Shown here one piece after another: positions 1 to 64,000 of a DNA stretch of 64,000 nt. Position 1 is the stretch's first letter; each line of letters starts with the position of its first letter. Both the position numbers and the translations under genes were made by a program. This DNA comes from Moniliella sp. 'wahieum' (Eukaryota). The notes beneath the pieces were generated by a model, which was not told the origin of the DNA, searched no databases, and saw nothing but the letters and a program-made list of their open reading frames with translations. Location: positions 620,001-684,000 of the forward strand of contig RSEE01000032.1 in the NCBI GenBank assembly GCA_003971905.1, written 5' to 3'.

Positions 1-3000
1 GAAGCGCCAACCGTCCGCTTTATATAACCCCCCCCTCCCCATTCTCCCTCTAATGCGTTGCTTCCCCATTTGGCCTTACTTGTAAAAAATGCATGTAGTT
101 TTTGTGGTTTCCTTCCACGAACCATCTGGGCATCTCCACCTTCATCTGCGCCAATCCATTGGCGACTCCACAGTGGTCAATACATACGCTGTACACTCAA
201 CTCCTTGCCCCCTCTTACTCGCCTCCCATTACCCTAATATCTATCTCTCTTCTCAGCTTCCCTAACTCGGCTCTCATCAGTGCTTATCAGCCGCTCAGTG
301 TTCGGATTTCCGTATCCAAAATCCGTAGAGCTCTCAACCCTCCCGCTTGCCGTCTGAGCTCCAATCCCACAGGTTCACACTCCACCGTCCACAGAAGTTC
401 GCGTTGTCCCAACGTCATTGAACGCCTACTGTCATAGAGAGGTGAAGACTCAGCCTGAGTACTCTTCAGTACACTCTCAGTACTCATCGACATCACTCAT
501 CAGTACTCAGTGCTCATGCAGCTGATTCGACACTCGACGGTCATCGCAACTAGAGCTAATATTGACCCCAAACGCGTCGGTCGATGTTCGGCGTGTGGTC
601 CTCTTAGAAACATGAAGCCCCCGCGCCAATAATTAATAATGCTAGCTATAACATGGCGCTAACAGGAGTCCCATAGGCTCTTGATTGTAACTCAATATAT
701 TTGCTACACCATACCCTTTAATTTCCCAGTCCCAGGGGTGGCAAAAAGCCAGGTGAATCAGGACTCAGTGTACTCAGTCCAAAGGGTATTGGGGTCAGCC
801 AGTAGGGAAGGGATCATCGATCAGGCGTCAGGCACATCATCCGTTTGCGTCTGCACCGCCACACCGGCCCAACACGCCCACAAAAGCAGACGCGGAACAC
901 ATGACGCGTGATCGATGGTCGATGATCGTCTCCCATTTACTGACGCTTGCTCCAGCCTACATGACCGGTGACCGCGTGTAGGGGTGACCGGTGACCAGTG
1001 AGAAAAAAGCAGTGTGGCCTACAAACATTCAAAAGCCGACACTATATATCGTGTTAGATACATCTTAGGTTGGGCCAGGCGAGGCAAAACTGGCAATGCT
1101 TCGAGCTGCATGCCATACTCAAGGACGACGATCCACTTCTCTGACTTTTCTGTGGGGCTCTTAAGCTTTAAGCTTATTGAGTTTGACCGGTGACCGTCGT
1201 CGATCTTCCGTGGGTCAGCGCAGGCATATACTACAGGTCTGTGGGCACAAGAGCCTATACCACGCGCTAGAGCGTTATATCCGTCTAGCTTCAATAAAAG
1301 CTTTTTCAACGAAGATTAGCATCAAACAGCTTTTCTGGCGGATATGATTGATCTGACGCGCGACGCGCGTGAAGACGCCTCCCGTAGAAGACCAGAGAGC
1401 AGCCAGTTGATGGTATATTGCATTGCATATTTTGTGAGCTACACAGGCTAGAGAATATTCCCGCCCTCCAGGACGGAATATTGCAAGGAATGAACCCCAC
1501 GGTTCCAGGCTTGGGTACCGGCGCCACTAGACCAGCGTGATGTCACACGTACCTTTTGTACAGCGTGCACCAAGCCCTCTCATACGCCAACATCCATTGG
1601 ATTCCCGTGTGGTTTCGTTCGAATCATCGATCATCCTCTGTACATTCTCCTGGATTGGGCCGACGAAAACCGAACCCCTCCCCGTCTCATTTCCGGTCCG
1701 AGGGTTCCAGCGGCCGTACCTAAGGCCTAACCTCCCCCAGACCTAAAGAGCCTTTAAAATCGATTAAAGACCTGATCGAAGGCCTAACCCTTCCACCCCA
1801 CACCAGCCCCCTTTTCTTGTCTCCCCTATAGTAAAAAAAGCCTTAGGCCTAGCCCCCCCGCCCCCTGTGGGCAGTACTTGAGTACTCAGTACTCACTCAG
1901 TACTCAGCTGAGCCGCATGCGTCCACATCCTGTCAGGATGAGTTTTTGTCTCGCATTTCTAAGCCGGGTCTCAGTTCCTCAGCGCCTCTCAGTGGTGCAA
2001 TCTATGCATCAGGATCATCCATCCGTATTTGGCAGTCTGAGTCCCCACAGTATACTGATCTCAGTGCCCAAGACCATCCCCGACTGAGCGTCTCAAGCAT
2101 ATATGGCGTCTCCGGACAACACTATACTATGGAGGACTAGTCTTCTCTGCACCGCAACTCGAAAAGCGCAGGTGAGGGCTTACGCGCGCTTACGCTTACG
2201 AGAGATGGCTTCTACGGAGATATATCTTACAGAGAGATGGCTTACGGTGGCCACACATATGGCTGTTACCCGGTGGCTTGCTGGGATATGGCGTTTATAC
2301 ACGGCGGGGACTTCAGAGACGTTTTGTACGGTCGATGTGGAGCAGACGTGGTGCATAGCTGCATTTCAGGGCACCAATTTTGACCCCCTCCGTGACACAG
2401 GTATTGGATTGTGGCGCCGTAGGGAGTGGTGGGTATGGCGCGTATGTGAACTGGTCATTGCCGGTCTGAAGAAAAAAAGGAGAGGGCCAGCAGGCGCAGA
2501 GCGGCCACAGCGTGGCCGTGGTAACCGGTCCGGTAACCCGTGGTCCGTAACCGGTACCCCGGTCGCCAGGGGCCAGCGGCTGGTGATATATGATACCTGC
2601 CGACCTGGAGAAGCTGAGATCTGAGAACCACTGGTAACCGGTAACCGGTAATAAGCCGGTGACGGTTACTGGTTACCGGTTACTGTTACCATGGTATGGT
2701 ATGAAGGCGGTTGTTAACACGTGATGCATGACGCGTGACGCGTGACGCGAATCGCACGAAAGCCATTCTGCCCGTCTGTCGTGACGTGTCGCAGGATTAT
2801 CGATTAAGCGCGCATGAAGCTTGAAGCAAAGTGGTAGCCGGTAGCAGAGGTAGCCGATAGCTGTACGTTGATAGGTCTCGTGGCTTCCCCCCCGCCACAA
2901 GATCGGGGCGGTGGCAAAAAATCTTGAAGCTTGAGAGATCTCAGATGAGCTTGAGCGGATTGCTGTTGCTACATTGATATATTGATAGGCCAGGGATGCA

Positions 3001-4521
3001 CAAGGGCCTGGATCACCTCGATCACCTTAGGCCTTATATCCACTTTCTCTGTCACATGCTCACAACTGAGTCTCACAGCTCCCACATGTGGCATTTTCCT
3101 TGTCACCGGCTCTCCACAGGGGCACTTCTCTCTAGGCCAAAGGCCTAAGGCGTATAACCGGTAACCGTACGTTAACCGGCAACCACGTCCCCTAGTTCGG
3201 GTGACGCGTGACGCTAGGGAGGCCCGTGGCCAGTGCATGTGACATGTGAGGGTGAGGGCTCGGCCTGAGCGCCCCTGAGCCGCTGAGCTCAGCCTGAGCG
3301 CTGAGCCTCAGGCCCTGACCGTGAGCCTCAGGCCGGTCAGGGCCTGAGGGGGTGGCAGGGGTACCCCGTGACGCGTGAAGGCCTCAGGGCCCCAGGGAAG
3401 CCTGTGACTGTGTGACATGTGAGGTGTGAACATGTGACATGTGACATGTGAAGCTTGGAGCTAGAAGCTGTGAAGCTTTTGAAGAGGGCATTCCCGCCTG
3501 AGGCCTGAGGCCTGACCGGCACCGGTCGTCATGCGGTCACGGTGGGCCAGTCTCACCTGAGTCTCATGCCTAAGGCCTAAGGCCTAACCCGGACCGGTCT
3601 TCAAGCTTCAAGCTTCAAGCTTCACTGTATATAGCTTCACTGAGTACTGAGCGCACTCAGTGAGCCACTGAGGCCTGAGGAAAACACTGACCGTCTCGCT
3701 GCAGCAAATTTTGGTGCCCCAGTTTCTCTCAAAATTCTCAGTGACCGGCAAGCCCCTAGCTGTTGTGCAGAAGCTATACCATTAAAGGGGAGAGAGGAGA
3801 TACAATGACCATTGTTGAGTTGAGATACGGGATCCCAAAAGTCAACATAGAATACAAATGACAATGGATACAAACATAGAACGCGAAGAAAGGAGGACGG
3901 AGACGGCTCCGAGTACTGTGGGCGCGAGTGGCTGATCGGTCCGGATCGCATAAGCACTATATGTGCAAGACGCACAGCATAGAGCGCGCTGGATTGTTAT
4001 ACGCGGCGTAAAATCTAAGATGGAACTGGTCAAAGTGAGCCAGTGACTGTGATCGAGGAAGTCCTGGGACCAGACACAGGGAACTGGGAGCAAGAGCCCT
4101 GGGAGGTTAAGGTCTTAAGGCGCTTAGGCCTTAGGGCTGATGCGCTGATGAGCTGATCTAGCGCTGATACCCCTAGAATTTGTGAACGCGTCAAGGGGCT
4201 ACAGAGAGGGCCTTTAGTTCGAGGTACGTGCCCCTCACTTGCGCTCTCCAAGGACTTACACGAGGGGAGCGCCTGGAAATCGCCCCGCCGTACATCACAT
4301 TCGTCACAGTCCCAACAGGTTGGGGATATGCTGCATGTTCGGCAGACCTCTCCATAAGCGCACATGCAAACGTTCACATGTATACCGGCGTCAGCGCTGT
4401 GCTTAGGCTGAGCCGCTCTGGGGCATGATGAAGCCTCAGCCTGAGGCCTGAGGCGCAGCGTTCGTTTGTATCCACCCATGCAACATTCTGTTTGGAAGTG
4501 AGTAGAGGGAGCCACTGGAGA

Positions 4522-4628
4522 GTTCTGTTCTGTTCTGTTCTGTTCTGTTCTGTTCTGTTCTGTTCTGTTCTGTTCTGTTCTGTTCTGTCTTTCTGTTCTG
4601 TCTGTTCTGTTCTGTTTGTCTGTTCTGT
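4522..4628. repeat. (GTTCT)n pentanucleotide microsatellite
   Basis: 13 perfect GTTCT units at 4522-4586, then degenerate units. Confidence 0.97.
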
Positions 4629-7342
4629 CCTGCTGGCGACTCTCTACTGTGGCCTCTTAAGTGGGATGGGCAAAAGAGCAGGAAGCACAGGCCGGATGAG
4701 CGAAGATCGACCGGCGCTCAACAATCCGGGTATTGTAGGTGAAATGTTTTTTTGTCCGTGATAAAGCAACAGCAACATGGTGCAGAGATGCTCCAGGATG
4801 CACCCCTTCCTACAAGACAGAGAGACGGATGATCGATGAGTCGATGAGGGCGAAAGGCCTGTTTTTGACATGATATGCATCACCGCCACGTCTCTCACTT
4901 TCAAGCTTCAAGCTTCATGCCATGCTAGAAACCATGGCTCCTTAGGCCTTGGGGTTTGTTCATAAAAAGTGAGGCCGGTGAGCCGGTGAGGCCTGAGGCT
5001 CAGGCCCCTGAGGCCCTGAGGGCTAACTGGTAACCGGGTAAGGGCTATCACCTCATGGCCACGGAAATGCCGCATAGCTTCCGTCCTAGCCCACCCTGAC
5101 TCTCACTGTTTATTGCACCGTGGACGGAGAAGAGAAATTGGACCACCACACCTATAATAGGCTTTTTATTTTATCTCCTGAGAGATGCGGTACGTTATTC
5201 TTCCCGTTGATCGCTGTGGCAGTGGACACCGGAATGCGGAAGGAGAGATGAACGAGTGACAAAAGTGATATAGGATGTCAAACACCTTGTCAGAATGGAC
5301 AGATGCCCCGTAGAATGTGGAGGGTCCAGCAGGGTCGTGCCCTGTCGAGCTTCGACGTTGAACGAAACTGGCAGTTGTGAATTCGAATAAGCATAGACGG
5401 TGGGTGCAGTATAGACGCGGCGGGTTCGATTAGATAGCACGTAAGGTTTTGTGCATTCAGCCTGAGGCCTGAGAGGCCTTAAATTCTTAAAGCTCTTAAG
5501 AAGAGATGCTTGGCGCTTACCCCATGTGATCGTTTGATCGAACGCCTATACACATCATGATCATGATGCCCTGAGGGCCATTCAGGCTCCAGGAGTGCTT
5601 GCTCAATTTTCATTTACGTCTATTCCGTTCCGTGGGGCCCACGTCAAAACCGACTACAAAGAAGGGCGAGCAGAGAGGGTCCTCTGACTCTTGCATGTGG
5701 CTAACTGTCATTGTACGAAAAAATGAGGAGGCAGACAAAGAGATTGCCGAAATGTCCGCGTACGAAGACGACGGCTGTTGTGAAAAGGTTGCAATACAAA
5801 CTCGCCATGCTGTGGAGATCAATGCGGAAATGCAACCCTTAGAGCGACAAGCTGAAGATCCCCTGCAGTGCCAGAACAGTAGGGCCCGGCATCAGGCGCC
5901 CGTGGGTCTCCGCGGGGGGGCACCAAAGGGGGACCACATCCTCTGCTTGACGTTTATAAATTCTAAGTTATACAGGGAAGAGGGCAATCGAGTATCCCGG
6001 TACGCACACCGAATTGCGCACGGACAGAGGAAAACACGGTCTACAGGCAGTCACCAGTATCACTTCATCTCACTACCGCAACTGAGGTACGGCCTACGGA
6101 GTACTGATGGCATCAAGTCACTCGCGTCACGCGCCACTAGCCACTACACTGGACCAGTCAGCTACTGAGTCGACAGGGGTCGACTGGTCGGCCATGATGC
6201 ATGATGCATGCGCATGGTGCATGTTGGATGTTGCCACATCCCCGAATTACTCGTTACTAGTTACTAGTTACTTGTCACCATGTCCCCGCGTCACATATAG
6301 TCATTAGCCATTGCAGTCACGCAGAGCCACCGTGTGCCACACCGATTGGCAAAAAGCTCTTGTTGCTTCTCAATACCCAGTTCTGCATCCCGTACTTTTT
6401 GCTCTTCCCTTTCCCATTTGCTTCGGTTCCATCCTCCATGCCTCTTGTGTCCTCCCACGAACGATCTTACCATTTTCCTTTTTTCTGACAGGAACTTGGT
6501 CTCCCTCGCCTATTCGTCCTAGCCCCGACTGTTACACAGTGACTTGTGACTGATAGTCATTATCACTATAGTCAGTATGAACCTGGTCGCCGACCACTAG
6601 TCACTAGTAGGTCACTCGCCACCGGCCATCTACGATATACACGCACAGAAGAAGACGAGGCACTGAGAGTACTCTGTCCTGCGTAATTTCGAGTACTGAG
6701 TTTCTGAGATCTGAAGCGTGAAGCTTGAAGCTTGAAGCTTGAAGTGGTTGTGGTGTCCATTGGAAAAATCGGCGTTTCCGCTGTAGGTGTTTTTCGCCAT
6801 CGACTTACAATGGGTATGAGTACAAGAGATCGGTGAGATCGATGAGGCCGGTCACTAGGTCACTGGTCACCGGTCAGGCCCTCTGCCCTTCTGAGGCTGA
6901 GCTCCCTCAGCGCCTCAGCGCCAGCCTGCGAGGATGGATTTTAACGTTGACGTTCATTGTCTTCAGATATTTGACCTAGTTATCATTATACTGAGTACGA
7001 GTGCCGCGTATTGAGTACTGTGTATTAGTAGTGACTATAAGGAGTACTGAGTTGAGTTACCTTGAACATTGAGTACTGAGTGTACTGAGTCTCGGAGTAC
7101 CGAGTACCTACTCAGTAGGAAGTAGCTCTGTTGGACTACAGATGGCTCTCCAAAGGGGCCCGTCTGGGGTTGCTGACGTTACTGGCTGCTGCGTCTGGCC
7201 AGCCTAGGCAAGCGTGAAGCTTTCTTTGCTTGAAATTCTGGAATGCTGTGGTAAGCGCCAGGGGCGGCAAGTGCGCCCGCAGTACGAGAGCAAGAAGGGT
7301 TCCCGGCTCCCAGACCCCGGGTCTTGTCTTTTGGCCCCACTC

Positions 7343-7404
7343 GAACCCGGCGAGCTGGCCCAAGAACCCGGTGAACTGGCCCAAGAACCCGGCGAACTGG
7401 CCCA
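7343..7404 (+). repeat. 21-bp tandem repeat x3 (reads EPGELAQ on +)
   Basis: GAACCCGGCGAGCTGGCCCAA / GAACCCGGTGAACTGGCCCAA / GAACCCGGCGAACTGGCCCA. Confidence 0.9.
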
Positions 7405-8725
7405 GGCATGCTTGCTGCAGTGCCCTACCATCTGAGATCTGAGAGAGCATGCTTCGCCTATTCCACGTGAAACGTTGAACGCAATTAGAAATCCCTACAT
7501 CCCTATATGCAGTCCCTGGTCAATGGAACGCGGGGGCGGCAGCGCGGGGCCGCATAGGCGGGTGCCAGACCTGTGGGTGTGGTTGGACGCTGGCAGCCCT
7601 TCGTCCAGGGGCCGAGCACTGTCCGACGTGTCCTCCTTGACCGCTTGCCTCCCCGCCACGCACCCTGGGCTGCTTGAGCGCGATGAAACTCAGCTTGGCC
7701 GGTGGAGGAATGCCGGCGAGGTGGGAGACAATCAGCGCAAAAGCCATGCTCACGCGCTTGCCCTAGGGAGGCCTCAGGGCCTCACGAGAGGCACTGCTCG
7801 TCCTAGTCACTGGTTATCGTTACCGGTTACCGGTTACCGGCTACTAGTTACTTATTACTAGTCGCTAAGCACTATATGCACCTTAGCCACTGGTCACTGT
7901 GACATGTGACGCGTGACAAGGACACTGGTGCCGGCCAGTATCAGCAGGTCACTTGCAGTGACTAGTGACTGGGGCCGCAGCCTCATATCTCAGACCGCAG
8001 GCGTCACAGTCACAGACTCCAGGCGCGCCCAGACCGATGCATGATGCCTTGTCACACGTCCCTCGGGTGCGGCCCATCGCCTCCGCTGCGCGCTGCGCTG
8101 CTGCGGCTGAGGCGCGCCGCTGGGCGCCAATACGCGTAAGCGCGTAAGCTCTCGCCAGCCCTGCAGCACGCCAGCAGGCCTGCCCCGGCCAACCGGCACC
8201 TGCACCAGTGCATCCCATCCCAAGCGCCCCCGTGCATGGCGCATGGCGCAGGATGCATGGGCTGAGGCCGTGGTTAAACGGTAAGTATGTTAAACGTTAA
8301 CGAAGGGTGGTGCGTGACAGAATCACACACCACGCATCACGCGTCGCATGGTGCATGTTCGTCACATACAGGCGTCACCCGTGCCGCCCATCACGCGTTG
8401 CGCCGGGATGGTCGACGGCCTCGGCTGGCTGGCGGGCGAGGGGACGACAGAGGACGCAGCTGGGCAACCGGCCTCGCTGGCTCCCAGCAGACCCCCCACC
8501 GCCACCGCCACCCCCTCTCCTCTCCGCCGCCCTCCGCAGCCCCGTTGCTCTCGACTGGATCGATCCATCCGCCGTTCTTCAGCCCTCCCTCCTCCCCTCC
8601 CCCTCTCTCCCCCCCCTGCTGGCAGCCGGCCGCTCATTTATACACGAAGCGCCTGCTGCTCCCCCCCCCCCCCCCATCCCCGTTCTCCTCCCCTAACCCG
8701 TCCGTCCTGCCCCTCGAGGCTGGCA

Positions 8726-11278
8726 ATGCCCGACACCTGCACCAACACAGCCACGCTCGACCCATCCCTTGCTGTTGCTGCTTCGTCGGCATCTCTGTCT
8801 GCCGCTTCCGTGGCTGTTCCCGCTATCATGAACACCAGTTCTCCTCGTACTGGCAGCTATGCTGCCGCCTCCTCTGGTGCGCCCAGCAGCCGTGCCCGCA
8901 CCAACGCTCCCGACCCCACCTCCACCTCCTCCGCGCCCTTTCCCGCCGCCTTTGATCCCTGGCCTTCCCACTCGTGGTCCTCCTCTGCCAATCCCCCCCC
9001 TGCCGTGCCCAAGCCCCCCCACCCCTCCCTCTTCCGGCCGTTGCAATCGGCGATGCCAGACGCAGATGCCATGGGCATGTGGACCATCCGCTCTTGGTCC
9101 GACTCCTTCCCATCTGCTTCGCCTCCTACCTCGGCCTCCGTCCCTGCCCTCGACGGAAGCAGTCCCGAGACGGCGGACCGCTTGCTACCTACCCCCCAGA
9201 CCTCGGTCGACCCCTCTACCTCTCCTCCTCGCTCCCCCAGCGTCTTATGATCCCTCGCTGAAACGAACCAATCCTTCCCCCCTCCCTGATCCTGGGCAAT
9301 GCACCCCATTGCAACGCCACATGTCAATGGCGAGCACTGCCCAAACGTCCAACCCCACCTCCCGCACCAGCGACCTTCTTCTCGACCAGCCCATCTCCCC
9401 CCACCGCGGCCCCTTTTCTCAACAAAAGCCCCAGCCATCCATGGGATCCTTTGACTTACCCCTTCTGCCTTTGGCCCAGGCACATTTTCCTCCTTTCCAC
9501 CTCCATCTCAGTCGGCCGCCGTCCCGTCCCAGGCTCAGTCTCCGTCGCAGGCGCAGTCCCCCTGGCAGTCTCAGACCCAACTGCCAGGAGCATGGGCCAG
9601 CCTGGAAAGTCGGTTTTCTGACCCAGGCCCTATGCCCTATCTGCATGGCTCTGGGTCGCTCTCTCCAACCGTTGGTTCACTAGGTGCCCCGCCGCCACAA
9701 TGGTCCAAGCCTTCAACCGACAACTTTGCCCCTTCCTCCATAGGAGGGATTGCCGAATACCCTTCGGCTCCCGTCTGGCCAGAGTCGCCTTCGCAAATGG
9801 CCCTGCCTCAGGCGGATGTCGACCCGTCATCCCGTTCGCCCTCCTTCCAGATCACAGCCTCGGGCGGCGTGGTAAAGGGTGCCACTTTTCTCTCTCGCAA
9901 CGTCCTTCCGCCCTCGGCGTTGGGCGCGCACGCTGCTTCCCACCCGCCGGGATTAGGTTCTCGCGTCCTGCGTCCTGGTTCAGCAATGGGCAGTGGGATC
10001 AGTATGGGTGGGATGCACGGTCGTTCGGAAACGCAATCCATGGCCTATGGTGGTGCGGCGACCGCCGCTGCAGCGACCGACTTTACCAAGCGCAAGGGCT
10101 GGCCCCTCCGTGTGGTGGAGGAGCTGATTGATTTTGTTCATGTGCTCGATCCCAAAGGCACCATCTTGTTTGCCTCGCCTAGCATTGTGGACTTGACGGG
10201 ATGGAAGCCTGAGGAGCTCAGGGGGCTCAAGTTGATGGATGTAAGTACTCGGTTCGCTTTTGCCTTCACGTTGCCAATGAGAGGATGGGAGTAAGCTGAC
10301 CATTTTCAATTTTGTGCTCGTTATCCCTTGTTGCAGTTTGTTCACCCCGACGACGCCCAAGCGGTCACGGAGCATCTGGACCCGACCAGCCAAGTGCCTG
10401 GCGCAGACGTGATTATGTACATGCGCTTCCGGTGCAAGCCGGATAAGAACAAGAAGGCCGGACGGGAGGGGGATACCTCTTCCGTCGGCGATTCTTCCTC
10501 CACCCCCTCCTCTACCAGCGAGAGGGGCAAGCAGACCAATAAGCGCAAGACGACCGGCCCAACGCAGGTAGGCCGCGTGATAGCCAACAATGTTCCCTAT
10601 GTCGTGTTTGAGTTTACGGCTCATCCCTACTTTCCCCCCGCTGAGCTTGCTGACCTGGCCAAGGAGCGGGCACGGAGGCATGCAGCCAAGAAGGGCGCTT
10701 CTCCGCGCGTGACTCAAGGAGGCCTCCCTGGCACGCCCATTGACGACGACAATGCAGCATCCGAGCGACAGGAAGGGGAGGAAAATGCGCTGCAATGTTT
10801 CTTCTGTTCGTCCCGTGTCCACCCTACCCCCAACATATCCATCCTTGATTCCTTCCTCGAGCTCAAAGTGGAGAATGAGCGGCTGCGGCTGATGCTGCAA
10901 AAGCTGAATATGGAGGAAGAGGCGGAACTGCCTTCCCCGCAGGCGTCCTCTCGTCTTCCTCGTCCCGAAAGTAGCGAGGAAGACCACAAACACAAGAAGA
11001 AGAAGCTGATCAAGGACGAAGGGGACCATGTCTGTGCCGATTGTGGGCGCGTGGATTCGCCCGAATGGCGCAAGGGCCCGCTTGGACCCAAAACGCTATG
11101 CAACGCATGTGGCTTGCGGTGGGCCAAACGGATCAAACGGCATGGCGGTGACCCCAACGCAGCCGCGGTCGCGTTCCATCAACAAGCTTCGGCCGCTGCA
11201 CAGCAAGCGGCAGCCGAGGCTACTGCCAACGCATTCACCTCGACGCCAGGCATGGACTTTCTCCTGCCCAAATCCTAA
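8726..11278 (+). CDS. wc-2: White collar-2-like PAS + GATA zinc-finger transcription factor
   Basis: PAS signature [36 protein letters not shown]...FVHPDD; coiled coil [20 protein letters not shown] finger [32 protein letters not shown]. Intron 10241-10336 (GTAAGT, GCTGAC, TTGCAG). The low-complexity N-terminus is frameshifted and the start ATG at 8726 is tentative. Confidence 0.93.
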
Positions 11279-11770
11279 TCCCCTCCCCACCGACCGATGT
11301 TCGTTGCTGATATATGATATCTCTTCCTTGCCCGGCCGACTCTATCTATCTGTGTCCCCGCACTTGCTCCTTCCCTCTTCTTTTCTGTTTTTTTTTTCCT
11401 TTTGGCCTGTTCCTGTCCCTGTCCCTGCCTTCATCCGCTTCACCCCTCCCCCTTTCTCACCTTTTCTCTCTCCCTTTCTCTACGGTATGCGAAGCAGCGT
11501 TGTCCTGCCTCAAGCTCTACTCTCGTCTCGCTCTAACGCCCTGAAATAGTTATACATGTACCGCCTTACCGCCTCGCATTGAACTCGGTCCCCCTCTCCC
11601 AGGCTGGGCCCATTTATAGCGACTACTTTTCCCCATTCTAAGACTACGACCCCCCTCCCACTGCTTGTCGTGTGTGAGCGTGGAGGCAATTGTATACAAG
11701 CCGGGCCAGAAACGTTGAGCGCTCATGTGCGCCCTAGCCAATGAAAAAATTACTTCTGCACCATCAACCA

Positions 11771-12256
11771 ATGAAGAAAGTATACCTCTTCGTCCTTGGC
11801 CGTGTTTGCGAAGTGTTGGAAGCCAATCACAGTGGCACCTTGTGGTTCCTACATGGAAAGCGTATATTGGGCCGAAAGCTATAGGGGTTTCCTTATATTC
11901 TTGGCTGGGCCGGGTGGCAATCCCGGCGTAGTGTTAGTGTGCCCCCATCAGACAGCTAGTCCCGATTCCTGAAGAATGGACTGCACCACGTTTGAACACA
12001 GTACGAGCACGAACTCATCTTCTACTACACATATATAGGCATTGACGTAGCTCTCGATGAATAGGGCTATACTGTCGAAGGAAAAGGTCTTATTTCTCAA
12101 GGAGAGACGATGCACAAAAAGATCCCTCGATTTTCCCATCACGTACAACCATACTCCCGATATACTCTATTGGCCTGCCTCAAGCCCGAGTCTGGGAGGG
12201 GTATATGCTACAGTGCAAATGTAGAGGGACCCTTGTCGCTGCCCTGCGCTCTTTGA
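11771..12256 (+). pseudogene. Possible decayed coding relic, loosely resembling an IS630/Tc1-type transposase
   Basis: One frame with four internal stops: MKKVYLF...EVLEANHSGTLWFL...GWQSRRSVSVPP...IDVALDE*GY...RYTLLACL...NVEGP. Resemblance judged by eye only. Confidence 0.22.
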
Positions 12257-12510
12257 ATCTGCGGCCGTGGGGAACTGGAACTCCCGTCTGCACCCCTAAG
12301 GCCTAAGACCTTCTCCTCGCTCTTTCTCTCTGTTGGGCCACGACGTGTGTGGAGCGACTCGGTCTCGTTTTTATGTCCTCTTTCGACAGACGGAGAGGGT
12401 TGATGGGCCCGGGACGGGCCCCTCTCTATCTCACTCTTCCCTGTCTCTTGACCCCCATAAGGGGATACGCCATCGAAGCTCATCGCGAGATTCACGTCAC
12501 TGCCCGCGAT

Positions 12511-12600
12511 CCAAGATCTCCCAGCTCCACAAGATCCAACATTCACAAGATCCAAGATCTCCAAGATCTCCGAGATCCACCAGATCCAAGATCCAAGTTC
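12511..12600. repeat. Degenerate CCAAGAT/CCAAGATCT tandem repeat
   Basis: ccaagatctc...aagatccaac...aagatccaagatctccaagatctccgagatccaccagatccaagatccaag. Confidence 0.8.
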
Positions 12601-13179
12601 CAAAAGGTATAAGGTCTAAGCGGCTAAGCAACTTGGCGCGTAACGCGTACCGCGATACCGAAGAACCAGTGTCCTTTTTTGCACTGCCAGACTCTCCTAC
12701 TTGTCTCCCACCCAGCGTTCCTCATCGTGACTACCGAGCCCGGAGAAAACGATCGCACACCCGGACGTAGGCGCGATACTGACCAACGCTGTGGCTCCCA
12801 ATGCGCATGCGGCCGCAACCATCTAATCTGTGGGATTGTACACGCACCCTCTGCTGGCCTTTTGCCTTGTGCCTGCCGGTGCGTGTCTTCTGTCTACTTG
12901 CGCTTCCGGCTTTCAGGCTTTCAGGCTTTCAGGCCCCAGGATCCCCCGCTCAGCTTATAGGCATCAGGCTTCTCCAACGTTTCCCCGGCCATATCGGGCT
13001 ATATACCCCCAGCCAACCCCTCGCTCCCGCCGCCGTCGAGAGCCCCACGGTTGGCTGCCCGCGTACGGGGCCCTGCGACAGGCCAAAACGTCCCGTCCCG
13101 CGTCCCGTCCCGTCCCGTCCCGTCATGTCCCGTCCCGTCCTGTCCAGTCTGGGCCTTTGAGACAGACTGCTTACAGGTA

Positions 13180-14180
13180 TACTGAGTACACTGTGGGTTT
13201 TTGGGTACTGAGTAATACTGAGTACTGAGTCGAGAGTATATAACTACTAACTATACGAACAACTGTGGCAACTATAGTAACTACTGCAACAACCAGCATC
13301 ACCTCTCCTGCCCCTAGTACGTCTAGTAGTCACTGCAACTGACTAAAACTAGGTAAGTCCTGTTAGTTTGCAGCAACTATATAGTAACTAGGAACTAGGA
13401 AGATTATACTGCCTTCAGAGCTTCAGCTCTTGAATATGATCGAAGCTTTTGTTGGAGCTTATTGAAGGCTTGAAGTGAAGCTTGAAGCTGGCAAAGCGGA
13501 CTTCCTACGTAGTGTGCTTAGTTGGTAGTCAACATGATCTGCAGCGCAGGATGCATGATCGATCCGAAGATGATCGATCAAGACGATCGTTGAACGTGTT
13601 GAACGTACGTTGACGTTAATGTACGTTGAGAGTACGTTGATCGATCTCCCAAAAGGTCGCTTTACATGAGTACTTCAGTTTCTCATTACCACCGGCGGAG
13701 TTCAACGATGTTCAGTACGTTCACGCGTTCACAGTTCACGCGTCACGCGTCACGGTTCAGTTCAACGTTCAACTTGAACGTTCACCCGGTCCCCCGACCA
13801 CCGTTCACGTTCACTAGGTTTCCTCTCCTCTGTTCGGGTCTAGCTGCGCCTAACGTCTAACAGCATGTCGTCTTGGGTCGCCAGTCAATATCAATATCAA
13901 TACAATCGAGCTCAGACCTTACGTCTCTCTCTGTCCAAGGCAAGCATCCTGCACATCGCATGCAGCCCCAGGCCTCAGGCTGAGTCTCCATCCGCTGAAC
14001 GTTGAACGTACTGAACAACTCCGCCACGAGACAATGAGTGCTGAGTTACTGAGTATTGAGTTCAACGTTCAGTAACTCAGTGCTGAGTAAGGATCGATGA
14101 TCGAGGAGCCAAGCGCGAGGCCGAGCCTTCCTCTCTTCTATTGTTTTCAGTCATGTGTTCGTTTCAGGCCTCAGGCCTCA
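13180..14180. repeat. Dense block of 7-nt-period palindromic motifs (AGTACT, AAGCTT, ATCGAT, AACGTT, ACGCGT, AGGCCT cores)
   Basis: Examples: ttcacgcgtcacgcgtcacg (~13735-13755), ttcaacgttcaacttgaacgttca (~13761-13784), tcaggcctcaggcctcagg (~14164-14182). 12-bp inverted repeat at 14041-14052 / 14069-14080. Confidence 0.8.
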
Positions 14181-14394
14181 GGGGGGGGGCAAAGAAGGGG
14201 CTGCAGATAGATTAAAAGGCAACAGATACTGGTAATTAGTACACTTATATACGAGGTAACCGCCTCTGTCTTGAAGCTGCAAGCTTGAGCGCTTGAGCCG
14301 ACAGAGACGTCAAATTCAATGGTCGATCGACGAAGCGCGCACGTGTCCCGTGCTATTTGCGGGGTGGTGTGGCGCAAAGTATCCTCTCCTGGGA

Positions 14395-17365
14395 TCAGTG
14401 TAGGCGTAGCGTCGGGCGGACGACGGGGGACACTGGAGCGCTCGGCTTGGCAGACAAAGAAGGGAGGTTGTGCAACGACGCCGAGCCGGCTCCGAGCGGG
14501 CGCAGCGGTCCGTCGCGTGCCATCCTCGCCTCGAGAGGGGGGGTGCGTCGGGTGGAACGGGGCAGGGAGCGCGGGTGGGACCAGAGCAGGTCCTCATCAT
14601 CCACTATAGGCACATCGGGCATCTGCGTGTCCAGCAACGGCGATGGCGACCGGCTCTCCCGCTCATCCTCTACGGGCGACAGGAAACGGGACGCTGTATC
14701 GGTCGAAAGGGAGGAAGGGAGCATGGCGTGGCTCGACGCGTGCGCCGGCTGGGCCGCACTGGCGGCCGCAGTGCGCGCAATGGCGTAATTGGCTTTGACC
14801 TGTTCCAGGTGGTGCATCAATCCAATCCGAGCTTCCCGTTCGATGCGCAGCTGGTCTTGCATCCGTGCCACTTTGCCCTCGGCCTCTTCGGCCCGCGTCT
14901 CCGCTTGGGACAAGGCCCGCTCCAGTTGCAGTACCTTGGCCACTTCCAGTCGCAGATTCGAACGCAGTTCTACACCTTCTCGTCGAGCTTGCTCCGCCAC
15001 TGCATCCGCACGTTCCACTGCGTCCAGCAGACTTTCCATCTCGAGGCGGTGCCGTGCGTTGACCCGGTCGGCAACAGAGAGCATGGCCGAATCGAGAGGC
15101 GGGTGGCGGTGCGAATCCGAAATGAACCGCCGTCGGGGAGGATCGTCCTCGGCCCCTCCAGCCCGACGGGCTTGGAAGAGGCTTGGTCCCATCCCGCCAT
15201 AGCATCGATTGGGCCGGGCATGTCCCCATCCCTCCCCGAAGCAACAAAGTGCGGCAAAGAGTCGGGTCTGGATGAGGCAGCGCTGGCGCGGCGACCATCG
15301 AGTCGGTTCGGTCGTTCCCTTCCTCCGATCGGGTCTCCTGAGCTTGCCCTCTTGGGTCGGGTTCAGGGGTGCGGCCCAAGGGGTTGATGGCAAGGAGAGA
15401 TCCCCAGTAGCTTGGGCGACAAGGCTGAGCATGCGAGCATACGCCTCCTCCACATCGCGATGCACGTCGTGATCAGGCTGACTGGCAGGCGTCAAGGCTT
15501 GTCGAACCTCCCAGATGGCTTGGGACAGTGCCTGGCTGGAACCAGCGTTGAGGGTTCGACGGCCTTCTTCGGAGAGCGGGGAAAGTCCCATGTTGGAGGT
15601 ATGTGGGGAGGAACGCAAGCCGCTAGACAGTTCCTGCAGCGGAGCACTCAAGGGACGAAGCAGACTCACATCAAACGAGCCCTCCACATCATTGCTTGCT
15701 AAGCCGCCTCGACAATAGAAAGGTTGGTCTCAATCTCGGCTACTGAGAGATCCTCGCGTGGATAGTGTGGATCCTCCAACCCCAACACGGACGCCCTTGG
15801 CGTGGCTTCCGTCGTCCATAGCCAGCTTTCCGCTGATATCCTCGGCCGGACGGGCGTCAGGAGACTGGTCCGCGCCGACATGATCGGGGGCTGGGAAGTG
15901 CGTGTGAAAGGAGGCAGTTGTCATCCTCGATCCGCTGCGAGAGGGAGCAGGAGGGGAGATGAGCACGGTGGGCGTCGCAGGGCTAGCAGACGCAATGGGC
16001 TCGGGTCCAGAACCTCCCAGCACGGGATCCGGGCATGCGGTTGGGGGCAGTGACGATGGAGGGGATCCATGGGGGGAACGTGGGGGGATGGAAGCAGTGT
16101 CCTCATCACTCCCTTTGAGGCCTATGCCAGAAGGCCGTGCTTGGACCGAGTGCCCCTGTTCGGAAGGAGGCAGGAGAGATGTCTGTCGGAGGGGCGAACG
16201 TCCACCTGAAGTCTGACCGACGGGCACTGAATCGGCTGAGGTGGGCATTGCCCTTGGGGTGCTACGCGGAGGAGGAGGAAGGGAGCGTATGCTAGTCTGC
16301 GGGAGTGGACACGTTGGATTCCACCCTAGACCGTTGCCGGTGCGAGTTGAATGGCGTTTGATCTTCTTGAACATTGGGCGAGAGCGCGTACCCTTCCCCA
16401 GCATCTCCACGTGCTATTGTCAGTACGATGGAGGGAGGTATTGCCCGTGGCCAACGAGCTAGCCGCGCTCTTAAGAGCAGCTGGGCCCGATTCCACACCA
16501 GACGAGTGAGCCGGGTTGCCGGACGAGTGATCGGGAGACTGGTCTTCAAGCGAAGCCGTGCCAGATGCGCTCCCTGCAGGGGCATTTGAATCGCGGTTTG
16601 AATCGCGTTGAGATGCATCGCGAGCAAGGGGAAGCGAATCATGTTCGTCCCGTCAATGGGTGAGGGTGAAGCGGCCGCGTCACTCGTGACTGCGGGTGAC
16701 TGGTTGGCTGAGTCGCTGAGGCGTCGTGGTGGCGGATGGCGCCATTGCACTCTTGGTCACGGTTGTAGGGGCGGGAACACGGGACTGAAGTAGGCCGGCA
16801 GTCGCAAGCGGGTTGGGTGCAGCACTCTTGGCGGGCGCTAAGCCGGGCAGGTCCGATTTCGGCAGTGGCACACGGACGCGATATGGACGAAACGGCAGCG
16901 CGGCGGGGCTTAGATGAGGACTGGGAGAGGGTGCGCACGCGATGCCATACCCCCCCGAGGACGGCTGCCGCTGCTGGTCGGTCGAGCCCGCCTCGGGGGG
17001 TGGGGAGGTGGTGTCGGGACGAGGGCTGCTTAGACTGGCGGATGCGGCCGGGGCAGCGGCACCGGCGGCAGCGGTGGCGGCGGCAGGCTTGCGCGAGCGC
17101 GAGTGGGAGCGGAGCAAGCTGCGCAGCCCAAACCCGCCCAGGGAGCCGGAGGAGGCGGAGCGAGCAGGTTCCTGCGGGTCCAGCTGGCGCTGGGGCTGTT
17201 CGGACAGGTGGCGCGCATGGCGGGGATTGCGTGCGGTAGCAGCGGGGCCAAAGCTGGGGCGGGCCGAGACGGGCGCGGAGGGCGAGTGCTGTGCTGGAGG
17301 GGGCTGGGACGCGGACCCGACGATGGCGCCGGCCGGGGGATGCCCGACGGTCTTCCCGCCGACAT
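14395..17365 (-). CDS. Hypothetical Ser/Pro-rich protein with C-terminal coiled coil
   Basis: Chain of overlapping minus-strand ORFs from MSAGRPSGIPRP (ATG 17365) to the coiled coil RHRLEMESLLDAVERADAVAEQARREGVELRSNLRLEVAKVLQLERAL; several frameshifts; 3' end uncertain. Confidence 0.6.
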
Positions 17366-17443
17366 GACAGTGGGATGGAGGGCTGCGGGATGGCGGAGGG
17401 GGAGGCAGTGGAGGAGGAGAGGCAGGCGACGGAGCGCAGGACG

Positions 17444-17546
17444 GGGATGGGATGGAATGGGATGGGATGGGATGGGATGGGACGGGATGGGATGGGATGG
17501 CGTGCAATGCAAAGCTATGCTACGCTATGCTATGCTATGCTATGCT
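17444..17546. repeat. Compound microsatellite (GGGAT)n followed by (GCTAT)n
   Basis: Visible at 17444-17500 and 17514-17546, upstream of the minus-strand gene. Confidence 0.93.
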
Positions 17547-18330
17547 GGTTGAAATTGTTTAAAATGCACATTTCAACTCTGGGGAATGTGACATGGCGAT
17601 GATCCGTGACGTAAGCACACAGGCATGTGTCATCAGGACCATCACCCTCCAATGTCCAACCAGAGCAGCGCCCGCAAGCAGCCCGACGAGCAGCCAGAGT
17701 GTACGAGCAACATAGCAAGCAGGCCAGCCGCGCCGACACCGACGCGGAACCAGCTGAGGCCAAAGCAGGCCAAATCCTTTTCTTTCGGCGACAATGGTGG
17801 CCCGCCGTAGTATCTTCTGCCCGAACCAATCAATACTCGGCGACGACCGATCCGACAACTACCCAGCGTGTCTGTCCGCCCAACGAGGAATCAAGTGTAC
17901 ATTGGGCCCGGGGCACCGTGAACCAACGGGGAAGCAGAAAGCAAAGGAAAGTTTATAACTTAGGGCGGGGGCACCCAGCACGAACGCAAGCGAGCCAACC
18001 AAAGGAACAGTCCGAGGGGAAGCGAGAGAGAGAGCGAGAGATGTGGGGAAGGGGGGGAGGGGGGGGGGGGGGAAGGAAGAATAAGAAGAAGATAGGAAAC
18101 GATGCGGTTTTCAAGTCAAGTCAACCCAAAGACGAGCCAAGCCAACCCAGTCAGCGAGCCAAGGCACAGAACGATGCGAGTCGGTCGAGGCGGAGGAGGG
18201 GGTAAACGTTAAACAGGAGAAAGGCAGAGCCGAGCGAGCGACGGAAGCGAGAGCAAGCAGACAGGGCAAGCTGCAACCGAAGCGAGCGGGACGAGACCCA
18301 ACCGAACCCAACCCAAGCCAACGCATCGGA

Positions 18331-21300
18331 TCACTTTTCCTTGCCCGTGTCGACCTTTTGCGTGCCTGTGCGTCCGCCAGATGCCGTCGTCATCGACGCG
18401 GCCGTAAATGTGGGTGGACTGGTTGCGGCGGAGGGCGGCGATCCATTCCTGGACGATGGTCTGGTCATCGACCATGACGTTGATCTCCTGGGAATGGAAC
18501 CAGGACTGGGTATCCTGGTTGCCGAGCCCAATGGCCACCTGGCCATCGAACCCGGCGAATTTCACGTGGCAATTGCGTTGCTTGCGCACGGCGTGAGCGG
18601 GCGGTCATGTCCTTGCCCGTGTACAGTACACATGCAAGTTTTTCCGCGCGTCCGGCGCGTGCGACTTGAGGTAGCGGAACATGCCCGTCACTACCTGCTC
18701 GTTCGTGCCCCCCTGGAACGGCATCGACTCGGACTTATCGTTGAACCCCAAGTCCAGCCACAGCTCCACCTTGGCCCCGCGCTGGACGGCAGCCAAGACA
18801 GCCGCCTTGATCGGCGCGGCATTCAACGTAGGCGTCTGAATAAAGATCTCTTTCGCGTAGCGGAACCCGGCGAGCCAGGCCGAGTCTTGAGGGTTGCGAA
18901 TGTCCGAGTGGCCAGGCGTGCCGTGCGGACGGCGATTGACCAGCGCCATCGGAACGGGCGGTGTGGACGATGGAAATGTACGGACTAAAGTCGGTTGGGT
19001 CATACACAATCTCATCCTCCACCGCCAACGACCCGGCCTCGCTCTCGCCCGAAGGAGAGGAACGACTCTCTTCTTCGTGCGTGTCCGCACCGGCGGCAGT
19101 GGTAGGCGTGGTAAGTGTGGCGGTCGGGTCGGAGCTGGAATCACTCGCTCCATGCGTCACGGCCGGCGCCGACGCGGCGGCTGTCCCAGGGTTCATGCGG
19201 TGCAGTCGTTCCGCCGTGATTTCGCCCTTGACCTTGGAGTTGTTGGCAAAGTCAAGGCGGTCGGTGATCTTGTTGAGCCGTTCGGCGGCCGATTGACGTG
19301 AAGTATTGGACAAACGGTGGGCACGGTAGTAGCCGTGCAAGCCAGGGGGCTCATCCTCAGCCTCCCCATCGTCCGTGACGACGGGCGCGCTGTAGGCCGG
19401 CGCGGTGCTGAGCGCGGCCGAATGCACACCGTCCGTGCCTGGCGCTGCATCCGGGTTGGCACGTAGCCCATCGTCCAGCGGCGCCGTCGCGGCCACCTGG
19501 GCAAACGATCGCATAGATTGTTTGCTGGCCCGTGGGCGCAGCCCCGGCCCGCCTGGTTCTCGATCTTTCTCGTACGCGGTCGAGGTCAGCGTCGACTTGG
19601 ATCGCGGCGTCTGGGGCCACTCACTCGGTGCGACATGCGTCATGGTCGACGGGCCCGTCATGGTGCGCGACAGGTTGTCTTCCTCATTGACCGTGGTAGG
19701 CACCTGGAGAGGGGGTTGGCGTGCCGCCCGCGCTCGCCTCGCTTCCAGAGCAACATTTTTCGACGAACTTTCGCCCAGGCCCAACGCATCCAGCGCACCA
19801 TCCGCCCACACGGGGGGGGATGCCTTCCTTTTGCATCAGAGCCTCCACCACATCGACAAACGTCCGCCCGCCTCCTTCGGACGAAGGAGTGTGGGTGGCA
19901 GAGGGCGGCTGCATCTCCTGCATCGGAATGTCGTTGCCTGCGCCGCCGGTCGTCGAACCTGGCCGGGAAAACCGGTCGCCCAAAACTTTTTGGCGCCAGA
20001 GGGTGCCGGCCTTGCGCGCGGCCTCCCATGCTGTCTCCTCATCGCTTTCCCCATCCGAACGCGGACCCGAACTTCTCGACTTGAGCTCTTCGTGCGGTGT
20101 AGAGGGCCGGCCATCGACCGAGGTGCTGTTGCGATGCCGGCGGGAGGATGCGATGACATCGGCCAGATGACGGTGGGTGTTGCCACTGAGCTCCTCCGCC
20201 TCGGCTTCATCCGCATCTTGTTGCAAACGAGCTCGCGCATGCTGCGCCTTTTCTCGCAAATTCACAATCGTCATATTGGACAATCGCGCGAGATCGTCCT
20301 GGGACGTGGCGGGACCTGGGCGAACGTCCCTTAGAGCCACGCTGGGGCCGGCACCGGGCGCAACGGGGGACTTGTGCCGTGCAAGGAGGGACTTGCGTCG
20401 GGCAACAGGGGCAAAGGACATAGTTCCTGGGTCGGCCGTCGCCGGCGTCTCCAAACAGGCAGAGGCGGGTCCATGGCCACGCCCCAAAGAGCAGCGCATG
20501 CTCATACACCGAGTTGACAATGTCGCCTTCGAGGCGGGCCATGGCCTCGAGGTTGGGGCGGTCTTGGATGTTGTTCGAGTTGACCAGCGCCACACGGCGG
20601 TCGACAAGGAGAAGCTTGGCATGAAACGTGCCCATGATGGGGCGATGGTAGTTGAGCACTTCAATGTGAAGACATTCCACTTCCTCGGGCGTAGGTAGCC
20701 CGTTCTCCTTCCACTCGGACGTGGCCACCGGGGTGCGCATACGGAACAGGTCGCCAATCGTACGCGGCCCCCGGTCCCACATGACCTTGACTACGATCCG
20801 TTGGCGCGGGGCTGGTGCGGCGCGCGCGGGTCGCGCACTGTGTCGGCGCGACTGGTGCTGCCGCTGGCGCTCCGCCTCACGGCGGTTGAGTTCGCGCAAG
20901 CCCTCGGAAATTTTGTCCACGTTTTGGCCGCCCTGCCAGTAGTTGGTCATCACCACCACCTCGCGGCGGGCCGAGATGATGCAGTCGTAGTAGTGGCCGA
21001 TAATGTCAGGACCAGTGCTGAAGATGGACAGGGGCACAGTGCCAGTCGTAGCGAGCAGGGCAGGAGAAACGACGCCATTCATCGGATGGCGTGGGAGCGA
21101 CAGCAGCGCATCGGCCAGCATCTGCCACAGGCGAGAGAGCCACGTTAGCCGGAGGAGGCAGCCGGTCGCAGCAGAGAGAGGCACGTACCATCAGATACAG
21201 GCGCGAGGGCACACCTTCGTCGACCTGGCTCGGCTCGCCGTTGGGAGCGGGCGGGCCTTTGCGTCGAGGGCTGTTTTGGCCACTGGTTCCCAGCGGCTGG

Positions 21301-21657
21301 TCGGCGAGGGGCGGGCATAGCCAAAGTAGTCGCAGATGGCGTCCAGCTCCTGCTGGTCGGGGGGGCATTGGACGGATGCACGGCGCCTTTGGACCAGACC
21401 CAATGGGCGTCGCGCGGCCGTGGGCGGACTGGATGGGCCAGTGGCGGGAGGCGCCGTGGCTGGTCAGGGGCGGGGGGAAGAGGGCGGCGGCGAGGGGCTC
21501 GGGCGCGGCAGCGTCTGGGCGCGCACAGCGGCGGCCACAGCGCCAATGACGGTCGGATGGGCCTGGGCGGCCGGACGCGTCGTGGCGGCGGGGCCGGCGT
21601 GGCGGGCAGCGGCGTCGGAGTGTGTGGTGGCAGGGCGCCCGACGGCAGGCAGAGCAT
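18331..21657 (-). CDS. Phospholipase D superfamily protein with two HKD motifs
   Basis: HKD1 HRPIMGTFHAKLLLVDRRVALVNSNNIQDRPNLE; HKD2 RNCHVKFAGFDGQVAIGLGNQDTQSWFHSQEINVMVDD; long low-complexity linker between them. Intron 21122-21188 (GTACGT, GCTAAC, CAG). Ends approximate. Confidence 0.88.
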
Positions 21658-22633
21658 GGCCGCGGGGGAGGGGGAGGAGGAGGAGGAGGTAGTAGTGGTG
21701 GTGGTGGTGGGGGGGGGGGGGCAGCGGGCAGACTCTTCTGCGTGCTTTTCCACCCCATCGTGCTGTTCCCCGCCTGGCACGGAGCATGATGGATGGGCGA
21801 TGGATGATGCAGGCGCACCTGACGCGGCTGGCCTGCAAGGCACACACTTGCCCTGTGCCTGCTCGGTCGACCCGCGCAGCGTCGCTCAGCGCTCAGCCGC
21901 CGATCACCGGTCTGGTGTGCGTCGCCCGTCGCCCGCCGTCGCCCTCGAATATCGCCCGTCGCAGGGCCCATCGCCAGTCACGAGAGTCACGCGTCACGCT
22001 AGTCACTACTCCTACTCACAACTCACGCGTCACGCGTCCCGAGCGAAGCTGGCATTGACCAGTGCTTGAACCTTGCTTAATGCTTGCGTGCCATCCGCCC
22101 CCTCTTCGTGCTGTGCCTGTCTGCCCTCGGCCCTGCTCTCCCACCGCCCCCGCTGCGCTCGCATCCTCGCCGGACGTGCTTCCCCGCCCCGACCTCACTC
22201 GTCCCACGCCCACAGCAGGATTACATAGGGGCAAGGTGCCTGGGTCGCTTGTTCGCGTCCCTTGCCTCTCTCTATGCCCAGCGCCCACGCCCCGCTCCGC
22301 CCCATCTGCCAGGCAGGCGAGACGACTGCAAACTGCACAAGGAAGCGCAACTCTGGTGTCGAGATGCTTTGCGGCTACTTGCCTCGTGTGCGGCTTTTTA
22401 GGCCGCACGCACCGAATCCACGGCGGGCCACCTACATCGCCCATTGAATATTGATCGTATCAATTAACGTTCAACCCTAGGGCCTAGCGTCCTGAGGATA
22501 GTTTGTGACGGCGATGCCGATGTCAGAGCGCAGAGCGCATAGCGCCAAGAGTGCTTGGCTTTCGGCTTGGGACCCTCGACAGTACTCAGTACTCAATATG
22601 TAGATGCGCATAGATCCCCTCCTCAGTTCTGAC

Positions 22634-23330
22634 TCATTCAATACCAAACCATGGATTGGGCCATCCGACGTGCGCTTGCGCTGGGTGCCCCCCCACGGGA
22701 GCATCTCGATCAGGCGTCGTTGGTGGGCGGCAGCGCCAAGTCAGGAACATGGAGAGGGTAGAGGCCCAAGCCTGGGATGGACAGGTGGGCGCTGGGCGTG
22801 GCCAGGCGCTTGGCAGGCCCCGGCCACAGGCACAGGTACAGGGAGGGCTGGCAGAGCGCCCGCCGGCAGCGAAGCGACGCCTTGCTTTGGGAGGCGCGGC
22901 AACGAGGCTTGGCGAGCCAACGGGGACGAGCAAGGGGACCGTGGCGCCTCCGGCTGCATCGGGGACAAGGGAGCGAGAACAGAGGGAGATGCCCACGGTG
23001 TGCTGAGACGGATGGAGAGACGCTTGGCCATCCCTGTCTCCCCCAGCGAGGCTCGGCGAGGATAGGCAGTGCGTCCATCGGGCAGCAGTCCGACACGCTC
23101 CATGCCAGGCTCCGACTGCCGACGCGGATCGTCGGGGCGAGAAGGACGTGGGCAGGGCGGGTTAGGGTCTGGGGTGCGTCGCAAGCGCTGCGGGCAAGAC
23201 GGCTGCGACTGCATCCGTGACGGCGGGGAGGGCTGAGGGGGAGTCTGAGGCTGAGCCTGAGGCTGGGGCTGCTGGGCCGTCGGAGCGCGGCTGGGGTGAA
23301 GGACGGTATCTGGGTTAGGAAGGCGGACAT
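22634..23330 (-). CDS. Hypothetical low-complexity protein
   Basis: GCCATG start after a pyrimidine-rich leader (MSAFLTQIPSFTP), continuing through frameshifted ORFs (RRQSEPG...RRASLGETG); no recognisable domain. Confidence 0.35.
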
Positions 23331-24966
23331 GGCACTGGATGGGCTGTGGCGTGATGCACGCTGGACGGGAGGGAGGGAGGGGGTTAGAAGGCAGCAGAGA
23401 GGGGGGGGGGAAGCGGTGGCGCAGGTGTGTTGGGGTTGGAGCAGAAGGGCAGACCGGTCTGCATGCTTTGAGGCGAAGGCGGCACACGGGGCAGTCGGAG
23501 GGAGAACGAGAGGGGGGCGGGGGGGGCGGGAGAGAGAGGGAGAGGGAGAGGCGGGGGGGGGGGAGCACGCGGACGACGGGTGGATGAGAGGCGGGACGAG
23601 GGACGGGTGGGCTGAAAGCACGGTGGGCTTATGTAGCTGGGGCGGCTGCACATACATCTGGGTGGCGTCGTGGTGACCCTACGGCCGTCGATACTCAATG
23701 GGCGTCAGCGCGAGCACACCAAATTGTGTCGTGGGAGCAGCAGGTGGTTGGCGATGGACGCTGCCTGTGTGTGCGGGCACGCGGCCTGTGCGCGGTGCGG
23801 TGTGAAACGGGCCATGGGACAGGCCGTGCGGGACGGCTCCTGTGGGATGCGTGTGCGTAACTTAACGCAGGCTGCCAGGGCTTGCATCGCGCCCACGCAG
23901 CCCACTGGCGCGGTGCGTGCCGCGACCACTTTCCCAGGATAAGACGAGCGCGGGCCAGTGCCCGTGCCGCACATGAGGCTGCGCCGAACGCAGCCGCCGA
24001 CAGCACACTCGCCCTGTGCCACCGGCACTTTATCGTCGTGGCCCAGGTAAGGTTAGATTTAGAGATTTAGATTTAGATCACAAGAGACGGGCTGATGCGC
24101 TGATATTCGCTTGCCACACCTCCATTCCACTTGAACGTGCGACGGGATGCGTCCCTCGTTCCCATCCTCTCCCCCCTGAACGTCCTGAACGTCGGAGCGT
24201 CCATGATTGGACGAACAGTGGTCGCTGTGACGTCACCGCGACAAAATTATCGATTCCCGTCCATAGCGTTTTCAAGCTTCAAGCTTTAACGTTAAACACG
24301 CTCAACAACGCTCCGTGGCCACCTGCCAACCCCCCCCTCCTGTGAACGTCGCAAAACTATGGAAGTTCGATGGCCCATCCCAGCTTAACGCTGGACGCTG
24401 GACGGGTAACACTGACAAACCCTTTCCCACCAGGTCCGAATCGTAGAAGTATCGAGCATCGAGCGATGCCTTGCGCGAGAAAGCTGTACGTTGTGTTAGC
24501 TGGCTATTACTAGTTACTATGCTTTGCAACACGGCCCGCGGAATTCGCCTGCTCTCTCACGCCTCTCCTCCCGAACTCCTACCAGGAAAAACGGATCGAC
24601 AACGCTCTGGCATATACATACACGACTGTGGGTATAACTATAGTAACGCGGAACGGTAGGCTACCCTTCGTAGGGGAAACCAACCCGTTACCGTGCCTTC
24701 ATGTTGCGTCTCGTCCTCCCCGACACTGCGTACTACATGCGTCCACCTGTGTGTCTTGGTGTTCAAGTGGGAACTCGGTGTGCATAGAGAGATCGACATG
24801 TTTCTTGTTCCCATCAGGGTTTCAACGTACTATAAGAGTTGAACGTCGGTGGGAAACGTGAATGTCATTGTCGGCGTCATTAATCATTATCCGTTAAAAA
24901 GCGTTCATGTACAGTGTTATCCGCGCAAAATGCGCACGCTCTCGCTTCGCTAGCCTCCTCGCATCC

Positions 24967-26425
24967 TTACCCGGCATCGTCTGTGGTCAGTGCCCAACGG
25001 GAGTCTACACTGTTACCGAAGGGGGGGGGGAAGGGGTGGCACGTGCGGGCGCGCCCTGGCCCCGTCCCACTCGTCGCAGAGTGAGGGGGGCCAACCGAGG
25101 CAAGCCATTCTGTGCCCAGCTGCTCGTCACGGACCAAGCGCGGTGCAGCAAGGGCCAACGCGTCCCGTTCGACCGGATGCAGGCTCGCAGAATCGGGAAG
25201 AGGCAGGATGCGCAACACACTCCCCGTTCCCGACGTGAGCAAGATGGGCACGGCACAGAACCGCATTTGCTGCCGGGTGGCCCGAGGCAAATGGGAAAAC
25301 AGACGGTTCCGCACCTCGTTCCCACCCTTGGCATCCGAAGCCAAATCTACCATCGCGTACCCTTCTTCCAAAAACGGAGACAAGCGCGACGCGGCGCGCG
25401 CTTGGATCAGAGCTAAGATCAACCGCGCCGCAGCAGCGGCATGGACAGCGTGGCTGCGCCCCCGGCCGCCGCTGCCTTGGCCTGAACCACGTCCATACCG
25501 GCTTGTCTGAATGCGGTGGACGAGCGTCGCGTACCGTTCACTTTCTTCCTCGGCAGGCAAGCTGGGAAGCGACGGACGACAGAGCGAGTAAGGGCACGAT
25601 CGTCTGGCCCGAATGGCCTCCGACGACAGGCACCTTGACCCGAGTTGCTACCTCTGGGTCGTCCATCTCGGAGGCCACAAACGTCTCGGCGCGAAACAGG
25701 TCCAGAGTGGTGACGCCAAACAAGCTGGTTTTAAACACAACAATAACGAATGAGGGGGGGGGGGGATTAGCTGGGAGCGACAATGATGGCCCACCGACGG
25801 ACAACGACAAAAGTCAAGAAAGAGATGCGTACCGCTGCGGATCGTACCGTTCCCATGCGCTAAGCACGCCAGCCACAATGGGCACGAGCGAGTTGACTGG
25901 GTTCGAAACAACGGCGACCAGGGTGGTGGCGGGCGCGTAGCATGCAATCGCCTCGGCCATCTCGACCATGATGGCCGCATTTAACTGGAACAACTTTCCC
26001 GCTCCATCCGGGCCGGAAGGCGGCACTGGCACAGATCACCACCACATCGGCGTCCTTCAGGGCGGCGGGCAGACCACCGCCATAGCCAGAGGGCAAATAA
26101 GCAGTGACGCGCGCTTTGCTCGGCACATGGGACAGGTCAGCGGCAATGCCGGGCGTGTCGGTACGGCTGTACAGGGCCAGCTCCGAGACGTGCGGCGACA
26201 GTTTGAGCAACAGCGCCAGTGGCTGACCCACGTTGCCTGCTGCACACTGTGGAGCGGAGATAGAGACGAAAGGGAAAGCAGGTCAGTCCACAGCATGCCG
26301 ACGGTCCCAACCGCAGTTGAAGAGCATTATTGCCCCTCGGTTCGGGTACTCTCCTCTCATCTGCGTCTTGCCAGATAGGACAGGGGAGACAGGAACGTGA
26401 CGCACAGAAGAGCAACTTTGACCAT
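24967..26425 (-). CDS. Divergent malate-dehydrogenase-family 2-hydroxyacid dehydrogenase
   Basis: MVKVALL(G)[73 protein letters not shown]. Introns 26247-26405 and about 25725-25831. Several 1-nt indels; stop approximate. Confidence 0.9.
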
Positions 26426-27234
26426 GGTGATTGGAAAGGGAGAGGAGAGGTGGTGGCACAACTACAGTGGCGGTAGCAAGGAGTGCGGCAAGCGAGAGGG
26501 CATTTCTGTCGTTTATACTTGGTGGGCCGAACCATACAACGCAGGCGAACGGACAGACCCATCCCAATGGCAGCCCGCCAGTAGCCGCCCTGCGTCGGCG
26601 TGCCTGCTTCCCCAGTCCTGCGCGGGAATCATGGACTAATCATTAATCATTAATCACCCCACAACTACCCGACCCCCCTCGCCTATGTTGGGCACGCCAT
26701 GCTTGGTCCTGGGCAGCCGAGCGGCTGCGGCGGACGCCTCAGCGGGCCTCAGCGGGCCTCAGCGCCTCAGCGCCTCCGCTACCACAGGCTACCCGTCTGG
26801 CTAGTGGCATGCCATGCATGACCCAGGTGGTACCTACATAGTACTGCTTGCATCTGCCTGCCTCTTGCTTGTGCTTCGTCTCGGCTGCTCTGCCCTCTCG
26901 CCGCCGCATGGAGGGGTGTGCAGGACGCGCAATCCTGGGCGGCCTGGGCGCGAGGTCGAGCCGAGGCGCTTCAAGCTCCGCCGCCCAAGCCACGCTTTCG
27001 TCTGGTCTTAGCTCTCACCAGTGCAACACCCCAGGCTGTTCGGCAGGGCCCCCACGCAGAATGCGGTGGCCAGCACACTCAACTCAGCACTCAGCCAGCA
27101 CTCAGCACTCAGGTATTTTGTCTATTCCTTATCTCTCCACTTTCGCACCCCCTGCCCCCCTTGCGTCTAAACATCCCTAGTGAAACCGGGAGCGGGTTGC
27201 TGGTTGCGGGTGGCATGTGGAGGCACGGTTGGGG

Positions 27235-28067
27235 CTAGGCCGTGGCCAAGACTGGTAGCTGCAGCTGGTGGTCGAGGAGCACTGCACACCGCTTGTGCGG
27301 TCAGTACACTCGGCTGACTACGCGGAAAGACGAGGGGGAACGGAAACGGGAAACGGGAAACGGGAAACCGGGGAAACGGGGAAACGGGGGGACGTACAGC
27401 GGTACACGGCGTCGCGGAACGGGTCCGAGTCGACGCCGCGGGTGCGGGAGTAGGCTGGGTCGACTACGCCAGGCAAGCTTTCAGCGTCGAGTGGGGGGTC
27501 GGTATGGTCCAAGCGCACGTCTCCACCCGGGTTGAGCGCAACAAACGCGCGCCACGGCCGGCCCACACTTCCTGCAGCACGTCCTTGACTGTCTCGCCGC
27601 CTGGCAGCAGGTTGGGCGGCACGGTTTTTTCCTCGGGCAGCGAGGGGGCGGTCCAGCGCGCGACAAAGGAGGTGCTCGTCTCGCGCGGGTGCGGGTGGAT
27701 GGCAGGTAAAGGGTCGGTGAGCAGGACAAAAGTGTGGCCGGTAGGCGCTTGAAAATGCGTGAGCGAGTAAGAAGGGGTAGTGTAGCTGTCCAATGTCGCA
27801 CTCTCGTTCGCAGCTAGCGTGCGCGCCAAGTTGCGCAACGAGTACACCACACCATACACCAACTTGCTCTCTTCCGACAACGGTAGTCGGCCCTCCACCG
27901 GCCTGACGTCTCGCCCGCCGCTGCAGGCGCCACACGGCAACCCCCCTCCGCCACCGGCGACGTCGATGGCGCATGCAGCAGGTCAGCAAACCATACCAGC
28001 TGCGTATGCCGGTCAAAGATGTACAGCTTTTGCGCGCGCACAACGCGCGCTTCGTGTCGGTGCTCAT
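27235..28067 (-). CDS. BET5: TRAPP complex subunit Bet5/TRAPPC1 (sybindin family)
   Basis: LYIFDRH...W; EESKLVYGVVYSLRNLARTL; SYTTPSYSLTHFQAPTGHTFVLLTDP; GVDSDPFRDAV. Likely terminal intron starting GTACGT near 27396. Confidence 0.85.
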
Positions 28068-28450
28068 GCGCGCGCTGGGGAGGGAGGGGGGAGGGAAGCG
28101 GTGGTGGAGGTGGTGGAGGCCAGCGCGGCCGCGACGCAGGCGCCTGACCCACTCACTGCACCACCCATCCCGCGGCGGGGGCGAGGGCGAGAGCGGGGCG
28201 GGCGTTGGCATTTTGAAATTCTGCCACGTGGCGCGCTTGGGTGCTGGGCCAACGGATCAGGAGCCGGCCAGCAGAGAGTGGGTGACCGGTGACCGGTGAC
28301 GCATGACGCGTGACGGGTGAAGCAGGTCGGTGCGCTTGCGGGCGCCCGGCGCCGATGCCTCCCCCGCCCGCCCGCCATACGCATACCTTTCCCCCCTCGC
28401 CTGTTCCCTCGAGCGCGGTGCGATCTGCGACGGGCAGGATGATCGCTGGG

Positions 28451-29159
28451 ATGCACAGCACGCTGACGCGCTTCAACAGCATCACGTCGTTTGCCACCAC
28501 GTGCTGTTTGTTGTGTTGAGCGCGGTGGCGCTGGTGGCGTATCCGTTTGGCTATGCCCCGTTGCCCGGGTCGATTGAGGTGCGGGAGTTGCGGGTGGAGC
28601 GCGCGCGGCCTGGGTACGGGTACGCCCACCGCCCGCTGCAAGAGGTGGGCAGGGTAGAGTTTAGCTTGGATGCCGATCTGCGCGGACTGTTCAACTGGAA
28701 CACGAAGCAAGTCTCCTCTCCCTCAGTGCGGTGTACGACGCGCCGCCCAAGAAAAAGTCCGCGTGCTGCGGCCCACGCCCAAGACCACAAAGCCCTCGCA
28801 CCCGGCCACGTCCGCCGCTCGAACGAAGTCGTGCTGTGGGACCATATCGTCCAAGATCGCCACGAGGCGCATCTCGTCCTCGACCACGTCAAGGCCAAGT
28901 ACCTGCTGCGCGAAGTAGGACGCACGTTCAAGTACGTTTTTTCTTTCTTTCTTTCTCCCCTGCTCACCTTGCTTGCTTGCTTGCTTGCTTGCTTTGCTCT
29001 CGCGCACCCTACTATGGCCACTGGACTGACCCGCATGCAGGGGCGTCAACGAAACAACGTTGGTGGTGCGGTGGGAACGTGATGCCCCACGTCGGATTCC
29101 TGGCCTATGGCGAGCAGGTCCGCTCGGGCAAGATCGCGCTCCCTGTGGCCACGGTCTAG
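28451..29159 (+). CDS. SPC3: Signal peptidase complex subunit Spc3 (SPC22/23)
   Basis: MHSTLTRFN, N-terminal hydrophobic segment, FSLDADLRGLFNWNTKQV, NEVVLWDHIV, KAKY, NVMPHVG; intron from about 28932 (GTACGT) to about 29040. Confidence 0.92.
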
Positions 29160-29437
29160 TCTAATGGATGGGATGGTTCTGGTGAACCGCTGGGAATTAA
29201 AGGAAGAGGTAGGCTCGCAGGCACGGCAGGGCAGGGTACAAGGTACAAGGTACAAGGTACAAGTACATGTCTTTTGGGGTCGAACTAGGACCTAGGCGCA
29301 CCAGTCCCAGTCCATAGCGCACGGGCACTGGGCATCCTACACCTCGTTCCGCCAGAGCGGAGCAGCATGCGCTTCGTCTCTCCCCTGCTTTTGCTGCGCC
29401 AGGGGGTGGGGGGGTGGGGGGGGGGGGGTGTAGCTCG

Positions 29438-29773
29438 TCATACGTTGAGAGGTTGGATGAGGTAATGTTGCTTCCCTTGAGGAGGATACGGCCTGGTGTG
29501 TGTGTCAGCCTGCACTGGGACACAAAAGCGAACAGAAAAACAGGAACAGGGGAACAGGACGCGGACCTACCCAAGCGCTGGCGCTCGCCCGAGCCGACCT
29601 GCACCTCGTGCGCGTCGGTCAGCACCACGTTCATAAACTCGTCAAACCCGACAATCTTGCCCTCGATGCGAGAGGTGGTTTGTCGTACAGCCAGAGACTG
29701 ACGGGCGCTTGTTCCTGCAGGTGACGGAAGATGACGTTGATCGGCTGCACAAGCACCTTCTGCTGCTCGACAT
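29438..29773 (-). CDS. SME1: Small nuclear ribonucleoprotein Sm E
   Basis: KVLVQPINVIFRHLQ...LWLYD...RIEGKIVGFDEFMNVVL.DA.EV...LG|RILLKGSNIT; one intron near 29493-29569. Confidence 0.95.
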
Positions 29774-30339
29774 GGCGGCGGGCGGCGGGATCGTCGTCGT
29801 CGTCGTCGTCTTTGTTGTCTCTGTCGGTCTCGCTCTTCATTGGGATGGCGGCCCAGGACAGCCAGGCGGATTTCGCGGGGATTACATAACCACACTCGTC
29901 CCTCTTCAATGTTCAATTTGCAATCCCAACATCTCACTTCTCCCCCAGCTGGCTTTGGCGTGTGCTACTAGAATTTGGGGCCCCCGCGACTTCTGGCTAT
30001 CGAGGCTAGCGAAGAGATGTAAGAAGAATGGCGAGATGGCCAGTGCGTTCGATTTCTGATGACCTTGAGTCAGGCAGGAGCATAGCAGGAAGTGCAAGGA
30101 TACGGGCAGAATAAGACAACAGATACACACTTTACATTCCTGGGGGGTTGGCGTCCGCGGCACGATACCGCTCCAGCCTCAGGTAGTGAGGGGGGGGGGG
30201 TACCACCTGGTACAGAACCCCATTCTCGGCATCACAGGAGTGTCCCAGCTGTACTGTTGACCGGCCACGTGCGACCAGGGCATCAGTCCTCACAAATCAT
30301 GCCCGCCCCGAAGGCAGACTTGGACAGACGGATGAACCC

Positions 30340-31560
30340 TCAAGCCACAGGGTCTCCCCGAGCCCGTGGGCCAACGCCTGCTTCCGTCCGTCGACAAGGG
30401 TCAGAGGCGAGGCAAGGTGGCCGCAGCGTCGGGGCCAAGGTCGATGGCGTGGTGAGCGGCGAGCGGCACCGTTGGGCGGAAAGTGTCGTAGCCCCTGGTC
30501 GTAGCCCCTGACGTGTATAGTGGGACGGGCTCGAGGTACGCGCGTGTGTCAAACTCGTCGGGAACCGTTGGCTCGAGACCGTTAGCGACTGCGATGGACC
30601 AGATGGCCAACTCGGGCCGACGGGAAAGTGACGGTTACCATGGCCTCGGGTTTCTGACCGCCTCGAGCTCAAACTGCTCTCCAGTAGAGAGATACGGTCC
30701 CCCGCACACGATATAATCGGAAGATAATGCCGTTCACATTCCACACGTTCTCAAGGCAACGGCACTTTGGTGAACGACACGGACGTTGTTGCTGCGGTTA
30801 CTTGGCAATAGGCCCGTCATCGACGTTGGCCTTGGATATGCACACAACATCGTGGCATCTGGGCTGGGAGAGGTGTAGCCTCAACCCACTTCAACGGCAA
30901 AGGGTGGCGTGATCCGTGGGGGGTGCAATGCGACAAGAGTAAGGAACGCATACCACATCGCCGCAGCCCAATGTGCAGGTACGATGTTGGTGAGCCCAGT
31001 GACATGTACTCGTCCCAGTCAAGTAGAACCTATCTCATCTCGACATTTCTCGCGCATCTCGTAGTGGGCACTTGGGTCGAGATGGAAAGTGGGGCCGAGA
31101 GTGTGGTTCACCTTATTGTGTGGGACTGTTGACACCGGGTGTGGATTGCTGCAGACAGAGCTGGTTGCCGTTCTCGAATATACACAGTGCAACCACGTCA
31201 TCAGTGGCCATAAACCTTGAACGGGGCCATGGTAGAAACTGTGAGAAGGAGGGTGCGCTCCTTCTCCAAACTTTACTGAGAAGCCCAGGCTCAGGGCACG
31301 AGAGGCTGTTGCACGCTGGGCGTCGGCACGGCGTGTGGCGGCACAACCGAGCCCGAGTCCGTCCTGCAAAAGGAGCACAGGGCAAGGCATCTTTGTTGAA
31401 AGGCGCCGTTCTCGTTAGTGGGGCCAAACCGACCACCGCAACAGGGGCCTCCGCAAAGGGAGTTGGGCACAGGTTGAAGACGGTATCGGATGCCTGTTGA
31501 ACGTTTGAACGTTGATGGGTCGCTGTCGGTATGGGTGATGGTGGGGGCTGCGGCAATGTT
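30340..31560 (-). other. Possible hypothetical or degraded gene
   Basis: Several protein-like minus-strand fragments (e.g. AIWSIAVANGLEPTVPDEFDTRAYLEPVPLY) that I could not join into a recognisable product. Confidence 0.2.
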
Positions 31561-33648
31561 AAACGGTAGCCGGTAACGACCCAATCCCCACCGGATGCGA
31601 CGACGGGGTTAGGCCTTAGCCTTAGCGGTCATGGCATCCTTTTTGCTCAGTTGAGCCGAAGCGCTCTCAGCCCCTTTGTTGCGGATATACGATCGTCATG
31701 CGTCACTCACGAGCAAGCAGCTGGGGGGGGGGACAGTGGGGACCTGGTACCCGGTACTCGACAATCGGGATGGCAGCGGCTGGTTATCGACCGGCTATCG
31801 AATCGACGGTGTATCTTCCAGTAGACCGGAACGGATCCTGTGTACTCAGATTGGGTTCTGGAACGGATCCTGAGACACGGGAGCCGTTGCGTGCGTACCG
31901 GTGCCTTGGGTAGTCCACACTGGTGTCGGACCGAGGTGATCGAAGTTAGCTGTGAGACGCACCAAGTAACCTGCTGTAACCTGCTGTAACGTACTGAACA
32001 CGCTGCAACATGCAACCGGCTGGACCGGGGACCGCAATCGTTCATCGAAGACGGGGCAAGGCACTTGGAGCTTGGGTTGGGAGGATGGTCGATGGTCCTA
32101 GACCCTGGCAGACCCTGAGGCATGAGCGAGACCAGAGGCGCAAAGGCGCAAGCCACTCCCGCTGCCAAACTCGCCGGCGGGCAGGGCGCCAGCGTCACGC
32201 GTCAGCTCGCTGCAATGAAACGTTGAACGTTCAACTGAACGTTCAGTCGAACGGTGCTGGTGAACCTGGGAATTTGGCTGCAAAAAGGAATACTCGGTTG
32301 AGTCTCGTCGTTCGTGCCGTACGAACCACACCGAAGCCCAGCCGGACCGGGGGGCGCAGCCATGATACATGAGATCTGAGAGGGAGGGGTGCTCATGCAT
32401 GCCGTGGTGCTGCATTCCCTATTCACATGGGCCAGAGCATGGGGTGCGTCAACTGTTTGTGGCGGGCGGACCCCCCTGCATGGAACGCGTACCGGGTAAA
32501 CATGATTCATCTTCCGGGGGGGTAACCGGTAATAGGTCTTGGGAGCGCGTGACCGCTGCAAGCCCGAGAGCAGCGAGCTGTGTTTGTGAGCGGATGCGAT
32601 CTGAGAAGAGGACTAAGCCGCTGAGGCAGCCGGGGTGCACGCTCAAATCTTCTCGATTCCATTTGGCTCAAGTTTGGAGGGAGGAATGAACGGGGGGGGT
32701 GGTTGTGCGCTGATGCAGCAGAAAGAAAAGGCCAGATGCAAAGAAACCGCAAGCGGCAGAGCGCATCAGCATCCCACTACGCCGGGGTGCAGCCAGTCCC
32801 AGTGATGAGAGCGGTCTGTGGGCAAAAAGTTTCAAGCGTATGCATGGGGGCGTCCAGCGGGGGCTCAGCAAGCTGCTCTGGTATGGGCGGGTAGCGGTGT
32901 GCTTGTGCAGCATGGCATTATGTGCCCCGCAGGCCGTACATACAGCTAGGCCTTAGGCCTACTGGGCCTTCTTGTGATTTGGTGGTACACGTTACAGGGT
33001 CCCTGGGTTCTGTTGATGGGGGTGGCCGATGGGCGGAGCTTAATCGAGAATCGAGAATCGAGAATTGATAATCGATAATCGCTGGCCAGCCGAGGAGGAA
33101 TGGCAGGGCAGCGCATGCCTTCGGAACGCGTCGTAGATATTGGAGCGCCTGCTGCCCAAGCCGCACCCAAGCCTAACCCCCCGGCCCCGCCACGCAGGCC
33201 GAGCCCTCAGCCGCAGACGACAGCCTGACCAGCGCACCTCCGCCGCTTCCGCCGCTGCGGGGCCGAAAGAGGGCAGGAGGGGGTACCAGTTAGCCGCTTG
33301 GACAGCAGCGCCCGCACGGCGCCAGTGCCAGCCCGCCCGGTTGGGCCACAGAGCACCCAGCCACGGCCCACACAGGCGCTGTGCCGGCGCGGGGGGGAGC
33401 AGCGGGCGAGTTTGGGTGCGTTGGGCGGTGGCTAGCGAGGCAAAACCCCGCAGGGCGGCAGTGTAGCGGCGCAGTGCCTGGGCAGCTGGGTGCAGCTGCT
33501 GCGGCGGCGGGGTGGCAGGCCCAAGTGGGACATGGCTGCAGCCGGCATGTGCATGCTGCATGCGTGAGACGCGCCCCACACAGCCCCCGCCACGGCCTGC
33601 GCCCAAGCCAACGCGCACGAAAGCGCACGCAAGCCCAAGGCGCGACAG

Positions 33649-33684
<36 letters not shown>

Positions 33685-34138
33685 GTGGTGGATGGTGGAC
33701 AGGCAGCACGGGGCGTTCGCGCTGAGCAGCACTGGGCGGGTGCTGCGCGGCCAGGTGGCAGCCATGATGCATGATGCATGATGCATGATGCATCCTGCAT
33801 GGGGCATGCGGCCGCACACCGGCGCATGTGATGCATGTCACGCGGCCCACGTCACGCGCCAGCGCTGGGGCCGCAGCCACGGGGGCGGCGAGCCGGCGCA
33901 AGGAGGCAGGCGGCACAGAGCAGCAGTGGCTGGCTCAGCTGCAGCTGCAGCTGGCTTCGGCCGGTGCTTGCGGCTGCCTTCTGGTGGTTTGCTTTGCTTG
34001 CTTGCTTTGCTTGCTTGCTTTGCTTGCTTGTTGCTTGCCTTGCGTGCGTTGCGTTGGTTTGCTGCTGCCTTCTCTGTCCCTTGTGCCCATCGCCTGCCTC
34101 CTCCCTCCCATCCCCCTCCATCGCCACCCCCCCCCGCC

Positions 34139-37100
34139 ATGTCGGCGCCCCCCCTGCCTGGGCACACCCCCACCCCCAGCACCCACGCCAGCCTCAGCCC
34201 CACCACCGCCGCCTGGGACGCTCCCCTGCTCGATGCGCGCTCCCTCTCCTCCTCCTCCGCCACCAGCAGCCACGACGGCTCCGAGCACCACGGCTCCTGG
34301 TCCAGCGAGGAGAGCGCCCCCACCAGCCTCGCCACCCGCGACAGCCACGGCGACCCCGACGACGACCCCGACGACGACGACCATCCCCACGACTACCACC
34401 ACCAGCCCCACCCTTCTCCCCTCTCCCGCTCCCGCTCCCGCTCCCCCCCTCCGAATGCCCCCCGCTGCGCACCCGCCTCTTCCGCCCTCGCGCTGGCTCC
34501 CGCGCTCGTGGAAACATGCCCCCTCCAGCCTGCCCTCTCAGGCCGACGAAGCGCCCCGCCCCGACCGAGAGGCCGACGGTGCGCCACCCGCACCCGCTTC
34601 CGCTGTCCTCGGTCTTGGCATTGGTCTCGACGACCGTCGGGGCAGCGCCGCCAGCGTAGGCTCCGCCGGCACCGTCCGCGTCTCCACTGTCGCCGACGAT
34701 CCCTCCGGTCCCATGCCTACGCTGCGCCGACACCCTCGTTCCGAAGAACGCCTACTGCGCTCTTCGGCCTCCACCCCCTCCACCCGTCCAAGAGGAAGCA
34801 GTTTCCGCGGCCATGTATCCACCCACCCGTGGCCCGTGGACGTCGACGCGCACCCGCGCCCGATCCCTTCCCGTCCAACCAGTCGCGCCAGCGCGTCGCG
34901 TCTCGTCCCCAGCGGGAGCCGGAGCGCCAACCCCCACACCTCCCCCAGGGTAGACACGCGCCGTCCAGCCCTCCCCCCGGCCGTGGACGGCACCAAGTCA
35001 CTGCTCCCATTGCCACCACCGCGATCAACCAACTCTTGTCGGCATTCCAGTACGAGTATGGCGGCGACCGAAATCATCAGCTTCCCTTTGCTGCGCGGCG
35101 GGGCAGCGCCGAGGCGAGTACGGGACTGGGACCGAGCCAAGACGCGGACCAAACCATCTCCTCCCCGCCTCCAGAATCGGAGGACCGGCCGCTCTCGCCA
35201 GACCCGCACCGCTTACGCCCCGTTTCCTCCTCCGCACCGCTGAGGAGGAAAAGGAGAAAACTGCCCCGACCAGCTACGGCAGATGCAGCGCTTCCGACAG
35301 GCGACCAGGCCGGGCCCAGTGCGTGGCGGCCGCGGCCGCCCCTGGCCGGCACAGAGTCAGACGGGACAATGAGAGCTTCGCAAGGGACTGGAGGCCTACT
35401 CCTTCTCCAAACCAGCCTCCTACAGTCCCTCTCCTACCCTCAACACCCATCCCCTCCCTGACGTTCCCGGCGCCCCCGCTGCCGCCGCCGCCGGCGAAGA
35501 AGAAGAGGTGGTGCTCGATGCGGTCGGGGACGCGGAGGGCAGGACTGCCGCCACCCGCCTCGGCTCCTTCCCACCGCAGTTCCACCGCTACCCCCTCACC
35601 TCTCCGGCCGAGGGCGCGGTGCCACGTGGCTCGAGCCAAGATGCGGCAGCGGCAGGTCCTAGGCCCCGGATGCACCGCAGCCGTTCCCGGCCGCGGAGGA
35701 GACGGATGCCGCGGGTCGCGGGCCGAGATGGTGGCGCTTTCCAGTTCGTGGGAGTTTGCGCCCCATGGCTTGGACGAAGGGAACTGGTCACGCTGTGCGA
35801 GCTGGTATTTGAAACGGTGCTCTACATGCCCGCCAGCGTGGCCGAGGCCGAGCGGTATCTCGCTGCGTTGGGCGGGCGGCAGACGTGCATTGCGCCCTAC
35901 CGGACGTTGGGCGATCATTTGGGCATTGCCATGGGCTCCATTTCCGGGTTTCTGCACTCGATGCGGCGCCTGTACGCGCCCGCAGTGGCCTACCACAACT
36001 TTGTGCATGCCGCCGACGTGTTCCAGGCGTCGTACTACTTTCTGGTCCAGATTGGCGCCATGCCGCCGACCCAGTTGCTGATTGAGCAGGTGCCCTCGAT
36101 GGGCCGCCACTGGGCCAAGGCTGCAGCGCACATTATCCGCTCCCCGCTCGAGCCGGCCGACGTGCTAATGGTGCTCTTTGCGGCGATTGGCCACGACACG
36201 GGCCACATGGGCTTGTCCAACAAGTTTCTGGTCAATGGCAAGGCGCCGCTGAGCCAAGCGTTTGAGGGCAAGTCGCCGTTGGAAAACTACCATGCGCTGA
36301 TGCTGGAAGAGTGCATGGCGGCGTATGGCCTGGGCGGGCTGATCTTTGAAGCCAGCGCGTACGACGACCCACCGCCGCCAAGCGAATTTTTTGGCCAACT
36401 TGGTCATGCCCTGCCCGCCGCGCCGCGCACAAAACGCACCCAGCTCGGCGAACTGATGCACATGTGCATCCTCTCCACCGACATGGCCCTCCACTTCAAC
36501 TACCTCTCTGCGCGCTACAGAGCTTGACGCTCCACCTTACCCATCTCACCGCCTCTCCCTCGAGGCGGGCGCTAAAATGCGCTCCTTGCCACGCGACCAG
36601 GTCACGTTGCTGTGCTGCGCACTGCTCAAGTCGAGTGACATTTGCAATCCCTTGCGCCGCCTGCCCATTGGTCGCTACTGGTCCGTTGCGCTCCGACGCG
36701 AATGGGCCCGGCAACGCGACTTGGAACAGGGATGTGCGTTGCCCGTCACGGTCGGCCGCACCGGCGCAGCTCGACAGCCCCTCGTCCACCGACGAGTCGG
36801 ACGGCGACGGCGACGGCGAAGCCGACGCGGAAGCCGATGCCGATGCGGAAGTCGAGGCGGAAGGGGACGAGTCGGACTGCCCTCGTCCAGAGCTCGGTAC
36901 GACGATGCAGTGCCGCCCAGGCCGTTTGCCGCGCCGGCGGCGGCGGCGGGAATCATACCTCGTCCGGAACGGCCTATGCCGCCCACTCGGTCCCCCTGCG
37001 CCAGTTGCCCGAAGAATTCGCCTTGGCCCGCGCCAAATTTACTTTATGGAAGTGTTTGCCATCCCGCACTTTGAAATGCTCGCTGGCGTGTTTCCTGGTA

Positions 37101-37614
37101 CGTCCTTTTCTTTTCTTTCTTCTTGGTGTTGGGCCCCATCCCACAACTGTACCTTGTGCTTCCTCGCGCGTACTAACCTTGGCCTCCGTTTGCACTTCTT
37201 CTCTCCTATCCTTTTCTCTTCTCTTCTTTCTTCTCCCTTACCTCTGCTCTCCTCCACCCAGATCTGCAACTACTGCACGACACGGCGGTAGCCAACTACG
37301 ATGCGTGGAAAGAGCATCTGACGCACGTTGCCGCGCGCATTGGCTCGCCCGAGTCGCCGCCCCCAGCCAAGGAGGTACCGCAAGAAGCGAGTGCACGGCG
37401 GATTGCCCAACTCTTCGCCTCGTCCGAACTCGCTGTGCCCAGTATCTTTGTCCCGGCCCACGCTACGGAGGAAGGACCGTTGCCTGCCGACCAGGCGCTT
37501 ACCGCCGTACAGAACACCATCCTCACCCTCGTCCAGGGCGTCCATCCACGCCGCCTCCGCGCACGCTCCGAAGCTGACATCCTCCCCCCCCACCGCCCCT
37601 TGGTCCCCGTCTGA
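34139..37614 (+). CDS. PDE2: Class I (HD-domain) cyclic-nucleotide phosphodiesterase, Pde2-like
   Basis: VAYHNFVHAADVFQA; AAIGHDTGHMGLSNKFLVN; SPLENYH; ILSTDMALHF; LLKSSDICNP; QIYFMEVFAIP. Intron about 37098-37261. Long low-complexity N-terminus; ends approximate. Confidence 0.9.
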
Positions 37615-39693
37615 TCGTCCGATCGACTCATCCCTCCCCGCCCATCCACCTGCTCTCCCTCCCCCCCCCCGAGCCGTGCCGAGCCAGGCCAAGTGCGTCG
37701 GATCGGATCGCATCGGATCGAACGCTCCTATCTGCTTCGCCACTGCTGTCCCGTCGTGCCTGGGCCGGACCGGATCCTCGGTGCACCCGCTCGGCTCGGC
37801 TCGGCTCGGGTCAGTCCTCCCCCTCCCGCCCCTCCCTCTCTCTCTCGCCCTTGTGCCCTCATCGTTCCTCACTGTACGCTGTAGCATCGCAATGCCACCT
37901 GATCTCTGGTCTACCTGTGGCGCGCTCCGCCCCCCCCCCCCCTCCCTTGCCTGTCTCCTGTCCTTGTCCTCTCTCCCTTGTCCTTTCTCCGTTCTTCTTT
38001 TTTGTCTTTGCTGTTGTACCATACGATGTGCATCGCCCGCGCGCCCGCCTGCTTTCACCGGTCACCCTGCCAGCTCGCTATCTCCCGCTGGACGTGTCCG
38101 CGCGCGATGCTGTGCTGAGATGGTCGTGTGTTTACCTCGTAGCCTGCAGCCGGGGATGGTGTGCATGCACAGAGCACTGCAGTGTCGCATTCAACTTAAC
38201 CCACTAAGCGCACGCCACTGGTGCACCTGAACCCCGAGCCCCGAACCGTAGACCGTGAGCCGTGAGCCGTGAGCTGTGAGATCAAGCCTGAGCCTCAGGC
38301 GGGAGCCCTGAGCTTAGTAGCAGAGGGGGAGGCCAAGCCGTTGAGGTCAGCTTGGTCCGACAGCGATCCAAACGGAGCACGTGGCGCCCGGCCCGGCTCG
38401 GGCTGCACCAGTAAGGACGGGGTTGAGCATGTGGTCGCGGACCTAGCCTCCCAATGGGCAACGGCCATTCTCTCCTTTCACCACGGGCGCATACCCATCC
38501 GTTAGTAGTCGTAGTTGAGTGTTGAGTGTTGAGTGTTGAGTAGGTGCCCCCCTACGACAACAAAATGAAGGCTGGGCCAGGACGGAGGCTCCGTGAGCCG
38601 TCAGTTCAGTCCTCCCTTGAAGCCTAGTCCTCCTCGGCCATACAAACCAACGCTGGCCGCCAGAGCAAACCCGAGGCGGAATCTAACCTGTCTCGCTACT
38701 GACACTGACACTGACACGCTGACACTGGTAACTGACAACGGACATGAGCTAACCCCGCTGTTCTCGCCCCGCTCCCGTATCGTGTGGGTAGTGCTTGTCT
38801 ACTGTACCCTCCCCCCTCTCCAGAGATCCGTTGGTCTGGGGAGGGCGACGTTCAGGCAGGCCACCCAGTGGTTAGTGTCACAGTCGAGGCTAAGGCGAGG
38901 GAGACCAGGATCGGACTAGGCCAAGGGGTGTAGCAATCGTTCGTGGGGAAAGCAAGAACAGAGGACATGGTGCGAAGTGGAAGGAACAGGGAAGGAGCGA
39001 GACGCTCGAGACGAAGAAATTGGAAATGGGAGCGAGATCAGCCAAACTATGACAGTTAGGCACGAGCCGGTTCGGCTGCGACGGCAGGGCCGTGGAAACA
39101 AAACAAGTCACTTGAAGCTGAAGCACCGTCGTCGGCCCGTCCGACGCCTCATCTCCTACCAAAGACACCAAGGCGTGTCCGTTGGCATCGGGGACCAACA
39201 TCGCCCCTGCGTTGCGCAAGCAAGGAACAACCTGCCAGGAGTGCCTATTACGCCTATCACATACCACATCCAGCCACTTGGCGCGGCCTACACCCCGCCA
39301 CGTGGTTCAAGACGTACGCGACGACACCTGGGCATGATGCATGACTGATGACCATGACGAGTGCCTATCAACTTGGCGTATGTAGCTACAGTGGATCGGG
39401 GATGGAGCAGCTGGGCGATCCAAGCGGGATGCGTGGTATCTGTTGCGACATTGAATTGAGAAATTGTGAGGGGCTTCAAAACGGTGGCCATCATGCAAGG
39501 TTCCGGCTCGATCTGCAACCCCAGTTACTTTGCCGGGACTGTTTTAACACCAAAGGTTGTAGCACATGCAACGAGTGGTGAGGTTTGTCAGCCCGGGTGC
39601 GGGGGTGCTTAGCTGGCCCCACCGCGCTCTCTGTCCCCTACTCTGTCGCACCGCACTCCCCGAGCAAGACGTCTGTCTCATGTAGTTTGTACA

Positions 39694-40093
39694 TTAGACT
39701 GGTCAAACGAGAGGGGGGGGTCAGCACAGGTCCAGCACGAAAAGAAAGAAAGAGAATAAGAAAGAAAGAGCCGGCTGGACGTACTGTTGGAGGGGTAGAG
39801 CATGATGCGAACACTCTTGCCAAACGCAGCGGGGGGGATGTTGGTGGCGAACTTGGCGCGGACAATGCCCGAGTTGCCGTGGACACGGGTGACGCGCCCC
39901 AAATGACACGCACCTTGGTGCCGCGGACCTCCTTGGTGGCCTTGTAGACGTATGCAATGCGCTTGCCAAGGTAAAACTTGGCGTCGGCCTGCGTCGCCAC
40001 ACCGTCAATCTGCACCAGCGACGTGTGCGGGTGCGAGACGTGCTTGGAGCGCTGGTGGCCCTGGATCCGGCCCTTGGCGTACAGACGGCTCAT
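39694..40093 (-). CDS. RPL33: 60S ribosomal protein eL33 (L35A)
   Basis: MSRLYAKG...[13 protein letters not shown]...[21 protein letters not shown]...RIMLYPSN. Intron 39699-39784 leaves a final coding exon of 5 nt (TC TAA), giving YPSNI*. Confidence 0.96.
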
Positions 40094-40659
40094 CACGGCA
40101 GGCGGGGGAGAAGGAGGGTGGTCGGGCAAAGACGCGGCGCCCGACGGGCCTGCTGCCAGCACCCAGCACCCAACCAGCGCAGCGCACGCCCCCGACGCCC
40201 GCTAGGGTTGGAGCCCAGGCGCACTAGCGTCGGGGCCTCGGCACCATGGGGGTGGCGGCTGGGGGAGAGGCACTCGGGCACGAGCGCCGTGCGGCTAACC
40301 AATTGATTGCGCCCACCCACGGTAGGGTTGGCCGCGGCGGGGTAGGGGTGCAACTTTGAAATGGCAGCCATCCACACCCTGGCACACCCTGGCCTACTGT
40401 TCAACGTCTATCTCGCGTGATAAACATGTTAAGTTGAGCATCATCAACGTTGCGCTCACTTGAGCTGCTTGTGTCCGCCGCCTCCCAGACCTCCGACCTC
40501 CGACCCCGACTCCGAATCCGACTCCGACCTCAGATGCCCGCCGGCTCCGTCGCCGTACTGGACCGCCCGGCCGGCGCACGGGACCGTTGCCTGCTGCACA
40601 TCATAGCACAAAGGAAATGGATTAGCACACATCCGGGCTCTGGCGCTGCGCGTACGCGC

Positions 40660-42459
40660 TTAGAGCTGCTCGTACTCGACAATTCCGTCGGCCACTAGAT
40701 GGGCCGAGCGCACACACGCCTCCAGCAGCGGGATGCCGGCCGACCAGGAACCACACGCCCACAGCCGCGCTTCCCTCCCCTGCTCCACTAGCGGCACCCC
40801 CTGTGCCGCGCCTCCAGCTGCCACGGCGTCCACCCCACCTGCTGGGCGAGCCAGTGCGCCAGCCCCTTGCCCTGCAGCGGCCGCTGGCGCCAGAAGAACA
40901 GCGTGCGCCCCTGCGCTTGCCGCCCCGCCAGCGTCGTCCGCGCCCGACGTGGCCATGGACAGCACGGTGGCCGAGCGGGGACTGAGCCCGCTCCGCTCTT
41001 GTGGCGCGGTAGTTTGGAGTAGCACCTGCGGTCCGTTGGCCGAAGGGAAGTCCTGAGCCAACAGGTGCGTCGCCATCGTCTGCCCTTCGCCCGAGGGAAG
41101 CAGTAGGTTCAAGTCGCGCCAATCCGCCCGCTCCGGCGCAGCAACAGCATCGGTATGGTTGACCACCGTCACAGGTAAATACGGGACGGACGATAGGGCC
41201 TGGGCGAAATCTCGCCGGAGCCGTGCATGCTCTTCGCCCCCCTTGTCCAGGTGGGAATGCAGGTATCGCTCGACCAATTCCCCGCTCAAGTCGGCCGGGT
41301 GGCAAGGACGAGGTGGTCAAACTCGGCCCACGAAGGCGAGAGCATGCGGGCGCGCCGCCGTCCGAAGGCATCAGGAGAAGTTGCACCCTCCCACTCGCAG
41401 CTGGGGTGAGGCCCACGACGCGTGTGGACAGGTGAATTTGGTCCTTGGAATCGACGCCACCAGCGCCGCTTGTACCCGCGCCACACCGCCTTGCACGCGG
41501 GCGTGAGAACGGAGAAAGGTGGCCGCAACATACTCCAACACATCTGCCACCGGTGCTTCGCCCACCTCCGAGACGGGACAGGTCATCACGGCGCTCATCA
41601 GTGGCAGAAACATGTTTTGGGTAAAGCGGCTGGTCAGCAGCTGCCCATACCCCCACCTGCTGGGCGGAAGCGGCAGTTTTGCGTCGAGACGGGATTCCAA
41701 GCCAGGCCGCCACGTCGGTTTGAGTCAGCACATGCGATGGGTCGCGCAGGTGGCCGATGGTGGTGGTAGAGCGCGTAGGCGAGCACAAAATGTAGGACCA
41801 TAGCATCCCCATCCACCAAAGGTATATTGGGCCAGGCCTAGCCCCACGTCGAGCGCCGTCGCGAGCACAAGCAGAGGCCAGGGCAGAGTTCCCCACCGGG
41901 CCGCGACTCGCTGCCGCGCCGCTTGCCACCCATACTGCCATGGCAAGCCCACTCCGCGCAAGCCCGACGCGCCATTGTACAGCGTGTGCGGCGGCGGCGC
42001 CTGCCGACGGCCCCGCACCCCACTCGCAGACCGCGGAGGCTCCGACTCGCCCCAATGCTGCCCGTCGAGCTCGGCGGCGCAGACTCCTCGCTCGACGTCT
42101 CGCTCGACAGCGGACTGGCAAAAGCGCAGCGGCAAACGAGTAGTAAACTCGGTAGGCTGCAGCGTAATCCCCAGCTGACGGTACAGCGCACACGTCTCGG
42201 GGTAGTAGCCATAGTTCACCGCACGCATCGGCACATCCACGCGCACCGCCGGGCGCACACGCGACGAGGATTCTGGTGCGGATGCGGGCGCTTCGGACGA
42301 GGGAGTAGGCGCAGGTGGGCGGACGAGAATGGAAGCACTGTCGAGGCCAAGCGTGGGGGCAGCTTCAATGATGTGTACATCGCAGGTGGGTGCCAGACGG
42401 TGGGCGCAGGCAAGGCCCGCAAGGCCAGAGCCAACGACAGCTACGCGCGTTCGTGGCAT
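40660..42459 (-). CDS. FAD-dependent oxidoreductase (amine-oxidase fold, COG2907-like)
   Basis: Dinucleotide-binding motif RVAVVGSGLAGLACAHRL...IIEA; VDVPMR...GYYP; C-terminal LWACGSWSAGIPLLEACVRSA; multiple frameshifts. Confidence 0.82.
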
Positions 42460-43295
42460 GCTGGCGGCAGTGGTGGTGCTGGCGATGGTGGTGGTGGTGG
42501 TGGCGATGGGGGCGAGCGGGGCAGTGGCGGTGGGATGAGGAGGAGAGGAGGCGATGCGCACAGTGGCTGCCGCGGGATGATGGGGACGACGGGTGATAGC
42601 GCAAGAGCCACATTGGCCGACGCCTGGGGGTGATGCATGATGCATGATGCATGATAGGTGATCGCTTGGCAACGCAACCCACTGGCGCCACGCGTGAAAA
42701 CGGGGTGACATGTGGCATGCGACGCCGGCTGTGGCGGGTCAGGCGGTCAGGTGACCAGTGCCAGTGGTTGCTGCGGCGCCGTGGGGTTGGACGCGCGTGT
42801 CGCATGTCACCCCATCGCTGCTCGCAGCGCTCCCCATCCACACCGCCAGGCGCCCTGGCTTGATGAGCACATTGCCACCGCCGCGCCCCAACCCATCATC
42901 GCACCCGCCGTCACCAGCAGTCACCAGCAGTCACTAGTCTTGGCCCGGTCTTGAGATCTGAGAGGCCTGCGATGCTTGCCCTGCGATGCGCTGCGATGCC
43001 CACGGCGGATGATCTGTCACGTGCCACCACCATTTACCCGCCAACAACAGCTTCACACCAACGGCGACGCGCACACACGTATATAATCACGGCTGCGTCT
43101 GGCTGCGGCGGAATTTTACATGATCAACTCTCCCTTGCCCTGCCCTCTGCTGGTGAGATCATGGGATCTGTGGCAGCGGAAAACAGAGGCAGCGCCCCTG
43201 TCCGCGCCTAGGTCCTCAGCCAGCTCCACCCATCACGTAACTGCCCGTTGGCGCCACCACCCCCCTCTTTCCGCCCCTCCTTCGTCCCTGTCGCC

Positions 43296-43746
43296 ATGGC
43301 GCTGCTGTCCGAAGAACAAAGGTGAGCATTCCAGTATACTTTGTGTTTCTATACCTTTTGGCTTCTTGCCGCGCCTCGCCGCAACGAGCGTGGGCCACCA
43401 TGGCCGAGCCAGCGACGCACGTGGGATCCTTTTCTGTTGACACTCATTTTCCACCCGCTTTTCTGTCTTGTCTTCCCGCAGGGTTACATTTCCACGGCCA
43501 TTGAGACGGGCAAGGATGTGTTGCACTACGCTTGGGTCCCGCTTATTATCTACCTCGGCTGGACCCGCTCCAACCCTCAACCCAGCCTGATCAAGTACGT
43601 CATGCCCCCATCGCCCCTGTCGAGCTTGTAGCCTGCAGCGACGTAGATCTGTATGAGATTGGATACTGACCCGGCCCGACCCATGCACCCGTCCCCCTAC
43701 CTGGCCTCTTGCCACACTGAGCAGGATTCTCAGCCCCCTCTCCTAA
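43296..43746 (+). CDS. TOM7: Mitochondrial import receptor subunit Tom7
   Basis: Three exons (introns about 43322-43481 and 43594-43724): MALLSEE..YISTAIETGKDVLHYAWVPLIIYLGWTRSNPQPSLIKILSPLS*. Confidence 0.93.
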
Positions 43747-45683
43747 CACCGTCTCTAGCGTGCCGGGCCCTTCGCCCCTTGGCCTCAACGGTGGCAGGCA
43801 TGTTTTGTGAAAGACAGTGCTGGAAACCACTCCAGTCAGCTGAATCTTCAACTACCTTGCTTGCTCTTGCTTTGCGCCATCTCTTCCCACCGATGCATAT
43901 TTCTACTCCTTTGATGATTTCCCCTCCCTGCTCCACGTACTCAATCCAGCGCGCACACAAGTTGTGACTGCACAGCCATACTCGTAGGTCATTAGTTATA
44001 GACTGTGGAAGCGTGTACTATAATGGGGTATTCGTTTTTGGATACTGTGTTGGTAGATTCTGCACCGTTCACGACCCTCTCTGCCACTGTCACCAACCGC
44101 ATGCACGATTGGCTTCGTTCCAGCGTTTGTCCATTCATCGAATCCACTCTTTGTCCTAGTTTGAAGCTTCAAGCTTGACGAGCCGTTCTATTGCCAATAG
44201 TTCCACTGTCCATATGTGCATGCCATTCCCGTTGTTTCTGCCTCCTCTACACTATATACTGGTTAGTTCTAAGGAACGATGAAATGCTGGGAAAAATCTC
44301 ACAGGTCGAGAATAGAAAGACAAGAAGATCATTGCCTCCACTGAAAACATATCATCCTTTTCTGATGCTTCTTTCGCGCCCGCGGAAGATTGGACTCATC
44401 GACGGTGAAGATTGTGTCCAACAGGCTTCTACAGCAAGTATCCCATGAGGCATGATCCCCCCTCTTCCTCCACCAAGACACAACACATTCCACACCATTG
44501 CCGCCGATGCCCTCCACGGCCTGGGCCGAACTGCTCCGAAAGGGCATATACTTACTTGCCTCTGTACGCCACTTTGAATGAGTAGGAAACAGCCTTGTCT
44601 GAGTCTTTCCTCTTCGAGAAAATAGTTCAACCTTGCGGACATTGAACCCTCCTTGCTCCACCAGACTCCACCAGGCTCCACCTGCTCCATCCTGTGCTCC
44701 ATCCAGTTGCGCATGTGGCGACCACAGGCGACCACCCGTGGTCCAGAGCCCATCGGCTTCAAGTACCTTCAGTGTTAGTGATAAGTGTGTCGTGTGCATG
44801 AGGCCTGAGATGGGTGAGACAGGCGCCTTCCGCGGGATGTCTACGGACTTCGGGGTTCGGGGTTCGGTGCCTAGTGTCTCAGGCCTGCCTCCCTTAGGTC
44901 TCACACAGTCTCCCGGTCTAGCGCCTAGCAGAGCCTGTGGTCTTGCTTTTTTGCTCGTGACATGTGACATGTGAGTAACGCCAACACTGCCGGCTAGGCC
45001 TGTGACAGGCGACGGCACACGGACACTTCCCCGCACATCTGCTGATGGCACTGACGCGCTGACGAGTGACGCATTGTTCCCCCGTCCCCGCGTCACCGCG
45101 TCACCGGTCACAGTGAGACTTCAAGCTTCAAGCTTCAAGCTTCATTTACAGTTGGACGTTGGGACCTGGCTGCTCAAGTTGGGCGTTGAGCTGGGTGGCT
45201 CGTGCTTTGGCCAATGTCCCTTCAGTTCCTCCTCAGGCCTAGGAGTTCCGTTGTTTTCTCTCTCCTGTTTTCCCTTGTTCCGCAGCTTAGCCCCTGAGGC
45301 CCGACGGCAACTCGCTGCTTGATGTTCCTCTGTAGGCATTGCTGGTTGCCGCACCACCACCACCAGTGTGCGATTGCATCACCCTCGAGGACCATCAGGA
45401 CTCCCGGTCTCATCACTGGCCGAGTCTGTTTTCTTTTCCTGTGGCCAAGTTATGGAAGAGTACTTGGTCACTGACACCAGAGCATCGAGCATCGTTCAAC
45501 GTTCACTCTGGCCAGAGGGCATACTGAGTATGGCAAAGTAATCCTTGGTATGATACGGAGTGCCGGACTGGGCGAAAAGAACCGCAGCAACTCCCGCCGC
45601 CCCAACCGTGGGGCCGATGTTCAACGTTCAACGTTCAACGTTCAGCAAGGCTGGAAATAAGTGTGTTGGTTCACGATGATCGA

Positions 45684-46322
45684 TTAGTACTGTGATCCTC
45701 CCGCTCCCAGTCGGTATAGACCAGGTTCGCCTCTCGGTTCCATCGACTTCCACGCTGCGGGTATCGTCCCAGCGTGTGGCACTGTCCCCTTTCCTTGCAT
45801 TCTCTCCTGTGTGCCCCACTGGTCCTGAGTGCCCTGAGGCCTGAGCGCATCGACCCGGCTTAGTTCCTCAGACTGGTATCCAATCACTCCTTCGGCTCTA
45901 GGATCGTCATTTTGAACCCGTTGCGCACGAGTAGGGTGTTCGCCAACCTCAGCCGTTGCACGGGGAGCCAAGGAAGGCCGAGTCTGAGGATTCGTACGGC
46001 GATAGCCGCCCTTCGGCAAATTCTGCTTAGCAGCGATCTCCTCCATCTTGGCTTGTATATTCTGTTCTGTCCCGTGTATGCCGAACATGTACCAAAAGTT
46101 GGTACAGTATACGTCATCCAAACGTTCACGAAAGTGGCTCGTATGGTAGGAAACGGTACCGGGCAAACGGAGAGGGAGCTTTCCTTCATGCAAGTCCCTG
46201 AAAGATAATTTTGCTACGCAGCGCGGGCAAATGCAAAGTCGGTGATATCGTTCGCCATTGGTAGCCGCCGCGCGTTTGGTCCGCAGGGCGCGCCAGTCCG
46301 TATCTTCGCTGAATATCGGCAT
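45684..46322 (-). CDS. Orphan ORF with CxCxxC motif, possibly transposase-derived
   Basis: Uninterrupted ORF from ATG 46322: MPIFSEDTDW...CICPRC...GTVSYHTSHF..., lying in an otherwise gene-free interval. Confidence 0.45.
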   Translation of the reverse strand: MPIFSEDTDWRALRTKRAAATNGERYHRLCICPRCVAKLSFRDLHEGKLPLRLPGTVSYHTSHFRERLDDVYCTNFWYMFGIHGTEQNIQAKMEEIAAKQNLPKGGYRRTNPQTRPSLAPRATAEVGEHPTRAQRVQNDDPRAEGVIGYQSEELSRVDALRPQGTQDQWGTQERMQGKGTVPHAGTIPAAWKSMEPRGEPGLYRLGAGGSQY

Positions 46323-48400
46323 AGATGTGAGTGCGGGGTGTTGGCTGGAGGAGGGTTGGGTGGTGGAGAACAAGAGTTAGTCTGCAGGCGACATGAATAC
46401 AAGCAAATTCACACGTACGAGTATACCACTCGACGGTGGAGAGTGGAAGAAAGGAGGTGAGATCTGAGAGACGCAGACCCAAGGCGGTGTCGGTGGGAGG
46501 GTAGTGGGAAGCAGAAGAAGACGACCTTCCACTGGGGCTGGGCGTGACATGCTCGATTTGCTTTGGGATTATACGCGACGCGACGCGACGCGTCTTTGTC
46601 GCTGCGCGCAGCCTACCAAGCTACGCCAGCCAAGCTATAGGCCCGGTCGCGCTCTCCCCAAGTCGACTCGAGGCGAATCTCTTGTGCCATGTGCCGCATG
46701 TGCCGCATGTGCCGCGTCGGCTGGAAAAGCTGAACAAGGCGTAGGTGCCTGCCGCATACTTCTCCTACCTTTCTTTTCGTCACACATTTGGCCAGACTCT
46801 CGATCGCGACCGCGGACGCAACTCAACCATCGTCACGCGTCTGGCATCGATGATCGATGTCGATGATCATTGTTTTTTCGAGGACTGCCCTGTGGCCGAT
46901 TTCCGTCGTGTATGGCCTGACTCCATATATATGCCGCGGTGCTCTTTATACTGCTTCTTGCGCTGGCCTGGGGTAGCTTGGCCAGCTACCTGCTACACCT
47001 ACTTGTACTACACCTACTACACCTGGCTGCCCCTTCACGAGCTTCACGTCAGTACGTCACATACCAATGACGCCACGGATGGTAATGGATCCCAATAATT
47101 AAATTGACTTGGTCGACGTTGATGGATCGATGACGCAATGGCATAAGCACTTCACAATCGTCCAGCAGCAGAGCAACTTTTGGGGGAAGCGTGAAACCTT
47201 GCGCGTCCGTGGGCCGTTTGGGGGGGAGGGGGGCGAGGCCTGGGGAGGCCAAAGGCATCCAGCGCTTTAACCTGTTGTAGCTTTTTACTCTCGACACGTT
47301 TAACGTTTAGCCGTTCTCCCTACTTAATCGATAGTCGATTCGACATCAACCGACCATCCCGCTTCCTGACCTCTTCCCCCTCCGATGGCAGGACGTATAT
47401 ATAGTACTGCTTGGCCCAAGTTCAGGCGGCCAGATCTCAGCAGCCTTCAAGCGCTCAGAGTACCTGCGCGCTAAACGTTAAACTACAGCCAGTGCTTACA
47501 CCCGCAAGTCACAATGACCATATGCTGAGGCACTGAGCGGCAGAGCTTCTACATCGGGCTTTAATAGAACACTTTTTTCCGCCGACGAGGCCGGCGAGCG
47601 TATTAGTTGACACATGGCCCCTCGATAACAATAAGGTCGCCGATTCGATAAACGTTAAACGTTAATCGCCTTCTGCAGCTGAATATGTGTATGTGTGTGC
47701 ACAGAGCCCAACGCACACATTTTGTACGACTTGTTCGTCGTTGTGGCTCTCCTTCAAGCAGGAAGCATGTGCATGACGCGACTCTGTGCAGGGGAGAACG
47801 AGAGTAAACGCCTGAGCCTCAGGCCTCATGCCATGGACGACGTGGACCATTTGTCCGCGGGGGCTGGGGAGGGCTGGGCAAGCTCATCGCTCATCTGCTC
47901 ATCGGCGCATGCAACTGAATGTGACACCCTCCGTTCGCTTTTTGCCATCGGCCACAGGGGCCTTGCAAATGGCCCCGGGTGTGATGCAGGTGTGTGATAG
48001 CGCGCCGAGGGTGCCGGGCAGTGCTCAGCCAGGCTCAGCGCCAGCTGCGTTCGCCGTTCGGGGGCCTTTGGGGCGCTCAGCAACTGAACCGCCTCCTCAG
48101 GCCTCGCCCCACGGCCTCACCTGAGGCCTGGGGCCGGTCCGAAGTTGGTCAACTTGTTCCGCCTTCACATGCACACCCCTTGGGCCTCAGCGCCGCCAGC
48201 ATCGCCAGCCCCCCAGCCCCCCCACCACCCCCACCATCTCCACCACCGCTCAGCATCGTCCTTCAAGCTTCATCCATCACCCCGTGCCAGACGTGCTGCC
48301 CACAGAGCGCCAAGCGTCCGGTTCCTCCCGTCTCTCGTTGTTCCAACGCAGCGCTGGGCGCTGCACGTTCGATCGTGCGCAGGCCGAACTAGCTTCCACC

Positions 48401-51400
48401 ATGGACTACCCCTTTCCGGTGCTGCACCGCCAAGAGTCCGCCACCAGCACCTCCACCCACTCCAGCATCAGCTCCGACACTGGTGCCCGGACCAGCGTGT
48501 CAGACCCAGCACAGCAGATGCGAGGCGCACCCGAAGTGCTCGATCCGACGACTGGCAACGCTGGCATGATTCCTTTCACCGCGGCGAGTTGCATCGTTTC
48601 CGGTCGGGCCACCCTGAGGCGTTAGAGGCGCTTATGCTCCCTCCACTGATGCTCCCCAGACCACAACCGCGCCCCGCTAGAATTTAAGGATGCTTTCACT
48701 TCCAGGAGTATGTCCCCCGCTTCCTTTTGTTACCTGAAGGTCGATCTGACCATCCGCTTGACCTCTTAGATCTGCCGCACCAAAGGCCAGATGACACACG
48801 CACTGCTAAGCGTAAGCGCAATGCTGCTTTGCGAAGGCATGGCTTTATTACCGTCCACGACCGCCCCCGGCTGCACCGTCTCATGCGTCATGCCCGCATG
48901 GTGTTTAATGTGCCTGTGGTGATGGTGTACATGCCTTGCTTGGCTGACCAGGACCTACAACTTGTCCTAGATAGTGATGATCAGGTGCAGGTTCACCGTC
49001 TCTCGCGGCGGAGGGCAGAGGCGCTGTCTCTCCACCGAGTGGTCGACATGAGATTGCTTGTTATTGAGGATACCGACCGAGAGCCGACTTCCTCCCCCTC
49101 CCCCTCCCCCTCCTCCTCTTCTTCCTCCACTTCCACCTTCTCCGCCACCACTTCCACCCCCCTTTTCCGCGCGAAGCTGGGACTGGATCCGGATGGGATT
49201 ATTTCTGGCCACGATTCCGCTTCATTGCCAGTGCACCCATTACCCTCTCCACCCCTTCCATTGAGGTTGGGGCGGAGGAGGGACGGGTGCCTGTGGGGCG
49301 GCTGTGTGTGTTGGACTACACCCCCCGTGAGTTTGGCAGGAATTCCCAAGAGTTGCTTTGGGAGGAGGCTGTGCTCATGTCCGAGTTCCTCGAGTACGAT
49401 TATCGCCAAGTTCAAGCAAACCGTGCCAAGAGTGCCCAGCTTACTCTTGCCTTTCTGGCAGCGTCAGTGGACAATCCTCACCGTTTGACATTGGGCAAGG
49501 AAACCGGCGGTCAGCATCGGGGGGACGACCCAGTTGCCACCCCGCCTGCCCATCCAGGAGAGGAGAAGCGCCAGTTTCCTGGGCTGACACCTGAGCAGAT
49601 CGAAATCACTGCCTTCGAGGCGCGTGCCAAGTTTATGTGCCAAAATTTACGGCGTAGCCTGCAGGCTACCACGGCGTTCGTCGTCGACGCCTCCAAGCTG
49701 TGCTCCTCACAACATATTCTCCAGCCCTACCGCCGTCTTGGTCGGCCCGTCCATTATTCTCCTCAAACTTCATCCAATGCAACTCCGATCGACGAGTGGG
49801 ATGCGATGCGCGTGTCGGACGCCGAGTTACGCCATCTTCTTCCTACACTGTTGGCTTATGACGGACCCGACGACGGGCAGCCCAATGTTTCTACTATTGA
49901 GGCCGCCCGGGAGTTGGAGCAACTCCTCCCCAACATGATGTCCGACGCGAGTGTACGCTTTTTTGACGCTAGGAAAAAGGACATCATCTCTGGATTCGGA
50001 GAGAGCGCCGCCTGGCCGCCTTCATCTCCCGTCATTGGGGGAAGAACGGCTTCGCCCGCATCTCCAATTGGCACTTCTCCTCTGGGAGGCAATATAGAGA
50101 TGCCAATCCCTTCCCGTCTTTGTTGGCCAGCAACCCAACGCTGTCGCAGACCACAATGCTGGCGGCCTTGCCTGTCTGCTCGACGGACCGCACGAGAGTG
50201 CATTTTTTCGTCCTGACGTTTAAAAACCTAGTCGCGTTTGACGACGTTGATCTCCTCCTCTTTCAAGGTACAAGCGATATTTATCAATCCAGCATTGTCC
50301 GCCAGGAAGCACGAGCGGCGAGCGACGCCCAGTTACGCTTCATCCAATCGGTTCAGCATGAACTGCGCACGCCCCTTCATGGTGTTCTGGGTACCGCAGA
50401 GATTCTGAAGGTGTTGGTCACCACTAAGACTTTGCCCAGCGAAGCAGAGCGGGCTGGCATGACAACTGACGAGCTCACTTTGCGCTTGATCAATACGTTG
50501 ACCCTCTCGGCTTCCACACTCTCGACGCTTCTGGATGACGTACTGGACTTTGGAAAGGTTCCGGAATTCGCCAAGAGGATCAGCTTGAAACGGAGCAGAC
50601 AGTTGAGGCAGTGCAGCCGACCGATATTGTTGCGCTCGTACAGAATCCGCCCTTGAAGAGTTTGAAAAAGCGCAGCTCGAGCGGCGAACCAAGGCTGTAA
50701 CCGACAAGGAGTTTGTCTTTCCTCAGTTCATCATCTCGGCTAGCGACGAGGCACGGCGTTCTTCGTGGGAAGTGGCTGCCGGGACTCTGCGTAAGGTCGT
50801 ACAGAAGATCGTGAGCAACTCGCTTCGTTTTACCTGGGAGGGCACGGTGGAAGTTCACCTCTCTACACTCCCCTCCCCCGATGAGACCACTGTGGCCAAC
50901 GGATCATCCTCTGGTGCGTTGGAGCCAAAACTACATGTGACTGGGCTAGCTCATCCAGAGTTGGGGCCGAGCCATACAGCACCCTCCGTCTCGCCACTCA
51001 AAGTACCTCCCGGCGCGACACCAACAGTGGAGTTGGTCATCGCTGACTCGGGGTTGGGCATGTCGGTGGACTTTTTACGTGATGGATTGCTGCGGCCGTT
51101 CGTCAAGCATAGCACCTTTCGTCCCGGTGTTGGGCTAGGTATCCCCCTTGCTGTCGGGTTGATTGAGCAATTGAACGGACAAGTGTCCGTTCAGTCAGAG
51201 CTTGGACGCGGCACCAAGGTCGTCATCCGTCTCCCGCTCCGGCGGGCAGGCAATCTGGACGTGGAGGACATGTGGACGCCCGGCTTGCTGGGAACGCTTC
51301 CGACACGTAGGTCATCCCAGTCCGCTGGGGCCATGACATTTTCCTTTGCTTCCGATCTGGACCGCATCGGGGTGGCGATCAAGCAGTTTTTGCTGTCGGG

Positions 51401-52823
51401 GCCTTGCGTTGAGGTGGCCTTGTCCGAGGCGGATGTAGTGATCGTCTCTGCTGACGAGCACGATACACCTGCGACGGCGACAGCAGCCGCTACGATGAAG
51501 AAGACGGCGAGAGTGGCTCTTGTTTGCCGTGAAGCCAGCCGCCCTATAGACACGAGTATCTTTGTCGGCCATGCCCTCCACCTCATTCGGCCTCCATGGG
51601 CGTATGCCAGCCGGGCAGCTTTGCGAGACTTTGTGATGGACCCCAAGCCTTTTGCACTCCAGCCGGCCCCGCTCTTTCGCCGCTCCCTATCAAGCAAGTC
51701 GGCGACCGCAACAGCCACCGCCACTACCGCACAGAGTACGAAGTCGGTGCCGGTTCCGCCTCCGGCCCCGTTCCGTAGCCCACTGCTCCTTCCGCCTTTC
51801 CAAGAGAACATGTCGCCAACGTACCCCAGCGCCCTGCTTCCACTACCTCCTCTCGGGTCTCATCGCTCGACCCATCTTTCACCCAGGTTGCATTGGCAGG
51901 AAAGTTTGCGTTGGCGCCACTTGCTCCCGTATCCCCCCCACTCTCAAGCCCCGGTCCACCTATTGCCATCTCCGGTTGAACAAAACGTACCGCCAGGCCA
52001 TGTTCTCTCGTCGGCGTCGGCATCTGTCTCTGTCTCTGCCGCTGCCTCTGGCCCTACATCTGCCAATACCTCGGTTTCATTCGCTGTTACACCAGTCCCA
52101 GTCCAAGCCCCAGTCCTCGTTTCCCCACGCAAGGCTCAGCTCCCTGCCTTGCTCCAACCCACTCCATCGATCGCCGCTGAAGCGCAGCCTGCTGACTCTC
52201 CAACCGTGGCCCAACCGGTGGGGCTACCTGTCAACCCTTCGGTGCTCGCGCGCGCCGCCTCCCCTTCGGTGCTCGCGCGCGCCGCCTCCCCTTCGGTGCT
52301 CGCGCGCGCCGCCTCCCCTTCTTGGCTCCGCGGTGGGGTCGCGATGGGATTGATCCCCAGCACGTCGGCTTCTTCCGAAATGAGTGATGGGCCGGACGAA
52401 TTTCGGGTGCTGGTCGTCGAAGACATCCGATCAACATGCGTTTGTTGGTCAACTGCGTCAAACGCGTGGGTTTGCCGTACGACGAGGCGCGAGACGGGGT
52501 GGAGGCTGTGGCCAAGTTCCAGCTGTTCAAGCCGCTGGTGGTCCTGCTCGACATGTCCCTCCCGCTCAAAGACGGCTTTGCTGCAGCGACAGAGATGCGT
52601 CGCCAGTCCCATCCGAGCGCTGTCAAGGCCAAAATTCTTGCCATCACCGCACTTTCTGATCCCGAGACCGGGCCGGGGTCTGCAAGAGTGCGGGATCACC
52701 GAGTGGCGGACAAAGCCCGTGTCGATTCGACGCTACAGAAACCTGGTGGCGTGGCACGCGGCGTGGAAATCAGAGCGTGATACGCTCTCTTGTGTTGCGC
52801 CCGCCTGCTCTGTTCACACCTAA
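48401..52823 (+). CDS. Hybrid sensor histidine kinase (GAF-like, HisKA, HATPase, receiver)
   Basis: GAF-like RLMRHARMVFNVP and VGRLCVLD..PR; H-box FIQSVQHELRTPLHGVLG; N-box IVSNSLRFT; G1 IADSGLGMS; G2 GVGLGI; receiver VLVVED...DG.EAV...VLLDMSLPLKDGF...KP. Frameshifted; ends approximate. Confidence 0.9.
52235..52321 (+). repeat. 27-bp coding minisatellite x3 (PSVLARAAS) in the kinase linker
   Basis: CCCTTCGGTGCTCGCGCGCGCCGCCTC repeated exactly three times plus a partial copy. Confidence 0.95.
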
Positions 52824-52925
52824 CGTGCGCGCCTGGGACGGTTTACGGTTTCTGGCACAGGCAGGAGTGTGAGCGTGGTCTTTTATTACTATCTCCCCAA
52901 CATCCGGATACCCTCTCTCCTGTGT

Positions 52926-53017
52926 CATCCCCATCCCCATCCCCATCCCCATCCCCATCCCATCCCCATCCCCATCCCCATCCCACCCCACCCCCATCCC
53001 CATCCCATCCCCATCCC
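52926..53017. repeat. (CCCCAT)n microsatellite
   Basis: Tandem CCCCAT/CCCAT units downstream of the kinase. Confidence 0.92.
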
Positions 53018-53505
53018 CTCCCCACCAGGCATTAACATCTGCTTTCCTGGGTCTCTGCGTCTGGGCTTTTTTCACCTCTCTGTCGTTGTTTGCGATCGCT
53101 CTTTGGGTCTATTTGCTGTGAGTCGAATGGGTACTATCTATACATTGCTTGTACGTTATGTTGCCTGTTGGGGCATCTGGGTCCAAGGCTGTTTCCGATG
53201 CCGAGCTAGACCGGGTAGCCGCTAGACAACCAACGGCTGCCGCTGCTGCCCCCCCAAACAGCAGGATCAGCCGGTGGGACGCCGTCAGGCGGTCGATAGT
53301 GCTTTCTTGTGTTCACACACTTCCCCTCTCCTTCGCCTGGCTCGCCCCGAGCGATGGCGACAGGCGGAAGCATCATGCATCGGCACACGCACGTGACCGG
53401 TGAGTGCCGCCATCGCCCCCGGCCCAGCGGCAGCCGAGCCGGTCTGCTGCTGGGCGCTTCTGCACCGCCTCCGCCACCTCCACCACCTCCACCACCTCCA
53501 CCGCC

Positions 53506-54739
53506 ATGTCCGACGCTGCGCCCCCAATGCGCCAGCGCCCGAACAGGCGTCTGCGCCCCAGCCAGCGGAGGAGAACCCGACCATCGCACCCGCTCCGTCA
53601 CCCACCAGTCTCCGGCCCGAAGTGGTCCAGTCCGCTCTCACCTTTCTCCGCCACCCGACGTAGCCACTGCCCCGCTGTCCCAACGCATTGCCTTCCTCGA
53701 GTCCAAGGGGCTGTCTTCCAGCGAGGTCGACGCAGCCATTGCCCGTGCGGGTACTGCCTCGGCGCCTGCGCCTGCGCCTGCGCCTGTCTTTGCCTCTGGG
53801 TCGGCCCCCCGTTGGGCCTGCTTCGGGTACGGGTACCCTGCCCCCTATGCTGGGTATGCTCCGCCGCCGCCCTCGCGCGCACAGAGCGACTGGCGCGACT
53901 GGTTCATCATGTCGGTCGTTGGCGGTGGTGTGGGATACGGCCTGTACACACTGGGCAAGCGCTGGCTCTACCCGTACCTGCAACCGCCGTCGAACAGTGC
54001 GCTGGAGGCCGACTTGGCTGCGTTGACGGCGCGGTACGATGCGGTGGAGAAGCAGTTGGCCTCGTTGGACAGCGCCACGGCGGCGCGAAAGCGGGGATTG
54101 ATGCACAGCAGGCGCTTGTCGTGGCGGCGACAAGGGACGTGCAGGATGTACTGAAGGAAGCCGATAAGCGGGAGGCGCAGCGCGACCAAGAACTCCGCCA
54201 ACTGCAACGCCAAGTCGACGACGTCAATGCCCAGTTGAACCGCATGTTTGATGCCCACAAGGAGGCACAAAGGCCGCTCTCGACGGGATCACCACCGAAG
54301 TCAAGAGCCTCAAGACCCTCTTTCTCTCCCGCACCGCTGCCCCTGCTTCCCCGGGCAGCGGCGCCGCCAGCCCCTCGTCTGTTCCCCCAGGCCAACGATG
54401 CCTCGCCCCTCGGTGCCGAGCTGGCAGCTGGCGATAAACCGACCATTCCGGCGTGGCAACAACTTCCCATCGACAAGGACGTTCCGAGCAAATCCACTGA
54501 ACCCGAGCGGGCATCCAACGAAGCCAATGGGACGTCCCTGGGGTCGGGGTCCTGCTTTTGCTCCGGCTGCGGTGGCGGACGCTACGCCAGTATCGACATC
54601 GACATCGGCATCGTCGTCCGAGGTGCCTAAACCCACCATTCCAGCTTGGCAACTCGCCAGCTCGACGCCGTCGCAGCAAGCAAACCCTGTCCCTGCTTTC
54701 CCCGGTACCGCCGATGGTCGTGACCCGGCGGAGGTGTGA
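53506..54739 (+). CDS. PEX14: Peroxisomal membrane docking protein Pex14
   Basis: N-terminal domain RPEVVQSALTFL..P.VATAPLSQRIAFLESKGLSSSEVDAAI; DWRDWFIMSVVGGGVGYGLY; coiled coil; KPTIPAWQ twice. Confidence 0.95.
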
Positions 54740-54987
54740 TTGCGGACAAGCGGGGGCTGGCGTTCCTGATGCCTAGAGTGCCGACAGACGTCTATCTCCC
54801 TCATGTGGCTGTCTCGCCTGGTTCTGGTGAAGCGTCCAGCCACGTGATCATTTCATTTCAAACGAAAGAGCGTGCAATCAGTTCACAGATAGCAGAGGAA
54901 AATGGGAGGAAAAGGAGATCCCGAAATGAGGATAGAGGGAAGAGGTAGGTGGTACAAAACGAAAAAAGTCCAGGGATGAGTACTTAG

Positions 54988-56530
54988 CTAAACCAGCATG
55001 GCTAACACCCTGTCGCCACCAGGGCCAGAAGAGGGAACGGTGCCGTAGCTCCCTCCGCCGAGGAGGTGCGCTGGTATCACTTGACTGCTTTCCGGAGGAA
55101 GGACGGGCGGCTTGGGATGAGGCTGCTCCCGAGTTGATGCCCGAAGCGGAGTCTGAGCCTGAGGACGAAGAAGGAGGAGGAGCGGTATACTCGTCCAAAC
55201 CCTGGACAAAGAGACGGTACTGACTCTGAGGATGAGAGCATCGGTAATCCATGTGCGAAAAGGGAAGAAGGTCGAGGGTAAAGTTTTTGGCTGGAATGGA
55301 GCATAGGACTTCTCCACATTCTGTCCACGTTCGAGATGAGAATCACCCTCGCACTGCGCTTCCGGATTTGTATCCCCTGCTCCATGGTCATTGGTGCCAA
55401 GGGCATGATGCATCGTTCGTCCAAAGTAACGGGAGAGTGTAGCATTTTTGTCAAACCCGTTCTTGGCGTAGGCGGTAGACCACCAGAAAGGCCATAAGGC
55501 CAAGTATCGTACCCCGTTGCAGGGCATTTTCCCTGTCCTGGTGAGACAGGACGGTCTTCAGAGGGCCACACGTACGACCCACAGTTTCCGTACCAGAAAC
55601 GCAAATTGGCATCGTTCTTGTCGGGCTTGCGGAGAAGAGCATAGCGGTGGGTAAACGAGCAGCCAAGCGAGTGTCCAGCCAGGAGAACCGTGTTGACATT
55701 CGGGTAGGTCGAACGGTCAAAGAAGCTGTCCACAAGTTTATCAAACGCGCGAAAGGAGGACACCGAGACGTCGCCCGGCCCCCGGGTCAGGTCACCTTGG
55801 GCCCAACTGCTGCTTCCAAAGTAAAGATCGCCATCCTGAACGGCACCCTTGGCCTGCTCCAGGTTAGATTGCCATGCCGGTGAAGCGATCAGGATGGTTT
55901 CCATGTCACCCCGAGGGTGGCATTGTTTGCAGCGCAGAGAAGGTTGTTGCGGACCAAGCTAGCATACTGTGTAATAGCATAATCCGCGAGCAAAGGTCTG
56001 AGTCAGTGCCCTGCCCTCTCTCTGTTCCGATATAAAAAGAGATAGAGAAAAAACGGAAGAAGAAGGAGCACGCACTTTCCAGCTGTCCCGTGGCTTGCCA
56101 GGCTGCACCACGACTACACGCTTGATCTTGCTTAGGTCCTTGCCCGTCTCGACATAGTAGGGCAAGGTGCCTCCTTTTGTTTTGCCTCCAACCTGAACGC
56201 GTTTAATGTCAAAGCCCAAGAGGTTGGGCAGCTGTTCCCAACCATCGGTCTGGCTGCCTCCAACTTGGGGCGAGCCAATAAAGACCGTGTTCTGGCACCA
56301 ATCCGTCTGGGCGTTGTCGCTGGCATCCTTGCCTTGCAGAATGGCTGTCTGGCCCGGTGCATCGCCGTCGCGTGCTCCGGGCACCGCATCCCCATGCTTG
56401 AAATGCGAAGCCAAGTAATCCGACGCCGCTTGCCCGCGACGCGCGAGGCGGAAGTGAGAGGAGGGCTTGGCGTCGACCAGCACGGCGTGCAGCAACAGCA
56501 GCAGCGCCGGGGAGAAGTGAGCAGGCGCAT
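54988..56530 (-). CDS. Secreted alpha/beta-hydrolase-fold protein
   Basis: Signal-peptide-like LLLLLHAVLVDA; VVVQPGKPRDSWK; nucleophile elbow VLLAGHSLG; RYA; YDTWPYGL; Ser-rich tail; intron around 55990-56075; stop uncertain. Confidence 0.75.
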
Positions 56531-58644
56531 GGTATGAAACGAAGGTGATGGGCGCGGGGGGGAAGGGGGGATGTGGATGTGGATGTGGATGGTGGCGGAG
56601 GGGTGGTTGAAGGATGGATTCCTTGGGCGGGCCCGATGGAGGGGAGACTGGGGAGGAGCAACGGAGAGCAAGCCACCCAGTCAACGTCGATCGGATGAGG
56701 GCCATTACCATTAGGCATTCTGCATTATACAGCCTCGTAGGCGGCCTGAACGCCTTAGGTCTTGGGCCTCCCAAGCGGCGCAGGTGCAGAGCCTCAGCGC
56801 GGATGGATGATGGGCAATGGCGAATGATGGGTGATGGATTATAGATGGGCGATGCCAAGCACACGGGGTCGGTGGCGCGGAGGGGGCACGGGGGCAGTTT
56901 GTGCGGGCTGCCAAGCTTGTGGCAACTGGGCTGGCACGGGGCGCAGTAGACACGCAGCAGCGCCGAGCTCGTTCCGTGGTGCGCGCCAGCCGAAGGAGCT
57001 GCCGCCGCCGCCAGCCGGCGTTTCCAAGCGGCCACCAGAAACAACCCCGACGGCTGCTGTCCAAAAGCAGCGAAGATACAGGAAAGCCAAGCCCAGGCCC
57101 CTGACATGTGACTTGCCTCAGGTCAATATCTGACAGGTCAATCAGCTCGACACAGCCCCTTGAAGCTTGAACGTTAAACTCATGTGAATGGTGCACACAA
57201 TAGAGTCCACTGCTTTTGTAGCGATCGAGTGTCCGTGGCTAGTACACAAACTCTCACGCTGGACGGTTAAAAGACAACTAGGTGGGAAGGGATTAATGGG
57301 TGCTCGGAAGGGAGAGGATATAGATGCTCGAGAAATGGTGTTGGTCAACGCGACGAAGTGGCTCTTACCACAGCGGGGCCCACTTGAACCGAAGACTTCG
57401 CTACTATAGTGACAGTGGCACGCTGAGTTTAGTAGTATGCCTGTGAGGAAAGGTAACAGAGACCCTCTGAGTAGTTACTGCGGTGAGAAGTGGCAGCCAC
57501 TCAGAGATTATCATCTCCGCTGTGCCCTTTCAATTACGATTGTTCGCGCAACAAGAAAAAGGTCCATCCCACCAGCTTTTTATCCGATTGGCCTCATTAC
57601 AGCTGTCGTAGAGGTTCTCTCGACACAAGCAGGACACCTAATATATCACACTCTGTAGCAACCACCAGTTGCCCTCGGGGTAGCTGCGCTGTTATGATAC
57701 AACTTCAGCTACCCCTTTTGTCCGTACCACACGCACCCCCAAGCAACTGTCAGAATCCCGTTGTCTGTTGGGTATTGCCCTCAGAGGACAGTTTGTATTC
57801 ATGTGCGGTCGTGGTAAACGCAGATAAAAGTAACGCGACTGCCACAATATAGTAGGCGCTCATCGTGACGGTGTCAATTCTGCATTAGATCTCAGAGTAT
57901 TACACCCGCCTTCGCTTGAAACGGTACCGGATTACTTATCACGCACAAGGAAGTGGGGCCAGAACCCGGATTCTAGAGACGGAATGCGTTCTTCCGGTAG
58001 CTGCCGGGCGGGGACTGCCCCTATTATATATATCCAACCACAACCATCGAGAGAGTAAGCTGGCGATGACCGGGTGGACGCCTATACACGCGTTGCATCC
58101 GACGTCCAGGGCTGCACCTTGCTTCCGATTTCTCCCTTCCCCAAGCCACGATTCATCCCACAGCGTAAACGAAATATGACCCCAACGAAAGCAATGAAGA
58201 ACCATGACCATTTGTTATGTATAAACGCGATATGACGAGACATGATACAGTGGGGTAGCTGATGACCGAGAGGACATACTCTTATAGAGGTAATTCCTAA
58301 CCATATTGCGTAGCAGTGCAGACAATACAGATGAAACGTCCACCCTCTCCTTTTAAGTACTGCACTATCAGTGGTTTTTGCTTGTTGGGCAGGAGTTACC
58401 TCACATGCATGTACAGAGAAAATATTTGGCAAAACACGCCAACCTATAAGCCCCCTGTTATACCCTCGCTGTCGGGATCAGCGTTATAGTTGTTTTCCAA
58501 CGCATTTTTTGTATGCCTGGTACACCTGCTCCCCAACTGAGGACATAACAGTAAGGCGAAGGCGAACGTACTGATCTTATTAGGTTTGCTTTCGTGGTCG
58601 ATATATGCCTACCAGACCTGATTGAGGTGTGACTCAGCAACTAT

Positions 58645-58732
58645 TCCTCGATGGTCCAACGGCTATGATGTGACGCTCTCACGAACATTGTTCGGAACCG
58701 TCAAGACCCGGGTTCGACTCCCGGTCGGGGAA
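58645..58732 (+). tRNA. tRNA-Glu (anticodon CTC) with 16-nt intron
   Basis: Acceptor stem TCCTCGA/TCGGGGA; anticodon stem TGACG/CGTCA with loop CT-CTC-A; intron 58682-58697 at canonical 37/38; T-arm CCGGG TTCGACT CCCGG. Confidence 0.96.
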
Positions 58733-58736
58733 GTTA

Positions 58737-58742
58737 TTTTTT
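58737..58742 (+). terminator. RNA polymerase III T-run terminator
   Basis: TTTTTT a few nt after the tRNA 3' end. Confidence 0.8.
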
Positions 58743-59258
58743 GCATTCGCTTCCAGTCTTCAAACCCATTTTCGCCCAGCCTCCTGTAATACACTGAGCT
58801 TTGTACCCCAGCCAAGTGTTTGACCTGGGGCTTGCCGCTGGAGATCTGACCCTAGGCGTGACTCGATACCCACAAGGTGTGAAAACTTCATACCGTCTCG
58901 TCTCGCATGGCTGTGTGTATGCACGGCGTGAGGCAGCGGAGTGTGTTGGCATCGTTGCCGATGCAGCGACTCTTCCTCCCACCGGTGGTGTGTCTGCCTC
59001 GCCAGACACGCCGCGGGATGGGGGCACGCGTCTTGCGAATGGCCCCTGCGTGGGGACGGGAGGGAGGCGGGATGGTGCATGCGGCAGGCGATCTGAGATC
59101 GGCGGCAGCACGGGCAGGGTGAAGTTGAAACGTGAAAGTGAAAGCTGCAATCCGCGCACCCCGAAAATGAAATCGACACGAAGATTGCATGGCTGGACGC
59201 GCGCTGCTCGCACGCGCCGACAAACACGTCGCTACCACTTCCACCGTCTCGCGCCTCC

Positions 59259-61934
59259 ATGTCCTATACTTCGTCGGCGCTGTCCGCCTCCGCCGACACG
59301 GCCGGACACGCCAAGGCCGGCGACTCGGTCATCGCAAGCTTGTTTGCCGCCGTGCAGGCTGAGAGTCGGATCAAGGAGGACGAGGCTCGGAGGAGCTTCG
59401 TGGCCCCGCGTCGCGGGGAGCGTCCGCGCGGCGCCGCGGCGAGCGGCGGACGTACAAAGAGGCCGAGGCGCTCGTCCACAACATGGTCTCCGTTCCGCCG
59501 AGCCCTCCGGCAGCGCGGGAGAGGGAGATGGAGATGGCGAGGGAGAGGGATCGCGCGCCGTCGCTTACGCCCAGGGGCCCGCCGCCAGCCTCGCGCCGCC
59601 CCGCTGCCGCCCCGCTCGATCGCTCCTCCGACCAGAAGACAGCGCCCGAGGAAGACAGCCGCCATACGCCTCCAGGCTCCCCGCATCCGCCGCTGCCGCC
59701 GCCTCAGGCGCGCGGGAGCCTTCGCCTGCCGTGGGATCGCCCCGCTCTGCTTGCGCCCACCCTGCCCACCCTGCCCCCCGTACCGCCCCCCCCCCACATC
59801 TCCTTCTCCCGCAGCCTGACCAAGATGGACATCGACCCGCCCTCCTTTTCCGCCATGTCCCTTGACCCACCCGAGCCAGAGGAGGAGGAGCCACCCGGGT
59901 CCGGAGTCAAGCAGTCTGAGCCCCCGCTCTTGCCTGCTGCCACTGCGTTCACCGCCGCGTCTGACACTACCCAGTCAGACGAGGATTCGCTGCTCGCTCA
60001 CCCCACTCCGCCGCCGGAAGCCTCGCGCCACTCCTCCACCCCTCTTGCCGCCTCGCGACGTCCGGGCCCCCACTTCCCACTAGATGGGAAGTCCTTCTTC
60101 CCCAAGCCTGTGCCCCTCGCCCGGCCCGCACAGAAGCCTGCCCCTGCGCCATCGGAGGTGCTGCCTTGGCGGCAGGAGCAAGAGCCCGAGCCCGAGCCCG
60201 AGCCCGAGTCGACGATGATGAACATGGCTGAGGAGGACACTGGAGATGGATCTGCGGCAGCGCGCATGGAAAGGACGCCGAGCGCGTGTATTCCGTCCCT
60301 CCCCGCTGGCGGAGGCACCCGAGGAGCCCGAGACGCCCGAGCCCGAGGTATCCCAAAGTAGCGCTGTCCCCACCGTGTACGAGGACGCGAGCACACCCCG
60401 CGCGCCCCCCCGGCCCACACTCCAGAGCCGGCACGCGGCGCCCCTTTACCCCTTTCACTCCCCGCACCACCCTCGGGGGCAAAGCACTCAAGACGCCCCA
60501 TCCCCCCGGCTTTTTCCAGTTCGCATCCACCCCGCACCACTCTCGCACCGTCTCGGGTCCAGCCGCGCCCTCCCACGAACCCCTGTCTTCTCGTGTTCTC
60601 CCGTCGAGGGCCATCGCCATAGCCTGAGCGTGGACGCTCCCCCCAACTCGTCGCCGGACATAACCCCTCCCGGGTCCACTTTCCTCGCCCCTCACCGTCT
60701 ACCGGGTGGCATGCCCCTCACCCCCCTCCGCCCCACTGTCACCCCCCAACGGCCCCAGCCCGCCCCAGGCTCGCGGCCCGCACGCCGCTGCGGCCCCCAC
60801 AGGCTGCTGCCCCCACTCCCGCCCCTCCTGGCCGATGGCGGTTTTCTCCCGAGCAAATGCGTCCCTCTGCGCCCGCCGAACCGCCACGAGAATCCACGCC
60901 GCCTTGCACTCCCAGGTCTCGATCTCTGTCCCTAAGTCAGTCGGCTGTCACTGCGCCCGATCTCTCCTTCCCCTCTGTCTCCTCCACCCACCTTTACCTC
61001 CGCCCCGAAGGGTCTCACCCCGTCCCGACTGTCCATATCGAGCCCCCCGCTCCGCCGGTTCTTCTCTCTCGCACAGCTCGGCAGCAGTCAAATCCTACCC
61101 GAGCAGTGACACTGCAGGGACGTCCCAGGATGCATCCCAAGCAGTACTAAAAACGGCCGGCAAGAAGCACGGCTAGAGGCACGGCACGAGACCCGCCAAG
61201 ATGCACGCCAGGAGGAAAAGGAGACGTTGGGCGACGACAGCAACATGTCTGTGCCTGACGCAGATGAGTCTGTGGAATACCAACTGCTGAGACTGCAGGA
61301 GATTATTGCCGAGTGTCGGGAGGCACTTCCACCGGCGTGGGGAGGTGTGGCGAAGGAACATGCCCCCCTACAAGCGTCGGATTCGGTCGCAGCCTTGACG
61401 CCATCCTCTGCCCTGGTTCCTGGGCTGCCTCCTGGCCTAGCCGCCTCGTCGCAGCCCGAGGAGGCGCAGTTCGTAGCGGCGATTCAAAATGCGAGGAGTC
61501 GCTTGCAGAAGACCAGGGTGGTGAGATCCAGACGCCGTCCGTCCTTGGCCCGCTTTGCCCTTTTCCTTTCCCTGACTCTATCCCTCGTCTTGCTCTCCTC
61601 CCACCTTGGCGCCAGCTGGGCGCTGCGCCAATACGCAGACGAACTCGCCTTTGCCTCTCCTCTCCTCTTCCATACCGACAGCTGGCTCGAGTGGGCCTTG
61701 TTCCACATCTCCCCTTTTGCCCCCTCGCTGGGCTACTGGAGCCCCGACTTGGACGCCCCGCTGGCGCTCGTCTGCCATGCTCTTACCTCCCCCCTGGGCG
61801 GGGGCAGCTGCTCTTCCACGCCCTCCTGGCCCTCTGCAAGGGGGAATGGCGTCCCGCGTGTCTCCTTCTCCGCGGCGCGGGCACCAGCTGTCTGCTGCTG
61901 CTCCAGTCCCTTCTCTCTGGCTCCGACGCACTGA
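59259..61934 (+). CDS. Hypothetical Pro/Ser-rich protein with C-terminal transmembrane segment
   Basis: Chain of + ORFs from MSYTSSALS to SVEYQLLRLQEIIAECREAL and the hydrophobic ARFALFLSLTLSLVLLSSHLGA; frameshifted. Confidence 0.55.
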
Positions 61935-62095
61935 GCCATGCCCTCGTGTAATCTCATCTTTGGTTCGGGGGTGTTGTATCACTATACCACTACGACCTCC
62001 GCTGCCTCTAGCGCGCATGCGCGCAGACGATAGCACTCAGGAGCAAAATACTGATTCAAGTAGTGCGTTGGAAGGGTTTGCAAGTAGAAAAGAGG

Positions 62096-64000
62096 TCAGG
62101 CGGCCACTGGTGGAGGAGGAGGGGCATCGAGCGGTGGCAGAGCGGACGGCGAGGGAAATGGCGTGGCTGGTTCCTGGACGCGTTCGCCCGCCAGCCGGGC
62201 CGCCTCGACAGACCAGGGGCCCGGGCCGAAGACGTGGTGCAGAGCCGAAAACACATCGTGCACATAATGGATCTCCATCGCATCCCGCACTTCCTTGGCC
62301 ACATCCGTCTCCACCCGCGGCTGCACCGCCGCCGGCAACACCAACGTCTTCATCCCATTCCGATGCGCCGCGATCAGCTTCTCCTTCAGCCCACCCACGG
62401 GCAGTACCATCCCGCGCAGCGACGCCTCACCCGTCATGGCCAGCGTGTGGGGCACCGGGCGCTGCAAGACAAGCGAGACAAGGCAAGTGATCAGCGCCAC
62501 CCCGGCCGAAGGACCATCCTTGGGGGTCTGCCCCTCGGGCATGTGCACATGCAGGTCTTGCTTCTCCATCCATGCTGGATCCACCCCGAGCAGCGCCGCA
62601 TTCGACTTGACCCAGCTCAGAGCAAGCTGGGCAGATTCTTGGATCACCTGTCCTAGGTGCCCCGTCAGTCGCACCTGTCCCGTACCCGGCATAAGCGTCG
62701 CCTCGATCGGCGTCAGCGAGCCGGCGCCCGATTCGGTGTAGGCCAGCCCATTCGACACACCCGATGGCATGACTGTGGGGAAAAGCCGGTCGGTGTTGGG
62801 GTACGGAGGGCCCAAAAACTCGTGCAAGTCCGCCTCACTGATCACCAAAGAAAAGTCGGGGGGCAACTGGAGCCGCTGAATCAATGGCACCACCTCCTTC
62901 TCCTTCTTCTCTGGTGGTGCTTTCACCGACGCGTCCTTCTCCACCTCCGTGCTCTCTGTCGAGGCCGCCTGAGCTGCTTCGCCTTCAGTCGCGCTCTTCG
63001 CCTCGGTCTCCGGCTTGTCCGCTTCTTGGATTGGTTCCTCCAGCACGTCTCCATACTGGGTCACGAGGCGGTAGGCGATCTTGCGATATACCTTATTGAG
63101 CGTCTTTTGCAACCCACGCACACCAGACTCCCGAATGTAGCCTTCGAGAAGATGGGTGATGACCGAATCAGGCATGGTGATGTTGCCCCCCGCAACCCGT
63201 TCTCTTCCATCGCATTGGGAATCAAGTAACCTTTGGCAATTTGGAATTGCTCAGCGGGGGTGTAGGAGCTAACGGCGATCGCCTCCATCCGATCCCACAG
63301 TGGCCTGGGGATCCGAGATGGATCGTTCGCGGTGCACACAAACAAAACCCGCGACAGATCCACAGGTACGTCCAGATAGTGATCCAAGAAGTTGTGGTTC
63401 TGCTCAGGGTCGAGCATCTCGAGCAGCGCGGCCGAAGGGTCACCCCCGTGCGCCCTTCCCGCCCCCACCTTGTCCACCTCGTCCAGGAGGATTACTGGGT
63501 TCTCGCTTTGCGTTGCCTTCAGGGCTTGAATGGCCTTGCCCGGCATCGCTGCCACATACGTCCGCCGGTGACCCTTGATCTCGGCATAATCACCCAGTCC
63601 ACCCAGGAGAAACGGAAGAATTTGCGGTCGGTTGCACGGGCGATCGACTTGCCAATCGACGTCTTACCCACACCGGGGGACCATGGAGACAAATAATTTT
63701 CCCTTGGATTGACCCCTTGAGTTGTCCACAGCGAGGAACTCGAGAATGCGATCCTTGACGTCCTTTAGGCCATAGTGGTCCTTATCGAGTACAGCTTGTG
63801 CATTCTTGGTCGACAGACGCTCCTTGGTCGTGATTCCCCAAGGGAGGCTGGTGAGCCATTCAAGGTAGTTGCGGGAAACGTTGGAATCGTGGCTCTGGTT
63901 CTCGGGGGAACGGAACTTGCTCAATTCCTCGTCAAACGCTTTCCGTGCGGCGGGGGGCATGGCCAGGGAGTCTGCCTTGGCCTGGAACTTGCTGACCAAC
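62096..64000 (-). CDS. PIM1: Mitochondrial Lon protease (5' part lies outside the window)
   Basis: [78 protein letters not shown]; catalytic PKDGPSAG and VGGLKEK; no PTS1 at either candidate C-terminus. Confidence 0.93.

Follow-up and report, generated by a model that had tools for sequence, protein, structure and literature searches.

Elements of the hAT superfamily duplicate 8 bp of target DNA with the pattern nTnnnnAn, and the 3-bp duplications of PIF/Harbinger and IS5-like elements are T-N-A. The target consensus of Galileo and 1360 is palindromic and has A-N-T rather than T-N-A at its centre, and excision of P-type elements produces long element-derived overhangs and no flank hairpins. 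Ustilaginomycotina-like fungi are transposon-poor. The closest described products are the footprints of Ac/Ds in Candida and yeast, which contain P-nucleotide palindromes and comprise 28 types among 128 events in C. albicans (PMC5873905). Such transposon footprints are explained by flank hairpins that are opened off-centre and then processed by end joining (PMC5873905, PMC5499845). In V(D)J recombination, RAG generates an even-tipped hairpin which is opened by Artemis at position +2 to give a 4-nt self-complementary overhang, and fungal Pso2 opens hairpins 2 nt from the tip (PMC3299998). Target duplications of 7 bp are known in Basidiomycota from hAT7 (Pucciniales) and Kyakuja (Agaricomycotina); the available text of this source does not report either from Ustilaginomycotina, and its supplement, as available, gives consensus sequences without target-site sequences for hAT7 or Kyakuja (PMC12730594). 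Duplications of the same length characterize Galileo/1360 of the P superfamily (PMC2775673, PMC4168063).

Here, we analysed a 64,000-nucleotide stretch of fungal DNA (called the window, i.e. the whole stretch at its full length). A previous sequence-only reading had proposed that many unrelated short tandem arrays in its non-coding DNA obey a single rule, namely a palindromic hexamer of the form A....T followed by one free base, such that a T-N-A triplet (TNA) recurs every 7 nt. The literature searched, which covered few subscription journals, held no earlier description of this pattern.

Results

Period-7 arrays in the window

Period 7 is over-represented among the exact tandem arrays of at least two units in the window (81 arrays, compared with 73 of period 6 and 18 of period 8). 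Forty-four of these 81 arrays consist of a palindromic A....T hexamer plus one base and 33 lack symmetry; the C....G and G....C classes contribute two each and T....A none, so that the previously noted absence of these three classes holds for T..A and nearly, not strictly, for the other two. All 18 arrays whose positions the earlier reading had listed are present, the one at 46846 (ATCGAT) being imperfect. Identical hexamers separated by one base were counted against Markov backgrounds: the A..T class was observed 39 times with 0.02 (Markov-3) or 0.34 (Markov-5) expected, and any other combination of class and spacer reached at most 4. The autocorrelation of T.A peaks at lags 7 (273), 14 (156) and 21 (140) over a background of about 100, and both A....T hexamer palindromes and nnTNAnn odd palindromes occur at about twice their expected count in the window. 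Dyad-symmetric units make up 48 of the 81 arrays of period 7 (11% expected) and are absent at periods 5, 6, 8 and 9; this confinement of the symmetry to period 7 points to a fixed stagger. These data confirm that the original observation is real. The A....T + N rule is stronger than had been stated, and core usage, put at 11 or more of the 16 possible cores, extends to 15 of 16 at the locus level, with AATT as the sole absentee.

Structure of the loci

Loci were defined as TNA, a palindromic tetramer and a second TNA with identical N on both sides, and 127 overlapping 10-mers of this kind (1.66 expected in the window) were merged into 101 loci. A single core is found in 81 of these, two cores in 14 and three in 6, so the word arrays does not describe most of them. 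Two aspects lay beyond the earlier reading: the duplication is of a 7-bp target-site type, and most events are single.

The remaining 15 triplet classes are at background, among them the equally self-complementary ANT (2), CNG (3) and GNC (6). A mechanism based on nucleic acid alone would be blind to the difference between these triplets and TNA, which implies a protein. N is identical between the TNA copies in 127 of 144 cases and complementary in 8 only, and this direct repetition indicates a target-site-type duplication and not fold-back. The unit carries TNA at both edges and a 2-nt flank match on one side: the inverted complement of one core half reappears as the dinucleotide beyond the neighbouring TNA, as in ab-TNA-b'a'ab-TNA-cd. 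This match is present in 87 of the 101 loci (19% expected, p = 6.5e-48), and 12-mers that include it were observed 117 times with 0.27 expected. It lies on the left only in 41 loci, on the right only in 36, on both sides in 10 and on neither in 14; the similar left and right counts fit two symmetric ligation choices. As in a hairpin-type excision footprint, TNA plus two flank bases recur directly at a distance of 7, and the core contains P-nucleotide-like inverted complements of the adjoining flank.

Ordinary replication slippage of heptanucleotide microsatellites, in which self-complementary units would be favoured through hairpin folding of the slipped strands, is quite unlikely to account for these loci. 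Arrays do have degenerate edge units, as microsatellites do, and two- and three-core arrays are commoner than random re-targeting predicts. Slippage does not, however, explain why 81 of the 101 loci have one core without a second full unit, nor why exact runs measure 7n+5 rather than 7k nucleotides, the two flank extensions summing to a peak of 2-3 instead of 4. CNG, GNC and ANT would fold as well as TNA or better and yet remain at background, no preference for symmetric units is seen at periods 5, 6, 8 and 9, and the plain form of slippage is visible here as the 33 non-symmetric period-7 arrays.

The sequence-only reading had also considered a structural or protein-binding lattice. T-N-A dyads every 7 bp would then be selected as binding sites or as a structural signal, for which bZIP-like half-sites TGA/TCA or a stop codon in every frame would be examples. 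Together, TGA and TCA outnumber the other triplets (100 of 127) and the elements are intergenic and near genes, as such a lattice would have it. Once normalised to free sites, however, N shows only a weak bias towards G or C (odds ratio 1.6, p = 0.055), and the cores are whatever adjoins TNA, their usage roughly tracking the dinucleotides next to free TNA sites. Most loci contain one core and thus two TNAs only, and selection leaves the one-sided 2-nt flank rule unexplained. We regard a selected lattice as very unlikely.

Distribution of the loci

The perfect footprint of the 101 loci amounts to 1186 bases, or 1.85% of the window, and rises to 7.3% of bases 1-8300. Long open frames are depleted of the elements: stop-free frames of at least 200 codons cover 56% of the window but contain 21 of the 127 10-mers. 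About 7% of the TNA sites outside long open frames are marked by footprints. The whole set, the densest stretch and individual loci are as follows, where (.) denotes that no strand is assigned.

477..57170 (.), all 101 loci (127 overlapping 10-mers)
449..8300 (.), gene-free stretch of highest density; 64 of 127 10-mers in bins 1-8000
2635..2651 (.), TAA-(CCGG-TAA)x2; left flank GG matches the core half
2729..2745 (.), TGA-(CGCG-TGA)x2; preceded in phase by TGA-TGCA, a chain of different cores
3435..3451 (.), TGA-(CATG-TGA)x2
3499..3515 (.), TGA-(GGCC-TGA)x2; left flank CC matches
3571..3587 (.), TAA-(GGCC-TAA)x2; left flank CC matches
3601..3624 (.), TCA-(AGCT-TCA)x3; left flank CT matches, right does not; exact-periodic run of 26 nt, i.e. 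7n+5
4901..4917 (.), TCA-(AGCT-TCA)x2
6254..6270 (.), TTA-(CTAG-TTA)x2; point-mutated units on either side
6719..6742 (.), TGA-(AGCT-TGA)x3; right flank AG matches
7820..7836 (.), TTA-(CCGG-TTA)x2
13736..13752 (.), TCA-(CGCG-TCA)x2
14164..14180 (.), TCA-(GGCC-TCA)x2; right flank GG matches
26640..26656 (.), TCA-(TTAA-TCA)x2; left flank AA matches
28283..28299 (.), TGA-(CCGG-TGA)x2; followed in phase by CGCA, CGCG and CGGG units
33765..33788 (.), TGA-(TGCA-TGA)x3; left flank CA matches
42631..42654 (.), TGA-(TGCA-TGA)x3
44958..44974 (.), TGA-(CATG-TGA)x2
45121..45144 (.), TCA-(AGCT-TCA)x3; left flank CT matches
45621..45644 (.), TCA-(ACGT-TCA)x3; left flank GT matches
47649..47665 (.), TAA-(ACGT-TAA)x2; no match on either flank

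Hairpin-type excision as the proposed origin

We propose, at a probability of roughly 0.55, that the loci are excision footprints of a putative cut-and-paste DNA transposon whose target-site duplication is 7 bp long and has T-N-A at its centre. From the structure of the product and its statistics, both of which are direct observations, we infer the transposon, the hairpins and the nuclease. The element would insert with a 7-bp duplication a-b-T-N-A-c-d, its sole target preference being the T and A around the central base. Upon excision the transposase would leave both flanks as fully paired (even-tipped) hairpins, comparable to those of RAG, Transib and the Mutator-like element Muta1, and a host nuclease of the Pso2/Artemis type would open both hairpins at a point 2 nt to the 3' side of their tips. 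The opened hairpins would present c-d-d'-c' and b'-a'-a-b, self-complementary 3' overhangs of 4 nt each. One of these would be ligated straight to the opposite flank at its recessed 5' end, with the other lost and the gap filled. The predicted product is ab-TNA-cdd'c'-TNA-cd or ab-TNA-b'a'ab-TNA-cd, i.e. a net gain of exactly 7 bp, an arbitrary palindromic tetramer taken from the flank as the core, a direct repeat of TNA and a one-sided 2-nt match. The new TNA would lie within a perfect odd palindrome, so that renewed insertion and excision at this site would be seamless and add one unit.

A forward simulation of the excision model reproduced how the loci divide into flank classes and how many mixed-core chains there are. 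Uniform random re-targeting gave about 8 two-core and 0.5-1 three-core loci per about 121, compared with the 14 and 6 observed per 101. Random re-targeting thus yields too few long arrays and a second process is needed; given this excess, replication slippage probably contributes to array growth. It looks as if excision scars seed most of the 7-base microsatellites here. The very high density of marked TNA sites outside long open frames counts against the excision model, as do the lack of a visible transposon in the window and joints more stereotyped than those of Ac/Ds. We know of no documented family in which even hairpins go together with a TNA centre and a duplication of 7 bp. The suggestion in the sequence-only reading of a sequence-writing process (a cut near TNA, fold-back synthesis and repair) comes close to what the product structure indicates and is partly supported: the inverted flank copy in 87 of 101 loci is what hairpin opening produces, whereas the direct duplication of TNA speaks against the fold-back step.

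Other product models were compared with the window and rejected. A 5-bp duplication with two P nucleotides predicts abTNA-TN'-abTNA, which is absent save for phase artefacts; the lack of this second product, together with a net gain of 7 and not 5, also speaks against a Transib/RAG-like footprint. Hairpins opened at 1 nt from the tip would give products of which the window shows none. A perfect fold-back palindrome TNA...TN'A would require a complementary N, found in 8 of 144 cases only, and terminal bases of an element are excluded as the source of the core by its derivation from the flank in 87 of 101 loci. The odd-tip product of classical hAT elements was observed 21 and 15 times, with about 49 expected by chance; hAT geometry gives odd palindromes and this pattern is not enriched, so hAT and, by extension, hAT7 are unfit as models as they stand. 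Duplication of non-palindromic 7-mers centred on TNA was rejected as well, since TNA occurs in about 5-6 of the 33 non-symmetric arrays (by eye), compared with a rough expectation of about 9.

Search for the element, genes and shared repeats

A Pfam scan of 117 of the 190 open frames of at least 130 codons in the window (those left out being mostly overlapping ones) found no transposase domain, and all matches were to host genes (PAS plus GATA, malate dehydrogenase, SPC22, LSM, phosphodiesterase, L35Ae, histidine kinase, Pex14 and Lon). Rfam and tRNA scans of the window gave no matches. The search for terminal inverted repeats (TIRs) flanked by 7-bp target-site duplications across the 64-kb window returned a lone candidate, an artefact of two overlapping arrays, and bases 1-8300 contained no repeat families or TIRs except short array-derived ones.

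These results bear on the earlier suggestion that the arrays are remnants of MITE/hAT subterminal repeats, i.e. decayed ends of a few families, or terminal-base remnants of PIF/Harbinger type (TNA + 2 + 2 + TNA). TAA-GGCC-TAA would fit ends beginning GG...CC, as in Tourist/mPing. TNA is the duplication described for PIF/Harbinger-type elements, whose duplications are 3 bp long (PMC12730594). Within bases 1-8300, however, there are neither shared flanks nor TIR families, and no repeat families surround the arrays. Some 15 families with different termini would be needed for the 15 different cores, and the core-flank match in 87 of 101 loci goes beyond what element termini can explain. This origin is extremely improbable. 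Slippage, a binding lattice and MITE ends all fit worse than hairpin excision.

A host-encoded (domesticated) transposase or other dimeric enzyme that repeatedly introduces 7-bp-staggered, hairpin-ended breaks at TNA, with repair writing the unit and no mobile DNA involved, would agree with the lack of a visible transposon in the 64 kb, with the fraction of marked TNA sites (about 7%) and with the high uniformity of the joints. We consider it unlikely. A direct TNA repeat requires a staggered cut and fill-in on both sides of something, whereas a pair of hairpins formed at a single site would contribute palindromic bases but leave TNA unduplicated, and the scanned frames of the window contain no candidate gene. 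To our knowledge, no enzyme makes staggered hairpin-ended breaks at TNA without mobile DNA.

A metagenome scan with one array motif gave at least 121 loci, of which 5 contained at least three distinct cores among the matches listed. In these listed loci (at least 121), pooled non-AGCT TNA 12-mers numbered 17 and were not enriched (other classes 3 to 43), and no TIR with a 7-bp duplication was found. The few multi-core loci and the lack of 12-mer enrichment suggest that most of the listed contigs merely share one microsatellite.

Discussion

On a wider reading, which we put forward tentatively and at slightly less than even odds, a putative transposase that forms hairpins, cuts with a 7-bp stagger and targets nnTNAnn, whether mobile or domesticated, would have visited about 1/14 of the non-coding TNA sites. 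Its scars would account for about 2% of the window, rising to 7% in an intergenic region of 8 kb, and would be the main source of heptanucleotide microsatellites and of the excess of A....T hexamer palindromes. One transposon-repair pathway would then be the dominant writer of intergenic sequence, leaving a countable record of past transposition, and the genome would preserve transposon excision in a fossil record of unusual clarity and density. Without an experiment, the original target could be read off each scar, as could the length of the duplication, the geometry of the hairpin and the +2 rule that the host nuclease follows. Excision scars could seed microsatellites and shift oligonucleotide composition, and a specific transposon or transposase would be predicted in this fungal group (Ustilaginomycotina-like). 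Counting TNA-pal4-TNA together with the flank rule provides a genome-wide statistic for screening other genomes.

Three superficially similar cases were set aside. The 'palindromic microsatellites' of Fusarium are (A)n-TATA-(T)n mitochondrial elements and unrelated (PMC7218506), as is the target logo of Cryptococcus Tcn12, a 5-bp retrotransposon duplication (PMC9942834). Muta1 excision is mostly precise (PMC5225508), and Muta1 is therefore no model for the scars described here.

Compared with known systems, the loci share tandem 7-nt units with point-mutated edge copies with heptanucleotide microsatellites formed by slippage, but differ from them in the dominance of single units, the 7n+5 runs and the T-N-A specificity. 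PIF/Harbinger and IS5-like elements also have T-N-A at the target centre; their 3-bp duplication cannot yield period 7, and the core here comes from the flank and not from element ends. Galileo/1360 agree in the 7-bp length of the duplication, but are insect elements. hAT7 and Kyakuja resemble the loci in duplication length and belong to the same phylum (PMC12730594), although hAT chemistry predicts odd palindromes for hAT7. A retained target duplication with short palindromes copied from the flank is shared with the hairpin transposons, i.e. Ac/Ds, other hAT elements, Muta1 and Transib (PMC5873905, PMC5499845). Unlike in Ac/Ds and hAT, the period is 7 and not 8, the palindromes are even (tetramers) whereas those of Ac/Ds have the complement of the element-adjacent base at their centre, and the joints are more stereotyped than the reported Ac/Ds footprints (PMC5873905). 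In contrast to the revertant alleles of Ac/Ds and similar elements, the signature here is a fixed one, embedded in the genome at very high density, and the search of the window did not recover the element. RAG and Transib make 5-bp duplications where 7 bp are needed, but their even palindrome fits. V(D)J joining proceeds without a target-site duplication, and the organism here is a fungus, but V(D)J P nucleotides have the same geometry as the tetramer core of these loci.

Most period-7 arrays in the window follow one symmetry rule

A sequence-only reading had proposed that short tandem arrays of many different sequences in the non-coding DNA obey a single rule, (A-x-y-y'-x'-T-N)n with a period of 7 nt (primes denote complements), and this observation is confirmed: all arrays listed by that reading were found where it had placed them, and 15 of the 16 possible palindromic tetramers are in use as cores (at least 11 had been reported). 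Counting exact tandem repeats with two or more units gave 81 arrays at period 7, 73 at period 6 and 18 at period 8. Dyad-symmetric units accounted for 48 of the 81 period-7 arrays versus 11% expected, the other 33 being non-symmetric, and no enrichment of such units was found among the exact arrays of periods 5, 6, 8 and 9 in the window. In 44 of the 81, the unit was a palindromic hexamer of the A....T type plus one base. The accompanying statement that C....G, G....C and T....A arrays are lacking held for T....A (0 of 81) and failed narrowly for C....G and G....C (2 of 81 each). Hexamer-N-hexamer counts reached 39 for the A..T class versus 0.02-0.34 expected under Markov models, with at most 4 for any other class or spacer, and the autocorrelation of T.A showed maxima at lags 7, 14 and 21.

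Further repeats were observed in the window. Five period-7 arrays break the rule (GGAAACG at 27342-27388, GGTACAA at 29235-29267, AATCGAG at 33042-33065, CCGTGAG at 38253-38274 and GTTGAGT at 38514-38541); these are plain heptanucleotide microsatellites that provide a contrast from within the window. A pentanucleotide microsatellite, (GTTCT)n, with about 23 copies at 4522-4632 is unrelated to the period-7 rule, and adjoining pentanucleotide arrays, (GGGAT)x11 and (TGCTA)x9, lie at 17444-17546. The 21-nt unit GAACCCGGCGAACTGGCCCAA is present in three copies of 92% identity at 7343-7404, and a complex repeat of GATCCAA/CAAGATC units at 12508-12603 was assigned periods of 7, 9, 16, 25 and 41 by TRF.

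The basic element is a single 7-nt unit between two TNA triplets

The sequence was phased on the triplet T-N-A (TNA), chains were defined as at least three TNAs at 7-nt spacing, and the 15 other triplet classes served as controls. Palindromic tetramers made up 72 of the 112 cores in TNA chains versus 19 of 110 in the best control class. For TNA-palindromic tetramer-TNA with the same N, 127 overlapping 10-mers were counted in the window versus 1.66 expected; the same count gave 2 for ANT, 3 for CNG and 6 for GNC. Merging of overlapping 10-mers resulted in 101 loci, of which 81 contain one core, 14 two and 6 three, and what recurs is therefore predominantly one 7-nt unit on its own rather than an array.

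The flanks of these loci carry additional information. In 41 loci only the two bases before the first TNA match (they are identical to the final two core bases), in 36 only the two bases after the last TNA (identical to the initial two core bases), in 10 both sides match and in 14 neither, so that 87 of 101 loci match on at least one side versus 19% expected (p = 6.5e-48). Given this one-sided match the element reads y'x'-TNA-xy-y'x'-TNA, i.e. a 5-nt direct repeat with a 2-nt spacer that is the inverted complement of the first two bases of the repeat, and exact-periodic runs accordingly are 7n+5 long. Flank extensions total 2-3, whereas whole-unit slippage would give 4. The N of paired TNAs was identical in 127 and complementary in 8 of 144 cases. 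Core usage roughly tracks the dinucleotides adjoining unmarked TNA sites, no target preference outside T and A was found among the 101 loci, and the G/C excess at N was weak after correction for availability (odds ratio 1.6, p = 0.055).

The window has a G+C content of about 60%, and a domain scan of its open frames identified the following eukaryotic genes:

PAS plus GATA-finger protein, white-collar type
malate dehydrogenase
SPC22
LSM protein
cyclic-nucleotide phosphodiesterase
ribosomal protein L35Ae
hybrid histidine kinase
Pex14
mitochondrial Lon

The top named relatives of the Lon fragment belong to Ustilaginomycotina (Pseudozyma, Ustilago, Tilletiaria, Malassezia and others; 45-51% identity), two assembled proteins being closer still (82% and 73%). 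Long open frames are avoided by the 10-mers, as only 21 of 127 lie in the 56% of the window that these frames cover. Perfect copies make up 1.85% of all bases in the window, a share that rises to 7.3% in its gene-free first 8.3 kb. This stretch (1-8300), which spans about 8 kb, lies upstream of the PAS/GATA gene and is devoid of a recognisable gene, displays the peak density; within it, irregular CTGAG/CTCAG runs at 3258-3345 have the appearance of overlapping or decayed events.

Hairpin-type excision as a putative source

Four triplet classes are equally self-complementary, yet the units use just one of them and just one period, a restriction indicative of a protein of fixed geometry rather than of DNA folding alone. 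The direct doubling of the central TNA is like a target-site duplication, and the tetramer, as an inverted copy of the adjoining two bases, is like P nucleotides arising from off-centre hairpin opening. We therefore considered the units as putative footprints of a cut-and-paste DNA transposon, a mechanism to which we assign a probability of roughly 0.55. With a duplication of length t, hairpins with even tips would be opened k nt from the tip, and the recessed 5' end on one flank would receive the 3' overhang of the opposite flank by direct ligation. The net gain would always be t and the junction an even palindrome of 2k nt; t = 7 with k = 2 would fit the data, and k = 3 would yield the identical product because T pairs with A. 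The two predicted products, ab-TNA-cdd'c'-TNA-cd and ab-TNA-b'a'ab-TNA-cd, would be mirror images, which agrees with the 41:36 left-to-right split. The product expected when both hairpin overhangs are kept, TNA-tetramer-tetramer-TNA with two palindromic tetramers, was found in 2 cases versus 0.14 expected:

649-665, TNA-tetramer-tetramer-TNA
13600-13616, TNA-tetramer-tetramer-TNA

Other geometries were rejected. If the duplication were 5 bp long, a second product, abTNA-TN'-abTNA, should occur; it is absent from the window, as are the products predicted for opening 1 nt from the tip (k = 1). The pattern predicted by the classical hAT geometry, in which the palindrome has at its centre the base complementary to the one next to the element (PMC5873905), was not enriched.

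Of the 190 open frames of the window, 117 were scanned and none of these yielded a transposase domain, and no repeat families or TIRs were found around the arrays in region 1-8300; the single candidate in the window with TIRs and a 7-bp duplication turned out to be two arrays facing each other. A domesticated enzyme could write the units without any mobile element, yet the direct duplication is hard to produce without an insertion step, and we regard this variant as improbable.

Simulated growth of arrays

Non-coding sequence was simulated from a Markov model and the excision rule applied to TNA sites drawn at random, both with subsequent point mutation and without it. Flank classes emerged as observed (mostly one-sided, both 5-8%, neither 1-8%), and in-phase chains with different cores numbered 2.5-3.5 versus 2 observed. 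Longer arrays were too few, with about 8 two-core and 0.5-1 three-core arrays per approximately 121 simulated loci versus 14 and 6 per 101 observed. This is an excess of about 2-fold and 6-12-fold, respectively, over random re-use of TNA sites, and arrays therefore grow faster than such re-use allows, either through a contribution of slippage or through a preference for the perfect odd palindrome left by the first event.

Occurrence in metagenomes

Scanning metagenomes with one array motif, (TSAAGCT)3TSA, yielded at least 121 contigs. Among the matches listed, most contigs contain only the scanned array, five carry at least three distinct cores, and pooled non-AGCT 12-mers showed no enrichment. 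One contig (L042:1-12024, 52% G+C) stands out as a second, independent sequence that contains AGCT, GATC and CCGG units with one-sided 2-nt flank matches (TGA-GATC x2, TAA-CCGG x2, several TGA-AGCT and one single TGA-GATC). It may originate from an organism in which this process also operates, perhaps a related fungus.

Comparison with known systems

The analysis as a whole draws on the 64-kb window, the 121 metagenome loci listed and the literature. No prior description of such a pattern was found in the literature, in which few subscription journals were covered. Older work, for example on Ascot-1 footprints in Ascobolus, may bear on it.

Hairpins on the flanking DNA are a shared product of hAT, Transib, RAG and Muta1, a Mutator-like element whose hairpin of 43+43 nt is hence even-tipped (PMC5499845); an even-tip hairpin opened 2 nt from the tip, as by fungal Pso2, gives an exactly 4-nt self-complementary overhang (PMC3299998); P-nucleotide palindromes are present in the Ac/Ds footprints of C. 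albicans and S. cerevisiae (PMC5873905); and the Basidiomycota transposons hAT7 and Kyakuja generate 7-bp duplications (PMC12730594). The process in the window resembles known hairpin-type excision footprints and P-nucleotide addition in V(D)J recombination, and would be a variant of the former that is itself apparently undescribed. Every documented family departs from it in one or more of the features tested, which are a period of 7 and not 8, an even and not an odd palindrome, a TNA target centre, near-uniform joints and a very high density of footprints that are fixed in the genome.
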